Source of the DNA: Protoeuglena noctilucae
Taxonomy: Eukaryota
Assembly (NCBI GenBank): GCA_958009085.1
Contig: OY253690.1
Coordinates: 310,001 to 374,000, forward strand
DNA length: 64,000 nt
Reading direction: 5' to 3'
Part shown: positions 1 to 64,000 of the stretch, in pieces
Position numbering within the stretch: the stretch's first letter is position 1
Layout of the letters: every line of letters begins with the position of its first letter
The notes under the pieces: model-generated
Database searches by the model: none
The model's input: the letters and a program-made list of their open reading frames with translations, nothing else
What the model was told of the DNA's origin: nothing
Translations under genes and position numbers: made by a program

Positions 1-1835
1 CCCGGGCCAAAGAGCTTGTGCACCTTGGGGCAGCTCTGCGTGCCCCACCCCATGGCCGCCACCGCCTGGGCGCCGCCTGCCTTGAGGATGTGAGTGACGC
101 CCGCCTTCTTGGCACAATACAGGACCTGGGAGGGAGATGAGAGGGGAGGTGAGTGAGTGAGTGAGTGGGTGAGTAAGTGACGCCCGCCTTCTTGGCACTA
201 TACAGGACCTGGGAGGGAGGGGTGTGAGTGAAGCTGTGAGTGGGCGAGGATGTGCGTCACGCCTGCCTCGCACTCTGCCCTTTTCCGCCCCCACTCAATT
301 CAGGCGACACGCCCCACCCTTGTACCACCCCCACCGACCCCACCTCACCTCCACCAGACATGCTCCCACTATGCCCCTCTGTCATCCCCCCCTCATCAAC
401 CCCTTACTCACCTCCGGCGATATGCTCCCGTCCTGCCTGGGCGGCGTGGCCATCACCACCGTGCGGCACCCCGCGATCTGCGCAGGCACCGCCAGCATGA
501 GGGCCGAGGAGGGGAGCACGGCGGTGCCACCGGGGACGTACAGGCCCACGCTGTGAGGATGGGGGGAGTTGGTGAGTGAGTGAGTGAGTGAGTAAGGTGA
601 GTGAGAGGGAGAGTTGGTGTGCGGGTGAGTAGGTGAGCGGAAAGTGAGGGAGTGAGTGAGAGTGGTAGTTGGCGAGGGCGAGGAGCGAGGTGCCCCGCCA
701 CCACCTGTGTGCCCTGATATCAACTGTCCCATCCATCACCTCCACACCGCACCACGACTGCCCCCCTCCCCTCACCTGGTGATGGGCCTCGCCACGCGCT
801 TGCATGTGACCCCCGGCATGGTGTGCACGTCCTTGGTCTCCGTCATCTGTGACTCGTGGAATGCCTTGATGTTGGCATAGGCCACGTCGAAGGCCTCGCG
901 GACGTCGTCGGGGAGGGAGGGGTCGGGGAGATCAGAGGGCCTGGGGGTGGGGGTGGGAGAGGGGTAAGAGTGAGCGCAGCAGGGGGTATGAGGGGTGAGA
1001 GAGGGGGGTGGGGGTGAGGGCCGCGGGGTTGCAGAGGGGTCCGGGAGATCAGAGGGCCTGGGCGTGGGGGTGGGAGAGGGGTGGGGGTGTGAGCGTAGCG
1101 GGGGTGTGGGCGCAGCTGTGGCTTATGAAGGGTGGGGAGAGGGGTGGGTGAGAGTGGGCAGGGAGGGGTGCCGGTGGTGGCACGGAGCGAAGACGGCATA
1201 GCATGCGTGGAGGTGGTCCAGACCAGGTGCACCACTGCACACTCCGATGAACACTCACCGCACCACCAGCTCGTCCAGGTCCGCCTTGTCGAACTGCGGG
1301 GGATACAAGCAACCTGGCATGATATCACTGAAAGCCAAATGCACACTTCACAGCCCCGCAGCTGTCGCGGCCCGGCTCTATATCCACAAACAAAAGCCCC
1401 GCTCGCCTTCTTGGTGTACTCCCGCACGGCGTCGTCGCCCCGGAGCTTGACCTGCTCGATGATGGGAGCCACCACGCCGAATATCTGCGTCAGGTCAATC
1501 CGCGGGCGCTGCAGCGCGCGGCGGAGGTCTGCGTCGGACAGCGTCCGCGCATCCAGCGTGCGGATGGCCGAGCCCGTCCCTGCGGCAAGCGGGCGAGCGA
1601 GGAGGCGTCAGGGATCCGCGGCGAACCGTGCGCAGGTCGATCGGCAAGGACCGCGGCCCAACCGGCTGGCACCACCCGCGCTTCGCGTCGCATCGGCCCC
1701 GCCGGGCGCGGCGGCCGCGAGCCCGGCCGACCAGAACGCGGGTCGGGGTGCGACTCTGGAGCACGGCACAAGGGACATGCCGGTCGAAGGCGCGGCGCGG
1801 CGCTCGCCTGGCTCGGATGCCACAGCCCCCGCCAT
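1..1835 (-). CDS. HISN8: Histidinol dehydrogenase, multi-exon; 3' part lies outside the window
   Basis: Spliced exons read [45 protein letters not shown]|...[17 protein letters not shown]...|[29 protein letters not shown]...|[42 protein letters not shown]. The start at 1835 (transit-peptide-like exon) is tentative. Confidence 0.93.
149..662. repeat. Intronic (GAGT)n / (ACTC)n low-complexity tracts, recurring in PP2C introns
   Basis: gtgagtgagtgagtg at 149-176 and 572-662; ctcac arrays at 3930-4070. Confidence 0.7.
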
Positions 1836-3063
1836 GACGCGGCCCCTCCCCTGGCGCCTTGCCGCGAGTCCTCGGGGCCGGACCCCACACCCGCACGCAG
1901 GGACGCGACCGCCAAGCACGGCCAGCGTGGCGGGCATGCTCGGCGCGCCCCAGAACCCGGACCGAACGCGAGCGGCGTGCGTCTCGGCCAATCCGCTGCA
2001 GGTAATCGCTCCGGCGATGTCAGGCTGGGCCGAGCCACCGCGAGCACTCGTGTGGATGAGATATCCCCCGCCAACGGGCCTGCGAGCGCAGATCTCGCGC
2101 GCGGCCACGACCTGGGGAGAGCCCCGGGGTCTTCCCCGGACGCTGCCCCCGCGAGGACGACCGATCGCAGGCCCAGTCGGCCCGCTCCCATTCCGCGCGA
2201 TACGTCGACACGCGAATCGCAGCCCTCGCGCCCAGCCCGGCCCCCGGCGCGCGCCTGTCGCTCCAAACGCCGTTCGGGCCGCGCGGCGACGCCGCCCTTG
2301 ACCTCGCGCATCGGATCCGGGACGTGACCTGCGAGACAGAGGGACAGGAGGCGAGCAGCAGCGGCCACGCCAGCCCGGCACGCTCGGCTAGGCCGGTTTT
2401 CAAATGGCCTGCGAGCTCCCGCGCTCAACGATACGATGGTTTGGATCCCGGCGACCGGGACGGCTCATCGCGGCCCCCCTCCGCGCGCACGGGTCGTGGG
2501 ACCGCGTTCAACGGGCTGTCAGCCCCCGCGATTCCGCTGTCCCGACGCGGAGCGCGCTATCCTTGCTGTTTTCTCTTCTGGGATGGAGCGGCCGTGCCTG
2601 CCCATCCCCCCCGGGCGCCGTCTCCGCGGGGCAGGGGCAGGGCCGGCCTTTTTGGTGCTGGGGCCATCCCGCGGATCGTTTGGAACTATCTGGCGCGTCG
2701 CCGTCATGATGGGGTCCCCATCTGCCGGCTCGGGGAGCGGGACGCCGCCAGGGCCCCGCGGGCCGGCGGGGGAGCGCCGCAGGGCCTTGCCGCGCGTCGG
2801 GCCTTCCCCTGTGCGCGCCCCGCCCCGGCGCGGCTCCCCGGATTTCGACGCTGCGCTTTCCGATCGACTGCATGCCGCCGCGCTCGCGCCCCGCCCCCGG
2901 CCGCCCGCGGCGTGGCGCGCGGCGGCAGCGTGCCGGTCGGCGAGCGTGCCTGCCCCGAAGCCCCGCGCGAGGTTCCCCCTCCCTGCCTCCCCCCGCAGGC
3001 GTGGTCGCCCGTGGCTGGGGATATTCGGTGGCCCCTACGGGGTAGTGAGGGTCGGGCGGCGCG

Positions 3064-5374
3064 ATGGGAGCCTATCTCAGGTGAGCAAGGTTCACGCAAC
3101 AACCGCCCCGCCTGCACTGGCCGCCTTCCCGGCGCTCACGGCATGCCTCCGATGCTGGCTTGCATTTCAACCGCTCCTCTGCTCGACCCCGCGTCGTTTA
3201 AAGACGCCGCAAAAGCGGTCGCCACCAGCCCACCCCCTGCAGTCGGGGTGTGCGATGCGTCATGTGACTCAACATCACCTCAATATCTCACCCCCCTCCC
3301 CCTCCCCACAGCGCTCCCGTCAAGACCAAGGACACGTTCCAGGGCGAGGGCGAGAGCGTGGTGTTCGGGGGCGCGTCCATGCAGGGGTGGCGCCGGACGA
3401 TGGAGGACGCCCATCTGTCGGTGCTGGGCGTGGGTTCTCCCGACACGGACTTGTTCGGGGTGTTCGACGGGCACGGGGGCCCGGAGGTGGCGCGCTTCTG
3501 CCAGCAGTTCATGAGCCAGGAGATCGCGCAGTGCGACGGCTTCAAGCGGGGCGACATGGGGGCGGCGCTGGTGCAGGTGTTCCACCGCATGGACGACATG
3601 CTCGTCAGCAACCAGTACGCGTGAGTGGGTCACTGTGGGGATGGTTGATGGGGTCACCATCCCATCGCTCCTGTACCCCCACCCCCTCCCCTTCAGTGCC
3701 CCACTCTTGCATCTCATATCCCCCATACCCCCCTCTCACGCAGCAAGGAGCTCGAGTCGTTTCGGGAGGCGGGCGGCGACAGCGGGGAGGCGTCTGAGCC
3801 CAACCCTATTGAGCTGCTGCGGAAGTGGTTCGACGCCAGGTAAGCGAGTGGATGGGAATGGACATTTGCATGAAGGTGAGGGGATGGATGGGAGCAAGTC
3901 AGTGGCACACTATCACCCCCACTGCCACCCTCACTGCCACCCACCGCACCCTCACCCTCACTGCCACCCCCTCACTCACCTTCACTCATCCCACTCACTA
4001 CCTCACTCACCCCCACTCACACCCCCACTCACCCTCACCCACACGCACCCACACTCACCCTCACTCCCCGTCACCCCCAGGCGTGACGGGGAGTCGGACG
4101 GCGACGGCCCCTCCCCCGCCGACGCCCCCCCCACCGAGGCGGAGCTGCAGGCGGGGTGCACGGCCGTGGTGGCACTGCTCAAGGGCACGAAGCTGTACGT
4201 GGCCAACGCGGGGGACAGCCGCGCGGTCATCTCCAAGGCAGGGGTGGCGGAGGCGCTGTCAATCGACCACAAGCCCACGCAGGCGAGCGACGGGTGGGGT
4301 TGACGAGTGACAGTGCGCTTGGTTGGTGCTGGTGTGAGAGAGACGCAGGCGAGTGTTGGTGGGGTGGGAGGCGCTGTCGGTCGACCACAAGCCCACGCAG
4401 GCGAGAGGGGCATGGGATGGGGTGGGGGGCTGGCACCGCACTTGCTCGGTACTGCTGGTACTGCTGTCTTGGTACTGCTATAGCACTGAATGACTGAGAA
4501 CTGATACGACTCAACTGTTTTACCAATCGAGACACCACCACCACCAACTCACTCCCATCCCTCCCCTCTCCCCCAGGATCGTGAGCGCGACCGCATCGTG
4601 GGCGCGGGCGGCTTCGTGAGCGAGATCGGGGGCGTGGCGCGCGTCAACGCCAACCTCAACCTCTCCCGGGCCATCGGGGACCTCCGGTACAAGACGAATC
4701 GTGCTCTGTCCCCCAGCGAGCAGATCATCACGGCCGAGCCGGACGTGACGGTGACGGAGCTTACCCATGAGCACGAGTTCCTCGTCATGGCGTGCGACGG
4801 GGTGTGGGACGTGATGAAGAACCAGGAGGTGAGGGAGAGTGTGTGTGGGTGTGAGTGGCAGTGTGGGACGTCATGTCACCAAGAACTGCTTAGGTGGTGG
4901 ACTCTATGCGTGACTTCATGCAGAATGCGTTCTCCACCCTCAACCCTTCCCCCCCAACCCCCCCCAGGTGGTGGACTTTGTGCGTGAGCGCCTGGCCACC
5001 CCCACGCGCCCGGGCAAGACGGCCGAGGAGACGTGCTGCGACCTCCTGGATGCGTGCCTCGCCAAGGACCCCAAGGTGGGTGTGTGTGTGGGTGTGTGTG
5101 TGTGTGTGTAGGTGTATGTGGGGGTGTGTGTGTGGGGGGGGGGGAGAGGGAGAGGGAGAGAGATGAGAGACAGAGAGTGGTGGTGATGCATGGATGTGCG
5201 CGTGACTGCTTAAACTTGCTGGTACGCGTGCCTGGGGAATGGTGAGTGAGAGAGCGCTCCACCTCCCCACCCCCACCCCACCCACCACCCCCTCCCCCCC
5301 AGGAGTCCCGCGGCATCGGCTGCGACAACATGACGGCCATCATTGTGCAATTCCGACACGTTGCCAGGAGCTGA
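3064..5374 (+). CDS. Protein phosphatase 2C (MGAYLS/PPM1G-like), multi-exon
   Basis: MGAYLS|APVKTK...[35 protein letters not shown]...[45 protein letters not shown]. Stop at 5372-5374. Confidence 0.95.
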
Positions 5375-5882
5375 CGCGTCTGCACCCGAGATGGCGTTGA
5401 GCTTTGGGGCGCGACGCGCGACGTGGGGTGGGGCGCGCAGCATGTGAATATGAGTAGCGTTATGGCCGGCATCCATTCGGAGGGCTGCCGCGAGCGTTTT
5501 TTGAAACGTAGAGGGTCGCTGGAAGACGGTGATAGCGACAAGCCACCCTAACGTCAAGCGATAACCGATGGACGACTGTCAGAGCTTGTACAAGGAAGCA
5601 AGCCAGGTCAGCTCCTGGTGACTTGCTACGACAGCGTACAAGGGGGAGAGATGGCACGCGTGGTCCCTCTTCCTGTGACCCAGCAGGGCTGAGTGTGCGC
5701 GTCCAACTCTCTCCATCCATGCTTGTCCTGACAAGACAGGATCTCTGCCGTTCAACTGGCGCGATGCTAATCAGTCCGTGGGGTGGGTGGCTGACGCCGT
5801 GGGGACCACGCCCCCGGCACCCCGCGTCGTGCGGGGCCGCCGACCCATGAGCCCCATGCCCGCGCCGGTGTCGGTGCACTGC

Positions 5883-8802
<2,920 letters not shown>

Positions 8803-9041
8803 CCCGTTTTCCCTTGGACGTACACCGAGGGGTCTCGGCCGAATCGACGCCGGCGGGGGCGAGCGCCGCTTCTTGGGGCGCGAGAGCGTATCCCGGGAAT
8901 GCCCCAGGGCACACCCGCCCGATCTCGAGTCGCGGCCGATCGTTCAAAAGGCACGCACTGTAGTTCACGACACCAAGTAATGCGCGGCGGGACAGCGGAG
9001 CGATACCGCCGAACGCCCGTGGGTCCGCGGCGAGCCCCGCG

Positions 9042-11615
9042 TCAGGCCTTCCCGCTGCCCCAGGCGAAGAGCGAGCTGACGCGCTCCAGGACGCTCCCCG
9101 CGATCCCCGCGTCGTGCTTGGACATGTTCGGGTACCCCACGTGCGGCAGGAGGGTGTCGAGGAACACGGGCCGCTCGTGCTGCAGCAGGTCCATCGGCAG
9201 CGGCACCTGTGGACCCTGCCGATGCCCGGGGGCGGTCTCCGAGGCCGCGGTGTCTCGCGATGCGGCCGCCGCCAACGCCGCGGCCCTGCAGACAGCGCGC
9301 CGGGTCAGATGAGAACCTGTGACCCCGCCCTGCTCGCGCCGCTGCGCATCATCATCGTGCCCCGCTTGCGCCTCGCCTGAGGGCCCGGTGCGCGTCGCGC
9401 GCGCTCCCCACGCCGTCCAGGGCCAGCCCCGCCTCCACCTCCGCCCCCAGCGCCCTCAGCACGGCCACCCCGCGCGCCCCCCAGCCCTTGCTCACCACCC
9501 CCGCCGCCAGCAGCACGTCCCGTACCGCCTGCGGAAGGAGCCGAGATACGCCTGGTCAGTCATGTGCCCGCCGCGCACAGCAGCACCCCACGCACACAGT
9601 GGCACCCCCTTGCATAGGATCAAGTCCCACACAGACCCCAGGCCTCGCCCCGCCCGGCCCAGGTATGCTCGGCCACGCCGCCAGTCCCACCTGCCCCTCG
9701 GCTGCCTTGCCCTCCGCCTCCTCGATGAGCGCCTCCCCGAACCGACCCCCCACGTCGTGCCCCAGCCCCTGCAGCTCCGCGCCCAGGGACGCCAGCTCCG
9801 ATGCCGCGCGCACCCCGCACTCCACCGACCGCTGCACGCGGCGCGAGGAGCCACCCGGCACGGACGGCCCGCTGCCCTGCAGGCCACGAGCGGTGGACTA
9901 AGTGTTTAGCACACAAGTCGACGGACACAACAGCCTGGTCTGCCAGGGCCTGTGCTGGGCGTCACGGTCACCCACCCCCGTCAAGCGAGGCCCTCACCCG
10001 GGCGAGCCCCACGGGCACCTCGGCCATCACCTCCGCCAGCACCGCGCGCGAGCGCGACTCCGCGGCGTCGGCTGCCAAGCCGCGCGCCACCGCCGCCACC
10101 TCCCGCGGCACCGCGCGGCCCCCCAGGTCCACGCCTGCCCTGACCGCATCCGCGCACTTGCGCAGCCGCTTGAGGAGGTGCGCGTCCGGAGGGGCCGCCC
10201 CCTCGCGCCCCCGCTTGGCGGACTGCGCGCGCTCGGCCTCTCCCAGCAGCGCCGGCAGCCGTGGGTCCACGTCTGCCATCGACGCCGCCACCGCCACACG
10301 CCACGACACGCTCTGCGTCACGCCCTCCATGCCGACTGCCCTGCGCGCGGAACGAAGATAGAGTTAGGTCGTCAGGCACTAGAAGGAAACATGCTGGGTG
10401 TGCGGCTAGGGTAAAGCAACGGCCCTCAGCCGCGTTGCCCTGCTCTGCTCAGCGCATGCCACAGGGCGTGCCGTGGCACTGCTGGGCTCTGGCCGGTCGA
10501 CCATTGCCAGCCAATGAGAGCACTGGTAATCAACGCGGCAGTCCACGCCGCCCATGCCACGGAGGCATGCGCACCCGTCCTCCGTTGCTGGGATCGTGTC
10601 CGGGACCCCCGCCGAGGTGCCCGTGCGCCTCTCGCAGAAGCGCACGGCGGGGAGGAGCTTGGCACGGAAGGACGACAGCGACGACCACGACGATCCCTTC
10701 CGCTCCGACGACCTGGGGCGGGCATTCATGGTGTTGAGTGCAGCGACACAGATGCCTCCCAGGCATGTATCGCAAAAGAGTGGCGCCACGATCCGGCATT
10801 GTATCCGGCTTCTGCGTCTGGCGCTCGCCTGCTGATGGCGTCCAGGGCGCGGACCGCCTCCGCCAGCCGGGACAGAGCGTCTGCGGTCGCATCCCCGCAC
10901 GCCATCTGCGACCGGCCCTCGCACGCCAGGGCGTACGCGGCCCCCTCGCGCCTCGTCTCCTCGTCCGCGCCCACCTCCGCGAGGTCTGCGGGGGGGCGCC
11001 GGCGGTGATGAGCGCCGCGTAGGGCGAGTCACAACAGTCCATCTTCCCTGCGCAGCAGCCCGCACCGCACAGGTCCCGGGCGTGCGCCGCCGCCTTCTTC
11101 AGCTTCTGGGACACGCGATGCTTAAAGGAGCCGGCCTCCACGGCGCCCTCCTCGCGGCGCAGGATCTCGGCGCGCGCCCAGGCCCGCTCAGCGCGGAGCA
11201 GGTGGACCATCTGCGGCCGGGGGTCGTCGCCCCGGGCCTCCACCGCCCTGCAAGAGACCGCAAAGCATCACAGGTTCGCGCACGTGCGCGAGCTCCTTCG
11301 AACGCCCCACGGCGCCACCCTTAGCCCGCCCCTCTGCACCTGCGCACGAACTTGCTCCGCCCGTGGTTGATCTTCAGGCCGCGGTACAGGCGCCGTAGCC
11401 TGGACGTGCAGAACTTTGCATAGCGGTGGTAGTCCTCGTACTGCAGCTCCAGAGAAGCAAGGGAGGTCACACAACTAGCGACGTTGCACCAACCAGGCAA
11501 GTCTGCGCGCTGAGCCCACCTTGAGGCCATGCTGGTCCTGCCAGTCATTCACGGATTCAAAGACCTTCAGGAACGCTGGGGCGCTTGGTGGCCCCGCCTC
11601 CTCCGAGGCATCCAT
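9042..11615 (-). CDS. SRP68: Signal recognition particle subunit SRP68, multi-exon
   Basis: N-terminal QHGLK|YEDYHRYAKFCTSRLRRLYRGLKINHGRSKFV, LLRAERAWARA, LPAVRFC and VSWR. C-terminal RPVFLDTLLPHVGYP...VSSLFAWG resembles the SRP68 tail. Confidence 0.85.
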
Positions 11616-12286
11616 GACAGTGTGGGTTCTCAAGCGGCTGTTGCTGTGAGTGTGTGGGCCCGCGCGATGCCGAGAAGGCCGGCAGAAGAACAGCACCGCG
11701 CGACATCGAGCCAGCCCGGCGTAAAAGAAGAAGTAGATCGCGCCAAGCTCTATTGCACCGCACTCTGTAGGTGGGGAAAAGTGCCCGTGCCGGAGAAAAA
11801 GTTTCACGCGCATTGCGCGAGGGAGCAATGCCACGGCGGACGGGCGCCAGTCCGGCGATCAAGTCCTCAGCGGGATTGACGGAACGCGTCGCGCGACGGC
11901 GGACGACGCGGCGGCGCCGAACGGGTCCTGCAGGGCGGCGCGGCGACCGCGCGTGCTGCGGACGGCAGCTTTGAAAGGGGATAATGCGAGTGGCGGCGGC
12001 CGCGGGACGTCCGCGGCGCGGCAGACGCAGCGCGGAGCTGACTGCAGTGGGGAGGGATCGCACGCACTCCGCGGACGATGGCGACGACCTCGCGGCGGCG
12101 ACGTGTCCGTTATGACGGGCGGGATCGCACCGCGCGGGACGCGAGGTCCCGGACGTCCCGGCGACCGAGTGTCAGGGGCGGGCAGCGATGCCGTGCCGCA
12201 GCGTTCAACGGGGGCGATCCCGGCGGCTACCGGCGCCGTGCGACGCGCGAGCGGCTATGCGTGGGCGAGCCGCGACGAGCACAGGG

Positions 12287-12650
12287 TCACGGCGCCGCGC
12301 GGAGCGCGGCCAGCGACGCGTGGGCCGGGCGCATGTGGCGCATCGCGTGGAGGACCTGGACGATCTTGAGGTCGACCCCGCGGGCTCGGAAGATCTGCCT
12401 GAACTCCGCCCTGCTGTGCCTGACGAAGTGCAGCTGCGCGGCCGACTGGACGCGCGACATGGCCACGTACGCGTGGCCGCTGGCGAAGCGCCCCGCGAGG
12501 TCGAGGAGGACGTCGGTGGCGCACGTGCTGCCCTGGGCCTTGTGCACCGTCATGGCGAAGACGGCTCGCAGAGGGAACGCCTCCACCTTGGCATGGCTCG
12601 TCGTGCACGCGGAAGTGGAAGTCGCGACGCGTGATGGGGGTCATATGATG
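12287..12650 (-). pseudogene. PIF1-family helicase C-terminal fragment (Helitron-like remnant)
   Basis: FPLRAVFAMTVHKAQGST...GHAYVAMSRV (PIF1 motifs V/VI). The upstream ITRRDFHF segment is in another frame and no N-terminal motifs are seen. Confidence 0.7.
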
Positions 12651-13638
12651 GTCACACGAATCCCATCCTGGTGAACGCCGGTCGCCCCACTTGGGACACA
12701 CTTGCCATCCGCAGTACCCACAGTCCACCTGGAAAACTAGTCAGGCAGGGTTGACACCCCCAACTCTGGCCCGTACACGCCATGGCTGTCGGGCTGACGG
12801 CACGAATCGCATACTTATACAGCTGGTTGTCATAGACGACGTTCGTGCGCTTGTCCACCACGTGTGTCTCCGTGCCCGGCAGCCGAAACGACACCGACAC
12901 CAGGGGGATGCACAAGTACTGGCCCGCCTTCACGACTGACGCATGCCTCCTCAAGGGCATCTTTGTGCCCGACGAGAACATCAACCCTTTCAACACCCTC
13001 ACCAACGACGGACGCGAGCAAAGGTGCGCGCAGCTTCCCTTTGCAAACCCGCAGCGCACAGCCGCTCACACTACGACAGACGCTACCCCCTATTCCCCCA
13101 AACCCCAGGCATCACCTCCCTCATCGAGGTCGACAAGAGGTACCGCATTAACACCTCCGCTTTCCAGTCCTCGCCGAGCCCCAACCAGAAGAGCCTCCTC
13201 TTGCGCCCACGGCGCGACCAAGGCCGACGTGGACCGCATCCTCACCGAGATGACCCACGACGCCGCCACGCCCAAGGCAATCCACGACCTACCCCTGACC
13301 CGCGATGACGCTGACGATGACTGACGCGTATGCCACTGCATGCCTAGCCCTGCTGCTAACCTCCCATACACGCAATTGACCCTCAAAACCCACATCCTCC
13401 TTCATAATCCCTCCTGCGCGACTAAGCCGGGGGCCTGGGCCCCCCGGTCCTGATGTCTAAGAAGTGGATGTGGATGTGGATGTCAGGGCCCTCGCCAGTG
13501 TCTGTGACGGACGTGCCAGCCTCTAGACGGGGTGCACAATACCTGATTACGCCAGATCCTCGAGGGCACATCATTCCGCGTGCTCACATCATCACCAAGT
13601 GCTTCCACATCACTAAAGCCGCTGGACATAGGGTTTAG

Positions 13639-15636
13639 CTAGTGCTCATTTGGGCCACCACAACATGCCATGATGCGCGCCAGCAGGAAGGCTAACTCGT
13701 GGCTCACAAGCTCCCAATCCAGCGAGGTTGGGCCAAATGTTTGCATACCGTAGACAGACTCTCGCCGCGACCCCCGCCGGTACGGATGCGGGTTGCCCTC
13801 CTGCACCCCGCTGTACAGGTGCCCGCTGATCTCGCTCAGCATCTGATAATCGTAGAAGTGCCAGTCGGCCGCAAACAGCTCCAGCACCGCCCCGTGCGGC
13901 GGCATCCACAGCAGGTTGGTCAGGCCGTTGCCGTGCACGCCCACCATGAGGTCGACCCTGGCCGACAGCCGCACCTGCTCCTCCACCGTCATGGCCTCGA
14001 ACCGCACCACCTCAAGCGCCACCCCGTGCTCCTCCAGCATCACCGACGCCAGCCGCGCCAGGTCCTCGTCGCCCAGCTCCCGCAGGCTCATGGCGCGCCG
14101 CACGTACACGGCGCGCACCTCGCCGGGGCTCGCGGGCCGGGGCCGGGGGGACGCGCCGGCGGCGGCATGCACGGCGGCCAGGAACTCCGGGAACCACGCC
14201 CCCACGACGCCGACCGAGTGCTCCAGGTGCTTGTTGAGCCTGGCCGCCGACAGCGGCGGGTTGGCGCCGATGCCGTCCTTGGACGCCACCACCGCGGCGA
14301 AAAGGTGGACGCGGCCCTCCGTGACGATCACGGCGCCAGGGAAGAGAGCTGAGACGAAGAAGTCGTGCAGACGGGCATTGTACGAACTGGGGTCCACCAC
14401 CACGACCAGGGGCTCACGACCCGGCCCGTATTCCCGGGTCCAGGCGTAGAGACCCAGGAGACACTCCATGATGTGGTAGTAGTGGCCATTGCAGAAGGGG
14501 TGCTTGTGCAGGAAAACGATGCCAAAGTCGGCGTTTAATGCCACGTCATTGGCGCCCGCTTCCGAGAGCCAGAGGTCTTCTTGAAAACAGAAAACCTGGT
14601 CCGGCTCATCTCCACCCCTCGGATAGCTTGCTGCGAGGCGCCAGTGCGCCGGGGGTGGCTGCATAAGCCCTGCACTCGCCACCTCGTGCTCTGCATCGGG
14701 TAGTCACGCAGGGCACGTCAGACACTGTGCGGGGTGGCGGGAGCGACGCGCATGCACTTTTTGCCCGCTCTTGGCCCGCACCTGCACGACGCAGGAGCGC
14801 CACCCTGTCTGCGGCAGCAGCTCCGGCCCCTGCCCCAGCCAGGAAGGCCGGCACAGCCTCGGCCAGCCGCTCGCCCTCCCACAGGCGGAAGGTCAGGGGC
14901 TGGGCGTGTCCAGGCAAAAAGACGTCGAGTCTGACCAGGGGCATATGGCGGAGCTCTTTCGCCAACGACTCCACGGCGCACATGGCATCCCCTGCCCCAC
15001 ACTGCGGACGCGAGCAGCTTGTGACATGGAACAGACGCTGTTCCACGAGCCTCTCCGAGCCAGCGACGTTGCCTTGACCATCACCTCCGAGAGCATGTCA
15101 TGAATACGCGGCGACGCGTCTTCCCGGAAAAAGACGGGCACCACGCACTCCACTGACTGCTGAACCTGGACCCAATTCTCGACGATGCGTCCCTCCTCCA
15201 CCGCCTACGGTTGGCGTGGCAGCGGAGGGGGATCCACCACACACGCGGGCGAGCGATGCAGTTTGGCACGGGTCGCAGGTGGCCAGCCACATGCAGCGGC
15301 CCAGACCTGACGCACTGCTTGGCGCGCGAGGGAGATGCGTGGGTCCCCGTGTCCCGGCATCGCATCCATGAAGCGTTTGAAAGCGACGTCCAGCATCTCC
15401 GCGCCCACCGGTTCGAAGGAGAAGGTCTGGTCGCCCACCACAAGGCTGGCCTTCAGCGGCGCCCATCCCGCCGCGAGCACGGCGCCCAGCCTGCGCCAAG
15501 GAGTCCACGGGCTCCAGTTTAGGTCTCATCATTCGATGGCAATGCCCAACAGCCTCGGCAGCGCTTCTCACCCGGCATGGAGCAGCAGCAGGAGGGGCAG
15601 AGCACGTGGCAGCTTCTCCCGCGCGGTCGAAGGCAT
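13639..15636 (-). CDS. GT61-like glycosyltransferase with signal peptide (copy 1)
   Basis: NGHYYHIMECL, VYVRR, RFEAMTVEEQVRL..VDLMVGVHGNGLTNLLWMPPHGAVLELF. N-terminal MPSTAREKLPRALPLLLLLHAG. Upstream exon boundaries are approximate. Confidence 0.8.
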
Positions 15637-15884
15637 CAGAAGGCATCCGCGCCGGAAATACGCTTGCGTCGCTCCACGTCTGCGATCCCTGTGCACGCCA
15701 TCTCGGACTCGTGATGTTGAAAAGTCAGAGAACTGCGTGTCAAAAGGCTTCTTATTCTTCGATGCGCTCAGGGCTGTACTTGTGCTCTTCTAGCTTGTGG
15801 TGCCGCTGTGTGGTTGGACGTCGTTCACACGCTGCATCTGGAGCGTCGGGCAGCCGCTCTGGATTAATTGTGTCTGGGGCGAGG

Positions 15885-17379
15885 ATGGCGGGCGCGATCT
15901 CCACTGCCTCCTCCCTGAGGCAGCCCCATCTCTCGCGGGCGACTAGCGGGAGGGCCGCGTCCAATGCCGGGGTGGCGCTGAGGGCGCATGCTCGCAGGTG
16001 CGGGGATTACAGGGACGATCGCCTGTGCGTGGCCAATCATTCGTGAAATTGCTGGGGCTGCGCGCGCGGCACGATCGCGGCCGGACCCAGCCAGCCCCGC
16101 TGTCGCGCGCTGCCCGCCGCTCCGCCGGCGCCTGCTCCCGTCCGCGCCCCCATGAGAATGAGCTGTTGATATTTATTCATGTCTCGGGATGGCTGCGTCG
16201 GGCCAGACGCTCTCAATGGCTCCAGAGGCGGCCATTCTTTATCTGCGCGCGTCTGTGGGTCCCCAACGGGCGAACCGGCCTCGCTCGGCCATCAAATGCC
16301 GATGCCTCTTCTCGTGGATCTTGCAGCCTGTGGACGCCGTCAAGCCAGGCCATTCCGGCGAACGAGGGGGTCGTGGTGGCACGGGACCTCAACCTGCCCG
16401 TGGTTGCGGGGCGTGGGCCGGCTCCCCCGAGCCCAATTCTCCAGGAGCGCTTCCAGTCCGTCATTTCGCAGGTAAAGATGCGGCCAGGAGCACCTTTTCC
16501 CCGCGCCCGGCGACGCGCGCGGACCCGAACGTCTCAGCCCCCTCCGCCCTCCGCCCTCCGCAGCTCTTCATGCAGCGCATCATCCGCCTCGGGGGCGCCG
16601 TGGACGACGACATGGCCAACCTGATCGTCGCGCAGCTGCTCTACCTGGACTCGGAGGACCCCAAGCGCGACGTCACGCTGTACATCAACTCGCCCGGCGG
16701 CTCGGTCACGGCAGGGATGGCCGTCTTCGACACGATGCGCCACGTCCGGCCCGATGTGTCGACCGTGTGCGGTGAGAACGTGCCGTGCGCAGAGGCGCAC
16801 GCCTGCGACCCGCCTCCTGCGCTTGGCCTCACTGCCGGTGCCCCCTTGCCTCAGTCGGCCTGGCAGCCTCCATGGGGGCGTTTCTGCTCGCGTCCGGGCA
16901 GAAGAGCAAGCGCTACTCGCTCCCCAACTCCAGGATCATGATCCACCAGCCGCTCGGCGGCGCGCAGGCAAGGGCTGGGCGGGGGCGGGGGTGTGGGTGG
17001 CATGCCCGGCACGCTCTCCGACCGTCCTCCCACCCTCCACGCTCCTTCCCCTCACCTCCGTCGCGCAGGGCCAGGCGGCGGACATCGAGATTCAGGCGAA
17101 CGAGATCCTCCACCACAAGCTGACGCTGAACGGCTACCTGGCCGAGTTCACCGGCCAGCCGATGGAGCAGATCACTGTCGACACGGACCGGGACTTCTTC
17201 ATGTCGGCGCAGGCGAGAGGCGCTCGAGCTTGTATTGCTAATTGAGATTGCTGATGGCAGTGCGGGCAGTGCGGGCAGCGAGCTGGCCTCCCTTCCCCGC
17301 TCATCCCCAGGAGGCGGTGGAGTACGGCCTCATTGATGCAGTCGTCACGTCGCCCCACGTCGCGATGCAGACCCCGTGA
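15885..17379 (+). CDS. CLPP5: Plastid Clp protease proteolytic subunit, ClpP5-like, multi-exon
   Basis: [75 protein letters not shown] and [20 protein letters not shown]. Stop at 17377-17379. Confidence 0.95.
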
Positions 17380-17471
17380 GCTGTGTCTGGAGACGTGTCA
17401 CGCGCTTCTCGCTTTTGAACATGACTTTGACCTCCCTATCGTTCATCAGAGCAACTGTTGTTCTGCTCATC

Positions 17472-19571
17472 TCAGCAGCCCTCTGCATACATCTCCCGCA
17501 GCGCCTGGTAGTCCTCCAGAGCGAATCGCGCCAGCGATCCCGCAATCGCGCTGAGATTGTCGCCGAGGATGCTGTACCTGCGGAAGGGCATGGGCCCCTC
17601 CCAGGCCGCCTGCAACAGTGCCGAGGGGCAGCGGTCACAGCCATGCTGGCGCAGCGCGAGACCCGTGCAATGCCGCAAAGATGCAAAGAGGAAGCCATGC
17701 ACTCTCACCACGGTGGGCGCGCCGGGCAGGAAGGGGAGGACCTCAGGCCTGGCAAAGATCACGTCGGTCTGGAGGAGGAGGCCCCCATCGCTCGCCAGAA
17801 GCTGCGGGCGAAGCAAACGCAGTGCGCATGAACCAACCGCAACACATCACCCTAGCTGTGTCCGGATCTCGCCAACCAAGCCGGCTTCGCTCTCACCTGC
17901 CAGTACAGTGCCCCACGGTGCGTCACAGAGATGGCCAGGTCGTCGTACACCTCCCCGTGGTCCCGGATGCCGAACATTGCGAGGGTGTTCAACCGCTGTC
18001 GCTCACTCCCCAATATGTTGCTAACCTCTTCCTGGAGATCCACATCCAGCTCGCCCTCCACGGCCCACGCCCTCCAGACCCAGGGTATGCGTGGGAGGTG
18101 GCAGCGATCGCGGGGCAGCTCGACGAACTCCCTCGTGAGCAGGACGTAGCCCTTGTCTCGCATGAACGCCAGCACCTCGTTCAAGTCCGGCAGCTCCACC
18201 TCGACCTGCACCATCAGCGGCGCGGATGGGCTGGACAGGAGCCGTGACGCCCCCCGAAGGACCGACAGCTCGTGGCCTTCCACGTCGATCTTCATCGTCG
18301 ACGCGGCCGGCACATCCAGCGTCCCGGACAGTAAGAGGTCGTCCTGCGGAGGTGGGCTGGATACAGCTCGATGACCCTTGGCACAGCATCGGGTCTGCGT
18401 ATCCGTCAGCAGGCTTGGTGGCCCTCACCAGCACAGCAAGCTTCACCGCCGCGCCCTCCACGCACGTTGCATCGCTTCGGATGGGACATGGTGACTCGCC
18501 CTCGTCCGGACAGTAAATCTGGCTGTTGCCCCAGTTGGTCTGCATCACGAGAGCGGCACGTCATTGATGTCACCCATGTTGACCCCAAAACTGCGCGTCC
18601 CTCAGAAAATACATCACAGTACCTGGTATGTGGAGATGAAGCACTCCCGCACCCTGTCTGACAGCGCCATGGGAACCACGCTGCGTAAGGGAGAGCTCAC
18701 ATGCAGTCACGAGTCGTGTGACAGGTGATTCGCCCTCGGTACTTGCTCGCGTGCTCCCACCTTATTCTCCCCGCCACGTCCGGGTTCAGGCACAGCGCAC
18801 TGGCTGCCAGGAGCTGGCGGTTCGACGGCATGGGCTCAAACGCCACCGCTGGGAATCCAGCGCGGGAGGCGACGAGCGTGTACCAGCCAAGGTTGGCGCC
18901 AACGTCAAGGAGCGTGGGCGTCACTGACAGACCCCGGGAGGACGCCAGTCGCTGGGAAGCAACCAGTCCCTGAAGCATGGCGGCTGCGGTGGTGGACGTG
19001 AGCGCTGGATTCGTTGCTGCTGCCGGTCCGATCGCTCTGATTCCCAGCCAGGCCAGCCACCTGCTCTTGCCTGTCAAAGCCCCTTCCACCTGCCCCCTCA
19101 ACGCGATCCACTGCACGTGCGATAGGCACAGATGCAATCAACGCGTGCGGGCGACGCCGAGCGGCACACGCGTCCAGCATCAGCCAAGTTACTCACGTCC
19201 GTGATGACATCCACCGCATCTGCAGCGCACAGGGGGCGAGGGGCGAGGTCTGGAGACTGTTGCAACATATGCGGCTGCTCGCCGTCCGCAGGCGACGCTG
19301 CCTCACCGCCATACACCGCCAGCCGGAAGTTGGCCAGACGAACGTCATGCAGGTGGGGCTGCAGGACGTCGGCGACCCGCGTGGCTACTACGACCATCGC
19401 CTCCATGTCGTAGCCAGCGTCCAGGATATCTACCCCCGCCGGATCCTCAGTCGCTTGCAGGCAGGTTGTTTCTTCATCGGATAACGTCAAGCCATTCTGA
19501 TAAAACACGGCGGGGAACCCAAGCACTGCCTGGCTTGCAAACAGCAGAAAGGCAAGGCTAAAGAGCATCAT
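17472..19571 (-). CDS. FkbM-family SAM methyltransferase with signal peptide, multi-exon
   Basis: LLDVGANLGWYTL...AFEPMPSN and MKIDVEGHELSVLRGA. N-terminal MMLFSLAFLLFASQAVLG. Confidence 0.8.
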
Positions 19572-19915
19572 CTGACGCCTGAACAGCAGCAATTCCCTAC
19601 CCTGCAGTGTCTCAACACAAAAACCAAGCACTTCATACACCGAATTCGCGAATCGGCCCTTCCTAGCGACGATGGCACTGGCTAGCTGAGCTGGCGCGTC
19701 GGCACCAGAAGCATCGCAAGCACAGCAGGTAAGGAGGGATGCGTGGCGGATACCATCACTCCACTGCATTCCTCGTGCTCTCGCCGCTTTCGCCGCAGCA
19801 TTCGCGACGACATTCCGCAGTGAGGGAACCAAACCTGCCCCAGATGACACCGATCGCAAGCGCAAGCATGCAATGACGTCCACCCGGCCGTGAGCTTGTG
19901 TGCCGGACATCGTCA

Positions 19916-22110
19916 TGCCACGGCGAAGGGCCACGACGATGGGGCGCTCGTGGGGGCCCTTCTTCCTTGGCGTGGTGACGTAAGGGAAGCCCTGGATGTC
20001 CGCTCTTGAGCACGAATATCAACTTCTCAGCTCACAAACTCCTCTCATCAGCAGGGTCTGGCTCGGAACGGCGCATGCATGGCTCTCAACTTCCATCTCA
20101 TGGCACGGGGGGGGTGCGAGCGTGCGGCACGCGGTTGGGGAGAGTGCGACGGCGGTGGCGAAAGGTTGGGTTGTGCCATTTGCACCATTTCCGCGACCAG
20201 CTTCCCTATGCGAGCTTGATTTCCCGGTCAAGCTTGCTCGCAGGACTGATGCGCCTTTCGACGCATTTTGTCCCCGTTCCTAGCCTGACGGCAACGACAA
20301 ACAAACTTGCTGAAGACATTCAACGCTCCGCCATCACGCTTTGGTACGCACCCGTTTACGAGACGACCGTGGGGCTGGAGGTGGGCCGTGTGCACGCTGC
20401 CCGTTCACACCTGGTGCGTAGCTCACTGCCATGTCTCAGGTCGCCGACCAACCCACTGTAACGCAGGCGGGGCCGGCCCCGTTCGAGCTTTGGTACGGCG
20501 AGGACCCTGCAACGCAGGTGGCCTGGTTTGCTGCTGCCACAGGCATGACCGCGGGTGCCGCCGCTGATCTGCTCGCCGCCGCCACGGACGCCGAGGCGCG
20601 TCACGGGTCCTCGGGGGACGTGCGACTGGCAGAGTTCCGGCTGAGCTCGGGGGAGGGGGAGGCTGTGGCCGTGATGCCCATCTACGGGGCCCAGGCGACC
20701 GAGGCGGCCGTCGGTGGGTTCCTGGACCGCCTGGGCTGCCCGCATCTGAAGGAGGACGTATGGAGAGATGTCCGCGCAGCCCTGGGAGAGCAGGGACTGA
20801 GACAAGACGCCTCCGGCGTTGCCGTCAGGCATCAGGCGGACCCCGTGAGGCGCAGTGCGTGGGTCTCTGTTGCAGGAGTGTCAGTGAGAGTGGCTTAGAT
20901 AGTACCAGCGTCTCCACTCCCGCAGGCCTTTGTTGCCTCCTCCCTTCTCTTGCACCGCTTTTCACGAGCACTCCCGGTCCCCTTTGCCGCGGAAGATGCC
21001 CCGGCCGGGCCTCGGTCACGCGCACTGGGTGCGTGGGCGGGTGCGAGGCGGACGACGGCAGTGCGGTGCCGGGAGGGTGACAGGCCGCCCAGCTGCGGGG
21101 TGGCCGCCAGGAGCTGCGGGGGCGTCCTCGTCACGGGGCCGCCTCAGTCGAGTTTGGACGTTTTGGGGAAGCTTGTCGGTGTCGAGGAAAGGACCGGTCG
21201 CAAAAAGAGCCGTGGGGGAGCTGATGTGCATACACAGGTTGCCCCTAATCACGTGTCTAAGTGCTCATCGTGCCTTTCGTCCCACGCAGGGCCCTGCTGT
21301 GGAGTACGGGGACGTCTCCCAGACGCTGGCCGTGGGCCGCGAGTACCGCCACGTGTTGCTGCAGGTAAGGCTGGGCTATCTCGTTCCTATGTCTCGAGGT
21401 GGCCACTGCCGGCGGTTTCAGACCTGGCCTTGCCGACTCCCCTTCCTGCCGTGCAGGTCACCCACCCTCTAGTGGCCGCGAACCAGCTCCTGCACACGTG
21501 GCATACGCTCGACCGTGACTTGGCTCACCTGAGGGCATGGCACGTGAACCACGTGCTGATGGGCGCATCGAGTGCCGGGGACGGGCCTCTGACGCTGCAG
21601 GACGTGCATGTGGCCAGGCACAAGTGGGCGGACTTGACGTTGAACGACCCGGTCAAGGCGCTGGCCGTGTGGGTGATGGCCGTGGAGGCGGGCCTCAGCC
21701 ATGCGCAGTGCTGGTGGCGTTTGGAGGACGTGGCCGCGCATCCTGGCCTGGCCGGGCGCGTCTGCGAGGCCGTGGCTGCGTCCCGGGAGCTCCCAGCCAC
21801 GGACCTGGGGTGTTACGCCAGAGAGGATGCCTGGGGCGGCCAGGTTGAGGCCGGGCTGTCTAATGCGGGCCTCCCGCCCCCGTCCCTGGTGAGTGGCCGG
21901 CGCTGCTGACACCGCCTTGCGACTGGCGAGGTGCAGATCCATCCACAGGAGCTTTCCGCGCAGGGTGGGCTGTCCTGGGGCGCTCTGGAGGCGACTTCAC
22001 GTCCGATGGAGCAGGAAATCGTGCGGGGTGCCCGGCAGTGGTGCACGCTGCTGGGGTACGCCGGCTGCTGAAAGGTACGGACTTGACGGTAGTGAGTAGT
22101 GAGATGAGAA
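19916..22110 (+). CDS. Sulfotransferase-like protein with repeated N-terminal modules (boundaries approximate)
   Basis: LVTGPPQSSLDVL, YRHVLLQV(T)HPL and CWWRLED. Paralogous to 25516-27495. Carries FELWYGEDP modules. Confidence 0.5.
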
Positions 22111-22146
22111 TTCAAGACGTGGCCTCCCTGGTACGTCTAGTCTCTA

Positions 22147-23204
22147 TCAAAGCTCAGAGCTGTGCTCTGCATTCAATATGTACAATCCCACCGCGTATCC
22201 GCGGGGGGTGTAGACCTTGGCCGCGTCCGAGGACAGAGACCACCACCTGAGCTGCCTCACAAGCCCACGCTCTTGGGACAGCTGCCAGCACTTCATCGGG
22301 CCGACGCAGTAGGAGGCTGCAAGACGAGAACAAACGAGGCCGTCGGCAACACCCCTGTAGCGCTTGGCAGCTGCATGTTTAAGCCTTGCCACCACCCGCC
22401 TCACCCTGGCAGTGCACGTCGTCCATCAGCAGCACGTGGAAGGCAGGGTTGGCCAGGGGCATGAAGTTGACGATGTCCAGGTAAGGTAGGTCGCCGAAGT
22501 GGCCACCGTCGACGAGGACGATGTCGCAGCGCACTTCCCCCCCGGCGGGCGAGTTGACGAACCCGGGGATCGAGTCGAGGCTGTTTCCGGTGACCATCGC
22601 CAGCCGGCCGGGGAAGCGCTCTCCAAGGAAACGCAGCGCCACGGGCGAGTAGTCGTGCTCGAAGATGTCAAAGGACGTAACGACATTGTCCGCGTCGGCA
22701 AGGAGCCAGAGCGCTGCCGAGTGGCCCGCGTTGAACCCCAGCTCGCACACGTGCTTGACGCACGGGATCTTCGCGAGCGCCTGATACAGTTTCCTGCGGG
22801 GAACCGGGGTTTGGCTACGTTCAGGCTGCTATATTTTCGAGGGTCAGGATGTTCTCCCTGAGATGTCCACGCACCTCTGAGGTTCGATCTCGCCACTGTG
22901 CCCTTCTGTTACGGCAAGACCTGCTTTCTCCAAGAAGGCATCCAGGTCGCTGTGCAGACGGTTCAGCTCTGAGAGGTCCTCCTCGGCCCAGGCTCCATCA
23001 AGCACGGCTGCGAGCTGCGCCTCGCACGCGGCCGGGCTCGGCTGCCAGGCTGCAGAGAGAAGGACAGACTTTGACCGCTCCCGACGCCTTGCTCAGGGCA
23101 GGCCTCGCTTGTTCATAAGACGCAGTCGCTTGCCTGATGCGAAATGGTTCCAGAGGAGAACACTCAGGGCGGCCAGGGCGAGCATCGCGCGTGACCACGA
23201 GCCA
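22147..23204 (-). CDS. Class I SAM methyltransferase (Methyltransf_24-like), multi-exon, ends approximate
   Basis: CELGFNAGHSAALWL...SFDI...GNSLDSIP...CDIVLVDGGH...LLMDD. Confidence 0.78.
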
Positions 23205-23484
23205 TGGGGACGAGGAGGCCTAAGCAAAGCGCACATCGCGGATCAACGAGAAAGGGAAGCCCAGGGAGCACCCCCCGAGTGTTGTCGAAGCTCTGCTGGC
23301 CGCACTGCGACGAGGATACGATCAACACTCAACTTGATCCGTGATCGGCCTCTCAACTTTCACGGGGCAGCGCTGGAAACGCCAGCGCTTGTGTGAGTCG
23401 TGAGGTTTCACGGGGAGGGGGTCTGGCAGTACTCGCTTCTCCTGGATCAGCCGGGTCGCCATGAGCGTTTTTTCATGACCCCGG

Positions 23485-25415
23485 ATGCCGCTGGATGGGC
23501 GAAGACGGTGCTGCGGACGCGAGCATTCGTGCCGCCGTGCCGCGGCAGTGCTTTGCGTCGTATTTGCCTGCCTCTCGTGCTGGTGGGCCGCGTCATGCAC
23601 AGCTCGTGAGCTTATAATTCCGCTCAGCATCGCCGGCGAAGCGCTCGCGGTTCGGTACGAGCCCGAGGATCTTGTCGACAGCGCTTTCTCGCGGTTCGTG
23701 CGCGAAACGCCATGGCCGCTTACGCGAGACTCCCTGGCCTCCCAGGCCCGGCGCGCCTTTCAGGCGGTAAGCTGCAGGCGCTTGTGACAAGATGCACACG
23801 CTCTCGCTGCCGGCAAGGGCGCCCATGTCGTCGTCTGCGCAGGCGGTGATGGAGCGCCGCTGCCCGCTTATGCGACTGAGAATCAGCTGCCCAGGCACAT
23901 TAAACATGGCATTGATCCACGACGTGTACCAGGGAGACGATGAGGAGTCAATCTTGTCATCCCTGCTGCAGGTCCGTCGCATGCCCGGCCCTTTCATGTG
24001 GCAACGGGCCTCCGCTCGCATCCTCGAGCGTGCCGACGGTTCGCTGTGCGCAGTGTGGGAGCACTGACGCGGCCTCGCTGAACCTGGCTCCCCTCGCGCC
24101 CCCTCGTGTCGCGCCCGTCCTGACCCTGGACGCTGCTGGATCCGAGCCAGGGACCTTCCGCCTCTGGGAAGGGGAGCGGCTCCACGAGGCAATGACCGCT
24201 TTTGTGCCCTGGGCTGAAGTGACGAGCTTGGATGAGTTGGACGCTGCAACCAAGCGTGCTGGTGCGGCCACGAACTGAGGCGTGCAGCGCAGCTGCCCAA
24301 AGTTACTGTGCTCCTCGTCAAACAGGTCTTCTCCGTCTTATCTCGCAGAAGACAGGCTGCGCCTCGTGTCCAGGAGGAACCGGGACCTTGTGCCCTACCT
24401 GTGGCGCATGCCGGCCAGGACACATCCTGTGGGGTTCGAGCCCGATCAGGCCTTCCCTTTGAGACGAAATGTCAAGATTTCGTCATCTGATGCGAGCCGG
24501 GGGCGCGCCGATCGCGATGCCCAGGGTAAGCCCGCCTGGGAGGCCGAGTCCGGCATCGTCCTGCAGCTCAGCATGGCCTTCTGCAACAGGCACTACTACC
24601 ACATCGTCGAGTGTCTCCTGGGTCTCTACGCCTGGTCCCGCGAGCACCGCATGGGTGGGGACCCCGTCGAGGTGGTGGTGGTCGACGATGACATCCGCAC
24701 GCCGACACACGATTTCCTCACAGCAGCCCTGTTCCCGGGTGCGCGCGTGGAGATTAGACGACCCGGCCACCTGTTCTCGGCAATAGTCTCCGACAAAGCC
24801 GCGTTGTCGGAGAACATCCCACGGTCTCTCATAAACACCCAGCGAGCCCTGGAGCACTCCGCGGTCGTCGAGTCCTTTTGGTTCCCGGAGTTCCTGGCCG
24901 CCGTGCATGCCGCCGCCGGCGCGTCCCCCCGGCCCCGGCCCGCGAGCCCCGGCGAGGTGCGCGCCGTGTACGTGCGGCGCGCCATGAGCCTGCGGGAGCT
25001 GGGCGACGAGGACCTGGCGCGGCTGGCGTCGGTGATGCTGGAGGAGCACGGGGTGGCGCTTGAGGTGGTGCGGTTCGAGGCCATGACGGTGGAGGAGCAG
25101 GTGCGGCTGTCGGCCGGGGTCGACCTAATGGTGGGCGTGCACGGCAACGGCCTGACCAACCTGCTGTGGATGCCGCCGCACGGGGCGGTGCTGGAGCTGT
25201 TTGCGGCCGACTGGCACTTCTACGATTATCAGATGCTGAGCGAGATCAGCGGGCACCTGTACAGCGGGGTGCAGGAGGGCAACCCGCGGCCGTACCACCG
25301 GGGGTCGCGGCGGGAGTCCGCGTACGGAATGCAAATATTTGGCCCAACCTCGCTGGACTGGACATTGCTAGGAGACGGAATCACTTACCTCTTGGCACAC
25401 GTCCTGGCAAAATGA
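23485..25415 (+). CDS. GT61-like glycosyltransferase (copy 2)
   Basis: NRHYYHIVECL and VDLMVGVHGNGLTNLLWM. Hydrophobic N-terminus AAAVLCVVFACLSCWWAAS. Confidence 0.8.
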
Positions 25416-25515
25416 CTGTCGCTTTCAAATCTAGGCTCTCTATCTAGAGTCTCTCTATCTAGAGTGTGAACTGTGCTAGCAGCTCCGTATCGCGGCTCCT
25501 GGCCGATTTCGTCCA

Positions 25516-27495
25516 TCAACAGCCCGAGTAGCCCAATATCCCGCACAGCCACCGCGCCTCTCGGATAATGTGCTTTTCCAGATTGGACGTGGCGACGTAC
25601 TCGAGCTGAGCCCACGTCATGGCTTGCTGCATGGGCCAGAGGCGCCGTGCCATGCATCGCGACACAGACGCCAGCACTGTAGGCCATGCGCATAGGCCGC
25701 TCACCTCGTTGCTAGCATGCTTGTGAGTTGCCGCCCGCGCCCCCCTGGCAACTTCCGCCCAATCCTGTTCACACCGCCCGTGCAAGTCCGCTCGGCCAGC
25801 TGGGCTGTCGAGCCCCGCAAGCAAACAGACGTCGCGAAGCATGCCTGGGTCCCGGGACAGGTCCTCCAGGCGCCACCAGCAGTAGCCAGCCTCCAGGGCA
25901 TTCGCCATCGACGACACCCACAGAGCCAGCATCTTGAAAGGGAGCGCCACGGTGTTGTCTGCCCAGGCCGCGTTGTACTGCGCCAGCCTGGTCGTCCATG
26001 TGAGGAGGAAGGGCGGCTGGTGTTGGCCCATGATACTCACGAGAGACGACCACGACCCCTGGTGGGAGCGCAGCACCGACAGTGGGTGGCGCGCCTGCAC
26101 GCAAGAACAGCCAGACGTTATGCAGAGTCAGCAGGGGCACCCTGCACAGACCGTTTACAGCGAAGCCACCTGCACGAGAACGCGATACGCGGGCTGGTAG
26201 GGGGCGTGAACAGCCACCAGGGAGTCCGACACCCCATCCGAAGCACTCGCAGCCTCGTGCCGGACGTCCATGCCCGCTAGGGTGAAAGCGAGGGCCAGGA
26301 ACTCCGTCCCCGAGTACTGGCTGGTCGTGAACAGGACCGAATAGCAATCAGAAGGCGCATCAGGGCTCCCAAACGCGGAGGACGGGCACCGCGGGTTCTC
26401 TGGAGGGGTCGCCTTGCACCAGACGGGGCCCACGGCGTCGCGGTCGCCCACGCGGGCCACGGGGAGGTACCCCTCGAGCTGCTTGCGAGACAAAAACACG
26501 TCCTGCGATGGGGAGAGCGGAGTGGGTCGTTGATCCCCTCGCTCGCGCAGGTCGGCATCGGGCCAGGCTGCCTCACCAGTGTGACGCTTGCCCTGCATCC
26601 CTCACCTTCTCCCAAACGAACCGGACGACCGTGCCCCCCGCGTCCGTCCTCCAAGGTCTGTCCTGAAGAGACATAAACGTGCTCTTGTGTTGTGGTCCTT
26701 CCAAAAGCCAAGCACTGCTGCATATGCCACAGCCGCTCCTCACCTCCCCGACCGCCGCGTGCAGGGTCGCCACAGTCTCCCGGGACAGATGCTCCGCTCC
26801 CCGTTTCTCCAGGAAGGACCCCACGGCCGCGTCCCACGACTGCCCCTCAAACACCGCCAGCCGCTCAAGCGCACCCCCGGGACCCGTGGGTACCTCCACC
26901 CATCCCGCGACAGCGTCCCCTTCATATGCCACCGCGGCCTCCCTCGCTGCCAAAAGCAATTCCTCTATTGCCTCCCCATCCTGCAGGCCATGGCGCTCCA
27001 CGTACGCCCCCACCGCGGCTGCCGGCTCGTCGCCGTACCAGAGCTCAAACGCCGCCGTCTGCCCGGGCACCGTGACGCTCAGGACAGGAGCGTACCAATG
27101 CGCCTTGGACAGCCAGTCAGCCTGTTCCCGGAGTGTCGACATCAGCGTGAAGTACTCCAGCTGGTTCATCCCGTACTCGGTCCAAAGGCCCTCAATGAAC
27201 CCTGCAGACTCGGGTTCGGTGCTACGGTGGACAAACACTTAGTAAAGCTCGCCAGCGTTCAACAAGGGCGGACACGGTGCCCCTCACGCATGACGGCGCT
27301 CTTGGACGACTCCCCACGCATCTGCATCAGGGCCATGCGCTGGCCCGACACGACGACTTCGGTCATGAGCGCCCCATGTACCGCGCACGCGATGCCGAGG
27401 ACTACGAGGATTGACAGAAGATGCACTCTGCGGTACGCACACCCAAAGTCAGCTTCAGTTCCCGGGCAGCTCTGCGGCCGCCCTGTATGGCACAC
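25516..27495 (-). CDS. Sulfotransferase-like protein with repeated N-terminal modules
   Basis: VLFTTSQYSGTEFLA...GMDVRHE (PAPS-loop-like), VLVQARHPL and CWWRLEDL. Hydrophobic VHLLSILVVLGIACAVHG. Confidence 0.55.
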
Positions 27496-27999
27496 CGGCT
27501 CAACTGAGCGTCACCTTGTCGACGACTGCGCTCGATAGCTGCATGTTGCCGCGGAGTTCATGTCGGGCTCCGGGGCGCCGAAGGGACCCCAGTGGCCCTG
27601 GTTTTGGTCAAATAATGATGTTTTCCGGATTTCCTTGTCACATTGACTGTAAACGCGCCCGCCAAAGGCACGAGGTGAGCGCAGCGGCGCCAAGGGACGT
27701 CTTCTGAGCTTCACGAGCCGGGAGCGTGCAGTCCTGACGAAAAAGAGCAGGTATGCGTATGCATTGGATGTTTCACTTGCGGCATACTTCATGATCGGCG
27801 CCATCATCGCATGCATGGGTTGAAATTCAGCAGGGGCTCAGCTCGCCGCTCGGTGTCTGGCTTTTGAAACGCAAGTCTGATCTCAGCGTGTCCCCATCGT
27901 CGCCCAGTCGCTCCCAAGGGGCGCAGTCGACCGCGTCAAAAGCGCTGCGCCATGGCATGCGCGAATCGCCTCTCGTGGCGGGGTACAGATGCCTTTCCA

Positions 28000-30014
28000 A
28001 TGATGCGTGCGCTTTTCCTGCTCGCGCTCCTCACCTGCGCGTGTAACCTGGCCGGAGCGCAACACCGACACACTGAGCAGACCAGGGGTGGGGATGGCGT
28101 CACACGGGTACTCATTGGTGAGCTGCCGGGGTGCGTGCATGTTGACACAGTGCGAGCATGTTGCGAACGCCCCGCCACGACTTCGAGGAGAGGCGGCAGT
28201 GATGAAACTCGTGACCGAGGGGTGCTGTTCCATTTTCCCGCAGCCACGCCGATCGGTTCGGATCGCATGGTGACAATGACGTACACCGATAGCTTGTACA
28301 AGGTGCGACCGGGTCAGAGAGCCTTTCTGTGCGGCTTTCCTCTGCGTGCTGGCTGCGCTTTGCATCTCTCCGTCAATTTCATCCTGTCTGTTCCGTTCCT
28401 CGGCCAGTGCTTTCCATGAATCGCCAGCATCGTCCCTTGAAAACGCAGACACTGAACTATTACTCGGTTAAGCGCTACGCCAAGGACATCGAGGTGACAA
28501 CGTGCTGTGCTGCTGCGCCCCTGCAGTCATGTCCAGGCCAAGCACAGAGAATCTCTCCTACCGTCCCTGCTGCAGGTCAGGTGGCTCTGGGCAAGTGGTT
28601 CCGTTCTGGAGCACAACCGGAATATGCTGGCGAAGTATTTCTTGGAGGTGAGGAGGGACGTGGCACAGGGGCGTGTCTACCTATCCCGGCAGCAAGGAGC
28701 GAAGCTAATACATCTCTTTGGAAACCTGGCGACGCAGAGTGAAGACCTGGACTACCTGCTGTTCGTGGACAGCGATGTCGGGTGGCCCCCGTACATGATT
28801 GAGCGCATGGTCCGATTCGGGTGACACCTACCTGGCCAATGCGTGCGCGAAGGCGTTGTTTGCCGACGCGTGACATTGTAATTCAAGCATGCGAACAACC
28901 GCAGGGAAGATATCATGGCCGGGGTATATCCTTTCAAGTCATTCCAGTGGTCGCGGATAAGCCGCGTGGCGAGGGCAGGGCAGATCACGGACGACGATGA
29001 CCTGCAATCGGCAGCGGCCGCGTTCGTCTTCAATCACCAGAGCCACTTCAGGCCAGCCCATGCTTTTGCTTGGTGTCCGTCGCTGTGTGACCCATGTCAT
29101 GGATGCTTTCGCAGCCCCGGCACGTGCCTGCATCGCAGGAAGACACCGTCTGGTCTTCGTTCGGATCAGGGGTTCGTGGAGGCCATGCAGGTCGGCCTAG
29201 GCTTCACCATGATCCATCGCCGGGTGTTCGAGGCCATCATCGAGGCGTACGGGTGTGACGCTGCCAAAGGCTGCGTGCCTGTCTCTGGGGGTTCGTGAGC
29301 AGATGGCTTGCAGGCGGCCCTACTGCCTGTACCGATGACGGTGCACGATGTCTCTGCTTGCACATGCAGCCCCCGCCTTCTGGCCTACTATGAGGCTGTC
29401 GACGCGCAATACTACCGGTTCTTCCAGTTCACCACCATGACAGACGTGACAGGGCGGAGCAGGTGATAGAGATCGACAGATTGCCAGAAACTCCAAACCA
29501 TGGGATGGGTACACGCAGTGCGATGTCTCAGCTGTTAAAACAGTAGTCCACCTCCAGCAGGTGGACTGGCGAAGACCTCTTCTTCCTTGAGCTGTGGGCC
29601 AGCCTGGGGGAAACGGCATGGGCGGACCTGCACACGGGCCTCCGTCACCAGGGCACACACGTGTGGGACGGCCGGCACTTTGCCAACAGCCTGCAGGTGA
29701 CACATAGGGCTGCTGCGAATCTTCAGATCAACAGCAGCCCTTCGTGTCACTACCCTCCTCCTAGACCCCCTCGGTGCAGTATAGCATGGGTGCCTCCGCT
29801 TCCGCTTCGACACTCCAGCCGCTGGTGGATGAGGTCGACGCCTTCGCCCACGCGCACCCTCACGCGACAGTATCCAAGGGGAAAGTTTTCCCCCAGATGC
29901 AACCTGACAGCAGTCACAGCGCCGATGAGAGACCGGAGCTTTGATTTCATGAGGGAGGCACCCAGTTGCGCGCTAGCTCTAGTGGCGGAGTCTCCGTGGT
30001 GGTATGCCCGATAA
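28000..30014 (+). CDS. GT-A fold (GT2-like) glycosyltransferase with signal peptide, multi-exon, end approximate
   Basis: SVLEHNRNMLAKYFL, DYLLFVDSDVGW (DxD), AGVYPFKS, VGLGFTMIHRRVFE and GEDLFFLELWA...LRHQG. Confidence 0.75.
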
Positions 30015-30063
30015 GAAGGTGTCGAAAGCGGTGTAGACCTCGCGCACAGCTAGTACACGTCAT

Positions 30064-31400
30064 TTAAGGGAATATGAGGCAGTGCTTTCCGAGCTGTGCT
30101 TGCGTTGTAGGACAGCGGGTCGTAGATGACAATTGGCCCGGGGAGGCCCTGAAAGAAGGTCCTGTCAGGGATAAGTGGATTGGCCAATGAGGATAATGCT
30201 CAGCTTTGCTGCCTACGAGTACGTGTCCACCCAAAGCGCTTGCCTGGATTCGAAGGTCAGCCCCCCCCTGTGCCCCACCACGTGCGTAGTGTCCGCCCAG
30301 ATGACCCAGCCCAGGGCCCGGACCCCTTCGGCAAAGGCTGTGTTGTCGTTCGGGGACTGTGGAAGCGATGCGGCTCATGTCAAGGTGGCGCAAGAAAGGA
30401 CTTCGTGGCAGCCAAACGCTGCCTGTTGGCGGAATCAAGAAACATATGTTCATCTGCGCGCCCTCCCCATCGAGCCCAGCCACGAAGAACACGCAGGAAA
30501 TCGCCCCGATCAGGTGGTCCTCGATCCATGACTCAGCGAATAACGCGACGAGCTCCTCCACGACGTGCCGCTTGATGAGGACGAGCCCTGCGACGTCAGG
30601 CGCGTGCAGAGCCGTTGCGGCGTCGCATCCATCCTGTCGGGTGAGTCACAGGCGGAGACATGAGCGCAAGCACCTGTCGCACCACTCACCAAACCCGACG
30701 CTCTTGACCCGGATGAAGCCGTCCACGACACGTCCGGGATCCGGCACGTCATCCTGCTCTAGAAGTTTGACGTTCTCCTCAAATGCCAGCCCAGGCAACA
30801 CCGCCGCTGCTGTGCCCTGCGGGTGGAGATGCCATCCTCTCGCACGCCGTGCATGGCTGGCCATCAGCAGCGAACAGTGACAAGCGTGATTCTCGCCTGC
30901 AAGACCCTACCGAAGTTGGGTCGGGAGCGGTGCAGCAGGGCAGGGATGGCCGCCACGTCGGCGTCGAATGCCAACAGTCGCTCCACATTCGCTGCGAGGA
31001 CCGCCGCGGGCCGAGACTGAGCGCAGCGCAAACATGCACCCAAGCCTGTCGTCGCTATAGGCCACATAAAGGCCCTCACATGCCATGAAATCGATGTCCA
31101 CGTCGGCAAGCAGCACGTGGGTCATCGCAGGGTCCCAGAGGCTCATGTAGAGAGACCGCGAACGGGACAGGTAGGTTTCGGATGCTTGTTTATACACAGA
31201 TTCAACTGCAAGCGCGATAGTGGGGCTGCGGTCCGGGACGCAATCGACCCTCCCAAGCCGTGCCGCAGCGAGGAAATGCGGCCCACCTGGATCTTCACGC
31301 CCTTTTCAGGGTGCATCACATGAAAGTGGTGCGCAAGATGAAACGCCGACGCATAGCCCTGGCCCGTGAAAGCCTGACCGCTGCCGGATCACGGACGGCG
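30064..31400 (-). CDS. GT-A fold glycosyltransferase-like paralog, multi-exon, ends approximate
   Basis: YLSRSRSLY...THVLLADVDIDF (DxD), DGFIRVKSVGFG and LIKRHVVE. Confidence 0.6.
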
Positions 31401-31585
31401 TGATGACCGCGCGGACAGCGGCGAGAGCGGGCACGAGAAGCGCGAACAGGACCGCACAGGCGGCTAGTGGGAATAAGGTATATTGTGTCGGATATCACCG
31501 AAAGTGAGAAGCATTGCGTTCTGTAGTGGCATTTTGAATCGGTTGCGATTAGACGAAAAGCGTCGAATCGATTTTTTTGCCTATG

Positions 31586-32089
31586 TCACCTATAGAACAT
31601 AGAGGTTCTGACACGGGGCTTTAATAAAATAGGGGCTGCTCCTGATGTGATAACTGGGGCAATGGTAGGTTGCACACTGGTGTCTATATCTAATACAGGC
31701 TTGATTGGGATATGCTCAGATAGCTCTTGAATGAACTCAGGTACATCAACAACAGAATCTTTCAGTTCGTTGAGAAAGTCTTCCAGTACCTTGATAGCTT
31801 GCCTGGTATATGAGAGTTCCTTGCGAATAATACTATTGGTTTCCATTAAGACATCTACATTATCTACTAAGATGTCAGGTCTATTAGATTTCAAAAAATC
31901 ATAGACGTAGTCATGGAGTTTATTGAAGAGAAGTTGTTTTTTATCGAGTTGCACTGAGATATCAGCAACATTAATCAAGATAGCTGTAGATGATATAGGC
32001 TCTGTACCACAAAAGATATCTTGAATATCATTACTGTAGTCAAGTACTTCAGACCTTAGAGGGTCTGTGATATCCGTGTCATCGCACAT
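31586..32089 (-). CDS. AT-rich intronless orphan ORF (~167 aa)
   Basis: Stop-free frame with natural amino-acid composition, in a segment clearly far more AT-rich than its flanks. ATG at 32089 and TTG at 32098. Confidence 0.5.
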   Translation of the reverse strand: MCDDTDITDPLRSEVLDYSNDIQDIFCGTEPISSTAILINVADISVQLDKKQLLFNKLHDYVYDFLKSNRPDILVDNVDVLMETNSIIRKELSYTRQAIKVLEDFLNELKDSVVDVPEFIQELSEHIPIKPVLDIDTSVQPTIAPVITSGAAPILLKPRVRTSMFYR

Positions 32090-32487
32090 ATAGGACAAGA
32101 ACTGTTTTGAACATTTATAAATAAGATATATTGCTTTTCCTTAGTTAAGGGCTTGATGTTATGGCTTGGGTTTTGTGTGGGGACTTCGGTTGGATACTTT
32201 CTGTGGTCTGTGTTTTAACAGAGATACACGAGATTGTCTGTTCGATAAACAGAGGCTCTGTTGCGCTCTGTTGTTGTGTCAGACTGACAGAAAATCTCTG
32301 TTTGAAACAAAATAAAAAAAGCGCGGGGAGGGATTTTCTATTGCGCACAGAACTAATGAAAATTTTGGCTGTTGCGGGGCACACCGATCTCTACTCAACA
32401 CACACTCAGGTGCTGTGCTCATCTTTGGCAATGACGCTTCTCTCCTGGTCCTCTTGCGTTCACCTCATCATCTACTTGACTGAATGC

Positions 32488-35058
32488 ATGGTCGGCCCTG
32501 GGCGGTGCAGCGCGGCGGCCGTTGTCGAAGGAGGCGACAACATACGTCCTCAGCTTGTACCAAGACGGGGTCAGGCCTCGGGTCGTGCGTGAGAATCTCA
32601 TCAAGTGGGTGGGGCGGACTGTCGGCGTGCAGCAATCGGAAGAGTTCCCGACGTACGAGAGCTGCGTGCTTCACTTCCTGAAGACGAGGGCTGCGGGGAA
32701 CGACCGGCTGGAGCAAGCGTTGCGAGACGTGACGGCAACGGGCCAGGAGCTGCGGAACCTCCAGGCGAAGGCCAACATCAACTACAGGCTCGACATCAAC
32801 GATGCCGAGTCGGTCAGGAAGATGGTCGCCACCATGTCGGAATCAGTCGTGAGGTATGTCCCCCAAGACCTGCAGGCCAAGAAGCAATTCCAGCTCATCC
32901 TTTGCACACCGCACATGGTGGAATGCACTGTCAAGGCGGGCGCGCATTCCACCTTGTTTCTGGATGCAACCTTCGGCACTACGGCCCATGGGTTCATGCT
33001 CGCCGCGCTCTACACGACCATGCCGAACAAGACGGTGCGCCCCGTCGCCTTCATCATCCTCGAGGCCGAGAGCTGCCGGATTTACAGCGAGTGCTTGCAG
33101 GCCATCAAAGATCACCTGCAGGCCAAGGGCGTGGATTGGCGCCCTCAGGTGATATGCTGGCCGCAGAGCGCACGAGCACAAAGCGCAGATGCATGCCACC
33201 AATCGCACCAGGACAGAGACCATTTGCATAACACCGTACCACGGCTTGGCATCCCACAGAGCATCATCACGGACGCGGACCTCAAGCTCGGCAACGCAAT
33301 CATGGACGTCCTGGGATGCCCCCAATTCATCTGCTCCTTTCACGTGTTGAGGGCCATGCTCAAGAACCTGAACGCCAAGAAAGGCAAGGTGGACGCCAAT
33401 ACAAGCAACAGGTGCTACAAGGAGCTCGTCAATGTCATGTACTACCTGCCGTCGAAGAAGGATGGGAGCGCCCAGGCCAGCGTGAAAACCAAGTTCCGAG
33501 CGTGGGTGGAGAAGTGGGCGGGGCTCGACATGAACAAGTTCACCCAATACGTCGAGTACCAATGGGGCGACGAGCTTGAGCAGTGGTGCATGGGCCTGAA
33601 GCCTGCCACGGACGGCCACACGACGAACAACGCGCTGGAGAGCACGTGGGGGATGTTCAAGGACCTCCTCAACACGTCGGTGTCGTCGCGGGTGCGGCCC
33701 CACATGCACCGCACACCTGCAAGTGGCACGTTGCGTTGATGCCATCTCTGACCCTGCTGCCTTTGCTTGCAGGTGACAGGGAGAAGGGTGGACGCTTTGC
33801 TTAAAGCGCTTCTCAGCATCGACGTGACCTACGAGACGGAGGACTTGGCCATGGAGATGCATCGGACCCCCTCTGCTCCCGCTCAGCGGAAGTACCATGC
33901 CGCACGGAGGACCCTGCTCGGTGACCCAAACGCCTACGCGGTGACGACAGTGATGGAAGAGGTGAGGGGGGTAGTCATTGGCCTTAGTACGCAACGCCTG
34001 CGGCACATCTGACAGGGGTGTGTCAGTCCCACGCAGACGGTGGAGGGCCAGGCGTTCAAGAACGGCACGTATCAAGTCCAGAGCGCCACTAGGGACATAC
34101 AGCACACCGTTGCTATCCAAGGTGTCAAGGCCACTTGCTCTTGCGAGCGTGATGAGGACGACGGGTTATGCATGCACGTGTACGCAGTGGCCGAGAGATC
34201 CCTCAAGTCTGACCAGAGGATATACGTCGTGGGCATGTACCAGTTGCCCGAGGGCGGCGTGCTTCCCCAAGCCCCTCACGTGACTGCACCCCCGGTCCTC
34301 CATGCGCAACCCACGCGTACGGTGACGATGAGAGCTGCAGCGGCTGACGTTGCCGCGGCCCAGGAAGTGGTCGCCAGAGAGCGGGACAAGGAGAGCGCCG
34401 CTTTACAGCGGTTGGTGCTGGTGGCAGAGAGACTTGAGGCTACGGGGGACACCGGGATGCTGGAAAGGCTTGCCCAGGAAGCAGAGAGGAGGCTTTCCGG
34501 TGGCTTCGCGTCGATCCTGTGCGACAAGTGCAGCGAGCTGAAGCGGTTCAACCAGTTCGGGCAGCAAGGGCCGTCGCCGGGTACTAAGGAGCGGCGCAAG
34601 CGAAGGTGCAAAGCTATGTTCCGTCTGTCATGGCTGGGCTCTGTCATGCCAAACCCACCAACAGCGTGTGTTTTTACCCACACAGGGCACAGAGCAACAC
34701 GCCCAGGGTGTCTTCTGTCACCGCGTCCCCCATCCAAGAGGGCCCGGCTGCCCCCTTCGTCAACACCAAAGCCAAGGGTAAGGAGAAGGTGGCCAAGTCG
34801 CTGCTCCCGAAGGTGCAGGAGGCAGCTGGGCGAACCCAACCGGTGGGGGGCGCGCCTGAGCCCTTGGTGCAGAGGACCAACGTCACCACACCGTCAATGC
34901 CCCTCGGCACCCAACAAGCAGCTTTCATGAGCTACGGGAACACGTCTGGGATCCCTGTGGGCATCCAGTACGCCCGGAACTATTCTGGGCAGCTTGTTCC
35001 CGTCGCTTGGCAAATGGGCTGGCCGGCGGTGCCGGTAAGGCGTTGCAAGCACGCATGA
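32488..35058 (+). mobile_element. MULE/Mutator-family transposase with SWIM zinc finger, intron-containing
   Basis: DDE triad FLDATFGT / IITDAD / TTNNALES, CSFH (CxxH) and SWIM CSCERDEDDGLCMHV. In-frame GT-AG intron at 33149-33259. No TIRs recognised. Confidence 0.88.
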
Positions 35059-36060
35059 GCATGCGACCCACACTTGCACCTGTGGTAGAATCCCTTGTTT
35101 GCATCATCTCCTGTAGACCTGGGTCCAGCCTCGGCCCCAGGGCAGGTGATGGGCACCGCCCGGTGTGGCACGCTCGGGCCAAGGATCGGTGGGCGACTTT
35201 GGCGACTGGAAGTGATTTTGAGTCATCAAGGACAGCGTTTTCTGGTCATATGCGGGATACTGGACATGTTTTGAGGCCAATCTAAAATTTGGTTTTTTCT
35301 TTGTCGTCGGACCCACCAAAAAGCTTACCCTAACCCACCTTTTGCCTCGTGCGCCGTGAATGGCCCCAAAATGAAAAGTGGTTTGAATGCAAGAAGACCC
35401 CACCAAATGCCTTATCCATATGTATAGTGCTCAAACAAAGCGTTTGGGATACCCTTGTCTGCGGGCGCATCGCGGCACGGAGGGTGGGGGCTGTGTGCGG
35501 TGCGGGGTGACGGTGTGTGACCTGCAGAGACCCCGGGCGGGTACCCACGTGGCAGGCACCTCGCCCACTGCACGCACACATACTCAAGAAGGCGTGGCTG
35601 CCGTCTGGGGTCATGGTGTCTGCGGGCGCAAGGGTGGTCCGGGGGATGCAGCCGCGCTCGTGCTGGGATGAGAGTGGGTGGCCCAATACGGCATATTTTC
35701 CCAGGGCGGCCGGTGTACAGGTGTTGGCACTCGCGCCGCTATCTATCTGTGCGCATTGCATCGTGGGACCCTTGGCCACGTTTCTGCGGAAGTCGTCCGG
35801 AACCGAGCGGGTCATGGGGCTGCCCAGCGCTGCAGGCTGGCTGATCCGATGCAACACTATTTCCAGCAAAGACCCATTGTTTCGTGGCACTATGCGCTTA
35901 TTTATGTGCATTTTAATACGTCTGGAGTAAAACATCACCCGCTTTCTGGGTAACATTTGCTGCACTGGCGTCTGGCCCACCAGCTCTGCGCAAATCGCTC
36001 CAGACACTGAGCATGGCCCATGCGCGCCCCCGGGCGTCAGGCAGCGCTCTGCTCCATACC

Positions 36061-36107
36061 AGACGTCATTTTTAAGACGTCATATTTTAAGTCATATTTT
36101 AAGACGT
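36061..36107. repeat. Short AT-rich tandem repeat (gtcatattttaa-like, ~3 copies)
   Basis: agacgtcatttttaagacgtcatattttaagtcatattttaagacgt. Confidence 0.6.
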
Positions 36108-36499
36108 TTCGCGTCAAAATGGGCCAACCACAGCCAAAGTCTGCGCTGCGGGGGCCTGGGCCACGCAGGGACTGCCGCCTCTGGGCGCGACGCCGACCTC
36201 TCCGTCGTCTCCCACGCATCTCACCCTCCTATTTTTATATGTTGAATGCTATGGTTTCAACTTCGGGTCGGCCCAGGTCTTGGTCGCCAAAATCGGGGCG
36301 GGGAACATTTAATGCCAGTCGAAACGAGGCTCCGCTGGCGTCTCGGCGTCTGATGCATGTTTCAAGCCTTGAGAGGGGCCCGCGGCGAGAGAGTGAATGC
36401 ATGACGACAACGCATGTCTGAGCTGACTCCTGCCCCTCTCAAAGACTTCTGCAGGGTGCAGTTGCCGGCTTTCCAAGTGTTGATGCTGCCCCGGCAACC

Positions 36500-38572
36500 A
36501 TGCCCTCTCTCCCCGCCTTTCTAGTGGCCACTCTCCTTGAGTTAGCTGTCCTCTGTGCTCTGGTGGGTCTCTCCCGCGGATCGGAGGTGCGCGTGTCCCC
36601 CAAGCTGCGTCCGACAGACTTTGGTGACTTCGAGACGTCATGTTTGACAGACGTCGCAGCAAATCTGGCCGAGGTGGTTTGGGTCGAGCGCGTTGATCTC
36701 TCCAGCGTCTACCGGCACGTCCCATGGGCTGTGCCTCCCCGGCCGTTCCGCATGCTCCTCAAGCGCGGTGATTCCTGCCGAGCTCCCGCCGTAGCCGACG
36801 GCAGTGTCCCCGGCCCTTTAGACATGACGATAAGCACGCTCCCGTGCCGTCCTCGCAGATAATGACTATATTTCTGAGGTAGGCACCCCAGGCATGCCTA
36901 CAAGCGAGCAAGCGCTGGGGATGCTAGTTGTGGGTAAGCATCAAAAGCCACGGCCACCTTTCTCGCGTCTCAGAAGATTGGAACCGTCGGGGCATGGGAG
37001 CCAGGCGTCACAGGCGAGGCCAGTCGCAGGGTGGCTCAGCAAGCCACGCGATGATTGGCCGAGCATGCCGGCCCTGCATGACCCACTGAGTGATCTCACC
37101 GCAGCTGCGATCCTCCACGGGCTGTCCGCGGCGACTCTACACGGCGCGGGGCGGGGCGGGGCGGCCGCGTTGGTCGACGTGGGGACCCACGTTGGGTGGC
37201 ACACAGTCGTCGCGGCCCTGGCCGGGCACCCCGTGGTCGGCATCGAGCCCTTCTGGCGGAACCGCGTCATATTGGAGGCCACCGTGTCGTGCCTGAACCC
37301 CCACCTGGGAGCGCTTGTGCACGTGGAGCCGGTGGCGCTCTCGGACCGCAGCGACACGTGCATGCTCCGCTACCACGAGGCGTGTGCGCTGTGCCATGCC
37401 CCGCGGTCGACGGCCTCCCCGTGCGTCCCGGGGTGGTGGCGTGATTCGCTCTGCCCTGTCGCTTTGCGCCTGCAGGACTTCAGCCTCAACACCCAGCTCT
37501 ACTGCGAGAGCGACGGCGTTCCACCCTGCGAGCCACCCCTCCACACCGAGGGTTGCATGACGCACGATGGTCTGGTGGACGTCACTACCCTGGTGACCCT
37601 GGCGAGCCGCGGCGGTCTCGTTGCCGGGGCCGCTGCACCTGATCCCTCATGCCCACCCCCGCGCTCCTGCACCCAGGACGCCCTGGCCTCTTCCGGCCGG
37701 CTGCCCTTGGACCGGCCCATGGTCCTGAAGATCGACGCCGAGGGCCGCACCCTGCGCATCCTCCACGGCGGAGCGGCGCTCCTCGCGGGGCCCCGCGCGC
37801 CGCTCCTGATTGAGGCGGAGCTTGAGGGCCCGCACATCCGCGAGGCCGTCGACCTGCTGCAGGCGCACGGGTACGTGCTCCTGACGCGCATGTTCACGGA
37901 GCTGCCCCGGTGCGGGCAGCATGGCGCGCCGTGGCGCTGGGAGGCAGTCCGGCTAATGGGCGACTACGAGCTCGACATACTGGACATCCTGCGCGAGTCG
38001 TTTGAGGCCACCAGCATGGGCGTCGCCTTCACTTTCATGGAAGAGTCTTTTGAGGCAGCGGGCCTTGCCGGGAGTCGCGTGAGAGCTGTGCTGGGGGCCT
38101 ATGAGGATGCGGGTGTGACCCTCAAGCACCAAGGCCCGCTCTACCACAAGGTGACGGCCACGGACGCAGTGCTGTCTTGCGCATGAATGCACTGCGCATG
38201 TCCGCCGCAGCGAGGTATGAGAGGGTCGCACGCAGGCGAGGAGGGCCCTGGAGGCATCGCTGCAAATGGACGTCATTTTCGCCAAGGAGTCGCTGCTGCC
38301 CTTCCTCCCTGGGGCGCTCCAGGTGCGGCGGCTTCATTGCTGCACTTAACGAGTGTAACCAATTTGCGCGACTCACGAATGACATGCGCCATGCGTCCCA
38401 CGCGCCGCAGGTGAAGGAGATGGGGCGCGTCACTCTGCAACAGTACGCCATGCTGGGTGACGATCTGTCTGCGGCCCTGGGGCCTTTACTGGCTTCCACT
38501 GCACGAATTCCTGGCCTAGTGTTCCGTGACCTTCACAGGGGCACCATTACTCCATGCGAGCCACCTCTGTGA
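36500..38572 (+). CDS. FkbM-family methyltransferase with signal peptide (paralog of 17472-19571)
   Basis: LVDVGTHVGWHTV...GIEPFWRN and VLKIDAEG. Shares LQMDVIFAK...LPFLPGA and LGDDLSA exons with the paralog. Confidence 0.8.
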
Positions 38573-38729
38573 CTTAGTGTGAACGCGCGCTCAAAAGCAA
38601 TGTCACCTTTTAGGCTGTTGCTCTGTGTTGTCTACGTCTAGCATCGAATGTGGCGTGCACCCAATCATGCAACTGCAAGATAGACCGATGGCGAGGGCAC
38701 ATGTGCAGCATCCCAACCACGCCGACAGT

Positions 38730-39798
38730 GCCACGGAGGAGCGCAGGCTCACGCACCCGTCGTCCGCAACTGCCGGGATGGTGTCCGGGACACCTGCCGT
38801 GGTGCCCGTGCGCCTCTCGCAGAAGCGCACGGCGGGGAGGAGCTTGGCACGGAAGGACGACAGCGACGACCACGACGATCCCTTCCGCTCCGACGACCTG
38901 GGGCGGGCATTCATGGTGTTGAGTGCAGCGACAGATGCCTCCCATGCATGTATCGCAATAGAGTGGCGCCATGATCCGGCATTGTATCCGGCTTCTGCGT
39001 CTGGCGCTCGCCTGCTGATGGCGTCCCGGGCGCGGACCGCCTCCGCCAGCCGGGACAGCGCGTCTGCGGTCGCATCCCCGCACGCCATCTGCGACCGGCC
39101 CTCGCACGTCTGGGCGTACGCGGCCCCCTCGCGCCTCGTCTCCGCATCCGCGCCCACCTCCGCGAGGTCTGCGGGGGGGCGCCGGCGGTGATGAGCGCCG
39201 CGTAGGGCGAGTCACAACAGTCCATCTTCCCTGCGCAGCAGCCCGCACCGCACAGGTCCCGGGCGTGCGCCGCCGCCTTCTTCAGCTTCTGGGACACGCG
39301 ATGCTTAAAGGAGCCGGCCTCCACGGCGCCCTCCTCGCGGCGCAGGATCTCGGCGCGCGCCCAGGCCCGCTCAGCGCGGAGCAGGTGGACCATCAGCGGC
39401 CGGGGGTCGTCGCCCCGGGCCTCCACCGCCCTGCAAGAGACCGCAAAGCATCACAGGTTCGCGCACGTGCGCGAGCTCCTTCGAACGCCCCACGGCGCCA
39501 CCCTTAGCCCGCCCCTCTGCACCTGCGCACGAACTTGCTCCGCCCGTGGTTGATCTTCAGGCCGCGGTACAGGCGCCGTAGCCTGGACGTGCAGAACTTT
39601 GCATAGCGGTGGTAGTCCTCGTACTGCAGCTCCAGAGAAGCAAGGGAGGTCACACAACAAGCGACGTTGCACCAACCAGGCAAGTCTGCGCGCTGAGCCC
39701 ACCTTGAGGCCATGCTGGTCCTGCCAGTCATTCACGGATTCAAAGACCTTCAGGAACGCTGGGGCGCTTGGTGGCCCCGCCTCCTCCGAGGCATCCAT
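38730..39798 (-). pseudogene. Truncated duplicate of the SRP68 5' half
   Basis: Near-identical to 10556-11615. The downstream SRP68 exons (9042-10330) are not present here. Confidence 0.8.
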
Positions 39799-40469
39799 GA
39801 CAGTGTGGGTTCTCAAGCGGCTGTTGCTGTGAGTGTGTGGGCCCGCGCGATGCCGAGAAGGCCGGCAGAAGAACAGCACCGCGCGACATCGAGCCAGCCC
39901 GGCGTAAAAGAAGAAGTAGATCGCGCCAAGCTCTATTGCACCGCACTCTGTAGGTGGGGAAAAGTGCCCGTGCCGGAGAAAAAGTTTCACGCGCATTGCG
40001 CGAGGGAGCAATGCCACGGCGGACGGGCGCCAGTCCGGCGATCAAGTCCTCAGCGGGATTGACGGAACGCGTCGCGCGACGGCGGACGACGCGGCGGCGC
40101 CGAACGGGTCCTGCAGGGCGGCGCGGCGACCGCGCGTGCTGCGGACGGCAGCTTTGAAAGGGGATAATGCGAGTGGCGGCGGCCGCGGGACGTCCGCGGC
40201 GCGGCAGACGCAGCGCGGAGCTGACTGCAGTGGGGAGGGATCGCACGCACTCCGCGGACGATGGCGACGACCTCGCGGCGGCGACGTGTCCGTTATGACG
40301 GGCGGGATCGCACCGCGCGGGACGCGAGGTCCCGGACGTCCCGGCGACCGAGTGTCAGGGGCGGGCAGCGATGCCGTGCCGCAGCGTTCAACGGGGGCGA
40401 TCCCGGCGGCTACCGGCGCCGTGCGACGCGCGAGCGGCTATGCGTGGGCGAGCCGCGACGAGCACAGGG

Positions 40470-40833
40470 TCACGGCGCCGCGCGGAGCGCGGCCAGCGAC
40501 GCGTGGGCCGGGCGCATGTGGCGCATCGCGTGGAGGACCTGGACGATCTTGAGGTCGACCCCGCGGGCTCGGAAGATCTGCCTGAACTCCGCCCTGCTGT
40601 GCCTGACGAAGTGCAGCTGCGCGGCCGACTGGACGCGCGACATGGCCACGTACGCGTGGCCGCTGGCGAAGCGCCCCGCGAGGTCGAGGAGGACGTCGGT
40701 GGCGCACGTGCTGCCCTGGGCCTTGTGCACCGTCATGGCGAAGACGGCTCGCAGAGGGAACGCCTCCACCTTGGCATGGCTCGTCGTGCACGCGGAAGTG
40801 GAAGTCGCGACGCGTGATGGGGGTCATATGATG
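40470..40833 (-). pseudogene. Duplicate PIF1 helicase fragment
   Basis: Identical to 12287-12650. Confidence 0.7.
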
Positions 40834-41821
40834 GTCACACGAATCCCATCCTGGTGAACGCCGGTCGCCCCACTTGGGACACACTTGCCATCCGCAGTAC
40901 CCACAGTCCACCTGGAAAACTAGTCAGGCAGGGTTGACACCCCCAACTCTGGCCCGTACACGCCATGGCTGTCGGGCTGACGGCACGAATCGCATACTTA
41001 TACAGCTGGTTGTCATAGACGACGTTCGTGCGCTTGTCCACCACGTGTGTCTCCGTGCCCGGCAGCCGAAACGACACCGACACCAGGGGGATGCACAAGT
41101 ACTGGCCCGCCTTCACGACTGACGCATGCCTCCTCAAGGGCATCTTTGTGCCCGACGAGAACATCAACCCTTTCAACACCCTCACCAACGACGGACGCGA
41201 GCAAAGGTGCGCGCAGCTTCCCTTTGCAAACCCGCAGCGCACAGCCGCTCACACTACGACAGACGCTACCCCCTATTCCCCCAAACCCCAGGCATCACCT
41301 CCCTCATCGAGGTCGACAAGAGGTACCGCATTAACACCTCCGCTTTCCAGTCCTCGCCGAGCCCCAACCAGAAGAGCCTCCTCTTGCGCCCACGGCGCGA
41401 CCAAGGCCGACGTGGACCGCATCCTCACCGAGATGACCCACGACGCCGCCACGCCCAAGGCAATCCACGACCTACCCCTGACCCGCGATGACGCTGACGA
41501 TGACTGACGCGTATGCCACTGCATGCCTAGCCCTGCTGCTAACCTCCCATACACGCAATTGACCCTCAAAACCCACATCCTCCTTCATAATCCCTCCTGC
41601 GCGACTAAGCCGGGGGCCTGGGCCCCCCGGTCCTGATGTCTAAGAAGTGGATGTGGATGTGGATGTCAGGGCCCTCGCCAGTGTCTGTGACGGACGTGCC
41701 AGCCTCTAGACGGGGTGCACAATACCTGATTACGCCAGATCCTCGAGGGCACATCATTCCGCGTGCTCACATCATCACCAAGTGCTTCCACATCACTAAA
41801 GCCGCTGGACATAGGGTTTAG

Positions 41822-43827
41822 CTAGTGCTCATTTGGGCCACCACAACATGCCATGATGCGCGCCAGCAGGAAGGCTAACTCGTGGCTCACAAGCTCCCAA
41901 TCCAGCGAGGTTGGGCCAAATGTTTGCATACCGTAGACAGACTCTCGCCGCGACCCCCGCCGGTACGGATGCGGGTTGCCCTCCTGCACCCCGCTGTACA
42001 GGTGCCCGCTGATCTCGCTCAGCATCTGATAATCGTAGAAGTGCCAGTCGGCCGCAAACAGCTCCAGCACCGCCCCGTGCGGCGGCATCCACAGCAGGTT
42101 GGTCAGGCCGTTGCCGTGCACGCCCACCATTAGGTCGACCCCGGCCGACAGCCGCACCTGCTCCTCCACCGTCATGGCCTCGAACCGCACCACCTCAAGC
42201 GCCACCCCGTGCTCCTCCAGCATCACCGACGCCAGCCGCGCCAGGTCCTCGTCGCCCAGCTCCCGCAGGCTCATGGCGCGCCGCACGTACACGGCGCGCA
42301 CCTCGCCGGGGCTCGCGGGCCGGGGCCGGGGGGACGCGCCGGCGGCGGCATGCACGGCGGCCAGGAACTCCGGGAACCACGCCCCCACGACGCCGACCGA
42401 GTGCTCCAGGTGCTTGTTGAGCCTGGCCGCCAACAGCGGCGGGTTGGCGCCGATGCCGTCCTTGGACGCCACCACCGCGGCGAAAAGGTGGACGCGGCCC
42501 TCCGTGACGATCACGGCGCCAGGGAAGAGAGCTGAGACGAAGAAGTCGTGCAGACGGGCATTGTACGAACTGGGGTCCACCACCACGACCAGGGGCTCAC
42601 GACCCGGCCCGTATTCCCGGGTCCAGGCGTAGAGACCCAGGAGACACTCCATGATGTGGTAGTAGTGGCCGTTGCAGAAGGGGTGCTTGTGGTGGAGAAT
42701 GATGCCAAAGTCGACGTCCATCGCCATCGCACTGTTTGAGGTGGCACTTGCCCCCGTGAGCCAGACGTTGTGTCTAAGGTAGAAAACCTGGTCCAGCTCA
42801 TACCCGCCCCTCGGATAGCTTGCTGCGAGGCGCCAGTGCGCCGGGGGTGGCTGCATAAGCCCTGCACTCGCCACCTCGTGCTCTGCATCGGGTAGTCACG
42901 CAGGGCACGTCAGACACTGTGCGGGGTGGCGGGAGCGACGCGCATGCACGTTGTGCCCGCTCTTGGCCCGCACCTGCACGACGCAGGAGCGCCACCCCGT
43001 CTGCTGTAGCAGCGTCGGCCCCTGCCCCAGCCAGGAAGGCCGACACAGCCTCGGCCAGCCTCTCGCCCTTCCACAGACGGAAGGTCAGGGGCTGGGCATG
43101 CCCAGGCAAGGCGACGTCGAATCTGACCAGAGGCATGAAACCCATCTCCAGGGCGGTCGCTTCCATAAGCCCAGTGGCGAACTCCGCTCCACACAGCAAA
43201 TCGCAAGCGCTTTTCTGTGACGCTGGCCTGGCCTTCGGCCTTTTCCAGCTAACATGAAACCCAGTGCTCACACCTCTGAAAGCGTGCCACGAATACGCTC
43301 CGACGCGTCTTCAGTGCCGAAGAGCGGGATTGCGCAGGTCCATTCATTGTGCATAGCGTGGTCAGTGACGAACATGGGCCAAATCATCGTTTCGGGAATC
43401 CGCTTTTCTTCCACGGCCTGCGACGAGCGGGAGGACGTTAGAGTGAGGCAAAGGCCCCCCGGCGCAGCTCGGGGCAGGTCCACATGCACAACATACCCAT
43501 CACCTGGCGCACCGCCTGACGCGTGAGGGAAGCGAAGTGTTCGCATGCTGGGCAAGCTGGGATCCCGTCCAAAAAGCGCTTGAACGCATTGTCCACAAAT
43601 TCGGTGGCCTCCCACGAGAAGTAAAAAGCCTGTCCCGCCACCACGATGCTTGTGGTAAGTTGCCTCACGGCCCCCGCAGCCACAGCAAACAGCCTGCAAG
43701 GTCGAGGTCGATGGGCTTCAGTGGTCCTGTCGACGCTGTGGAAGAAATAGGGTCCCGGACCCCGCGGCGGCGCATCTTACGCGGCGTGGAGCCACAGCAG
43801 GAGGAGCAGCCTGTCACACATCCGCAT
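41822..43827 (-). CDS. GT61-like glycosyltransferase (copy 3)
   Basis: Same catalytic exon as copy 1. N-terminal MRMCDRLLLLLWLHAA. Confidence 0.8.
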
Positions 43828-43974
43828 CAGAGAGAGCAACGCGGCGCAAGGGATGAGGACTACCGGAGGAGGGGGGGGTTCTCGGGGTCGATATCCATCC
43901 TTGAAGGCGGCGAGGACACGCTAGTCGTCCACTGGTCAGGTGAGAAGAGAGCGATCCTCAAGGCATCCGCGAGC

Positions 43975-44174
43975 NNNNNNNNNNNNNNNNNNNNNNNNNN
44001 NNNNNNNNNNNNNNNNNNNNNNNNNNNNNNNNNNNNNNNNNNNNNNNNNNNNNNNNNNNNNNNNNNNNNNNNNNNNNNNNNNNNNNNNNNNNNNNNNNNN
44101 NNNNNNNNNNNNNNNNNNNNNNNNNNNNNNNNNNNNNNNNNNNNNNNNNNNNNNNNNNNNNNNNNNNNNNNNNN
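43975..44174. other. Assembly gap (200 N)
   Basis: Run of N. Confidence 1.
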
Positions 44175-44240
44175 TATCGACCCCGAGAACCCCCCCCTCC
44201 TCCGGTAGTCCTCATCCCTTGCGCCGCGTTGCTCTCTCTG

Positions 44241-46246
44241 ATGCGGATGTGTGACAGGCTGCTCCTCCTGCTGTGGCTCCACGCCGCGTAAGATGCGCCG
44301 CCGCGGGGTCCGGGACCCTATTTCTTCCACAGCGTCGACAGGACCACTGAAGCCCATCGACCTCGACCTTGCAGGCTGTTTGCTGTGGCTGCGGGGGCCG
44401 TGAGGCAACTTACCACAAGCATCGTGGTGGCGGGACAGGCTTTTTACTTCTCGTGGGAGGCCACCGAATTTGTGGACAATGCGTTCAAGCGCTTTTTGGA
44501 CGGGATCCCAGCTTGCCCAGCATGCGAACACTTCGCTTCCCTCACGCGTCAGGCGGTGCGCCAGGTGATGGGTATGTTGTGCATGTGGACCTGCCCCGAG
44601 CTGCGCCGGGGGGCCTTTGCCTCACTCTAACGTCCTCCCGCTCGTCGCAGGCCGTGGAAGAAAAGCGGATTCCCGAAACGATGATTTGGCCCATGTTCGT
44701 CACTGACCACGCTATGCACAATGAATGGACCTGCGCAATCCCGCTCTTCGGCACTGAAGACGCGTCGGAGCGTATTCGTGGCACGCTTTCAGAGGTGTGA
44801 GCACTGGGTTTCATGTTAGCTGGAAAAGGCCGAAGGCCAGGCCAGCGTCACAGAAAAGCGCTTGCGATTTGCTGTGTGGAGCGGAGTTCGCCACTGGGCT
44901 TATGGAAGCGACCGCCCTGGAGATGGGTTTCATGCCTCTGGTCAGATTCGACGTCGCCTTGCCTGGGCATGCCCAGCCCCTGACCTTCCGTCTGTGGAAG
45001 GGCGAGAGGCTGGCCGAGGCTGTGTCGGCCTTCCTGGCTGGGGCAGGGGCCGACGCTGCTACAGCAGACGGGGTGGCGCTCCTGCGTCGTGCAGGTGCGG
45101 GCCAAGAGCGGGCACAACGTGCATGCGCGTCGCTCCCGCCACCCCGCACAGTGTCTGACGTGCCCTGCGTGACTACCCGATGCAGAGCACGAGGTGGCGA
45201 GTGCAGGGCTTATGCAGCCACCCCCGGCGCACTGGCGCCTCGCAGCAAGCTATCCGAGGGGCGGGTATGAGCTGGACCAGGTTTTCTACCTTAGACACAA
45301 CGTCTGGCTCACGGGGGCAAGTGCCACCTCAAACAGTGCGATGGCGATGGACGTCGACTTTGGCATCATTCTCCACCACAAGCACCCCTTCTGCAACGGC
45401 CACTACTACCACATCATGGAGTGTCTCCTGGGTCTCTACGCCTGGACCCGGGAATACGGGCCGGGTCGTGAGCCCCTGGTCGTGGTGGTGGACCCCAGTT
45501 CGTACAATGCCCGTCTGCACGACTTCTTCGTCTCAGCTCTCTTCCCTGGCGCCGTGATCGTCACGGAGGGCCGCGTCCACCTTTTCGCCGCGGTGGTGGC
45601 GTCCAAGGACGGCATCGGCGCCAACCCGCCGCTGTTGGCGGCCAGGCTCAACAAGCACCTGGAGCACTCGGTCGGCGTCGTGGGGGCGTGGTTCCCGGAG
45701 TTCCTGGCCGCCGTGCATGCCGCCGCCGGCGCGTCCCCCCGGCCCCGGCCCGCGAGCCCCGGCGAGGTGCGCGCCGTGTACGTGCGGCGCGCCATGAGCC
45801 TGCGGGAGCTGGGCGACGAGGACCTGGCGCGGCTGGCGTCGGTGATGCTGGAGGAGCACGGGGTGGCGCTTGAGGTGGTGCGGTTCGAGGCCATGACGGT
45901 GGAGGAGCAGGTGCGGCTGTCGGCCGGGGTCGACCTAATGATGGGCGTGTACGGCAACGGCCTGACCAACCTGCTGTGGATGCCGCCGCACGGGGCGGTG
46001 CTGGAGCTGTTTGCGGCCGACTGGCACTTCTACGACTTTCAAGAGCTGAGCGAGATCAGCGGGCACCTGTACAGCGGGGTGCAGGAGGGCAACCCGCATC
46101 CGTACCGGCGGGGGTCGCAGCGAGAGACGCAGTACGGTATGCTAACATTTGGCCCAACCTCGCTGGATTGGGAGCTTGTGAGCCACGAGTTAGCCTTCCT
46201 GCTGGCGCGCATCATGGCATGTTGTGGTGGCCCAAATGAGCACTAG
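44241..46246 (+). CDS. GT61-like glycosyltransferase (copy 4) with the GVHG motif changed to GVYG
   Basis: Mirror of copy 3, but reads LMMGVYGNGL, YDFQELSE and SQRETQYGMLTF. Confidence 0.78.
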
Positions 46247-46576
46247 CTAAACCCTATGTCCAGCGGCTTTAGTGATGTGGAAGCACTTGGTGATGATGTG
46301 AGCACGCGGATGTGCCCCCCCATGCCTGTGTTTCTACGTCGCGATGCATCCTTCAAGCTTATGTCGATCGTCAGTTGCTGCAGCCGTCCCTCGGGGCGCC
46401 TCTCGGGCACCCCTGCGATCCCCGTCTCGGTGCAGCCGTCCCCTTCCGAGGGCGCGGCTGGGTTTGCCCGAGTCATAGGTATGCGTATGCATAGCGGTAC
46501 TCTCCCAGCTGCCATCGCGGTCACAGGATGGGCGTGAAACCCGCGAAAGACGCGCCTCACTCGGAGGACTTAGATC

Positions 46577-46770
46577 GGGTTCCCGCCGGAACCCGACGGC
46601 CTGGAATCCGCTGGGGGGAGGGGGGGGCAGGTCCGAGGGGCGGGTTCCGGCGAACCCGCTCCGGAGACCAGGGTGAACCCGTGTGGAACCCGCCAGTAGG
46701 GTGGAACCCTGGGCCCCCCCGGGCAGGCGCGGGACCCGCCGCTCGTCGCGGGTTCCCCTCCGGAACCCGC
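46577..46770. repeat. Cluster of GGAACCCG/CGGGTTCC motifs in both orientations
   Basis: cgggttcc-cgcc-ggaacccg (46577), cgggttccggcgaacccg (46641), gtgaacccg, tggaacccg, tggaaccct and cgggttcc-cctcc-ggaacccg (46749). Confidence 0.7.
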
Positions 46771-49700
46771 CGGTGATTTTCGGGGCGCAAAAATTCGGGC
46801 GGCCGGCCGGGTTCGCGCGGGCCGCCCGGGAATTTCGGGCTCGATTCAAATGCGGTTCGAAATAAGGCCGATCGCGGGCCCCGCAGTGGGGCTCGCACGA
46901 CGGCGGGCGCACGGGCAAGCGCGGCAGGCGCACGGGCCGCCCGCGCCAGGCAGCAGCCCCACGACTTGGGCGTCGCAGCGCAGCGCCGCCACGCAGGCAA
47001 CAAGACACAGGCAGCAGGGCAGCGGCATCTCGCGTCACATCAAACGCACTCGACACAGAAATCGCAGCCCGGCGCACCAGCGCCCGGGCTGCCCTGGCGC
47101 TCAGCGCTGGTCTTAGGCCCCCCCACCCGCCCACCTGCACTCCTTGCAGCGGCACTCCTCCACCTCCCGGGCAGCCCTCGTCCGATCGCCAACGAGTAAG
47201 CTCGCGTCACTCTGCAGCGCGTCCGCCACCCGCTGACAACCTTGGTTCCCAGTTGCTGTGCACATGAACACGGGGACCGTCGTAGCTGTGGATGGATGTA
47301 CATGCTGTGCAGTGGCCCTCCCAGCGACAACACATCCAACATGCCCACCAGCCTGTTGCCAACACCAAGCCCAGCCCAGCCACAAACGCCCACCCATCAG
47401 CACACGTCAGGCGGCAGCAGCAGCCGCGCGTACGCCTACTGCACCCAGCCCCAAGCATGCAGCCCCAACTCCTGCTAGGCGACGGATGTCATGCAAAGCA
47501 GCATAGTGATGACGAGAAGCCAAGCGCCCTCCCCTGCAGCTACAGCACCTACAGCGACTCGACGCTCAGGACGAGCGCTCACCTCGCAGCCAATGACAAG
47601 CGCACGCCTTCCCCAGTGCTCTGCGGGCATCAAGGGAAAGCATTTCGGCCGAAGACAATGCGGACAACGGGTCTGTCAGTGCATCTCAGTGGCGTCAGCG
47701 CCCAAGCCACCGGCACTGCATCGCAAGGCCAGGCAAGACACACTCGGAGGCATGCTGAAGGCAACTACTCCGCACGCGCGTGCAGGACCGAGCTTGCTTA
47801 TGTTTGCTGATTGCCGGTTACCGCATACCACTATGGCACCCTCCTGACCTCGCATACATGTGGCGCAGCTGAGCGACACGCTAGCGCAGGCGCGTGGGCC
47901 ACACTCACCGGGTAAGCATCGTGTGGAGGAGTGCGAAATGAAGACGACCGAGATGACACGCAGCCAAGGCTCAGCCTCCGACAACTGCCGGCCTGCAGTC
48001 ACACCGAGCAAGAGGAGCGGTCACACCACCACGGCCGTGCACCTCGGGGAAAGACAAGGAGCATGTGGAAGGCAGCCGCGTTTCATGAACCAGCAAGCAA
48101 AGGCACGCCATCGCGCAGCATGTCAGCGTCTCTGTTGCGGCACCTGCCATGGCAGCTCCACAGGCGCACAAGAGCAGGACTGCCATACACGACAAGCGCG
48201 AAAGGCAGCGTCGGGCCTCGACATGCACTACAGAGAAAGGGACAAAGGCTTCCTGTGCGAACAACGGCAGGCACCACACTCACCTCTCGCACGCCGCTTG
48301 ACACCGGGGAGCGCCGTCTCCGAGGCCAGCACAGAGCAGGTCGACAGCACATGTGCCGCCACCTCTGCTCAGCCCTGCATGCAACGAGAAACAAGACGGT
48401 GTCGGAGGATGGAGCTCACGGCATGACAAGTGTCCTGCGTCCAGCACAGATTGCGTGACTGACACTCGACCGACACGGTGCAGGGCTGCTGCTGAGCCGA
48501 CCGTCTAACGGAGGACCATGACGCAAGGCCCATGGCGTGCCATCAGAGCATACACACAGCGTGCGCCACGACTGCATCAGAATCCCCCTGCAGCCACTGC
48601 GTCCTGGCATCGGCCACAGGCCCTGTGTCAGGCGGCCTCACCTGAGGCTTTCGACCGGCGTGACAAGCATTGGCTGAACAACAGACTCGTCTCCTGCGGG
48701 TGTGGCGCGGGCCCTGAGCGCGTCTTAGCCGCAATCGCCAGGCCAGCCCCGCCAGCAGCGGCGATGTAGTGCAAGATAGCCGCAATCTTACAGCGCAGTG
48801 CATTACTACAAGGAAGTTGAGGTCCATTTCAAGGAACAAGAGCGGCCATGATCGCTGATCGGGGCGCCGGCAAGCCGATGCCCAGAGCCAAACGTCCCTC
48901 GCGGCGATGTGGCTCACGGGACCTCGCTAATGACGCAGCTTGCAAAGGATTTAAGTCACCAGTAGCTTGGGGGCGGCGACATACCTCGCGCACGCCGAGA
49001 ACGGCCCCCGTGAGCCTCCAGAAGGGCACCCTGCACAAGCAGCGCGACGCGGCCGCCCCGAGGTGGGTTGGCGCCCGCTACCCAACGCTTAGTGATGCAT
49101 CTTACACTGGGAGTCACCGGATCCCCTCGTCTCACACGCCGGGAGCCGGGAGACACGAGCTGCGTTTGAACACGCCGCCCGCCCAAGAGGGCGGGAAGCA
49201 CGTTGTAAAGTACATGGCGCTCGAGCAACACCTGCAGAAGTAGATTGTGCGTCCTCAGGGGGGCGCGGCCGGGCCTTTGCGCGCCGCAAACGTCGCGCGC
49301 TGGCGCCCGATACGGGCGTCAGGGAACGTCAGGGGGCTTGCTTCCCCCCGAAGCCGAGAGACGACAGGATTGAGGCGTGGACAGCTTGACATTGTTGCAT
49401 AATAGCCTTGGTGTCTCCTGATTTTTCCCCTAAAGCCCTCCACGGCCCAGCAACATGGTCTAGGCCAAGGTGCAACCGCAGCCACTGAGACCGCTTCACA
49501 GCATTTCCCGACGAGTGCGGTCAGGAGACGACATTAAATATGTTCCTGCGAGTCAGGCGGCGGTGCCATCGGGCGCGTATCCTGCTGCCGGAGGGATGCG
49601 CACTTTGCGCGGCAACGTCTAGCCACAATAAGCTCCCGATGCGGCCCCTTTGTACCGCGATGACTGGAGAAATACGTGGATAATGCGCGAAGACCCAGCA

Positions 49701-50189
49701 TAAGCCCATCGCTGCCTCCATAGCGGCCCGCGAGCGCCCTTGGCATCCTGCGCTTGCAGCTGACTTTTCCAGCTCCCGGCGCATTTCTGTGACTTTACGC
49801 TGATCGATACGCGTGCTTCGCTTCCTAGTCCTGCGCTCTGCATCGGCGAAATCGACATCGGACCGCCGAGGTGGCGCCCGGGGTTGGCGCAAGCAGCAGT
49901 GGTGGGGTAAGACCAGCGCCAGCGCAAAACTTTTTTGGCCATTTGGAAAGCTAACGGCGAGACTCGAACTTTCGACGCCTGACGAAAAAGCCCTTTGAAA
50001 CGCGAACTGACAGCGCCGAAAACGCCAGAAAACAACGAAACGACGAAAATCGCCGTTCGAAAACGCGAAATTTCGAACAAGCGCTTCGCGGGACAGACAG
50101 CGGTCGGGGTCGAGGCCACGACCTGCCGACAGGCCACTCTGGAACGCGAAGGGGCATGCAAATTTCCGAACGACCCTCATCCGAATCGG

Positions 50190-50657
50190 ATGCTCCTGGC
50201 TGCGATCATGGGTGCCGCTCGTGACCGACCCGCCTCGATGCCCTTCCATCACCTCGAGCGGCACATCCTGGGGCAACTCGAGCAGAGGCCGCGCCACGGA
50301 TACACCATGGAGAGGGCGCGTGGGTTCCTCGCGTCGGAGCAGGGCCAGGCGTTCATGGCGTACGCGTACTGCCTCGACAGCTGGCACCGGTTCCGGCCCA
50401 TCGTGGACTACTGCAGGGGGGTGCGCATCCGGGAGTCCTTGGAGGATCGGGTGGGGCGCGATGGGGACGATGGGTTGGGGTGCATGCTGTGCCATGGAGA
50501 GATCGGTCCATCTCCCGCTGCATTCTTGCCCTGCGGGCACAGGGTCTGCTGCCGCAAGTGCAGGGATGATGTGTACCACTTGATCAAGGCCAGATGCCCG
50601 AAGTGCTGCCAGCGCATCTTCCAGTACGCCATCCGTGTGAAGAATTCACAGATGTAG
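50190..50657 (+). CDS. C3HC4 RING-finger protein (155 aa, intronless)
   Basis: CMLC...PCGHRVCCRKC...CPKC. Confidence 0.8.
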   Translation: MLLAAIMGAARDRPASMPFHHLERHILGQLEQRPRHGYTMERARGFLASEQGQAFMAYAYCLDSWHRFRPIVDYCRGVRIRESLEDRVGRDGDDGLGCMLCHGEIGPSPAAFLPCGHRVCCRKCRDDVYHLIKARCPKCCQRIFQYAIRVKNSQM

Positions 50658-50727
50658 GTGCCCACCCAGCACTAGGAACATAGCCGTGGCCCGGACCACC
50701 TCGAACGCCGCCCACTTCCAGTTGGCC

Positions 50728-51195
50728 TCAACCGCAGAGGCGAAAACACCCGGCCACCTTCTCGAACGCCTGCTCCGCCATGTCCTCCAGGTCCTCGGCC
50801 GACATCCGCTCGATGGCCCGGCGGGCGGCGGGGCCCACGGCCTTGGCCGCTCCCGCCTTCCTCAGCGAGTAGGCCAACCCGGCCGAGTCCCCGGCCCCGG
50901 CCTTGACGGCGTGGGCGAAGGCCGCGACGACCGCCTCGAGCTTCGAGAACGGCCGCAGGCCCCGCACCGCCCGGTGCTGGGACGCCGCCACGAAGGCGTC
51001 GTGGCGCGCGTCGAGTGGGCTCATGTCGTCGTCCGCCAGGGCGCCCAGGAGGCTCGCCAGCGCGGCCGCCCGGGTGTCCTTGTCGGCCGCGGCCCCATGG
51101 TACAGCTTGACCAGCTCGGCGAGGTAGCCGGCCGTCGGCTGGGTCAACTTGGGCGCCAGCTTTTCCTGCCAGTCGAGCGCGAGGAGGTCCGCCAT
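50728..51195 (-). CDS. Hypothetical helical protein (155 aa)
   Basis: ATG 51195 (MADLLALDWQEKL...), high GC3, part of the co-oriented viral gene array. Confidence 0.7.
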   Translation of the reverse strand: MADLLALDWQEKLAPKLTQPTAGYLAELVKLYHGAAADKDTRAAALASLLGALADDDMSPLDARHDAFVAASQHRAVRGLRPFSKLEAVVAAFAHAVKAGAGDSAGLAYSLRKAGAAKAVGPAARRAIERMSAEDLEDMAEQAFEKVAGCFRLCG

Positions 51196-51218
51196 GGTTG
51201 ATTCTTGACCGCCCCGTT

Positions 51219-51473
51219 TTATTTCTCGGCGACGGCGTGCCGGGCCGAGGCGGCGGCGATTAAATCCGCGAGCTTCCGCTGTCCCTCGTCCCGCGGCGCC
51301 TTGTACTCGACGGGGTACTTCTTGCCTGGACGCAGGGGTTTCCACAGCGAGAGCCCGCCCGGCTGGTAGGGCCCCCGCACGATCTGGGGGGTCTTGTCGA
51401 GGCGGTCCCGCTCCGAGAGCCGCGGCCACGACACGGCGCCGGTCACTTGGAGTCCGAGCGGCTGTCTCTGCAT
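51219..51473 (-). CDS. Hypothetical protein (84 aa)
   Basis: Fills the gap between neighbours. Preceded by the T-run motif also seen before the capsid and integrase genes. Confidence 0.6.
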   Translation of the reverse strand: MQRQPLGLQVTGAVSWPRLSERDRLDKTPQIVRGPYQPGGLSLWKPLRPGKKYPVEYKAPRDEGQRKLADLIAAASARHAVAEK

Positions 51474-51507
51474 GACCTCGGGGCGGGGAAAAAAAACGGA
51501 CGGGCGG

Positions 51508-52668
51508 TCACTCCGTCTGGGCCAGCTCGCCCGTCTCGGTGTCGATCGAGATGGACTTCGTCACCTCCAACGCCACGAGCAGCATCGAGGCGGCCGTGGT
51601 GCCGGCCACGTGGATGACCAGGGGCGAGGCGATGTCGTACGTCGACGTCCCGGACACCAGGTTCGTCGCGGCCGCCCCGGGGAGCTGCATGTTGTACACG
51701 CTCGCCCAGAACTCCGACCGCCAGTTGTTCGTCGTGACGTTCAGGCTCTGGATCCCGCCCACGCCGGAGGGACCGTCCTGGGCCAGCGCCATGTCCGTGG
51801 CGGTCCGGATCTCGTGCTTGGCCTCCTGGAGAGCCCACCCGTTCAGCAGCATGCCGCCGAGTTCGGCGTTGATGGTCCCGGCCGTCTCGAAGGTGCTCAG
51901 GTAGAACTTGCTGGTCGTGGTCTGGAACGCTGGGTCCACGCGGAAGGTGATGATCTTGTCCAGGCTCAGAGTCGCCTTCGTCATCGGAAAGTCGATGCTC
52001 GTCGTGAAGCTCGGCGAGACGAAGCTCGAGAAGTGCTTGAAGGGTAGCTTGAACTGCTTCACCGAACGCAGCGCCCGGCGGTACGTGTCCTGGGCGAATT
52101 GCACACAGTCCATGACCAGGTACGCGTTCGAGACGCCGGCCACCGTGCCGCCCGTCGCCGTGCCGATCACGTTGGGGTCCGCCAGCTGGAGCTGGAGCAC
52201 TGTGTTTCGGAAGAGCGAGAAGTCCATGTACCGGTTGTGGCTGCCGGACAGCGCCCCGTAGGCGAATCCCTGGACGACGGCGGGGCCGTTGAAGGCGTCG
52301 ACGGCGAATGTCTGCGGCAGCGCCGACTGGCGGTACGTGGGCCAGGTCAGCTGCTTGAGCTGGCTGACCACCTTCCCGTACCGCTGCAGCTGGGTGACCG
52401 AGTACCCGGAGACGGAGACGTCGACCTGCTGGATGATGGCGTCGGCCACGGGGATCGAGTACGCCGTCGTGCCGGCGTTCATCGAGAACTCGAAGTAGAT
52501 CTTCAGCGAGCGCAGGTCCGCGATCACGGGGGGGATGTTGAAGACGACCGACTCGCCGGCCGCCTTCACGCCGGACGCCGTCCACGGCACCCGGATCGTG
52601 GAGCGGCTGATGTCGTCCATCAGCCGCTGTGCCCGGAAGCTGAGGACCTTGGGGAGTGCGTCGGACAT
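51508..52668 (-). CDS. Putative double jelly-roll major capsid protein (386 aa)
   Basis: MSDALPKVLSF...GESVVFNIPPVIADLRSLKIYF...IIQQVDVSVSG...LQLQLAD...VTKSISID. Size, beta-rich pattern and context fit Polinton-like virus MCPs. Confidence 0.75.
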   Translation of the reverse strand: MSDALPKVLSFRAQRLMDDISRSTIRVPWTASGVKAAGESVVFNIPPVIADLRSLKIYFEFSMNAGTTAYSIPVADAIIQQVDVSVSGYSVTQLQRYGKVVSQLKQLTWPTYRQSALPQTFAVDAFNGPAVVQGFAYGALSGSHNRYMDFSLFRNTVLQLQLADPNVIGTATGGTVAGVSNAYLVMDCVQFAQDTYRRALRSVKQFKLPFKHFSSFVSPSFTTSIDFPMTKATLSLDKIITFRVDPAFQTTTSKFYLSTFETAGTINAELGGMLLNGWALQEAKHEIRTATDMALAQDGPSGVGGIQSLNVTTNNWRSEFWASVYNMQLPGAAATNLVSGTSTYDIASPLVIHVAGTTAASMLLVALEVTKSISIDTETGELAQTE

Positions 52669-52711
52669 GGGCTTCTGCCGGTCCGGCAGAGAAAAAAAGC
52701 GGTGCGACGCG

Positions 52712-53686
52712 TCATTCCTTGGCCCGTTTGATCTCGTCACGCCGCAGCAGCCGGCGCGTCCCGGAGACCCGGTAGCTCCCGCCATCCACCTGCTTGACGA
52801 CCCGCGGCGTGACGTCCCAGACCCCCTTCGACCGCTTCGACAGCGGCCCCTGCGCGCTCGGGAGCATGACGAGCACGCGGTCGCCCTCGCGGATCGGGTT
52901 CTCCTCGGGGGGCCCTGGCTCGCCGACCCTGCGGTAGGCGCGCAAGATCCGGAGCTCCTCCCCTTGCGCCGCCCTCTGCCAGGTCTTCCCCCACATGGGC
53001 GCGTCGGCCGCCTCGTTCGGCGGCATGCCCGTCGTCGCGTTGTCCCGCTTGTTGTACGCCGTGACGACGTCCGCGAACACCTCCCTCCACGTAGGGTTCT
53101 GCTTCAGCTTCTGGCGCCGCGCCATGACGTGGGCGGTCTTCGTCCGCAGCACTCGGATCATGGCCTCGACCTGCGGCGCGTGCTGCTGGACGATCAGGCG
53201 GATGCCCCGCTCCTTCAGGAACGCCCGCCCCTCGTTCGACGACCACGCCCCCTCGCCGTCCGCGATGATGCAGTCCCACTTGTGTCCCTCGTCCAGGATC
53301 TTGCCCAGCCCCTTCAGCACCTGGTCCCTCTCCTTGGACTGCAGGTCCTCGTAGTACAGCTTGCGGCTGAGGCCGTCGACGACCAGCAGCAGGTACTTGG
53401 AAGCCGCGCCCTTCGTGAAGACCTTGTTCAGGCCCAGGTCCTCGTTGGTCCTCGCGAAGTCGATCAGGTCCATCGACGCCTCGCGGCCGCCGTAGCGGGC
53501 GGGGATGATCCTGCGCGTGGGGGCGTCGGGCTTGTCGAACGGGGTGTCGGTCTTGGCGAGGTGCGCCTCGACGTCCTGCGCGGTCACGTTCCCGTTCAGC
53601 CTCTTCTTCGCTTCCACCAGGAGCTGCTTCTGGCCAGTGACCCCCTCGTCCTGCAGCTTGTTCAGGACCTCCTCGATGCTGGTCAT
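52712..53686 (-). CDS. Retroviral-type (rve) DDE integrase, Polinton/Maverick-like (324 aa)
   Basis: SMDLIDF, KYLLLVVDGLSRK, IIADGEG, QVEAMIRVL, WREVFADVVTAYNKRDNATTGMPP and IREGDRVLV. Confidence 0.92.
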   Translation of the reverse strand: MTSIEEVLNKLQDEGVTGQKQLLVEAKKRLNGNVTAQDVEAHLAKTDTPFDKPDAPTRRIIPARYGGREASMDLIDFARTNEDLGLNKVFTKGAASKYLLLVVDGLSRKLYYEDLQSKERDQVLKGLGKILDEGHKWDCIIADGEGAWSSNEGRAFLKERGIRLIVQQHAPQVEAMIRVLRTKTAHVMARRQKLKQNPTWREVFADVVTAYNKRDNATTGMPPNEAADAPMWGKTWQRAAQGEELRILRAYRRVGEPGPPEENPIREGDRVLVMLPSAQGPLSKRSKGVWDVTPRVVKQVDGGSYRVSGTRRLLRRDEIKRAKE

Positions 53687-53739
53687 CCGTGTCTCTTCAA
53701 GGGAGCGCAGAGAAAAAGGGGGGTTTGTCTACACAGCGC

Positions 53740-56700
53740 CTAGGACTTCTTCTGCAGCGCACCGAAGGGCGCGTTGCACCCGCGGCACGCCGGGCGCAGG
53801 TCGGTCTGGCTCGGGTCGTGGGCGGCCTGGTCGTCGATGCGGTCGAGCTCGAGCAGGGCGATGTCCGTGCACCCGCACGCCAGGCACCGGAAGCCGTGGC
53901 GCTTGAAGAGCTCGTGGATCTCCGACGCCGTGACGCCGCGTCCGGGGCGCCCCGCGTCCTTGTCCTGCTGGTTCAGCCGCTTAGCCATGGCGTCGAAGTG
54001 CTTGTGGAAGCCCCCGCTGACCTCGGCGTGGTCGATGGCGATCCGGAGCTGGTCCAGGTCCTTGCACCGCGTGATGGCCGTCCACACGAGGCGGTCATTG
54101 TTTGGCCAGTCGGCGCTCCAAGCGAGCACGATGTCCTTCTCGATCGTCGACCCCTGGAGCGCGTGGCTCGTGTAGCCCCCCTCGATGCGGAAGTTGCGCC
54201 GCACCTCTTCCATGCTGCGGAACGTGACCTCGACATCGTCCTCGGCCGCGAACGTCACCTGCCCGGACTCGTCGACGTCGGTGATCTCGTACGTCTCGTT
54301 CATGATGAAACTGCTGAAGCGCTTGGTATCCCCCTTGAACACCCACCTCCCCCCGGTTTGCGCCGCGTCCTTGTCCCTCCGGTTGACGGCGTGGCACGCG
54401 TACGCGTTGCTGGCGGCCACGACGATCTCCTTGGCGGTGTCGATGTTGGCGACCGTGCATGTCGGGATCCCAAACTTCTTGGCGAACGTGACGGGGTCCA
54501 GGGTCTGGCCCGAGTCGATGTGATCCTTCATGGCGAGGAGCTTGGCGTGCTGCTGCTTCGGCAGTCGCTTCATGACCAGGAGGAGGCACTGGACGGGGAA
54601 GAGCTGACGCACCGCGTCCTCGTATAGCGCGTCGTTGTGGGCGTCGTCGATGGGCTTGTTCTGGCGCGGGTCGCCCGTCGCGATGAAGCGGATCTCCGGG
54701 TGCTCCTCTATGTCCCGCTTCAGCACCTCCAGCACGGGCAGCGGCATCATGTAGATCTCGTCGATCATGACGGCCTTGAGCCCCTCGATCTTGTACCCGG
54801 GCCGGCGGACCTTCTGGTCGAAGACGCGCTGGCCGAACCACTTGGTGGCCGTGTACGTACGCCACCCGGCCTTCCGGTGCCCCTTCAGCAGCATGTGGGT
54901 GGGGGCCACGACCACCGACTCCTCGGGCTTCAGGTTCTTGAGGGCCGTCCACGTCTTGCCGCTCCCGGGCAGGTCCGAGACGATGGCGATACGGTGGTGG
55001 GCCGAGAGGTCGATGCCCGCCTTTTCCTCGTCTGCCGTGAACGTGAGCCGCTGGACGGGGCTCGGCGCCGGCGCCGCCATCTGGTACAGCCGGGTCGCCG
55101 TCGGGTCCATCGTGTAGCTCTTCGACAGGAGCTGCTGGCGCTTCGTGGGCCAGATGCCGTGGGGGGTCGCCGCCCGCCGCGTGGGGGGCTTGAAGGACCC
55201 GATGTCGCGGACGGACGGGTGGGGGTCATCCGGCTCTGTCACGGGCTCCATCGTGGGCGTCGCGGGCGGCGGCTGGACGGGCACCGCGATCCACGGCGTC
55301 CGGGTGAGCATGTCTGGGTCGGCGATGAACTCGTCGCCCGGCTCGGTGCAATCGTCGTCGTCGTCCTCGTCGGCCTCCGCTGCCCCGCCCATGTCGAGGG
55401 GGAGGTCTCGCACGTACAGCTCGTCGACATTGACCCCGAGGACCCCGTAGGCCTGGAGGTCGAAGGCCTTCTCCGCGAGCAGGGTCTGGGCCATGCAATA
55501 GACGGCGTCCTGGACCAGCGTCCACCCGTTGTTCGCCGGGACGCTCTTGTGGAACGCCATCAGCGTCCACCTCTTGTCGACCTGGGTCTTGTCGCCGCTG
55601 AGGAGGTCCTCCAGCATCAGCTGGCCCAGCTTGGGCATTTCTGCCCGCTTGCCCTTGGCGGCGTGCCCGACCTTGACGACGTGGCCCCCGTCCTTGGCGT
55701 GGTCGCGGGCGGCATACGCCTGCCGCGGGACCGTGCAGAGGAAGCCCTTGGTGACCTTCGACGCCTTGCGCCCCGACGTCCCGATGGCGGCGTTGACCAT
55801 GTGCTTCTTCTGCCCGTCGGTCAGCCCGTCGCTCGTGAGGACGGCGTCGACGTGGCGGCGGGCGCGGAGCACGAGCGTCTCCTTCGGGCACAGCTCTACC
55901 ACGGGCGTGGCGGTCTCGCCCGTCTTGTCCCTCCAACGCTTGAGCTGCCACCCCATCTTGCGGCTGACCTTCCCGCGCCAGAACAGCTTCCCGTGTGGCG
56001 TGTCGAGGTGCTCGAGCGGGACGTCGACGATGTAGGCGGTGTCCTCGAGGATCTCCGCGTCGGGCTGCACGAGCGTGGGGAGGCAGAAGGTCGACAGCAC
56101 CATGACGGGCAGGGGCTCGCGGAGGATGGACGTGTAGAAGCGACGGATGTCCAGCGCGTAGAAGCGGTCGGGGATCTCGTCTACGAGCTCGATCCGAGCG
56201 GCGGGGACGGGCTGGGCCGCGTCGACGACGTTGAAGAGCATCGCGCCGGCTGCCTCGCACCACTCTGAGTAGGCCCTCGGTGGGCACACCGCCTTGAGCA
56301 GTCGCGTGTTGAGCTCCTCGTACAGGTACCCGTTCTCGGCGCCCTTGAGCTGGAGGGCGTCCTCGAACACCTCGTCGCTCCTCTCCGGCAGCGTCACCGT
56401 CACGCGGGCGCGCTCCTTGCGGTCGTCGCCGACGGCGTACTGGATCCACCACGTGAAGCCCGTCACCCGCTCGCCCTTGTGGTGTACCTCGAGGACCTGG
56501 TGACCCAGCTCCCGCAGGCGGTGAATCATGGCCATCAGGTGCTCGAACGACGGGCACAGGTAGCGGCCCGGCGCCTTGACGGCGAGGAGCTCCTCGGCGG
56601 TCTCGAGGCGGCCGTGGAGGATCGAAGCCCCCCGCGGAGGCGCGATGGCCCGAGGCGGCTCGGGGAGCACCGACTCGGGGACCGTCCGCAGTGGCACCAC

Positions 56701-58228
56701 CTTGTCGCCCTGGACGCGGAAGCGGCGGGCCACGCTCATGCGGACGACGGGCCACGCGTGGTTGTCGTGCACGAGGATGACGACCATCCTGGGGGCGGCC
56801 CTGTCCGACTTCTCCGACATCGTCACCTTGACCTTGCCCCGCTTCGTGCACGTCATGGACACCGTCACGGCCTTGCGCACGCCCGAGTCGAGGACGAGGC
56901 CGCTCCACGCCTCGACGACGGCCACGTTGCAGACGCCCTGGAACGCGGGCACGATCTTGTCCCCCGGGATGGCCTTGCCCTTGAGCGTCTCGAGGACGGC
57001 GAGGTACTCCGTGTGCCGCTCCTCGCACTGCATCCTGGCCGCCTCGTAGACGCACCCCTCCGACGGGCACGCCTTGGCCACGGGCGGTTTCTCCACGTCG
57101 TATGGGGTCAGCTCGCAGTTGAGCCACGACTTGTCGGGGTCCGCGACGACCATGTTGCGGAGCCCGAAGCCCACGTACCACGGCCCGATGGCCTCGATCC
57201 TGATGCACGCGCCGTCCGAGCTCGACCCCGAGTCGTGGTGCTTGTAGCGGTCCAGCCGCTCGAGCAGGTCGGGCGCCACCGTCTTGAGCGTCGTCGACAG
57301 CTCGGACGACGTCTCGGCCTCGAAGGCGGGCTGGTCGGCCTCGTCGGTCGGGACGGGAGATCTTGTACACGTGGCCGACCTGGAGCCCCAGCTCCTCGAT
57401 GCGTTTGGTCACGGGCACCTCGGCCGCCCCCGACTTCCACCGCCACGCGCACAGGTGCTCGCCGTCGACGACAAGGAGCTCGACCGTCTCGATGTTCCTG
57501 TCGACGACCTGCATCCAGTCCTGTCGCATCAGGGCCGCCGCGTTCTTGTGTCCGAGCGCCTCGCGGAGCTCCTCCGTCGTCTGGGGGTTGCCGAGGACCG
57601 CGTACGCCGTGGCGTCGCCCCGCCGCCCCGAGACCACGTGGGCGTCGAGGTTGACGAACCCGTAGACCTGGAAGCCCACGCCGCGGATCTTCGACTCCGT
57701 CTCGGCCCGCGCCCGCGCCCGCTTCGCCGACTCGAGCTCGAGGACCACGTAGCGACCCGGCCCCTTGCGGTTGACCGTGTAGCCGGCGGGGAGCTCGAGG
57801 ACGGCCTTGGCCTCGTCGAGCGTCTGGGGGTCGGCCTGGCGGAGCGCCGCGTTGGCGCCGCGGACGTCGAGGGGCTGCCGCGCCTCGTCGCCCTTGCGGT
57901 AGAAGACGGGCCCCTGCTCTTGCGGCTGGTCCGGCTCGTGGGCCTGGATCCTCCCCCCCTCGAAGACCTGCCGCGCCTGCTCCTGGAAGCGCTCGACGCG
58001 CTTCTCGCGGACGGTCGGCTTCCGCACGCGCCACGGCGCGCCGTCGCCTTCTCGAGCCACCGTGTAGCCCTCGGGCAGGCCGTCCGGAAAGCGCGCGAGG
58101 ACGGCCTCCCGCGTCGTGTCGGGTGGCAAGCGCTCGAGGTCCCGGTTGATCGTGTCGAGCGATCGGGATTCGACCTGGCCGATCGTCCGGCCGGTCACGC
58201 GCTGGAATCTCGTCGACGGCTTGGGCAT
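53740..58228 (-). CDS. Replication polyprotein: N-terminal domain, vOTU-like protease, divergent family B polymerase, SF1 helicase and HNH-like domain; one frameshift near 57356
   Basis: GCVYEAA...ILVHDNHAW; ALDIRRFYTSIL, KKHMVNAAIGTSG, GVNVDELYV; DLPGSGKT, MIDEIY, GDPRQNKP, TSHALQGSTI, WTAITR; CLACGC...LDRIDDQAAH...ACRGCN. Confidence 0.85.
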
Positions 58229-58476
58229 GGCTCCTCGACCTCAACTCCACGCAATGCGTTGATTTTCTGCGCTACAGCGAGGGCCGAAAATTCTCGCGGG
58301 GGCCGGCCGCGGGGCACGGGGCCCACCACGCCCTCCCCGAGCATCTCGCGCGCCCGCTTCCGGAGGCGGTACAGCCGCTGCGCCACGCGCTTGTACTCGT
58401 CCCGCCCCGCCTCGCCGGCCTGCCGCATCAGGGCGGCCTCCAGGTGGAGGAAGGCGCCGAGCGTTAGCGTCAGCAT
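58195..58476 (-). CDS. Small basic hypothetical protein with an AT-hook-like PRGRP
   Basis: YRLRKRARE...PRGRPPR. Overlaps the polymerase start by 34 nt. Confidence 0.5.
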   Translation of the reverse strand: MLTLTLGAFLHLEAALMRQAGEAGRDEYKRVAQRLYRLRKRAREMLGEGVVGPVPRGRPPREFSALAVAQKINALRGVEVEEPCPSRRRDSSA

Positions 58477-58548
58477 GTCGTTCGTCTCACCAGATACACG
58501 TTGTCTTGGAAAAAAGAACTCGTTCGCCGGGGGCGCCTTTTCCGGGGT

Positions 58549-59061
58549 TCACCAGTCGCCGTACGCGGTCCGGATGTACAGCCGGGGGTCGTCGCGCCGG
58601 GCGGCCTCCTGCAGGCGGTGGATCACCTTGGGGCGGTCCTCCGGGGCGGCCTCTGCGTACACCGGGTCCTCGCGGATCGCGGGGACCTTGCGCTCCCGGA
58701 TCGCCGCGAGCCGGGCCCGGGCCTCCGTCAGCCGCTTCTCGACGTCGTGCTCGCGCGCCCTCACCTCGAGCTCTCGGGCCTCCAGCTCGTTTTTAAGCAC
58801 GTTAAGCTCCGCGATGGTGACGTTTCGAGACTGTTCCGACAGAGCCTTCCGGACCGTCGACGGGGGCGGCCCTGACCCCGACTGAGCCTTCTTCGCCGCC
58901 AGCGCCTCGCGGGCCTTCGCCGCTCGCTCGCGCATGAGCGCCAACTGGGCCGCGTCCCGCTTCGGCTCGTCGGTTGGCTCGGGGGCCGCGGCGTCGTCAG
59001 AAACATCTGGCGTTTCAGGCTCGGGCGCGGGGGCCGGGGGCGCTGACTTCTTTATCGCCAT
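58549..59061 (-). CDS. Coiled-coil hypothetical protein (170 aa)
   Basis: AQLALMRERAAKAREALAAKK and a heptad-rich ELEARELEVRAREHDVEKRL. Confidence 0.7.
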   Translation of the reverse strand: MAIKKSAPPAPAPEPETPDVSDDAAAPEPTDEPKRDAAQLALMRERAAKAREALAAKKAQSGSGPPPSTVRKALSEQSRNVTIAELNVLKNELEARELEVRAREHDVEKRLTEARARLAAIRERKVPAIREDPVYAEAAPEDRPKVIHRLQEAARRDDPRLYIRTAYGDW

Positions 59062-59079
59062 CTGTCCCTGACTTAGAAT

Positions 59080-59472
59080 TTAATCCAGGAACACCTCCCG
59101 GATCGTCAACAAGATGATCGTGTCGGCCGTCCGGTTCGCGGCGACCCCGTCGACGTCGACGAAGCTCAGCGTCAGCGTCGTGCCCCCAGTGAAGCGGCAG
59201 ATGTACGGGAGGGTCGGCCTGGTGATCTGGCCCCCCGCGATGACCCTCCGCCCGCCCCCGGTCCGCAGGTCGTTGCTCACGTTGGGCACCAGGTCGTAGC
59301 TGACGAGCAGGTCCGTGGCCCGGGTGTCCCCGACGACCGTCTCGATGATGACCTGCAGCTGGCTCCGGCGCGCCTCGAAGCGGCTCACGGGGTCGTACGG
59401 AAGGACGCACGCGTTCGAGCCGCTCGGGACGTACCCGGCGTAGCTGTAGGTAGCGATGGGGCCGCCGTCCAT
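59080..59472 (-). CDS. Small beta-rich protein, possible minor capsid (penton)-like (130 aa)
   Basis: C-terminal LTLSFVDVDG...IILLTIRE pattern resembles jelly-roll minor capsid termini. Supported by context. Confidence 0.5.
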   Translation of the reverse strand: MDGGPIATYSYAGYVPSGSNACVLPYDPVSRFEARRSQLQVIIETVVGDTRATDLLVSYDLVPNVSNDLRTGGGRRVIAGGQITRPTLPYICRFTGGTTLTLSFVDVDGVAANRTADTIILLTIREVFLD

Positions 59473-59495
59473 TTTCCCTGGCGCTAGAGAATAAG

Positions 59496-62400
59496 ATGGC
59501 GGCGTGGAACGGCGTCTACGCGCGCCAGCTGGTCGTCGACGACGCGGGCGCCGCGGACGGCGACTACTTCAAGTACCAGGCCGCCACGCGCAAGCTCGTC
59601 ACCGACAAGGGCGCGCTCTCCGGGCGCGTGATGGCCCTCGAGACGGCCATGTCGACCGTGGGCTCGAGCGGCGGGACGGTGACGCAGGGCCCCGCGGGGA
59701 CCGTCGCAGTGGGCTCCGTGACGACGGGCTCGAGCGCCAGCGTGACGAACTCCGGGACCCCCACCAGCGCAGTGCTGGACTTCGTGCTGCCCCGCGGCGC
59801 TCCAGGCGCCTCGGCGACGATCGCCGTCAGCTCGACGACGACGTACGGGAACGCGGCCACGCCGGTGGCCGTGGTCAACGCGGGCACGCCGCAGGCGGCC
59901 GAGCTCCAGTTCACCTTCCCGGACCTGAACGCGCTCGTCAACCCGGACGAGTCGGTGCAGGCGTACCACGACCAGCTCGTCACGGACCTGAACGTGCAGA
60001 TCAACGAGAGTTTCTTCGGCCCGATCTGGGACGCCATCCCCGGGTCCGAGACGCTCCCGCAGAACATGACGGACGGCGAGCTCATCTCGGCCATCCAGGC
60101 GGTGCGGCTGGCCAACTACTTGTACGGGAAGCTGAAGGGGATGCTCAACGCCCGCAAGGAGCTCGAGGCGCAGATGTCGGCTTTGTCGGAGTTCTTCGTC
60201 AAGTTCGACGCCCCGCCCGGGGCCTTCGCCCTCTTCAAAGGGTACCAGACGGGCACGTGCGACGGCGCCTTCTACTGGCAGCGGACCCAGCGCTTCCAGG
60301 ACCCCGTCGCCCCGCTCCGCTGCCTGGCCGACAACGGCGACGTCCTCGTCGAGATGACGAAGCAGCCGAGCTACAGCTTCTCGCTGTACGGTCCCCCCCT
60401 CGAGCTCGCCTCCACGCAGGCCGGCGCCAGCTCCAGCTACACCAGCCTCAGCCACCCCGCGACGCTCCGGACGACGGGCGACACGGTGACGGTGAAGTCG
60501 GCGGCGGGGCAGCTCCTCGTGACGGACACGGGCGTCGTGGCGAGCGACAAGCTGACCGTGTCGGGGGCTTCCCCCAGCCTGGTGGTGGCGGGCGCGGACC
60601 AGGCCCCGCTGCTGACGGCGTCGGCGACGGCGGCCACGTCGACCGTCGAGAGCCTCGTGCCGCTCACGATCAAGTCGACGGCGTCGCCGACGCTGACCGT
60701 CGCGAGCGAGGACCCCCTCGTCGACCCGCTGCTGAAGGTGGCGGCCACGGACGGGGTGAACTCCCTGTCGCTCAGCTCGAGCGCCGTGGCGGGCTACATC
60801 GAGTCGTCGAACGACCTGTCCGTCAAGTGCGGCGGGACCGTCGTCATGACGGCGGGGCCCACGGGCGTCAGCATGCTGGGGTCCACGCTCAGCACCGAGG
60901 AGACGACGATGATCATCCACTCGGCGGACGCCGACTGCGTCAGCTTCACGCCGACCGAGACGGTCTTCTCGGCCGCGCCGATCGTGTGCCAGTCGGCGTA
61001 CTACGTCTCGGTCGACCCCGCCAGCAAGCTGGTGACCCAGGCCCAGCTCGACGAGCAGAAGGCCAAGACGAGCACGACGACGGGCTCGGACGTCGCGTCG
61101 TCGGCCGCCAACCTGGGCGGCGACCTCGGCACGCTCTTCGGCTCGAGCTTCGACTCGCTCGGGGCCGCCGCCGTCGGCGCCATGGGGGGCGCCATGGCGG
61201 CCGTGGGGCTCAGCATCCGCAGCGGCACGGACCCGGGGACGGGGGCCACCACGTACCAGGTGGTCCAGCAGCCCGTGTCGGGCGGCATCGCCGTCGAGCG
61301 CATCCTGATGTTCGACACGAACCCGCTGGCCCCCTCGCTCGTGTACGTCATGGACGCCACGGGCCTGGACTGGGCGTACGTCAAGAACGTTCCGGCCGCC
61401 ATCGCGGGGTACACGGGGACGATCGCGGAGTCGCAGGTCACCGGGCTGGTCGCGGACCTCGCGGCCAAGCTCGACGCCTCCACGGGGGTGATAGCGCAGA
61501 GCCAGGTGACGGGCCTCACGTCCGCATTAGCCGGCAAGCTCGACGCGGCAACGGGCACGATCGCGGAGTCGCAGGTCACGGGACTGGTCGCGGACCTGGC
61601 CTCCAAGCTCGACGCCTCCACGGGGACCATCGCCCAGAGCCAGGTCACGGGGCTGACGGCCGCCTTGGCGGGGTACACGGGGACGATCGCGGAGTCGCAG
61701 GTCACCGGGCTTGTCGCGGACCTGGCCTCCAAGCTCGACGCCTCCACGGGGACCATTGCCCAGAGCCAGGTCACGGGGCTGACGGCCGCCTTGGCCGGCA
61801 AGCTCGACGCGGCCACGGGCACGATCGCGGAGTCGCAGGTGACGGGGTTGACGAGCGATCTCCAGGGCATCAACAGCCAGCTAGCCAGCCTGGGGGCCAG
61901 CTCGGCGGGCGTGGGGGTCAGCAAGCTGGACGTCGAGACGGTCACGACGAACGGAGCGACGCTGAGCCTGACGAAGTCGAGCTACTTCGCGCCCGGTATC
62001 GTCACGCCCACGGGCTTCTTCCCCGGCGTGCACGGGTTCGCCATGACCTACCCCGCGAACCTGGCCCAAAACAACGGGGGCCAGATCAACGCCTCGGCCG
62101 TCGACGCATCGGGCAACTTGTATGTGTGCGTGTACACCGCGATGGGCTCCTCGACGACGACGAACTACATCAAGAGCCTCAACGGGGACACGAGCCTCCA
62201 GGTCGCGGTGAACGACGCCAACTCTTCGGGCGCCGCGCCGTACGTGGCCAAGTTCGACCCGACCGGCACCCTCTTGTGGGCGTGGAAGCCCCTCGACAAC
62301 CACTCGACCGTCTCCTCGAACAACGCCACATGCGTCGGCGTGGAGGTGCAGTCCAACGGGCACATCCAGTATGTCTTCAGCCTCCACTTCGGGGACTTCG

Positions 62401-64000
62401 ACTCGTTCAACCCGGACGGGACTCTTCGGACGTCCGGCTTCGTCAGCGACCGATGCATCGATTACGTGCAGCTCACCGTGAATAGCGCGGGGGCCATCGT
62501 GTCCTTCACCACGCCGGTCTCGACGAACGTCGGGGCGGCCACGGGATACAACGCCTGGTTCCCCGAGACGATGGCGTGGAACGGCAAGACCCTCATGAGC
62601 ATCACCACGGCGTGGGGACCCAACGCGTACACGACCTCGCCCACCCGGCTCTACTTCGGCAACACGGGGCCAATCGGCTACTACAACGCCGCCTTCGTGT
62701 ACCTGAACGATGACGCCGTCGCCATGATGGCCAACCCGATCCAGCTCACGGCGTCGAGCGAGCAGCTCGAGGTGGCCGGGATGACCACCGACTCGTCCAA
62801 CAACCTCTTCGTCAGCCTGCTGTACTACGGCGGCGGGGGCTCCCGCACCATCAACAACCTCTCGAGCAACTCGTCCTCTGGGCACACCGTCACCCTCCCG
62901 GCCGCGTGGTGCAACGTCGTCCTCTGGTACAATTCGTCCGGCGTGTACGTGGGCACGCCGCTCATGATCACCACCAACGCGAACGCCATGCTCGACATCG
63001 AGTGCGACGGCTCCGGAAACATCTACGGCTATTGGGCCACGTCGGACGCGAGCGTCACCGTCGGCGGCGTCACCGCCACCAGCAAGTACACGCCGTCCGG
63101 GTGGCTGGTCAAGTTCACGCCGACGGGCACCGTGAGCAAGCTCGCCTCGTGCATCGACGCCTCCGCCCTGAGCAGCACGTGGTTGGACTACAACCGGCGG
63201 CTCATGTTCGACGCCACCAACGGCCTCATGTTCCTCTGCCTCCAATGGGGCGGGACGGCGACGGGGACGGCCCTCACCAACCTCGACGGCTCCGCGAGCT
63301 CCGTCGTGAGCCCCAACCGTCCCGGCGGGACCGGCGCGAGCATCTTCGCCCTCAACTGCTCCACCGACAAGTGGGTTTTCGCCTTCACGCCGCTCGGGGT
63401 GGCGACCGGCCACCTCACGTCCGTGTACCAGAGCTACCGCGCGGCCCACGGCAAGCTCCTCGTCAACGGCTACGTCTCGACGGACCAGACGTCCTTGCAG
63501 GTGTACAACGGAGACAAGACGTCCACCACCTCCCTCACGACGGACTCGGCCGCGTACGGCAACTCGACGTACCAGCCCCTCCTCCTCGCCTACTCGTACA
63601 ACGCCACGCCCATGTCGGCCACGCTCCCGCTCCCGTCGCCGTCGTCGGGCAACTTCCTCGAGAAGACGCTGATCATGCAGCCGGGGCTGTCGTACGTGCT
63701 GACGGAGCAGAACAACGCGGGCGACAACACCCGGACCATCCCCACGGCGGCGACGGGCCTCACGGTCGTCCAGTACTACTACGCCGGCGACGCGTGGAGC
63801 CCCGACTTCTCCACCGTCGACCTCGTCAACACCGTCGTCTACGACAGCTCCTCCACCACCACAACCGTCTCCAACACGGACGCCGCCACGCTCAACGGCC
63901 TCGCCTCGAGCCAGTTCGTGAGGTCCGACGTGGCGTCGGGCGTGTCGTGCGCCTCGTCGACCCGGGCCTTCGCCGTAAACAACCAGGCGGGCGGTTTCCA
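59496..64000 (+). CDS. Giant fibre/receptor-binding-like protein (>1500 aa, open at the window end)
   Basis: ATG 59496 (MAAWNGVYARQLVVDD...) with no stop to 64000. Contains VAVGSVTTGSSASVTNSGTPTSAVLDFVLPRG, 7x IA(E/Q)SQVTGL repeats, AVDASGNLYV/TDSSNNLFV/CDGSGNIY blades and DAATLNGLASSQFVRSD. Confidence 0.85.
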   Translation, partial: MAAWNGVYARQLVVDDAGAADGDYFKYQAATRKLVTDKGALSGRVMALETAMSTVGSSGGTVTQGPAGTVAVGSVTTGSSASVTNSGTPTSAVLDFVLPRGAPGASATIAVSSTTTYGNAATPVAVVNAGTPQAAELQFTFPDLNALVNPDESVQAYHDQLVTDLNVQINESFFGPIWDAIPGSETLPQNMTDGELISAIQAVRLANYLYGKLKGMLNARKELEAQMSALSEFFVKFDAPPGAFALFKGYQTGTCDGAFYWQRTQRFQDPVAPLRCLADNGDVLVEMTKQPSYSFSLYGPPLELASTQAGASSSYTSLSHPATLRTTGDTVTVKSAAGQLLVTDTGVVASDKLTVSGASPSLVVAGADQAPLLTASATAATSTVESLVPLTIKSTASPTLTVASEDPLVDPLLKVAATDGVNSLSLSSSAVAGYIESSNDLSVKCGGTVVMTAGPTGVSMLGSTLSTEETTMIIHSADADCVSFTPTETVFSAAPIVCQSAYYVSVDPASKLVTQAQLDEQKAKTSTTTGSDVASSAANLGGDLGTLFGSSFDSLGAAAVGAMGGAMAAVGLSIRSGTDPGTGATTYQVVQQPVSGGIAVERILMFDTNPLAPSLVYVMDATGLDWAYVKNVPAAIAGYTGTIAESQVTGLVADLAAKLDASTGVIAQSQVTGLTSALAGKLDAATGTIAESQVTGLVADLASKLDASTGTIAQSQVTGLTAALAGYTGTIAESQVTGLVADLASKLDASTGTIAQSQVTGLTAALAGKLDAATGTIAESQVTGLTSDLQGINSQLASLGASSAGVGVSKLDVETVTTNGATLSLTKSSYFAPGIVTPTGFFPGVHGFAMTYPANLAQNNGGQINASAVDASGNLYVCVYTAMGSSTTTNYIKSLNGDTSLQVAVNDANSSGAAPYVAKFDPTGTLLWAWKPLDNHSTVSSNNATCVGVEVQSNGHIQYVFSLHFGDFDSFNPDGTLRTSGFVSDRCIDYVQLTVNSAGAIVSFTTPVSTNVGAATGYNAWFPETMAWNGKTLMSITTAWGPNAYTTSPTRLYFGNTGPIGYYNAAFVYLNDDAVAMMANPIQLTASSEQLEVAGMTTDSSNNLFVSLLYYGGGGSRTINNLSSNSSSGHTVTLPAAWCNVVLWYNSSGVYVGTPLMITTNANAMLDIECDGSGNIYGYWATSDASVTVGGVTATSKYTPSGWLVKFTPTGTVSKLASCIDASALSSTWLDYNRRLMFDATNGLMFLCLQWGGTATGTALTNLDGSASSVVSPNRPGGTGASIFALNCSTDKWVFAFTPLGVATGHLTSVYQSYRAAHGKLLVNGYVSTDQTSLQVYNGDKTSTTSLTTDSAAYGNSTYQPLLLAYSYNATPMSATLPLPSPSSGNFLEKTLIMQPGLSYVLTEQNNAGDNTRTIPTAATGLTVVQYYYAGDAWSPDFSTVDLVNTVVYDSSSTTTTVSNTDAATLNGLASSQFVRSDVASGVSCASSTRAFAVNNQAGGF
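61410..61862 (+). repeat. Coding tandem repeat, 7 units (mostly 69 nt / 23 aa, one 57 nt)
   Basis: TGTIAESQVTGLVADLASKLDAS alternating with TGTIAQSQVTGLTAALAGKLDAA. Confidence 0.9.

Follow-up and report, generated by a model that had tools for sequence, protein, structure and literature searches.

A transcribed island of glycosyltransferase, methyltransferase and sulfotransferase-fold genes in a marine green alga, with a likely role in surface or wall glycan decoration

Gene content, layout and expression of the island

In a 64,000-nt stretch of DNA (here called the window), eleven glycan-enzyme genes were found in 33 kb, between 13.6 and 46.3 kb: four GT61, two FkbM, one Methyltransf_24, two sulfotransferase-fold, and two weakly supported GT-A genes (Table 1). 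The initial annotation had placed about eleven such genes here, and a Pfam scan of 126 open reading frames (ORFs), together with paralogy and fold comparison, recovered all 11 at their positions. Its family calls stood for the GT61, FkbM, and Methyltransf_24 genes and, by fold and without a Pfam match, for the sulfotransferase-like genes, while those for the GT-A pair became tentative. Gene models were built with our own splice modeller and are only approximate at the 5′ end.

Table 1 Features of the island (window coordinates)
Feature	Position	Strand	Description	Evidence
GT61_1	13639..15636	−	Signal peptide, N-terminal repeat modules, GT61 catalytic domain in last exon (13639–14609)	Splice model
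ClpP	15784..17379	+	Protease gene inside cluster, not a glycan gene	PF00574, E 1 × 10−27; spliced RNA joints
FkbM_1	17472..19571	−	Methyltransferase with N-terminal signal	PF05050, 40.3 bits, E 4.8 × 10−10 (ORF 17855–18424)
Sulf_1	19915..22071	+	Sulfotransferase-fold paralogue, degenerate PAPS motifs, signal peptide, two N-terminal modules	
Mtf24	22147..23236	−	Methyltransf_24 methyltransferase with signal peptide, 278 aa	PF13578, 33.4 bits (ORF 22382–22828)
GT61_2	23485..25415	+	Diverged paralogue, 3′ catalytic half converted to near identity with other copies	
Sulf_2	25516..~27544	−	Sulfotransferase-fold, QYSGT loop, R-x-P-x5-S motif, two N-terminal modules; 5′ end uncertain	
GTA_1	28000..~29944	+	Candidate GT-A (GT2-like), DSD motif, signal peptide, lower GC	Glycos_transf_2, E 0.039 at DxD motif
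GTA_2	~30104..31380	−	Candidate GT-A, DVD motif, convergent with GTA_1, ends uncertain	Motifs, weak paralogy
MULE	32480..34927	+	MULE + SWIM transposase, not a glycan gene	PF10551, E 2.5 × 10−9; SWIM, E 8.8 × 10−5; GC 0.38–0.62
FkbM_2	36500..38570	+	Methyltransferase with N-terminal signal or anchor	PF05050, 19.9 bits, below cut-off (ORF 36834–38183)
Direct duplicate	38752..43136		4.4-kb segmental duplicate of 10570–14944	98.1% identity over 4,390 nt; same Pfam matches in both copies
GT61_3	41822..43827	−	538-aa model	PF04577; 75% aa identity to GT61_1
N run	43975..44174		200 N, scaffold gap, at centre of inverted duplication	
GT61_4	44241..46246	+	Inverted copy of GT61_3, 98.5% aa identity, differences clustered in 3′ part	PF04577

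As had been noted, the strands largely alternate, switching at 9 of the 10 neighbour steps, and the genes are arranged head to head and tail to tail, with four divergent pairs whose start codons lie only ~250 to 460 nt apart. A hydrophobic start, claimed for most of the genes, was present as an N-terminal segment in 10 of 11 (8 first-pass models, plus 2 more with better start codons), and the homologues P0146 and P0018 likewise begin with one. Interspersed among the genes are ClpP and MULE transposase genes, neither of them a glycan gene, as well as a fragment of SRP68 and a repeat element. GC is ~0.65 among the surrounding housekeeping genes and falls to 0.38–0.62 only at 27.6–36.4 kb, the stretch that holds the GT-A pair and the transposase; a virus-like element begins ~5 kb past the last cluster gene. 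Since three of the GT61 genes are recent duplicates, the count of eleven is inflated and corresponds to five independent families and about eight independent genes.

The proposed eukaryotic nature of these genes was confirmed by GT..AG introns of 75–103 nt, seen as joints in RNA contigs from three metatranscriptome runs. The GAPDH is of the plastid GapA type, its best named matches falling in Viridiplantae, with Micromonas and Ostreococcus absent from the best 120. The island genes thus belong to the nuclear genome of a marine green alga and are rich in introns. In the stretch 12500–32499, marine metatranscriptome contigs, whose depth cannot rank genes by expression, lay on 6 of the 8 glycan genes, and the other two, the GT-A pair, were almost silent. 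Spliced joints were found for Sulf_1 and Mtf24, and in FkbM_1, GT61_2, and Sulf_2 the RNA pieces end where splice sites were predicted. The nine genes other than the GT-A pair have host-like GC3, 4–8 introns each, and spliced RNA where examined.

Enzyme families

All four GT61 ORFs among the 126 scanned exceeded the PF04577 cut-off of 27 bits, scoring 48.4 (GT61_1, 13642–14703, −), 47.6 (GT61_2, 24279–25412, +), 48.2 (GT61_3, 41825–42895, −), and 43.6 bits (GT61_4, 45173–46243, +). RNA contigs covered 13425–14690 of GT61_1 in three runs, and this gene has the same architecture as its transcript-type orthologue P0146, whose predicted fold matches POMGNT2 (E 1.4 × 10−9; 16 matches at E ≤ 0.001). 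For GT61_2, an RNA piece spans 24348–24878, and the ATG at 23485 is followed by a hydrophobic stretch. The subfamily is very rare (16 matches), and its nearest named relatives are alphaproteobacterial, with 27–38% identity. A module of ~50 residues at the N-terminus seems to be common to the GT61 and sulfotransferase-like proteins.

The SAM methyltransferases, of two kinds, were assigned with PF05050 (FkbM; cut-off, 22.7 bits) and PF13578 (Methyltransf_24; cut-off, 26.3 bits). An RNA piece of FkbM_1 (17897–18342) occurred in three runs with ends at predicted exon borders, and the spliced FkbM_2 model aligned with FkbM_1 at 37% identity over 351 aa (E 3 × 10−60). Three introns of Mtf24 were seen as RNA joints in three runs.

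The two sulfotransferase-like genes are paralogues (29% identity over 521 aa; E 5 × 10−30) with no Pfam match and no PDB sequence match. Sulf_1 has seven introns, six of which were seen as RNA joints, and residues 2–477 of the transcript-type ORF P0020 are identical to residues 46–521 of its model; Sulf_2 is represented by an RNA piece (25705–26093) and the homologues P0018 and P0021. When the AlphaFold model of full-length P0018, poor overall (mean pLDDT, 45.8) with a C-terminal domain partly at 65–85, was compared with 48,161 chains, sulfotransferases occupied the first 17 rows (Z 11.0–7.7; 168–181 aligned residues); in an hhalign comparison with bacterial Sulfotransfer_3, no more than 22 columns could be aligned (E 0.0034; probability, 9.5%). 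The predicted fold resembles that of PAPS-dependent sulfotransferases (Sulfotransfer_1/2/3; TPST, StaL, and the olefin-synthase ST domain), as do a strand-loop-helix with S-G-T in the loop and, in Sulf_2, P0018, and P0021, an R-x-P-x5-S after the next strand. Unlike those enzymes, the family has additional N-terminal modules and a conserved C-terminal tail that ends in Cys, and Tyr or Phe replaces the Lys or Arg of the PAPS loop, both PAPS motifs being gone in Sulf_1. Sulfation is doubtful because of this replacement and this loss. With 7 matches to one exon among 1.84 billion representatives, the genes form a very rare new family that Pfam does not model and whose cofactor loop is altered.

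The Glycos_transf_2 match of GTA_1 lies below the Pfam cut-off; with our own GT2 HMM this gene was the best of 1,511 sequences (E 0.016–0.018), and the same HMM found nothing for GTA_2, whose similarity to GTA_1 is weak (20% identity; E 1 × 10−3). RNA depth was 0–3.6 on GTA_1 and 0–0.2 on GTA_2, and both models need many short introns of the host type. The two are weakly assigned and probably GT-A transferases.

Duplication and gene conversion of the GT61 genes

Ongoing duplication, as initially claimed, was evident as segmental duplication and gene conversion in the GT61 copies. Within the direct 4.4-kb duplicate lie a 5′ piece of SRP68, a helicase-fragment repeat, and the 3′ portion of one GT61 gene; a 2.1-kb inverted duplication (41758–43893 and 44175–46310) has arms that are 99.4% identical in nucleotides. 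These arms differ in a clustered tract (92–97% identity in alignment columns 1081–1350, 100% elsewhere), and GT61_2 is 97–100% identical to GT61_1 at the nucleotide level in columns 901–1260 and 28–77% elsewhere. From these alignments, the GT61 paralogues are taken to be mosaics made by gene conversion. The island has grown by the direct copy first and then by the inverted copy. Gene conversion keeps the GT61 catalytic domains almost the same in their C-terminal half, while divergence accumulates in the N-terminal half and in the leader modules. This combination of a conserved half and a diverging rest suggests a small enzyme family with the same chemistry and probably different acceptors.

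Copy number was estimated from run X2, an independent labelled organism from a different study, with read depth taken as copy count. Depth was 99–105 on unique parts, 313–373 on the three-copy stretch, and 500 on the core common to all, that is, 3.0–3.8 times baseline on three-copy segments and ~5 times on the common core. Since this depth gives ~5 GT61 cores, the copies are probably real. Four cores lie in the window and one more, P0003, on a contig of the same length (102,412 nt); the depth suggests that this contig accounts for all ~5 copies that the labelled organism has.

Proposed role and comparison with known systems

We consider it likely that the locus is a genuine, transcribed island whose genes encode lineage-specific enzymes of the secretory pathway, with the decoration of a surface or wall glycan as their likeliest use. 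The enzymes would build and decorate a cell-surface or wall glycan or glycoprotein stepwise in the ER/Golgi, transferases adding sugar, methyltransferases O-methylating it, and the sulfotransferase-fold proteins possibly adding a sulfate-type modification. If so, the island would be a fast-changing toolkit for cell-surface decoration in a marine green alga. Of the initial interpretation, a eukaryotic and duplicating set of unrelated families with hydrophobic signals held up, while sulfation became doubtful and the GT-A genes proved weakly assigned and nearly silent. Elsewhere, these non-homologous families work jointly on glycans, and bacterial relatives of this GT61 lie beside GT2, GT4, and SAM methyltransferase genes and a Methyltransf_24 fusion.

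A chance neighbourhood of real but functionally unrelated genes, in which the cluster arose mostly from copying one GT61 segment, is unlikely. Among the four GT61 genes, three are copies with 98–99% DNA identity, and unrelated items stand between the genes, as this explanation would have it; yet with the copies collapsed, five unrelated families still lie within ~18 kb (13.6–31.4 kb), two of them extremely rare (the GT61 subfamily and the sulfotransferase-like exon). The probability of five families among ~12 loci is of the order of 10−6 under an assumed glycan-gene background of 2%, and both the N-terminal module seemingly common to the GT61 and Sulf proteins and the company that bacterial GT61 relatives keep with GT2 and methyltransferase genes argue further against chance.

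Quite unlikely, too, is that the block, or at least 27.6–36.4 kb, is recent viral, bacterial, or transposon-borne DNA unused by the host. The GC dip and RNA depth of 0–3.6 in the GT-A part fit this origin, as do viral clusters as the nearest Atlas neighbours of a GT-A exon (score 0.91, a lead only), weak collinear matches of two consecutive GT-A exons to phage family phrog_1574, and the bacterial relatives of the GT61 subfamily. Against it, the GT-A models contain many host-type introns, a search for terminal inverted repeats found none, and the other nine genes are host-like in GC3, introns, and spliced RNA, so that any GT61 transfer must be old. A scaffolding error at the 200-N gap that created the inverted copy, and perhaps the 4.4-kb copy as well, would bring the GT61 genes down to two or three. 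The N run marks the exact centre of the palindrome, whose arms are 99.4% identical, and the source is a metagenome assembly, but this explanation is very unlikely in view of the run X2 depth, which counts copies and not their arrangement, and of the clustering of arm differences, as expected for distinct paralogues.

Characterised GT61 enzymes include plant xylosyl- and arabinosyltransferases and EOGT. The island GT61 proteins resemble POMGNT2/AGO61, whose structure is solved, in the PF04577 match and predicted fold, but with only ~16–18% identity, and they are closest to bacterial proteins. A 2013 survey of green and red algal genomes reported finding no GT61 orthologues of the plant N-glycan enzymes in those it analysed (PMC3797821).

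We compared the island with the bacterial surface-polysaccharide loci of Azospirillum and Acetobacteraceae in which the closest named GT61 relatives lie (L001–L011), scanning 63 ORFs from four of these 11. In L003 (Azospirillum), the GT61 relative is accompanied by an epimerase, GT2, GT4, two SAM methyltransferases, and an acyltransferase, and in L005 it adjoins a WcbI-TPR-Methyltransf_24-GT90 fusion; in the other two scanned (L002 and L007), it has few or no glycan neighbours. As in bacterial surface-polysaccharide loci, the GT61 subfamily lies near methyltransferases, with a logic of sugar transfer plus methylation. The bacterial loci, however, are prokaryotic and operon-like, encoding cytoplasmic enzymes of ~340 aa, whereas the algal genes are interrupted by introns, have promoters of their own, and encode proteins with a signal peptide and ~200 aa of additional N-terminal modules.

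Giant-virus glycogene clusters (PBCV-1 A064R/A061L and Mimivirus), as described in a 2022 Chem Rev article, group glycosyltransferases and methyltransferases with their own promoters, and the enzymes act in sequence on one glycan (PMC9614988). Grouping of these two classes in a eukaryotic setting is common to the island, but the genes of that account are viral and cytoplasmic and lack introns. We found no sequence relationship between the island and giant-virus glycogenes.

The closest precedent is the small outlier chromosome (SOC) of Mamiellales, which is rich in glycosyltransferases. Yau et al. (2016) describe, for Ostreococcus tauri chromosome 19, enrichment in glycosyltransferases and methyltransferases, including a named FkbM gene, together with a large inverted duplicated region, recent paralogues, transposon genes, and putatively foreign glycosyltransferases (PMC5082852). 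Set against that description, the island differs in lying among ordinary housekeeping genes at a GC of ~0.65 that dips only locally and in its families (a GT61 of alphaproteobacterial type, Methyltransf_24, and a new sulfotransferase-fold family), and its host may not be a mamiellalean, given the best 120 GAPDH matches. Like the SOC so described, it is a compact green-alga region with glycosyltransferases, methyltransferases, an inverted duplication, recent copies, and a transposon gene, and the SOC has been proposed to remodel surface glycans (PMC5082852).

Gene models, expression and layout of the island

The window has a G+C content of about 65% and contains a single run of 200 N. Its GAPDH is of the plastid GapA type, and the best named matches of this protein are all from Viridiplantae (Volvox, Chlamydomonas, Chloropicon, Chlorella, and others), at 50-66% identity and none of them close. 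For positions 16000-25999, 0.99 of the sampled words were present in marine metagenome runs, from which the window may derive, and likewise in four runs of organism A, a labelled organism from a different study, and 0.47-0.59 of the sampled words were present in four marine metatranscriptome runs (24 runs listed, 14 of them holders of the sequence, in 4 studies). Thus, given the GapA-type GAPDH with its Viridiplantae matches and the presence in marine runs, the window belongs to the nuclear genome of a marine green alga, none of whose close relatives has an annotated genome. The GAPDH frame itself comprises 565 codons and places about 170 residues before the NAD-binding domain, more than a usual transit peptide; this long N-terminal part may include an intron that was read through.

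Contigs of three metatranscriptome runs and of one organism A run were placed on positions 12500-32499. Among the 15 of 43 splice joints listed, the introns were short and of the GT..AG type (75-103 nt, and one of 329 nt), and these joints included three to four in ClpP, six in the + strand gene at 19.9-22.1 kb and three in the - strand gene at 22.1-23.2 kb. The other gene models were built with our own splice modeller, using codon log-odds and GT/GC..AG introns, and corrected by RNA joints and by eye; they are approximate, and least certain at the 5' ends. The Sulf_1 model was independently confirmed by P0020, a stored transcript-type protein equal to its residues 46-521 with the exception of the first, and the agreement took in one non-canonical intron at 21185-21287. 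The ends of this intron read AG..GC as placed, and it was present in two RNA runs as well as in P0020; together with the GC..AG introns 17213-17310 and 23050-23133, it makes three unusual introns among about 14 resolved.

RNA contigs lay on six of the eight glycan genes within 12500-32499 (GT61_1, FkbM_1, Sulf_1, Mtf24, GT61_2, and Sulf_2), and the ends of RNA pieces coincided with predicted splice sites in FkbM_1, GT61_2, and Sulf_2. On the GTA_1 and GTA_2 candidates the depth was 0-3.6, and RNA cover was about zero over 27.8-32.5 kb in the three metatranscriptomes, which is no proof of silence. These data indicated that genes of the glycan cluster proposed in the initial annotation are expressed.

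Glycan-gene candidates and other features of the window, in order of position
Feature	Position	Strand	Remarks
GapA-type GAPDH frame	6498-8192	-	
SRP68 N-terminal fragments (first exons)	10533-11548 and 38914-39731		Between island genes, non-glycan; Pfam, profile positions 1-103 only
Direct duplication	10570-14944 = 38752-43136		98.1% over 4390 nt; self-comparison
Helicase fragment, twice	12000-13400 and 40200-41600		Between island genes, non-glycan; Pfam, UvrD_C_2/Pif1-like; repeat element
GT61_1	13639-15636	-	
ClpP	16.2-17.4 kb		Between island genes, non-glycan; Pfam
FkbM_1	17472-19571	-	Exon 17855-18424(-): PF05050 (Methyltransf_21) 40.3 bits (cut-off 22.7)
Sulf_1	19915-22071	+	
Mtf24	22147-23236	-	ORF 22382-22828(-): PF13578 33.4 bits, E 9.2e-8 (cut-off 26.3 bits)
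GT61_2	23485-25415	+	
Sulf_2	25516-27544	-	
Lower-GC stretch	27.6-36.4 kb		
GTA_1	28000-29944	+	
GTA_2	30104-31380	-	
AT-rich patch	31600-32400		GC 0.38-0.40; between GT-A pair and MULE transposase
MULE+SWIM transposase	32.5-34.9 kb		Between island genes, non-glycan; Pfam
FkbM_2	36500-38570	+	ORF 36834-38183(+): PF05050 only 19.9 bits, below cut-off
Inverted duplication	41758-43893 = 46310-44175		99.4% over 2138 nt; self-comparison; centred on N run
GT61_3	41822-43827	-	
Run of 200 N	43975-44174		
GT61_4	44241-46246	+	
Capsid-like ORF	51511-52668	-	Possible; author's impression
Integrase-core match	52715-53728	-	Weak, E 0.0046
1222-aa helicase, HNH-like end	53743-57408	-	AAA_30 2.3e-5, Dda-like 2.3e-4
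1515-aa fibre-like ORF, 23-residue repeats	59454-63998, open at window end	+	phrog_21765 6.9e-13, phrog_18412 1.2e-9 (phage families)

The layout of the 11 candidate genes agreed with what had been noticed at the outset. Strands were said to alternate largely, and in the order - - + - + - + - + - + nine of the ten steps switch; most genes were said to start with a hydrophobic signal or anchor, and 10 of 11 do so. With a criterion of a 15-residue stretch of Kyte-Doolittle mean >=1.5 inside the first 60 residues, 8 of 11 first-pass models qualified, and better starts at 23485 (GT61_2) and 28000 (GTA_1) also precede hydrophobic stretches, the exception being GTA_2. Short and with small residues at the end, these predicted stretches resemble cleavable signal peptides more closely than they do long type II anchors. 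Four pairs are divergent, with starts about 250-460 nt apart (FkbM_1/Sulf_1, Mtf24/GT61_2, Sulf_2/GTA_1, and GT61_3/GT61_4), and presumably share promoter regions. Two convergent pairs, ClpP/FkbM_1 (15784-18342) and Sulf_1/Mtf24 (19900-23200), are each spanned by a single RNA contig, and therefore their 3' ends overlap or abut.

Several non-glycan features are interspersed with the island genes. No later SRP68 exons were detected 3' of either SRP68 copy, and both copies may be fragments, or the remaining exons may be too diverged. The helicase-fragment repeat lies inside the 4.4-kb duplicated segment, whose duplication it may have mediated; its depth in organism A is about 5.5x baseline, so more copies exist elsewhere. 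About 5 kb past GT61_4, a block with a third-position GC of about 0.95 begins at about 51200 and runs to the window end at 64000. A virus-like integrated element in this block is plausible; its ORF at 51511-52668(-) had no match in IMG/VR, PHROG or Pfam, and no tie between the block and the island was found within the window.

Enzyme families of the island

The initial annotation named four GT61, two FkbM, one Methyltransf_24-like, two sulfotransferase-like, and two GT-A genes, and the Pfam scan (126 ORFs picked by third-position GC and 77 more ORFs of the region) sustained the first three of these families, but it returned no family for the sulfotransferase-like or GT-A genes. PF04577 scored 43.6-48.4 bits in all four proposed GT61 ORFs (cut-off, 27 bits). 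FkbM_1 and the Methyltransf_24-like gene exceeded their family cut-offs, and FkbM_2 was accepted by its homology to FkbM_1 (E 3e-60). Truncation of FkbM_2 by the duplication boundary at 38752 was ruled out, with its reading frame ending near 38570 with a tail of its own.

The GT61 subfamily is rare, with 16 proteins at E<=0.001 among 8000 candidates scored. After unnamed marine sequences, the closest named proteins come from bacteria (Azospirillum, 35% identity) and next from fungi, the latter with partial coverage. Across 185,579 species genomes, relatives were found at 11 loci, labelled alphaproteobacterial (8 loci), 'Proteobacteria' (2 loci), and Flavobacteriaceae (1 locus); an alignment search of JGI metagenome contigs gave 372 pattern matches, 0 of them confirmed. 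For the bacterial neighbourhoods, 90 ORFs were prepared from 6 loci, and 63 ORFs from 4 loci were scanned. The Azospirillum relative is accompanied by an epimerase, GT2, GT4, two SAM methyltransferases, and an acyltransferase; at a second locus (L005) the relative adjoins a WcbI-TPR-Methyltransf_24-GT90 fusion, a second GT61, a GDP-mannose-dehydratase-like gene, and GT90. A third (L002) has one adjoining Glyco_trans_1_2 gene, and a fourth (L007) carries two tandem GT61 genes amid housekeeping genes. The full domain order is visible in P0146, a transcript-type orthologue (539 aa, 55% identity to GT61_3 over 518 residues) encoded by a related organism: a signal peptide, an N-terminal region of about 200 residues, and lastly the catalytic domain. 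AlphaFold modelled P0146 with a mean pLDDT of 72.8 (80-98 in the catalytic part and mostly <50 in the N-terminal part), and the top structural matches of this model were all POMGNT2, a GT61 enzyme whose structure has been solved (E 1.4e-9; 16 matches at E<=0.001). The predicted fold, modelled on this orthologue rather than on the window's spliced protein, is thus like that of the solved GT61 enzyme.

Sulf_1 and Sulf_2 are paralogous to each other, with 29% identity over 521 aa (E 5e-30). When the last exon of Sulf_2 was the query in a full HMMER search of 1.84 billion representatives, only 7 proteins were recovered, including the window's own exon (P0017), two forms of Sulf_1 (P0020 and P0022), and two full-length outside homologues, P0018 and P0021. 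No Pfam family was found at E<=1 for P0018 and P0021 or at E<=10 for the exons, and PHROGs returned nothing for P0018 and P0021. A PDB search with the Sulf profile gave no sulfotransferase, only a chance MinC match (E 0.17). AlphaFold modelled P0018 with low overall confidence (mean pLDDT, 45.8), the C-terminal domain being partly at 65-85; in a structural search against representatives, the first 17 matches were sulfotransferases (Z 11.0-7.7, 163-181 residues aligned, model range 284-502), and generic P-loop kinases ranked under them. A protein-language-model look-up pointed to Sulfotransfer_1/3 clusters at 0.93-0.94, as a lead only, and with hhalign nothing but the cofactor loop could be aligned to eight bacterial Sulfotransfer_3 domains (22 columns, E 0.0034, probability 9.5%).

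PAPS-dependent sulfotransferases carry a 5'-phosphosulfate loop, with Lys or Arg before S-G-T, and a 3'-phosphate motif, R-x-P-x5-S. The loop reads PRSGT in the 8 bacterial domains; in Sulf_2, P0018, and P0021, Tyr or Phe stands at the Lys/Arg place with the following S-G-T kept, and all three have the R-x-P-x5-S motif. Sulf_1 lacks this motif, and its cofactor loop is degenerate, with S-G-T lost. The sulfotransferase-like designation therefore held for the predicted fold (the P0018 model), but neither for a sequence family in Pfam or PDB nor for the loop Lys/Arg. A sulfotransferase fold of the Sulf family is supported by this model; the family is very rare, has an altered cofactor loop, and constitutes new protein material.

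The convergent genes GTA_1 (28.0-29.9 kb, +) and GTA_2 (31.4-30.1 kb, -) have DSD / DVD after hydrophobic strands, a motif so short that it is weak evidence, and both models have a later acidic motif, which we take to be typical of GT2-like enzymes. With Glycos_transf_2 (PF00535, cut-off 23.3 bits), the best single exon reached 14.3 bits (E 0.039), at the DxD motif. Our own HMM of 28 alphaproteobacterial GT2 domains, run on spliced models, ranked GTA_1 first of 1511 sequences (E 0.016-0.018; best of 200 shuffles, E 0.38) and did not match GTA_2. The two share 20% identity (E 1e-3), the remaining leads were viral or unnamed clusters, and no longer-protein homologues of the GT-A exon were found. 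The pair is accordingly only weakly assignable to GT-A from its sequence. It lies beside the transposase in the lower-GC stretch, and no terminal inverted repeats were found around the MULE/GT-A block.

Separately, the C termini of Sulf_1 (22071), Sulf_2 (25516), FkbM_1 (17472), and P0018 have a similar short tail with Gly/Asp-Cys just before the stop, and GT61_1, GT61_3, and GT61_4 end in a Cys-Cys-Gly-Gly stretch. Similar tails on unrelated enzymes may be a shared signal or a coincidence.

GT61 duplication, mosaicism and N-terminal modules

Ongoing duplication among the island genes, a further element of the initial annotation, was confirmed: from the direct and the inverted duplications (98.1% and 99.4% nucleotide identity), three of the four GT61 genes are recent copies. 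Depth in organism A was 99-105 in unique parts, 313-373 in the parts common to three copies, and 500 in the core common to all four, and thus there are about 3-4 copies of the three-copy parts and about 5 of the common core. A fifth paralogue, P0003, has at most 67-68% identity to anything in the window. Its contig measures 102,412 nt, exactly as long as that of P0004, one of the window's own proteins, and from this match in length we infer that the two contigs are one; together with the window's four genes P0003 would fully account for the roughly five-copy depth.

Identity among these paralogues changes along the alignment. GT61_1 and GT61_2 are 97-100% identical in columns 901-1260 and 28-77% elsewhere, GT61_3 and GT61_4 are identical save for columns 1081-1350 (92-97%), and GT61_1 against GT61_3 falls to 62-85% in columns 361-540. 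On other contigs, P0148 and P0150 join a P0003-type N-terminal part to a GT61_1-type C-terminal end, which suggests that alleles or strains recombine in natural populations. Near-identical copies around an N run could be thought a simple assembly artefact, and the mosaic paralogues and the two chimeras count against this; such a mosaic pattern is characteristic of repeated gene conversion.

Units of about 50 residues occur in the N-terminal regions of the GT61 and Sulf proteins; each comprises a pair of hydrophobic strands, an aromatic-x-hydrophobic-Trp/Phe-x-Gly-acidic stretch, and then a helix. An HMM of five Sulf-family units only found GT61 exons as its best non-self matches among 1302 sequences (E 1.1e-4 twice and 2.1e-4; P0146, 1.1e-3; GT61_2, 0.09), and the reverse HMM found Sulf_2 (1.4e-3), P0020 (0.16), and P0018 (0.24). 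The module HMMs gave nothing <0.25 in the rest of the window. In both AlphaFold models (P0018 and P0146), the module regions are drawn as a beta-hairpin plus helix at low confidence. We consider it probable that the GT61 and Sulf units are homologous.

One could go further and regard the island as a modular luminal 'assembly line', an evasion locus outside Mamiellales with a shared docking module and mosaic GT61 variants, a view to which we give little credence as a whole. Soluble signal-peptide enzymes of unrelated folds (GT61, sulfotransferase-fold, and perhaps FkbM) would carry one module of about 50 residues, a beta-hairpin plus helix spread within the locus by exon shuffling. It would dock the enzymes to a common scaffold or substrate and thereby replace the customary type II membrane anchor, and gene conversion among GT61 paralogues would yield population-level surface-glycan variants and hence evasion of viruses or grazers.

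Comparison with the small outlier chromosome of Mamiellales

Clusters of glycan-building genes are, to our knowledge, rare in eukaryotes, and the exception known to us among marine green picoalgae is the small outlier chromosome, which is tied to virus resistance. A literature search for FkbM, glycosyltransferase, sulfotransferase, and alga together returned nothing, and among the 15 titles listed by a looser search none described an algal cluster of this kind. The occurrence in another green alga of a second island, expressed and of different composition, would point to loci of this type being a widespread strategy in marine phytoplankton. The enzymes for glycan O-methylation are, as far as we know, largely unidentified in algae, and the predicted secretory FkbM and Methyltransf_24 enzymes are candidates for this role. 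The island also supplies a rare sulfotransferase-fold family and possibly a new docking module, and its genes are abundant enough for assembly from ocean metatranscriptomes; direct tests would become possible if organism A were cultured.

The island has its nearest precedent in the small outlier chromosome of Mamiellales (Yau et al. 2016, PMC5082852). The paper describes an enrichment in glycosyltransferases and methyltransferases with an FkbM gene present, a large inverted repeat, recent paralogues, and transposon genes, and proposes a role in virus resistance via surface glycans. The island is likewise rich in glycosyltransferase and methyltransferase genes, with duplications and transposon genes (PMC5082852). 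In contrast to that chromosome, the island adjoins housekeeping genes and has a GC of about 0.65 like its flanks, falling only in the stretch 27.6-36.4 kb, and its host alga is not placed in Mamiellales by its GAPDH matches. It also uses other families than those described there, and the chromosome 19 gene lists (PMC5082852) may hold closer ones. Compared with the small outlier chromosome, the island adds a new sulfotransferase-fold family and possibly a shared module.

Follow-up and report, generated by a model that had tools for sequence, protein, structure and literature searches.

Endogenous polinton-like viruses (PLVs) are currently regarded as common in protists, whose defence against giant viruses they may serve. 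To our knowledge, few of them come with evidence of expression in nature. The endogenous PLVs of protists have been described as 15-30 kb insertions encoding a major capsid protein (MCP), an integrase of the rve or tyrosine type, and either a polymerase or a primase-helicase; Chlorophyta are among the reported hosts, expression is reported for some, and the same study states them to be intron-free, with genes predicted by a prokaryotic gene caller (Bellas et al. 2023, PMC10120064). One described set, the Tlr1 type, combines an RVE integrase with a fusion of a protein-primed family B polymerase (pPolB) palm and an SF1 helicase, a fusion that is widespread in PLVs (PMC11161782, PMC12721341), and natural splits of the terminal protein (TP) from vOTU-pPolB have been described at a boundary comparable to the one discussed below (PMC11161782). 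A further endogenous PLV, OmPLV of Oxyrrhis marina, is ~25 kb long and carries an SF1 helicase-pPolB fusion of ~1,500 aa that is often fragmented by pseudogenisation (PMC12721341).

This study focused on a 64-kb stretch of DNA (the window) assigned to Protoeuglena noctilucae. Its last 14 kb very probably represent the left part of an endogenous PLV, residing in the nuclear genome of a marine, photosynthetic eukaryote of the green lineage with GC-rich DNA. The element most likely persists there as a transcribed but decaying provirus. The element is cut by the window: a double-depth DNA contig extends 8,011 nt rightwards past the window end, giving a total length of at least 22 kb. Ten ORFs run from 50190 to the window end with a coding fraction of 97.6%, and the gaps between them are 70, 23, 34, 43, 53, -34 (overlap), 72, 18, and 23 nt. 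An earlier note, made from the sequence alone, had described a compact intronless array; the compactness was upheld (gaps of 18-72 nt plus one 34-nt overlap) but the absence of introns was not, as four GT..AG joints were found in RNA. The features, with strand, are as follows.

49893..50153, no strand: AT-richer segment of ~260 bp, the probable left edge, repeated elsewhere in the same organism
50190..50657, plus: 155-aa protein with a C-terminal RING finger (Pfam zf-C3HC4_3, E 1e-6, 28.9 bits, cutoff 27); GC3 0.84
50728..51195, minus: 155-aa ORF; GC3 0.95; exact protein on 23 contigs
51219..51473, minus: 84-aa ORF; GC3 0.87; exact protein on 17 contigs
51483-51500, 52686-52703 and 53707-53724, minus: T-run motif resembling TTTTT(TT)CTCTGC, in three intergenic spacers (repeat family D6)
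51508..52668, minus: MCP, 386 aa, predicted double jelly-roll (AF2, Foldseek, VIA)
52712..53686, minus: putative DDE integrase, rve superfamily, 324 aa (NCBIfam, Pfam)
53740..57408, minus: replicase frame B, with vOTU-like motifs, candidate pPolB palm motifs A/B/C, an acidic linker, an SF1 helicase, and an HNH-like CxxC..H..CxxC at the C-terminus
57339..57408, minus: single +1 reading-frame change from frame A to frame B (three-frame reading, GC3 phase switch)
57339..58228, minus: replicase frame A, an N-terminus of ~290 aa at the position of the terminal-protein region in related replicases; GC3 0.95 up to ~57360
58195..58476, minus: 93-aa ORF; in-frame GC3 0.98-1.0; exact protein on 24 contigs
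58549..59061, minus: 170-aa Ala/Lys/Glu-rich ORF; GC3 0.87 overall, 0.96-0.98 in the C-terminal half; exact protein on 13 contigs
59080..59472, minus: 130-aa strand-rich ORF, penton candidate; GC3 0.96
59496..64000, plus: fibre-like protein, 1,501 aa or more, its frame still open where the window stops; GC3 0.97; PHROG 21765 (E 6.8e-13) and PHROG 18412 (E 1.1e-9)

Over the called frames, the GC content at third codon positions (GC3) was 0.84-0.97; the MCP, the integrase, the two replicase frames, the 130-aa ORF, and the fibre had values of 0.95-0.97. This sets them apart from the many chance ORFs in DNA of 65-70% GC. These values equal those of the host GAPDH, ClpP, and PP2C genes (0.91-0.98).

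The closest likeness is to the Tlr1 type, and is one of gene set and domain order, set against published descriptions. Shared with Tlr1 of Tetrahymena thermophila, and with the PLVs that carry a Tlr1-like helicase, are the putative RVE integrase, vOTU-like motifs, a candidate exonuclease-free palm, and a C-terminal SF1 helicase, as well as a double jelly-roll capsid protein and integration in a protist genome (PMC11161782, PMC12721341). Downstream of the helicase the element has an HNH-like nuclease motif, whereas GIY-YIG has been described for Tlr1 and some Cryptomonas PLVs (PMC12721341), and the element also departs from the Tlr1 type in its green-lineage host and in a replicase broken by a frame change. 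Since the combination of an rve integrase with a replicase uniting a pPolB palm and an SF1 helicase is a described Tlr1-type set (PMC11161782, PMC12721341), the gene set is not the unusual one that the earlier note had supposed; the element is a further representative of an already known kind of PLV, and leaves the picture of what PLVs are unchanged.

With Polintons/Mavericks sensu stricto the element also shares the putative rve integrase, candidate protein-primed family B polymerase motifs, and a double jelly-roll capsid, but it differs from them in several respects. Here no signal of an exonuclease domain was obtained and the fusion partner is a helicase, the capsid is small with a predicted fold closest to giant-virus and PLV-type capsids, and neither a maturation protease nor an FtsK/A32-type packaging ATPase was matched in the window part (Pfam, PHROG, and NCBIfam), in agreement with the first reading; the element runs at least 8 kb further to the right. 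Polintons/Mavericks are also marked by terminal inverted repeats and a target-site duplication of 5-6 bp, neither of which was seen within the window, beyond which the right end of the element lies. An Ulp1-type maturation protease is present in polintons and variable in PLVs. With the endogenous PLVs of Bellas et al. (2023, PMC10120064) the element shares insertion size class, MCP, candidate polymerase, putative rve integrase, and expression, but it shows four spliced RNA joints against their stated absence of introns. OmPLV is likewise an endogenous PLV with an SF1 helicase-pPolB fusion, but as described it has an N-terminal helicase, a complete exonuclease and polymerase, and no RVE integrase, whereas here the candidate palm precedes the helicase and a putative rve integrase is present (PMC12721341).

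The relation of the element to the neighboring DNA was examined in two DNA runs (X1 and X4) and two RNA runs (X8 and X9, sea-water metatranscriptomes, both from one study), whose RNA contigs carry neither strand nor level information. In line with the host genes of the earlier note, the left flank holds genes of eukaryotic type that are spread across more than one frame (PP2C, chloroplast-type GAPDH, ClpP, SRP68, and GT61), and a GT..AG intron at 45089-45181 was supported by RNA. The spliced GT61 gene lies ~4 kb left of the element, and 44175-64000 is free of gaps. The left edge is closer to 49893-50047 than to 50190, where it had initially been drawn: from 49893/49895 onwards contigs of X4 and X8 agree with the window, whereas to the left they diverge, one RNA contig departs from the window again at 50153, and double-depth DNA contigs begin at 50001 (X1) and 50047 (X4). 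The 49893..50153 segment may represent a terminal repeat, or else a dispersed one unrelated to the element; it occurs once within the window and matched neither tRNAs nor Rfam.

Because the join between flank and element runs through this repeat of ~260 bp, a short-read misjoin is conceivable, by which a free or episomal viral genome would have been connected to algal DNA via the shared repeat. The depth of the element in X4 (15.7 in its middle) equals that of unique flank (15.0 and 14.5), however, its codon use is that of the host genes, and its transcripts are spliced at canonical sites; identical element proteins are also found on contigs of 71.8 and 102.4 kb in other assemblies, and runs labelled as a single organism contain 0.94-0.99 of the window's words. 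Such an artefact is thus very unlikely, even though the repeat has other flanks in X4 and X8, the window may derive from a metagenome, and a 200-N scaffold gap within a near-perfect palindrome (a 99.4% inverted duplication) lies 6 kb left of the element. The evidence supports the first reading of a virus-derived element that belongs to the Polinton/PLV assemblage and is continuous with eukaryotic DNA.

A second copy of the element was also recovered, in which the 7.3-kb middle is absent or replaced and the integrase is truncated. A DNA joint from 53237 to 60565 was present in X1 and X4, the depth of the left and right element parts in X4 was twice that of the middle, and a double-depth DNA contig covered 50001-53238, a stretch that includes the RING-finger gene. 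An integrase remnant of 149 aa, starting just past the candidate catalytic Glu and lacking the catalytic core, was found on 10 contigs.

The MCP, a family named by no curated library, had no Pfam match, and its PDB sequence search was empty (PrgI at E 1.1 was noise). An AF2 model of it, built on a 53-row alignment, had a pLDDT of 91.1 and a pTM of 0.88 (a first run, on a 3-row alignment, gave a pLDDT of 33.9 and was discarded). Foldseek returned 188 PDB matches at E<=0.001, with the SGIV and PBCV-1 capsid proteins at the top (E ~1e-15, probability 1.0), the best BFVD match had an E of 8.4e-27 and a TMq of 0.81, and the VIA Z scores were 25.6 for faustovirus (347 of the 386 residues aligned), 25.5 for PBCV-1, 20.2 for Sputnik, 19.5 for mavirus, and 16 for PRD1. 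On these models the protein is a double jelly-roll capsid protein, as the earlier note had expected, the fold having been set beforehand as a point on which its reading could fail. From 1.84 billion representatives, a profile search retrieved 87 relatives with a length of ~400 aa, and a word-index homologue search found only two. Homologues P0001 and P0002 fix the start codon, and the latter, 64% identical, lies on a 529-kb contig. The best structural matches of the capsid (faustovirus, PBCV-1, SGIV, and ASFV, Z 23-26), together with one match of a PDB profile search (PBCV-1 MCPv4, E 0.011), would also suit a fragment of an endogenised giant virus (Nucleocytoviricota). That origin is extremely unlikely, given a capsid of only 386 aa, no core-gene match in the window, and a putative rve integrase with a probable pPolB-palm/SF1 fusion, which are marks of PLVs and Polintons (PMC11161782); a PLV remains the preferred assignment.

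For the integrase, the indications of an rve/IS481-type DDE enzyme are weak but consistent, and agree with the original call. Residues 5-225, the whole core, matched the NCBIfam IS481 transposase (E 2.8e-7; 30.4 bits, under the cutoff of 224), and Pfam rve was matched at E 0.0043 (17.7 bits, under the cutoff of 32.6). Inspection by eye picked out candidate D, D, and E residues as well as a tail resembling SH3, and both the word-index homologue search and the PDB sequence search were empty.

The large gene appears to match the published PLV replicase layout, TP-vOTU-pPolB palm-SF1 helicase ("Tlr1-like helicase"), with an HNH-like motif added at the C-terminus, and the order of its motifs is that of the published vOTU-palm-S1H (PMC11161782). 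A polymerase-helicase fusion, as first proposed, is supported. In the ESM Atlas, 15 of the 30 nearest clusters belonged to the PF03175 (DNA_pol_B_2) set (top score 0.93, 188 of 256 features shared), and the SF1 helicase domain, C-terminal to the polymerase part, reached the Pfam cutoffs (AAA_30 27.4 bits, cutoff 27; Viral_helicase1 24.4 bits, cutoff 21) over residues 100-256 of the C-terminal 519 aa. Frame B also matched a Dda-like helicase and endonuclease VII in PHROG. The polymerase, vOTU, and HNH parts had no Pfam match, and their calls rest on Atlas features, one PHROG match (E 0.0016), and motifs read by eye. In frame B, DGAC (residue 65) and NHAW (residue 216) are taken as the candidate vOTU catalytic Cys and His, and the motif-like strings at residues 420, 535, and ~660 are presumably the pPolB palm motifs. 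The spacing between the vOTU-like and palm motifs, ~200 aa, is short for an exonuclease domain, and Pfam gave no match to one in the replicase. Frame A had no family match in Pfam or NCBIfam, and the PDB sequence search with the replicase returned nothing.

The replicase gene is transcribed in the sea-water metatranscriptomes, and its leader loses two spliceosomal introns, despite the frameshift. The four joints in the RNA contigs correspond to two minus-strand and two plus-strand introns, as follows.

58267-58490, minus: intron of 224 nt in the replicase mRNA leader, GTGAG..CAG, removing most of the 93-aa ORF
58653-58764, minus: intron of 112 nt in the replicase mRNA leader, GTGAG..CAG, within the 170-aa ORF
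51187-51335 and 51661-51744, plus: two introns, spliced out in RNA of both X8 and X9, of a transcript that lies antisense to the ORFs of 155 aa (50728..51195) and 84 aa and to the capsid gene at its 3' end

X8 and X9 both had the joint 58266->58491, on RNA contigs with depths of 36.3 and 47.2, whereas the DNA runs had no report of it; the joint 58652->58765 was on the same RNA contigs. Contigs of 4.9 kb from the two samples held both leader joints and were colinear across 53601/53681-58266. The spliced leader is free of ATG before 58228, all three ATGs of the unspliced leader being located in the 58267-58490 intron, so that splicing makes the replicase AUG the first in the part of the mRNA covered by contigs. 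As the introns have no further copy in the window, there was no sign of introner-like repeats. These joints provide direct evidence, from RNA, for processing of PLV transcripts by the spliceosome of the host, and the element provides a concrete case of PLV expression in a marine photosynthetic picoeukaryote. Stretches of the capsid, integrase, and fibre genes had no cover by RNA contigs, which does not mean that they are silent.

The one frameshift reported in the earlier note was confirmed, in the large gene between 57408 and ~57339, and the other ORFs are open. It showed no indel difference in the DNA contigs (X1, X4) or RNA contigs (X8, X9). Were the element an intact, latent, inducible virus, the frame change might reflect programmed ribosomal shifting by +1 or a deliberate split, and set the ratio of the terminal-protein-like N-terminal product to full replicase, with the ATG-free leader as an expression device and the shorter copy as a defective derivative. 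The frame change is located exactly at the border of the N-terminal region with the vOTU motifs, a boundary comparable to those of described natural TP/vOTU-pPolB splits (PMC11161782), and its constancy in all four runs, the open state of the remaining ORFs at a GC3 of 0.84-0.97, and replicase mRNA from two metatranscriptome samples, stripped of its three upstream ATGs, are compatible with such a virus. However, the old frame has no slow or stop codon at the shift site, the first AUG of frame B lies downstream of the candidate catalytic Cys, and a search among proteins of 672-2,139 aa met no full-length replicase relative but just the 1,179-aa form of the window itself. Over the capsid gene, those RNA contigs that were listed all carry the antisense splice, and a fixed frameshift in the single full copy fits an old inactivating mutation as well. 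We consider the inducible virus unlikely. The suggestion that the element is recent or inducible is weakened by the uniform frameshift, and by the second copy with its lost or replaced middle and truncated integrase. The most likely state is that of a resident, transcribed, decaying provirus.

In the life cycle proposed for the element, the integrase would insert the linear genome; the replicase would prime on its own N-terminal domain, be cut by the vOTU, and copy the DNA as the helicase unwinds it; and capsid trimers, vertex proteins, and fibres would build the particle. It is a speculative and rather improbable extension that a marine green-alga PLV lineage expresses its replicase through AUG-free leaders, cut by the spliceosome from upstream coding genes as in animal nuclear DNA viruses, with recoding at the TP/vOTU boundary setting product ratios and a provirus alive in wild populations from 2016 to 2025, latent or acting against giant viruses. 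The full and shortened copies, side by side, allow decay and activity to be compared, and the Tlr1-type replicase with its HNH-like tail is a useful feature of the element.

The remaining ORFs were less informative. The 155-aa ORF at 50728..51195 had no family above noise in Pfam, PHROG, or NCBIfam, and the 84-aa, 93-aa, and 130-aa ORFs had no Pfam match. The penton of PLVs is a minor capsid protein with a single jelly-roll; the 130-aa ORF had been called penton-like, a claim behind which stand weak Atlas neighbors: the Atlas model of the ORF had a pTM of 0.60, and an unnamed neighbor cluster, mostly Preplasmiviricota, gave a TM of 0.62 with no family named. Likewise, the phage-like nature claimed for the fibre comes down to its two PHROG matches; residues 1-835 had no tblastn match in 50,697 phage records, and a PDB sequence search returned nothing. 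The fibre contains 23-aa tandem repeats, encoded at 61393-61853 with a period of 69/126 nt. Weak Pfam matches to CDV3, Glutaredoxin, Phage_TAC_15, Egh16, NepR, and DUF5816 were dismissed as noise. Neither a tRNA nor a credible RNA family came out of ARAGORN and Rfam; two Rfam rows, of E 0.3-0.7, were disregarded. Searches for related DNA found no relative in viral contigs (queries A1, P0015, and P0003), none in metagenome contigs (fibre C-terminus and an exact 29-nt pattern of the left repeat), and none in genome contigs (A1).

X9 alone showed two odd RNA joints: 57722->58095, with an insertion of 29 other letters at the joint, and 60634->57705. The T-run pattern occurred five times on the minus strand of the window, three of them in spacers of the element.

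The right part of the window, from 50190 to its end, holds ten ORFs that cover 97.6% of the DNA, with spacers of 70, 23, 34, 43, 53, -34 (an overlap), 72, 18 and 23 nt. Since the GC content of the element region is 60-71%, long ORFs arise by chance on both strands, but third-codon-position GC (GC3) sets the array apart from these: it was 0.84-0.97 across the ten ORFs, and 0.95-0.97 in the genes for the capsid protein, the integrase and the fibre, as well as in the 130-aa ORF and the two frames of the replicase. The same reading frames were traced exactly by a sliding GC3 phase plot, whose sole phase change lay within the large gene, at ~57340-57430. As ORF structure, the compact array and the single frameshift of the earlier note were borne out; its label 'intronless' was not, RNA contigs showing four spliced joints.

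The 386-aa capsid candidate had no match in Pfam, PHROG or NCBIfam, nor in a PDB sequence search. A word-index search (7,253 candidates) returned two relatives, P0001 (99% identity) and P0002 (64%), and a profile of the three proteins, run against 1.84 billion representatives, matched 87 proteins at E<=0.001 (nine at <=1e-10, five at <=1e-30), most of them ~400 aa in length. A 53-row alignment was built from 51 of these 87 proteins together with P0002 and the window protein; P0001, a near-duplicate, was left out, as were 35 rows that were fragmentary, far longer, or matched in several pieces. One of the 53 rows touched Pfam Capsid_N (E 0.0035), and the 53-row profile touched PBCV-1 MCPv4 (E 0.011). 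The AF2 model from this alignment had a pLDDT of 91.1 and a pTM of 0.88, compared with a pLDDT of 33.9 from the 3-row alignment. Against the PDB, Foldseek gave 188 matches at E<=0.001, headed by the capsid proteins of SGIV and PBCV-1 (E ~1e-15, TMq 0.65-0.68), and the top BFVD match was an unnamed viral protein (E 8.4e-27, TMq 0.81). VIA Z-scores were 25.6 for faustovirus, 25.5 for PBCV-1, 24.3 for SGIV, 20.2 for Sputnik and 19.5 for mavirus, and lower for PRD1 P3 (~16) and adenovirus hexon (13.5-14.5). The jelly-roll fold, on which the earlier note had staked its viral reading, is thus present in the predicted structure.

The integrase matched Pfam rve weakly (E 0.0043; 17.7 bits, cutoff 32.6) and the NCBIfam IS481 transposase at E 2.8e-7, with residues 5-225 on profile positions 64-282 of 284 and a score far under the curated cutoff; IS481 transposases and rve both belong to one DDE superfamily. 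Candidates for the D, D and E residues (in MDLID, IIADGEG and PQVEA) and for an SH3-like tail (GDxV...W) were read by eye, and a homologue search found zero relatives.

The main part of the replicase gene, frame B, is a stop-to-stop frame of 1,222 aa (53740-57408, minus strand), while the N-terminal part, frame A, opens at ATG 58228; both are protein-like and meet only at 57339-57408. Over the C-terminal 519 aa, AAA_30 and Viral_helicase1 each reached their Pfam cutoff, and PHROG matches were to a Dda-like helicase and, in the final 70 residues, to endonuclease VII. The 703 aa preceding the helicase had no Pfam match; in the ESM Atlas, 15 of the 30 nearest clusters of this part belonged to the PF03175 (protein-primed PolB) set, several of them viral (Preplasmiviricota), and its best score was 0.93, with 188 of 256 features in common. 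The strings listed here were picked out of frame B by pattern and are motif-like.

Motif-like strings and linker in replicase frame B (minus strand, frame-B residues)
65, minus strand: DGAC
216, minus strand: NHAW
420, minus strand: DIRRFYTS
535, minus strand: KHMVNAAIG
~660, minus strand: NVDELYV
between NVDELYV and GSGKT, minus strand: acidic linker
815, minus strand: GSGKT
880, minus strand: VMIDE
1175-1211, minus strand: CxxC..H..CxxC

Their order agrees with the TP-vOTU-PALM-S1H layout of the 'Tlr1-like helicases', which PMC11161782 terms widespread in PLVs, noting that motifs A and B are retained and one motif-C Asp is absent. Because Tlr1 has both this replicase layout and, according to the same source, an RVE integrase, the combination is already described (PMC11161782), and the label of an unusual gene set had to be dropped. 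Tlr1 and some Cryptomonas PLVs are described as carrying a GIY-YIG domain C-terminal to the helicase, whereas the window replicase has a candidate HNH-like tail; HNH units are described as fused to other domains in most cases, and this tail may be a minor variation. Endogenous PLVs with rve or tyrosine integrases are known across protists, including Chlorophyta, some of them expressed, and are stated to be without introns (PMC10120064). A narrow literature search found group I introns alone mentioned for PLVs and no description of spliceosomal processing of their transcripts. Two features deserve following: the spliced leader of the replicase, and a frame change that is fixed and falls at the boundary between domains.

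Contigs of two public DNA runs (X1, X4) and two metatranscriptome runs (X8, X9; two samples of one study) were compared with 45000-64000. No indels relative to the window were reported in these contigs, and the RNA contigs were colinear with it over 53601/53681-58266. All four runs, DNA and RNA alike, therefore carry the frame change, and the replicase frameshift is real. On the minus strand, two joints seen in RNA only, from 58266 to 58491 and from 58652 to 58765, are bounded by GTGAG..CAG and represent splicing of the replicase leader; they interrupt ORFs of 93 and 170 aa, both with coding GC3. The RNA contigs begin at ~58930, and the spliced leader has no ATG upstream of the replicase ATG at 58228, while all three ATGs of the unspliced leader fall within the 224-nt intron (58267-58490). 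At a background density on this strand of ~8 ATG per kb, removal of ATGs by splicing is suggestive but not strong. Downstream, the RNA contigs stop 60-140 nt beyond the replicase stop codon, just past one copy of a T-run motif common to three minus-strand spacers, a candidate promoter or 3'-end signal. Two odd joints, 57722 to 58095 (separated by 29 other letters) and 60634 to 57705, occurred in X9 only and may reflect a diverged copy or chimeric contigs. In both metatranscriptome samples, an antisense spliced RNA on the plus strand (50640-52137; GT..AG introns 51187-51335 and 51661-51744) lay opposite three element genes, including the capsid 3' end, possibly as an extension of the RING mRNA.

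Several observations argue for integration in host DNA: the gap-free stretch 44175-64000 includes a spliced GT61 gene, element depth is on a par with that of the flank (X4), element GC3 is like that of the host genes for GAPDH, ClpP and PP2C (0.91-0.98), element transcripts are spliced, and long contigs from other assemblies carry proteins of the element or, in one of 529 kb, the 64%-identical capsid P0002. However, the host-element junction crosses a repeated 260-bp segment, and a 200-N gap lies 6 kb leftward, flanked by a 99.4% inverted duplication.

The stretch was contained in 14 of 24 listed runs (12 with at least half its words; six RNA) from four studies, including runs labelled as a single organism (0.94-0.99 of words) and marine metagenomes, one of which may have yielded the window itself. 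A DNA joint from 53237 to 60565 was found at a depth of 78.8 in X1 and 10.7 in X4. In X4, depth was 15.0/14.5 in the unique flank and 15.7 in the element middle (53209-60594), but 29.1 in the left part (50047-53238) and 30.3 in the right part. This fits two element copies, one of which is without the 7.3-kb middle or has it replaced. A 149-aa integrase remnant, beginning at the Met directly after the candidate catalytic Glu, is consistent with such a copy; it is recorded on ten contigs of which the longest is 71.8 kb, while 11 contigs, with a maximum of 102.4 kb, have the full 324-aa form. Some X1 contigs matched 54849-56929 (replicase) and 61307-61865 (fibre repeats) and then diverged, which hints at more diverged copies or repeat-number variants in that organism.

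At the left edge, contigs with different flanks enter the window at 49893/49895 and one RNA contig exits at 50153, so this ~260-bp segment is a repeat, either terminal or unrelated to the element. It is AT-richer, recurs in the same organism at several loci, and could be a MITE, a SINE-like repeat or the terminus of an element. An X8 RNA contig of depth 90.9 also contains it, with a 53-nt stretch swapped for 13 other letters. On the right, the double-depth contig continues 8,011 nt past 64000, giving an element of at least ~22 kb; a packaging ATPase and a protease were not seen in the window part, which, with at least 8,011 nt of element lying beyond it, carries no weight for the full element.

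Among the remaining genes, the RING protein meets its Pfam cutoff. The structural neighbours of the 130-aa ORF in the Atlas are all unnamed, and 'penton' is a guess from its size, strand content and place beside the fibre. The fibre ORF, still open at the window end, has 23-aa repeats and two PHROG matches, with no match in the PDB and none to phages by tblastn.

Pfam matches were obtained for 14 of 126 scanned ORFs, the RING ORF included. Left of the element they comprised pieces of eukaryotic genes in differing frames: PP2C, GAPDH, ClpP and SRP68, GT61 in four copies, and a MULE transposase. The solved structure nearest to the GAPDH is chloroplast GAPDH-A (E 4e-116), which makes a photosynthetic, green-lineage host a reasonable reading. 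The inverted duplication (2.1 kb, 99.4% identity; 41758-43893 and 44175-46310, around the 200-N gap at 43975-44174), with a GT61 gene in each arm, may be a genuine palindrome or may have arisen as an artefact of scaffolding. A direct segmental duplication of 4.4 kb (98.1% identity; 10570-14944 and 38752-43136) contains a GT61 gene along with part of SRP68, and GT61 occurs again at 24279-25412 and 45173-46243 (94-96% identity across ~0.5-1.4 kb). The host part also carries a Mutator-like transposon at 32480-34927, in which a SWIM zinc finger comes after the MULE transposase domain (E 2.5e-9).

Follow-up and report, generated by a model that had tools for sequence, protein, structure and literature searches.

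Tlr1-like helicases, since renamed pPolB-S1H fusions (PMC5499653, PMC11161782), are the closest described systems to the gene considered here. In the account given in PMC11161782 they have a TP-vOTU-PALM-S1H organisation, and both papers describe C-terminal HNH or GIY-YIG modules, a missing Exo domain and a DTD motif without its first Asp (PMC11161782, PMC5499653). The supplementary HHpred comparisons of PMC5499653 set 'DINKCYGS' of PLV-SAF5 against 'DVNSLYPS' of PF03175, 'KLMINMISG' against 'KLLLNSLYG', and the transpoviron 'QINTDS' against 'YCDTDS'.

The locus lies on the minus strand of the window, the whole 64,000-nucleotide stretch of DNA that was analysed, and its motifs DIRRFYTS, KHMVNAAIG and VNVDE have the same forms as those of PLV-SAF5 and the transpoviron in that supplement. 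We consider it likely that this is the replication gene of an endogenous polinton-like virus (PLV), of the Tlr1-like helicase or pPolB-S1H family, in the GC-rich, intron-bearing genome of a marine eukaryote. The basis of this reading is a coding signal that continues over a +1 switch of frame, the helicase matches, a set of co-linear relatives, the PolB motifs, the integrase and capsid context and the published work.

Reading frames and the frame break

A previous sequence-only reading had described a single polyprotein, a claim that fails because DNA and RNA contigs alike show a broken frame and two minus-strand frames joined by a +1 shift are needed (Table 1). The motifs it listed are sound, each string being found again in the minus-strand translation close to where it had been placed. 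The open reading frames listed are two overlapping ones on the minus strand, 55226-58228 and 53740-57279, the first of which turns into Arg/Gly/Pro-rich off-frame text past about codon 295. GC at third codon positions (GC3) is high on both sides of the switch: frame A has values of 0.90-0.98 between 58200 and about 57360, frame B values of 0.90-1.00 between about 57357 and 53740. The protein of 1495 residues (291 codons of frame A plus 1204 of frame B) is thus a reconstruction across the shift.

Table 1. Positions of features at the replicase locus and its neighbours, in window coordinates and in order of transcription
Feature	Position	Strand	Basis or remarks
First exon piece, 5' leader	58765..58930	-	X1 RNA contig record 1; in-silico splice; overlaps 170-aa upstream ORF 58549-59061
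Intron, 112 nt, GT..AG	58653..58764	-	Missing from RNA contig; joint 58652/58765, 'CT..AC' on plus strand; GTGAGG...CGCAG
Second exon piece, 5' leader	58491..58652	-	RNA contig
Intron, 224 nt, GT..AG	58267..58490	-	Missing from RNA contig
Frame A	57356..58228	-	291 codons, GC3 0.95; N-terminal domain of unknown fold
Frame break	57355..57358	-	T-C-C-C run; coding passes from frame A to frame B (+1); codon-by-codon GC3
Frame B	53743..57354	-	1204 codons, stop 53740-53742; Cys/His region, PolB-like region, helicase, HNH-like end
Candidate vOTU-like region	56752..57057	-	Candidate Cys C76 (57054-57052) or C117 (56931-56929); His H174 (56760-56758)
GCVYEAA	57057-57037	-	Translation
ILVHDNHAW	56778-56752	-	Translation
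pPolB palm/fingers-like region	55189..56151	-	Motif A D377; motif B K492/N496/G500; motif C D619; then IGSFK
DIRRFYTS (motif A)	56151-56128	-	Translation
KKHMVNAAIG (motif B)	55809-55780	-	Translation
GVNVDELY (motif C)	55437-55414	-	Translation
Acidic and Pro-rich insert, motif C to IGSFK	55210..55386	-	About 60 residues; alignment gaps, relatives without it
Acidic run	55377-55351	-	Translation
SF1B helicase core, motifs I to VI	54064..54972	-	Pfam AAA_30; PHROG Dda-like; family profile against PDB; motif alignment
Walker A LPGSGKT	54972-54952	-	Translation
WTAITRC	54084-54064	-	Translation
HNH/endonuclease VII-like end, CxxC...DRIDDxxxH...CxxCN	53773..53886	-	Translation CLACGC...LDRIDDQAAH...CRGCN; PHROG
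rve/DDE integrase	52712..53686	-	Directly downstream of replicase; Pfam rve E 0.0043; NCBIfam IS481-family E 2.8e-7
Candidate double jelly-roll capsid gene	51508..52671	-	ESM Atlas lead: 0.98, 220-223 shared features

The break site is covered by contigs from a metatranscriptome (X1), from a DNA run (X4) that may itself be the source of the window, and from a culture-labelled set (X5), with no other letters and no gaps. An assembly error was rejected since contigs from three studies carry identical letters, and a small frame-restoring intron was rejected since in each frame the coding bias extends right to the switch, where the RNA contig shows no splicing. The one-base break falls after the N-terminal domain and before the OTU region, so normal translation would not yield the full protein; the copy is probably disabled by it, recently as we read it, and may never give rise to a full-length product.

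Frames A and B could alternatively be separate genes, one for a terminal-protein-like protein and one for an OTU-Pol-helicase protein, an arrangement with some precedent in the terminal-protein/OTU splits that PMC11161782 reports for some polintons and for adenoviruses. It is extremely improbable here, given that no frame A stop codon falls close to the junction, that frame B lacks an ATG ahead of residue 43 and is already closed 18 codons upstream of the switch, that the coding signal moves between the two frames uninterrupted, and that a single ORF spans the N-terminal region and the rest of the protein in the relatives L005, P0011 and the P0012 group.

Transcript and possible recoding

The gene was found in the metatranscriptome as one spliced contig of 4994 nt (X1), from which two leader introns are missing. 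Removal of the 224-nt intron deletes an upstream ATG at 58476, so that the ATG at 58228 is the first in the contig. The frame-broken copy is still transcribed, as seen from the spliced mRNA. A further X1 joint (57722/58095, with 29 foreign letters) was taken as noise, the records matching the locus only over GC-rich stretches of about 18 nt.

Programmed +1 ribosomal frameshifting at AUC-UCC-C-GUC, or some other recoding, might bypass the break and give the 1495-residue replicase at a set ratio to the N-terminal product. Consistent with this, frame B is intact over all its codons and keeps every family-invariant residue, the first ATG of the spliced mRNA is the start of frame A, the identical break recurs in the contigs from three studies, and CGU, which the zero frame would read next after the shift, is a rare codon (8 of the 186 Arg codons in element genes). 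Rare off-frame codons are, however, expected after any indel where GC3 is 0.96, and the zero frame continues through about 710 nonsense codons to the stop at 55226. In known programmed shifts the zero frame stops soon after the shift site. The idea that the site carries a stimulatory RNA structure, or a member of a known RNA family, was rejected, as no stable structure was found downstream (z = 0.10, 97 of 200 shuffles folding as well) and Rfam gave no match at E up to 1 within 53500-59500. Endogenised PLV replicases are also commonly fragmented, as in the locus L007, where the gene is split into two ORFs, and in the OmPLV genes described in PMC12721341. On balance bypass is improbable. The fuller version, in which the replicase is alive, recoded and host-adapted, with two introns making the leader AUG-free ahead of the start at 58228 and the UCC-C-GUC +1 shift setting full-length output, is more doubtful still; if true, a recoding signal and a spliced leader would each be described in a polinton-like virus for the first time.

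Helicase and nuclease-like end

The assignment of an SF1 helicase, predicted from sequence comparison, is solid, and the full motif set recognised earlier is firmly confirmed, with motifs I-VI aligned and matches in Pfam, PHROGs and PDB profile searches. Pfam AAA_30 covers residues 760-880 (E 2.1e-5), the PHROG match is to a Dda-like helicase, and the family profile finds Pif1 (5FTB, 1.4e-11), RecD2 and Dda in the PDB (range 1.4e-11 to 2e-6); in NCBIfam there was a sub-threshold recD match only. The segments GSGKT, VVAPT, DEIYM, ATGDPRQ, KR, TSHALQGST and WTAITR align in all lineages. The HNH assignment proposed for the C-terminal end is weak: its PHROG matches are to endonuclease VII (E 0.0017) and HNH (E 0.038), PDB sequences gave spurious matches only, and the Cys/His pattern CxxC...[DQ]RxD[DN]xxxH...CxxCN is common to the window protein, the P0012 group and L006.

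Relatives and element context

The same co-linear layout was seen in P0011, the P0012 group, P0041 and the metagenome loci L005 and L006, all of them metagenome or genome proteins whose tie to the named Tlr1-like helicases is through layout and motifs. P0011 matches in the helicase (BLASTP 5e-21) and, weakly but co-linearly, across the N-terminal half, and P0041 ends in a GIY-YIG-like module. The window protein sits on a very long branch of the helicase tree. Residues 1-640 searched with phmmer against 1.84 billion representatives returned the protein itself and P0010, which was rejected as a tandem-repeat artefact, and a word-based search with residues 1-700 returned the protein itself only. 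Scans of IMG/VR gave 10, 51, 51, 2 and 4 candidate stretches, and one with the capsid query gave 3, with no confirmed relative in any of them.

An rve-type integrase follows the replicase in L006, in the same gene order as in the window. The candidate capsid gene has no Pfam or PHROG match, and the Atlas clusters that it matches carry Capsid_N or Capsid_NCLDV at 12-18%. For a polinton-like virus one expects a double jelly-roll major capsid gene and an integrase within a block of 14-40 kb. The window, past the end of which the element extends, showed no packaging ATPase, penton gene or terminal repeat. GC3 is 0.95-0.97 in the element genes as against 0.81-0.85 in the flanking genes.

The polymerase-like region

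Over the N-terminal 748 residues of an alignment of 19 rows (A8), the only invariant columns include D377, K492, G500 and D619, and N496 is nearly invariant. Compared with a pPolB profile by hhalign, the best local match pairs motif A with DVNSLYP, and in another independent run it consists of motif C plus LGxWxxE. Motif B scores 24.8, a value reached by none of 30 column-shuffled controls (maximum 20.6), at a probability of 1.4%, and motif B, motif C and LGxWKxE are aligned jointly in one extended path; hhalign probabilities against pPolB profiles are at most 1.8%. In the ESM Atlas, residues 1-640 adjoin DNA_pol_B_2 clusters at 0.93 and 0.92, which we treat as a lead. The PolB-like middle that the sequence-only reading proposed is therefore upheld in so far as its motifs are conserved across divergent relatives, and its statistical support is marginal. 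Protein-primed PolBs are distinguished by TPR1 and TPR2 insertions; we call the present region PolB-like from these invariant motifs, the marginal profile comparisons, the Atlas lead and the literature.

Should the middle region be unrelated to PolB, the motifs would be there by chance and the protein would be an SF1 helicase with unrelated N-terminal domains. Significant profile or HMM matches to a polymerase are indeed absent from the searches made. Neither the 25 listed of 30 Pfam families matched by 16 members nor the 25 listed of 28 PHROG families matched by 19 members include a polymerase or OTU family, PDB sequence searches with the whole protein and with the family profile gave no polymerase or OTU match (the whole protein had no PDB match at all), and a family-palm HMM against four phage pPolBs, and the reverse, reached at best -0.1 and 1.8 bits, below the top shuffles at 5.3 and 5.2. 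Against chance stand the pPolB order and spacing of the four motif regions, their coincidence with the only invariant columns, their independent selection by hhalign, the Atlas lead, and the published HHpred and AlphaFold results on family members with the same motif forms (PMC11161782, PMC5499653), and we give the unrelated-domain explanation little credence.

Beside the canonical pPolB marks of ExoI-III and a YxDTDS motif C, the window protein has no Exo signature and reads GVNVDE, NVD in place of DTD, so that the lone Asp and the lack of Exo I-III noted earlier are both borne out. Between H174 and D377 there is no invariant column in an alignment of 12 rows (A6), no exonuclease family matches the N-terminal half, and PHROG 'exonuclease V' matches fall on the helicase (residues 996-1074). 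A KxY motif 4 could not be assigned. These losses, together with the 60-residue acidic and Pro-rich insert after motif C, are what would be expected if the polymerase-like domain were catalytically dead and the protein a helicase (with nuclease) bearing a structural PolB remnant, which is the 2016 reading of the family, with inactivation argued in PMC5499653. We think this unlikely. The retention of D377, K492, N496, G500 and D619 in very divergent lineages suggests selection on catalysis, and according to PMC11161782, where activity is predicted, active polymerases of mavirus, pipolins and others lack the same first Asp. The conserved motif A Asp, motif B Lys/Asn/Gly and second motif C Asp would agree with the more recent view of the exonuclease-less palm as an active polymerase.

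N-terminal and Cys/His regions

The frame A domain sits where a variable or terminal-protein region is expected. Its 291-residue product has no Pfam or PHROG match, and comparison with the N-termini of the relatives and with phage terminal proteins gave nothing below E 0.4. For the Cys/His region a viral OTU-like cysteine protease is the candidate assignment. H174, which lies in LVHDNHAW, does not vary across the 12 rows of alignment A6, and this segment is the sole part that hhalign aligned with any confidence. Placements of the Cys disagree, the hhalign path and the spacing (98) favouring C76, as in the sequence-only reading, and MAFFT favouring C117. A single-sequence AlphaFold model of residues 1-640 was unusable (mean pLDDT 33.5, pTM 0.24).

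Proposed function and significance

As an endogenous PLV replicase, the protein would comprise in order a variable N-terminus in the priming-protein position, an OTU-like protease, an exonuclease-less pPolB, an SF1B (Pif1/RecD/Dda-like) helicase and an HNH-type nuclease. By analogy with the family, the N-terminal part may prime synthesis on a hydroxyl side chain and be cleaved off by the OTU domain, the palm would copy DNA without proofreading as the fused helicase unwinds ahead, the HNH module could be a homing endonuclease remnant, and the adjoining rve integrase would insert the element.

With this locus, the PolB-helicase fusion replicases of polinton-like viruses gain a lineage that is both very GC-rich and very divergent. 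Genes of this kind escape sequence searches, 640 residues being unmatched among 1.84 billion proteins apart from the protein itself and an artefact. The locus is also an example of an endogenous copy with a broken frame that nevertheless occurs as spliced mRNA among metatranscriptome contigs. The build plan of these replicases is unchanged by the finding, since the architecture was already known.

Comparison with known systems

The architecture had been called highly divergent, which holds for the sequence; the domain order is standard for many polinton-like viruses. The PLV pPolB-S1H fusions (for example those of PLV-SAF5, the Bigelowiella natans PLVs and the YSL and ACE PLVs) are, like the window protein, 1000-1400+ residues long and have a variable N-terminus, a Cys/His OTU-like region, motifs A/B/C minus the first Asp and no exonuclease, followed by an SF1 helicase and an HNH nuclease, in an integrating element with adjoining capsid genes; in the window the OTU-like region, the PolB-like motifs, the HNH-like end and the capsid gene are candidate counterparts of these. 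The window protein differs from these members, which were compared by layout and motifs, in its extreme divergence, the acidic/Pro insert after motif C, 96% GC3 and the broken frame. The Tlr1 element of Tetrahymena thermophila has the same PolB-helicase order and an rve integrase, but its replicase ends in GIY-YIG (PMC5499653) rather than an HNH-like module. The mimivirus-associated transpoviron helicases are fused TP/vOTU/palm/S1H proteins (PMC11161782), the make-up proposed here, but transpovirons are without capsid genes, whereas an integrase and a candidate capsid gene accompany the window protein. The pPolBs of canonical Polintons/Mavericks and of adenoviruses have the protein-primed PolB motifs that are proposed here and, in polintons, an N-terminal TP and vOTU; they differ in keeping ExoI-III and DTD and in having no fused helicase. 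Finally, the OmPLV helicase SF1-pPolB of Oxyrrhis marina is also an SF1-pPolB fusion of about 1500 residues, often fragmented, from an endogenised PLV (PMC12721341), but as described there it has the helicase first and a complete exonuclease domain and is reported to be transcriptionally silent.

Reading frame of the replicase gene

The sequence-only reading had described the replicase as a single polyprotein, which is refuted as far as one open reading frame is concerned: the gene lies in two minus-strand frames, and a +1 shift at 57358-57355 is needed to join them. Frame A contributes 291 codons and frame B 1204, which together give the 1495 residues of that reading, so the polyprotein was a reconstruction over the shift. 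Third-position GC is 0.90-0.98 in frame A from 58200 to about 57360 and 0.90-1.00 in frame B from about 57357 to 53740, and when followed codon by codon it places the switch within a T-C-C-C run (...AAG ATC TCC / C / GTC CCG ACC...). The first of the two overlapping ORFs resembles ordinary protein for about 290 residues and then becomes Arg/Gly/Pro-rich, the usual appearance of GC-rich DNA translated in the wrong frame; the second resembles ordinary protein from end to end. The motifs quoted in the sequence-only reading were all found, at about the positions reported for them.

Features of the replicase gene and its surroundings
Feature	Position	Strand	Remarks
Replicase ORF 1, 1000 aa	55226-58228	minus	ATG start (ORF listing)
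Replicase ORF 2 (P0001), 1179 aa	53740-57279	minus	GTG start; overlaps ORF 1
Intron, 224 nt	58267-58490	minus	GT..AG; skipped in X1 RNA contig
Intron, 112 nt	58653-58764	minus	GT..AG; skipped in X1 RNA contig
Candidate capsid ORF, 387 aa	51508-52671	minus	beyond integrase; ESM Atlas 0.98 beside viral clusters
Strand-rich ORF, 130 aa	59080-59472	minus	GC3 0.96; between fibre gene and replicase
Fibre-like ORF, >1500 aa	59496-63998	plus	upstream of replicase; runs off the window
RING-finger-like ORF	49995-50657	plus	Cys/His end CMLCHGE...PCGHRVCCRKC...CPKCC

Contigs from four public sequencing runs were compared with 53000-59500, and all four could be placed. From a marine metatranscriptome run (X1), a contig of 4994 nt spans 53601-58266 with no other letters and no gaps, as do contigs of a DNA-type run (X4, possibly the source of the window itself) across 53209-59500, a region covered likewise, at a word depth of 285, by a run labelled with a cultured organism (X5). 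Since these contigs agree across the break, the extra base is present in contigs of both DNA and RNA libraries from three studies, and the frame break is real. A 240-nt contig at depth 2.3 from another run (X14), which carries the label of a second organism, is identical to 56990-57229, and could reflect carry-over or a shared element.

The break itself is probably a one-base change that disabled this endogenised copy of the replicase. Past it the zero frame runs on through about 710 nonsense codons, no stable RNA structure was found at the shift site (z 0.10), nor was any Rfam family found to mark it, and fragmentation of the replicase gene is common among endogenous copies. One P0012-like relative, from a metagenome locus (L007, 2992-7061), is divided into two ORFs of 744 and 595 aa, split between motifs B and C, and a broken gene also appears in the available text on the Oxyrrhis marina polinton-like virus (OmPLV, PMC12721341). 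The long nonsense frame and the featureless site equally count against a bypass of the break by recoding, which we regard as improbable even with frame B otherwise intact and an mRNA that looks well formed. That frames A and B are two separate genes is unlikely, as the codon-by-codon third-position GC across the switch speaks against it and relatives carry both parts as one ORF.

Transcript and leader

The replicase gene is transcribed. The first ATG of the spliced X1 contig is at 58228, behind a 366-nt leader that contains no ATG; splicing of the longer intron takes out an upstream ATG at 58476, and the shorter one sits within a 170-aa upstream ORF (58549-59061). The library may contain DNA, and its contigs show neither transcript ends nor levels; the two exact GT..AG joints argue that this contig derives from real RNA. 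As endogenous viruses are said to be intron-free in the part of Bellas et al. (PMC10120064) available to us, introns in the leader are unusual for such an element.

Relatives and domains of the replicase

The C-terminal part can be firmly assigned, from its sequence, as an SF1B helicase. The region at residues ~755-1080 matches Pfam AAA_30 (E 2.1e-5) and a Dda-like helicase in PHROG, the family profile finds Pif1-like 5FTB (1.4e-11), RecD2 (7e-8) and Dda (2e-6) in the PDB, and motifs I to VI are alignable across every lineage. In the helicase tree the replicase forms a long branch of atypical composition. Used as a query, this part recovered P0011, with 1205 aa, together with an AT-rich, multi-copy group to which P0012 belongs, its members about 1380 aa long. 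The helicase profile, run among longer proteins, listed 33: the replicase itself, P0011, P0041, 29 P0012-like proteins and a bacterial MobF relaxase that is unrelated. A metagenome scan confirmed seven of 178 candidate stretches as relatives, and the whole replicase layout is common to all these relatives.

At one metagenome locus (L005:540-3497) the layout from N-terminus to helicase lies in a single open frame, which begins with repeats of a two-cysteine adaptor motif (Pfam 2C_adapt, E 1.6e-4). P0041 (1309 aa) represents a further lineage of the same layout with a GIY-YIG-like end (GLIYRNVN...KVYVGQ) rather than HNH, similar to the Tlr1 C-terminus as described. The tail of the replicase itself (~1125-1172) appears to be HNH-like, on weak but consistent grounds: it matches PHROG endonuclease VII (E 0.0017) and HNH (E 0.038), its pattern CxxC...[DQ]RxD[DN]xxxH...CxxCN is found again at metagenome locus L006 and among the P0012 proteins, and a sequence search of the PDB gave spurious matches only.

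The case for a PolB-like region (residues about 340-700) is built, without any library match, on the relatives' common layout, motif forms, profile comparisons and placement in the ESM Atlas. Among the families listed, Pfam, PHROG and PDB sequence searches gave no polymerase match, and phmmer with residues 1-640 against 1.84 billion representatives returned the query, a repeat artefact and nothing else. In a 19-row family alignment of the N-terminal 748 residues, S338, D377, F398, P465, K492, G500 and D619 are invariant and N496 nearly so. On these columns motif A takes the form D-x4-[YF]-[ST], motif B K-x3-N-x3-G and motif C V-[KN]-[TSV]-D, the last followed by I-G-x-[WF]-[KR].

Comparison by hhalign with profiles of protein-primed family B polymerases (pPolBs), from four phages and then from 39 non-redundant IMG/VR proteins, was not significant (probability 0.1-1.8%), and the best local match in each run was a homologous motif. 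In these non-significant comparisons one run paired motif A with DVNSLYP, and another picked motif C together with LGxWxxE. Motif B and its preceding helix scored 24.8, which none of 30 column-shuffled controls reached (maximum 20.6). One extended path, in which motif A is shifted out of register by one element, paired motifs B and C, the helix preceding motif C, and LGxWKxE. HMM-to-sequence comparison with the four phage polymerases gave scores under those of shuffled controls. In the ESM Atlas, residues 1-640 adjoin DNA_pol_B_2 clusters scored at 0.93 (179 shared features) and 0.92 (177), and also Pox_F12L (0.85), a placement that we treat as a lead and not a test.

In the predicted OTU-like region, H174 (LVHDNHAW) is invariant in all 12 alignment rows, and its surroundings are the sole stretch of the Cys/His region that hhalign aligns unaided. 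The catalytic cysteine is ambiguous between C76 and C117 at the sequence level: MAFFT puts the family Cys on C117 (QGVCNV), and the extended hhalign path puts it on C76 (EGCVYEAA), the earlier choice, whose spacing of 98 to H174 compares with 85-104 in relatives. The N-terminal 291 residues have no family match in Pfam or PHROG, and no likeness to the relatives' N-termini or to phage terminal proteins.

The surrounding element

Directly downstream of the replicase, on the same strand, is an rve/DDE integrase (Pfam rve, E 0.0043; NCBIfam IS481 family, E 2.8e-7, residues 5-225). L006 has helicase-HNH and integrase in the same order, its integrase being 30% identical (E 4e-11). The candidate capsid ORF has no Pfam or PHROG match and no IMG/VR relative; in the Atlas clusters near it, Capsid_N or Capsid_NCLDV occurs in 12-18% of members. 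The strand-rich ORF, without a family match, might be a small protein of the capsid or penton type, and the RING-finger-like ORF may lie at the element's left edge. The fibre-like ORF contains a tandem unit of ~23 residues (TGTIAESQVTGLVADLASKLDAS), with repeats at 61393-61846; its PHROG matches are a family of unknown function (6.8e-13) and a 'minor head protein' (1.1e-9). Within the 64-kb window we saw no gene for a packaging ATPase or a penton, and no terminal repeat.

GC3 is 0.95-0.97 in the element genes vs 0.81-0.85 in the glycosyltransferase and methyltransferase genes that flank them. Elsewhere in the window there are duplicated GT61 genes and microsatellites rich in GT, a picture that fits a eukaryotic nuclear genome. 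An inverted duplication (41758-43893 / 44175-46310; 2136 nt, 99% identity) carries glycosyltransferase family 61 genes, with further copies at 13.6-14.9 kb and 24.5-25.4 kb.

Proposed mechanism and comparison with known systems

By analogy with the family, the N-terminal part would supply the priming hydroxyl and be released by the predicted OTU protease, the linear genome would be copied by an exonuclease-less palm, and the duplex opened by the fused 5'-3' helicase. The HNH module may be a leftover of a homing endonuclease, and the integrase would have inserted the element.

The sections of PMC5499653 (2016) available to us describe such proteins as lacking an exonuclease domain and motif 4, with a C-terminal HNH domain in PLVs and GIY-YIG in Tlr1. 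Its supplementary HHpred text, as far as available, aligns DINKCYGS, KLMINMISG and QINTDS of named members to PF03175 or PHA02563; P0011 has DINKCYS, and the window DIRRFYTS, KHMVNAAIG and VNVDE. AlphaFold models in the available text of PMC11161782 give the order TP-vOTU-PALM-S1H, with TPR1/TPR2, an OTU domain whose Cys and His are conserved, and N-terminal domains that vary greatly, and the palm is argued there to be active despite the absent first Asp of DTD, as in mavirus and pipolins. The sequence-only domain assignment accords with what we have of these two papers; the architecture, which it had held to be highly divergent, is already described in them, and the divergence is one of sequence. 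A 2026 preprint, in the part available, names polB-SF1 fusions as one of the usual kinds of replication gene in PLVs. OmPLV, in the accessible text, has the opposite domain order and keeps its exonuclease. What is new here is a very divergent, GC-rich member of the family, in a frame-broken copy with a spliced leader.

Follow-up and report, generated by a model that had tools for sequence, protein, structure and literature searches.

The open reading frame that starts at position 59,496 of the 64,000-nucleotide stretch of DNA analysed here (the window) is a genuine and transcribed gene. Its product of 1,796 amino acids is probably the three-stranded, virus-type attachment fibre of a multi-copy mobile element in a marine eukaryote. 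We give a probability of roughly 0.6 to the more specific reading of a virion fibre encoded by an integrated polinton-like virus (PLV). The gene and its parts are located in the window as follows.

59496..64000, plus strand: fibre gene, codons 1-1501 of 1796 (frame, codon periodicity, match to a stored protein, RNA-library contigs over parts)
59496..59576, plus strand: conserved N-terminal tail, residues 1-27, M..WNG..R...NGD..Y, common to long and short family members
59685..59930, plus strand: two tandem units of about 45 amino acids, residues 64-145, VTTG..SVTNSGT..AVLDF.PRG type (phrog_21765, E 6.8e-13)
61161..61217, plus strand: Gly/Ala-rich hydrophobic stretch, residues 556-574, conserved in the protein P0003 (Kyte-Doolittle 1.59 over 19 amino acids, the maximum of the protein)
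61404..61880, plus strand: seven SQVTGL shaft repeats of 23 amino acids, residues about 637-795 (phrog_18412, E 1.1e-9; motif count)
62004..63611, plus strand: beta-propeller domain, residues about 837-1372 (mapped from residues 92-626 of the relative P0004)
63885..64000, plus strand: beginning of the predicted trimer region at the C-terminus, residues 1464-1796, mostly beyond the window (trimer prediction)

A previous reading of the letters alone (hereafter the sequence-only reading) had claimed an unlisted frame of more than 1,500 codons without a stop, and this frame is real. From its ATG to the window end it comprises 1,501 codons with zero stops, and a stored protein of 1,796 amino acids (P0002) aligns to the whole query (100%) with 100% identity, so that the gene is expected to end about 886 nt beyond the window. 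Since shadow ORFs of 993-1,000 amino acids overlap the same region, length by itself says little for the frame, which is also backed by homologues and profile matches. Codon periodicity is strong, with GC contents of 0.56, 0.53 and 0.96 at the three codon positions and a GC3 of 0.87-1.00 in all 300-nt bins. Parts of the gene are covered, with 0-1 differences, by contigs from three metatranscriptome runs, all of one study; these contigs give no strand, start or expression level. A protein search against 1.84 billion representatives returned only 10 matches at E<=1e-3, the query counted, and zero relatives were detected in IMG/VR or in JGI metagenome contigs. Sequence similarity to PDB chains was likewise zero.

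The composition of the protein bears out the proposal of a long mosaic of fibre type, as it combines matches to phrog_21765 and phrog_18412 with a propeller, a predicted trimer and a variable tip. The motif reported near the N-terminus (VTTG..SVTNSGT..AVLDF.LPRG) was recovered as the two tandem units that match phrog_21765. Among 2,292 candidate proteins, 66 carry this unit at E<=0.01, and P0033 likewise has it in tandem copies. Precomputed Pfam annotation lists Collagen in 17 of the 66 and tail-collar, Phage_fiber_2, S74, T7-tail, PTR, pectate-lyase-like or Peptidase_G2 in nine. The family names were confirmed in 16 of the 66, and these 16 had been chosen mostly for having a precomputed domain. 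The two units are followed by a module of about 500 amino acids. Structure modelling of the first 800 residues proved uninformative (mean pLDDT 35), and a hydropathy scan found no signal-peptide-like hydrophobic segment at the N-terminus.

The shaft repeats were correctly counted at seven, with SQVTGL at residues 646, 669, 692, 715, 734, 757 and 780. At the DNA level they show periods of 69 and 126 nt, the latter with 95% matches. Comparing repeat numbers across element copies had been suggested as a check; between relatives the number differs (7, 4, 3 and 0). A further suggestion, a search of the modules against phages, was answered in part: tblastn against 50,697 phage records gave marginal matches to the SQVTGL repeats in 14 records (E 3e-4 to 1e-3) and no match to the other two motif segments. 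The third motif named by the sequence-only reading, of ADTL type, is present as the string TDAATLNGLASSQFVRSD, with statistical support in no search.

The middle region is modelled as a 7-bladed-type beta-propeller, in agreement with the blades previously suspected there. The fold was modelled on P0004, whose domain has 55% identity to that of the fibre, and not on the residues of the fibre itself. An AF2 model of P0004 has pLDDT values mostly between 70 and 90 over residues of about 95-625, and Foldseek searches with this model gave CylK as top match (E 2.9e-13). VIA yielded a Z of 24.8 with an rmsd of 3.5 over 373 residues, the other matches shown being mostly WD40-type or other propellers at Z 19-23, and the best fold matches are 7-bladed. 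CylK is the best structural match, with only 16% identity and with a propeller here of about 535 residues that contains long inserts. The blades themselves are linked to SBBP repeats indirectly, through P0009: this protein matches them at E 3.2e-22 and contains SBBP repeats (PF06739) at E 1.8e-43. The Pfam SBBP profile reaches E 0.46 on P0004 (10.9 bits versus a cut-off of 20.5) and does not match P0002, in which the D.SGN.Y-type pattern occurs three times.

Trimer modelling, also proposed beforehand, predicted that the last 333 residues form an intertwined homotrimer. Modelled in three copies, residues 1464-1796 obtained scores of 0.80, 0.78 and 0.80 (best control 0.00), with a partner pLDDT of at least 79 and at least 96% of contacts in agreement between runs. 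In the calibration, made with two copies and not three, 21 of the 30 solved one-chain pairs attained this mark, and none of the 23 single chains did. These values express the confidence of a model and are not a measurement. Relatives are 47-72% identical in the C-terminal shaft, 26-55% in the propeller and 14-21% in the tip, which is the most variable part of the fibre. Short family members consist of the tail, the propeller and the C-terminal trimer alone, so that these three parts probably suffice for a working fibre. A unit of about 75 amino acids (residues about 1592-1670) recurs in the uncharacterised proteins P0010-P0014, in some of them in several copies, and none of these proteins has a Pfam family or IMG/VR relatives. 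No S74 chaperone or lectin family, for which a look at the C-terminus had been suggested, was found; PF13884 is unmatched at E<=1 on P0002, P0003 and P0004. PLV fibres often, though not always, end in an S74 chaperone. Profiles of named phage tail-fibre families (Collar, Phage_fiber_2, PTR, Phage_T7_tail, Collagen) did not match P0002 and were seen only in other proteins with the N-proximal unit, and profile searches of the fibre detected no glycosidase or other catalytic family or motif.

Upstream of the fibre gene, the window contains the left part of the element.

49750..50000: the multi-copy, high-GC3 element begins about here (change of depth in run X2, contig break 49731/50001, GC3 shift, sequence)
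50767..52066, plus strand: spliced, polyadenylated gene, introns at about 51185-51333 and 51658-51741 (RNA contigs)
52712..53686, minus strand: rve/DDE-type integrase, 324 amino acids (rve E 0.0043; IS481-family transposase E 2.8e-7, residues 5-225)
53740..58228, minus strand: helicase gene region (1179-aa ORF at 53740-57279 and an upstream coding frame in another frame at 57280-58228)
58549..59061, minus strand: small Ala/Pro/Glu-rich ORF (ORF; RNA contig)
59080..59472, minus strand: 130-aa neighbour gene, called penton-like in the sequence-only reading (codon composition)
59473..59495: divergent intergenic spacer of 23 nt between the fibre gene and the 130-aa neighbour

The described divergent arrangement across only 23 nt holds, with the neighbour on the minus strand; it has no family match and no PDB sequence match. 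The 1179-aa ORF is a putative SF1 helicase (AAA_30 E 2.1e-5; Dda-like helicase phrog_325 E 2.1e-4) with weak endonuclease VII/HNH matches at its C-terminus, a poly(A) site at about 53683 and no relative in IMG/VR. An integrase and a replication helicase both lie in the fibre-bearing element, on matches below the curated cut-offs that indicate homology only and not family assignment. Two minus-strand GT..AG introns (58653-58764 and 58267-58490) are seen in an RNA contig at the Ala/Pro/Glu-rich ORF, and the ORF pieces of the spliced gene at 50767..52066 have no Pfam match. The flank at 47.2-49.6 kb has next to no RNA-contig cover. GC3 is 0.93-1.0 from about 50.7 kb onward and about 0.83 in host genes. 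The fibre exists in eight near-identical protein variants, several on more than one contig, and four of the longest fibre-bearing contigs measure 23.5-27.3 kb. In run X2 the element has a greater depth than the flanking DNA, and there is also a 7,327-bp deletion form, which truncates the fibre gene. The fibre gene is co-amplified with the element. No capsid, packaging ATPase or protease gene was seen in the window; any capsid genes would lie in the rest of the element, which continues downstream of the fibre and outside the window. Scans for this downstream DNA gave no match.

These data bear on three other origins of the protein. It could be a cargo or accessory surface or structural protein of a capsid-less, host-transcribed DNA transposon with rve integrase and helicase, and thus no virion component. 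The spliceosomal introns and poly(A) sites of the neighbouring genes, the window without a capsid gene, the transposon-like multiplicity with a deletion derivative and the lack of IMG/VR relatives of fibre and helicase all agree with this. We nevertheless consider it unlikely: it is not obvious what fibre-type modules and a predicted intertwined trimer would do in a transposon, and virion fibres typically combine a conserved N-terminal tail with distal modules that can be exchanged. Introns and poly(A) fit a host-transcribed transposon and an endogenous virus equally, and PMC12166617 reports integrated polinton-like elements with introns and introners. Quite improbable, in our view, is a surface fibre of a giant virus (Nucleocytoviricota), present as an endogenous fragment or a recently acquired gene, to which the C-terminal unit of about 75 amino acids common to P0010-P0014 might point. 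The low-complexity, Lys/Asn-rich composition of these proteins is one that we take to resemble giant-virus proteins, but they are without Pfam family or IMG/VR relatives, and the rve integrase and the 23.5-27.3 kb of the long carrier contigs suit a small element. Most improbable of all is that the gene belongs to the host, encodes an adhesin of the cell surface or a wall protein, and only happens to lie next to a mobile element. The propeller, the repeat-rich and Ser/Thr-rich composition and the transcription of the gene would suit such a protein, whereas the N-terminus without signal-peptide-like segment, the element-like GC3 (0.96 versus about 0.83), the shared amplification and truncation and the handful of matches among 1.84 billion representatives do not.

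Within the preferred reading of a PLV virion fibre, the propeller might be a tailspike-type enzyme that cleaves glycans and not a passive binder. Among the Foldseek matches at E 5e-7 to 8e-6 are propeller polysaccharide lyases, GH145-type hydrolases and sialidases, and in phage endosialidases a propeller is joined to a trimeric stalk (PMC4901313). Many non-enzymatic propellers tie with those enzymes, however, and the fibre shows neither a detectable catalytic family or motif nor an S74 chaperone, so we regard this variant as a minority option, somewhat less improbable than the transposon.

As a PLV virion fibre, the protein would be a homotrimer of 1,796-aa chains encoded by a virus-like element that measures about 23 kb and is integrated in the genome in several copies. 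The conserved 27-aa tail may anchor the trimer at the capsid vertex, followed by the two phage-type units and the module of about 500 amino acids. The seven repeats could then serve as an extensible shaft, in line with their differing number in relatives. Three propellers, one per chain, would make up a platform at the side of the fibre, with the binding or cleavage of a surface glycan as its role, and the predicted intertwined C-terminal trimer would end in the hypervariable tip, which might set receptor specificity. Binding to a helper giant virus and acquisition from phages, both proposed in the sequence-only reading, are inferences, like the glycan binding.

The closest known system is the group of PLV fibres from cryptophyte PLVs (PMC12220804), PgVV-14T/Gezel-14T (Ltf; preprint 10.1101/2022.07.28.501842) and Tetraselmis PLVs (TFP; preprint 10.1101/2025.10.09.676808). 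PLVs commonly encode phage-like modular fibres of more than 1,000 amino acids and a helicase-integrase arrangement occurs in cryptophyte PLVs (PMC12220804), while the fibre-like Ltf of PgVV-14T was detected in virions (10.1101/2022.07.28.501842). Like them, the present fibre is the longest gene of a small integrated element with rve integrase and helicase, exceeds 1,000 amino acids, is modular with phage-fibre-type repeats and presumably acts as a host-attaching trimer. Unlike them, it has no detected Peptidase_S74, laminin_G_3, collagen, PTR or gp36 family, it combines a large SBBP-like propeller with a C-terminal domain without named family, it lacks IMG/VR relatives and its capsid module is not in the window. 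As PLV fibres are already published, it represents a variant and not a new kind. In a literature search, the word propeller did not occur in the three PLV papers among the 12 listed of 91 matches. The fibre would add a propeller-bearing architecture to the published catalogue. Fibres decide which cell or helper virus a PLV reaches, and their receptors are almost unknown. With its full length, several near-identical copies, an apparently cultured organism and presence in ocean metatranscriptomes, together with a clear domain plan, a foldable propeller and a variable tip, this fibre offers a practical entry point to how such elements recognise algae.

In architecture, the fibre also resembles Gp45 of Staphylococcus phage phi11 (PMC4901313), a homotrimer in which a helical stem with interruptions leads to a platform made of a single propeller from each chain and then to an all-beta C-terminal tower. 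Trimer contacts of Gp45 concentrate in stem and tower, and the predicted C-terminal interface of the fibre suggests the same. Gp45 is five-bladed, has 636 amino acids and belongs to a bacterial virus, in contrast to the 7-bladed-type, 1,796-aa fibre of a eukaryotic element, and it was not among the fold-search matches shown, which were filled by other propellers. It is conceivable, if unlikely, that the fibre founds a new class of eukaryotic-virus fibres that arrived independently at the stem, propeller-platform and tower design of staphylococcal phage receptor-binding proteins and that it shares its distal unit of about 75 amino acids with possibly giant-virus proteins. In that case, host-attachment modules would pass between a virophage-like element and its helper giant virus, and the small element would track the same alga, or the surface of the helper, as the helper evolves. 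The endosialidase tailspikes of K1F and phi92 likewise place a propeller head on a trimeric stalk. They carry an S74 chaperone, which was not found in the present fibre, and have no sequence match to the fibre. The endosialidase propeller is six-bladed.

The fibre gene occupies a plus-strand frame of 1,501 codons that begins with the ATG at 59496 and meets no stop before the window ends. At the GC content of the window (65–70%) long open frames are cheap, and the length of the frame alone is no proof, since this stretch also has overlapping shadow ORFs, 993 and 1,000 aa long. GC content by codon position is 0.56, 0.53 and 0.96, an extreme periodicity, and GC3 stays between 0.87 and 1.00 in all 300-nt bins from 59.4 kb to the window end. 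A database protein with 1,796 aa (P0002) is 100% identical across the entire query, so that the gene should end about 886 nt past the window. Together with homologues and profile matches, these data establish that the frame is coding; a shadow-ORF artefact was ruled out by the periodicity, the homologues and the profiles. The sequence-only reading was thus accurate in what it observed, namely an open frame to the window end and a divergent neighbour across 23 nt, while its interpretation is supported only in part. By sequence, the fibre found no match in the PDB, and the 130-aa neighbour only a chance-level one (E 0.22).

Features at the start of the fibre gene
59080-59472, minus strand, divergent neighbour
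59473-59495, divergent spacer of 23 nt

Three-way and six-way alignments and motif counts gave the following domain plan.

Regions of the fibre protein P0002 (residues; the gene is on the plus strand)
1-27, conserved tail, M..WNG..R...NGD..Y
64-145, two tandem units of about 45 aa, VTTG..SVTNSGT..AVLDF.PRG type
about 146-636, module without recognisable family
556-574 (nucleotides 61161-61217), Gly/Ala-rich hydrophobic stretch GAAAVGAMGGAMAAVGLSI
about 637-795, seven 23-aa SQVTGL repeats, one spacing being 19 aa
about 837-1372, predicted propeller
1464-1690, conserved C-terminal region
1691-1796, tip

The N-terminus shows no hydrophobic signal-like start. Its tail is common to the long forms P0002 (1,796 aa), P0003 (1,740 aa) and P0022 (1,780 aa) and also occurs in the short forms P0004 (1,067 aa), P0008 and P0029, which entirely lack the tandem units, the module at about 146-636 and the SQVTGL repeats. 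The stretch GAAAVGAMGGAMAAVGLSI, the most hydrophobic 19-mer of the fibre, is kept in P0003 and may act on membranes or form a glycine zipper. Identity to the relatives is 47–72% in residues 1464-1690, 26–55% in the propeller and 14–21% in the tip. P0003 closely resembles P0002 over the N-terminal half and over 1464-1690 but shares just 26% identity with it in the propeller, where P0004 reaches 55%, which indicates that the fibre family is mosaic. This family is small: a search of 1.84 billion representatives with P0004 returned 10 proteins at E ≤ 1e-3 and four at 1e-30, query included, and the family proper comprises five clusters (P0002, P0003, P0004, P0007 and P0008). A further search with a five-row family alignment yielded at least three proteins.

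All seven SQVTGL repeats of the sequence-only reading were recovered. Their DNA has periods of 69 and 126 nt, the latter with 95% matches. The proposed comparison across copies revealed a constant number within the P0002 cluster (seven in 4 of 4 members counted, both 1,459-aa forms included; repeat columns invariant in 8 of 8) and a varying one among relatives, with four repeats in P0022, three in P0003 and none in the short forms. An AlphaFold2 model of residues 1-800, built on a two-row alignment, was unusable (mean pLDDT 35) and gives at most a low-confidence hint that the repeats may be helical.

Whether the modules are of phage type, as had been proposed, received a divided answer. Pfam gave nothing above threshold for P0002, P0003 and P0004. 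In PHROGs, the tandem units (residues 64-145) matched phrog_21765 (function unknown, E 6.8e-13) and the SQVTGL repeats matched phrog_18412, annotated as a minor head protein (E 1.1e-9). With residues 55-160 as query, 66 shorter proteins matched at E ≤ 0.01. According to precomputed Pfam assignments, 40 of these have no family, 17 have Collagen and nine have tail-collar, Phage_fiber_2, Peptidase_S74, T7 tail-fibre N-terminal, PTR, pectate-lyase-like or Peptidase_G2 domains; the family names were confirmed by a scan of 16 of the 66, a biased sample picked mostly for a precomputed domain. This company, together with the many tandem copies of the unit in the protein P0033, marks the N-proximal unit of about 45 aa as a module from which trimeric proteins of the fibre or tailspike type are built. 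Direct similarity to phages was marginal: in a tblastn of the whole fibre against 50,697 phage records only 14 matched (35–39% identity, E 3e-4 to 1e-3), all on residues 610-789, i.e. around the repeats. Residues 55-150 and the ADTL-type segment (1440-1501) matched no phage record with the cut-off relaxed to E 1 and E 10, and the likeness of the ADTL-type motif to phage fibres has no statistical support. Protein-atlas look-ups scored 0.82 in the propeller region and 0.85–0.89 at the C-terminus, where Uroviricota clusters, BppL_N (16%), Phage_fiber_rpt and Mtd_N appeared; scores below 0.9, as all of these are, serve as leads only.

The mid-region had been read as a beta-propeller from its blade motifs, and modelling of a relative supports this. 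In an AlphaFold2 model of P0004 (five-row alignment), which is 55% identical to the fibre across the domain, residues of about 95-625 are all-beta with pLDDT mostly 70–90, and the N-terminal 90 and C-terminal 440 residues fall below 50. The best PDB matches in Foldseek were CylK entries (E 2.9e-13 to 2.1e-12, 16% identity), followed by many propellers including polysaccharide lyases, GH145-type hydrolases and sialidases (E around 1e-6). A second, Foldseek-independent structure search also aligned the CylK propeller (Z 24.8, rmsd 3.5, 373 residues); among the matches listed, the rest were mostly WD40-type or other propellers at Z 19–23, spanning model residues of about 92-626. Furthermore, the blade sequences match P0009 in 11 stretches (E 3.2e-22), a protein with SBBP repeats (PF06739, E 1.8e-43). 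A propeller fold is thus supported for the fibre, by way of its relative, and may serve in binding or in catalysis.

Trimer modelling, also suggested by the sequence-only reading, was applied to the C-terminal third. Modelled in triplicate, residues 1464-1796 received scores of 0.80, 0.78 and 0.80 compared to 0.00 for the best of three controls, with partner pLDDT of at least 79, agreement between runs in at least 96% of contacts and more than 1,100 confident contacts, near-continuous over 1465-1690. In the calibration, which used two copies rather than three, 21 of 30 solved one-chain pairs attained the score mark, whereas none of 23 single chains did. The prediction supports, but does not prove, an intertwined trimeric shaft. 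No S74 chaperone or lectin family, for which the sequence-only reading proposed to look, was found at the C-terminus of the full-length protein. Residues of about 1592-1670, beyond the window, hold a unit of about 75 aa (NNP.ML.K.YG.GD.YGL.Q...LY) common to P0010-P0014, some of which carry several copies; these five, whose alignment is too divergent to serve as a query, match no Pfam family, and IMG/VR yielded no relatives of P0010, P0011 and P0013.

The surroundings of the fibre gene bear on its origin.

Features of the host-side and element regions (intron boundaries checked)
32522-33739, plus strand, MULE transposase
6495-8192, minus strand, GAPDH
13639-14703, minus strand, and 24279-25415, plus strand, further GT61 paralogues
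about 51185-51333 and about 51658-51741, plus strand, canonical introns of a plus-strand gene
about 52066, plus strand, and about 53683, minus strand, poly(A) sites
58267-58490 and 58653-58764, minus strand, canonical introns of the minus-strand neighbours
53238-60564, the 7,327 bp missing from a deletion derivative, from a joint in the sequencing run X2

The window is eukaryote-like, with a MULE transposase, GT61 paralogues and a GAPDH split over its ORF. That the fibre is a host protein appears very improbable to us; GC3 is 0.93–1.0 from about 50.7 kb onward versus about 0.83 in host genes. The high-GC3 element encodes an rve/DDE integrase on the minus strand and, directly upstream, an SF1 helicase of 1,179 aa with weak endonuclease VII/HNH matches at its C-terminus, and a helicase-integrase neighbourhood is likewise reported for cryptophyte polinton-like viruses (PLVs; PMC12220804). 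A giant-virus origin of the gene is improbable as well, if slightly less so. In searches for relatives with DNA context, IMG/VR yielded none of the fibre, its family alignment or the helicase, and JGI metagenome contigs none of the fibre family by protein alignment or exact 50-nt pattern. No capsid gene was seen, because the other arm of the element lies beyond the window. This is the main weakness of a virion reading, and a capsid-less transposon carrying the fibre gene, although unlikely, is the foremost rival.

We consider the product a homotrimeric virion fibre of an integrated PLV, with a probability of roughly 0.6. From its base, such a fibre would consist of the tail, an optional extension with shaft repeats, a propeller platform, an intertwined tower and a variable tip. 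It would work like the receptor-binding protein of the staphylococcal phage phi11, to which no sequence homology was found in the PDB; in that protein, as described, the stem is helical and interrupted, each chain contributes one propeller, the tower is all-beta, and the chains of the trimer touch one another in the stem and the tower (PMC4901313). Long modular phage-like fibres are already reported for PLVs (PMC12220804) and in a Tetraselmis PLV preprint (10.1101/2025.10.09.676808), and a fibre-like Ltf is reported in particles of PgVV-14T (10.1101/2022.07.28.501842). What is new is the architecture, which combines an SBBP-like propeller and an unnamed C-terminal trimer domain with the lack of an S74 chaperone; in addition, the fibre family is tiny, and its host can be traced and may be in culture. 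The word ‘propeller’ did not occur in the three PLV papers among the literature matches listed (12 of 91), which is no proof of its absence from the literature.

Contigs from three metatranscriptome runs of one study cover the fibre gene at 59098-59583, 60336-61433, 62402-63338 and from 63238 beyond the end, with 0–1 differences, and next to nothing of 47.2–49.6 kb. The introns and poly(A) sites of the neighbours demonstrate that the libraries contain real mRNA from the element; the cover of the fibre itself is by strand-blind contigs, which give neither transcript ends nor level. Spliceosomal introns and poly(A) in high-GC3 element genes are unusual for a virus-like element, and introners are reported in polinton-like elements (PMC12166617). 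A 425-aa minus-strand ORF (51508-52785) was rejected as a gene: it overlaps ORF pieces of the plus strand, and the RNA joints speak for the gene on that strand. Searches of the PDB by sequence gave nothing for this ORF, the helicase or the integrase, and Pfam, PHROGs and NCBIfam nothing for the small neighbours or the spliced plus-strand gene. At about 57280-57420, GC3 shifts from one frame to another in the helicase gene region; an RNA contig crosses 57280-57420 without gap and an X2 DNA contig is identical to the window, and the change could reflect a frameshift, an intron kept in the transcript or the presence of two genes. A RING-finger ORF (49995-50657, plus strand; zf-C3HC4_3, E 1.6e-6) lies at what seems to be the left border of the multi-copy region; across a joint at 50030-50084, an RNA contig has 13 other letters in place of 53 nt.

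On the host side, the N and C domains of GAPDH lie far apart in the ORF, probably through introns read through. A 2,136-nt inverted repeat (41758-43893 and 44175-46310, 99% complementary), each arm with a GT61 glycosyltransferase ORF, flanks a 200-N gap (43975-44174). Contigs of three runs part from the window at 46310, so that the second arm is possibly an artefact of scaffolding.

The eight members of the P0002 cluster are 1–12 substitutions apart in alignment, and several sit on two or more contigs; the longest contigs include four of 23.5–27.3 kb. Over 46.0–64.0 kb, depth in X2, the run of a labelled organism, is about 42–63 in the flank, 144–158 at 49.6–53.2 kb, 88–99 at 53.2–60.4 kb and 145–182 beyond, values that are a hint only and do not equal copy numbers. 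An X2 joint from 53237 to 60565 coincides with the point (residue 358) at which identity to two 1,459-aa variants begins. With the deletion, the helicase, both small genes, ~356 codons at the start of the fibre gene and part of the integrase are lost, which explains these variants (P0018 and P0021) and hints that the 7.3-kb deletion form coexists with full copies of the element.
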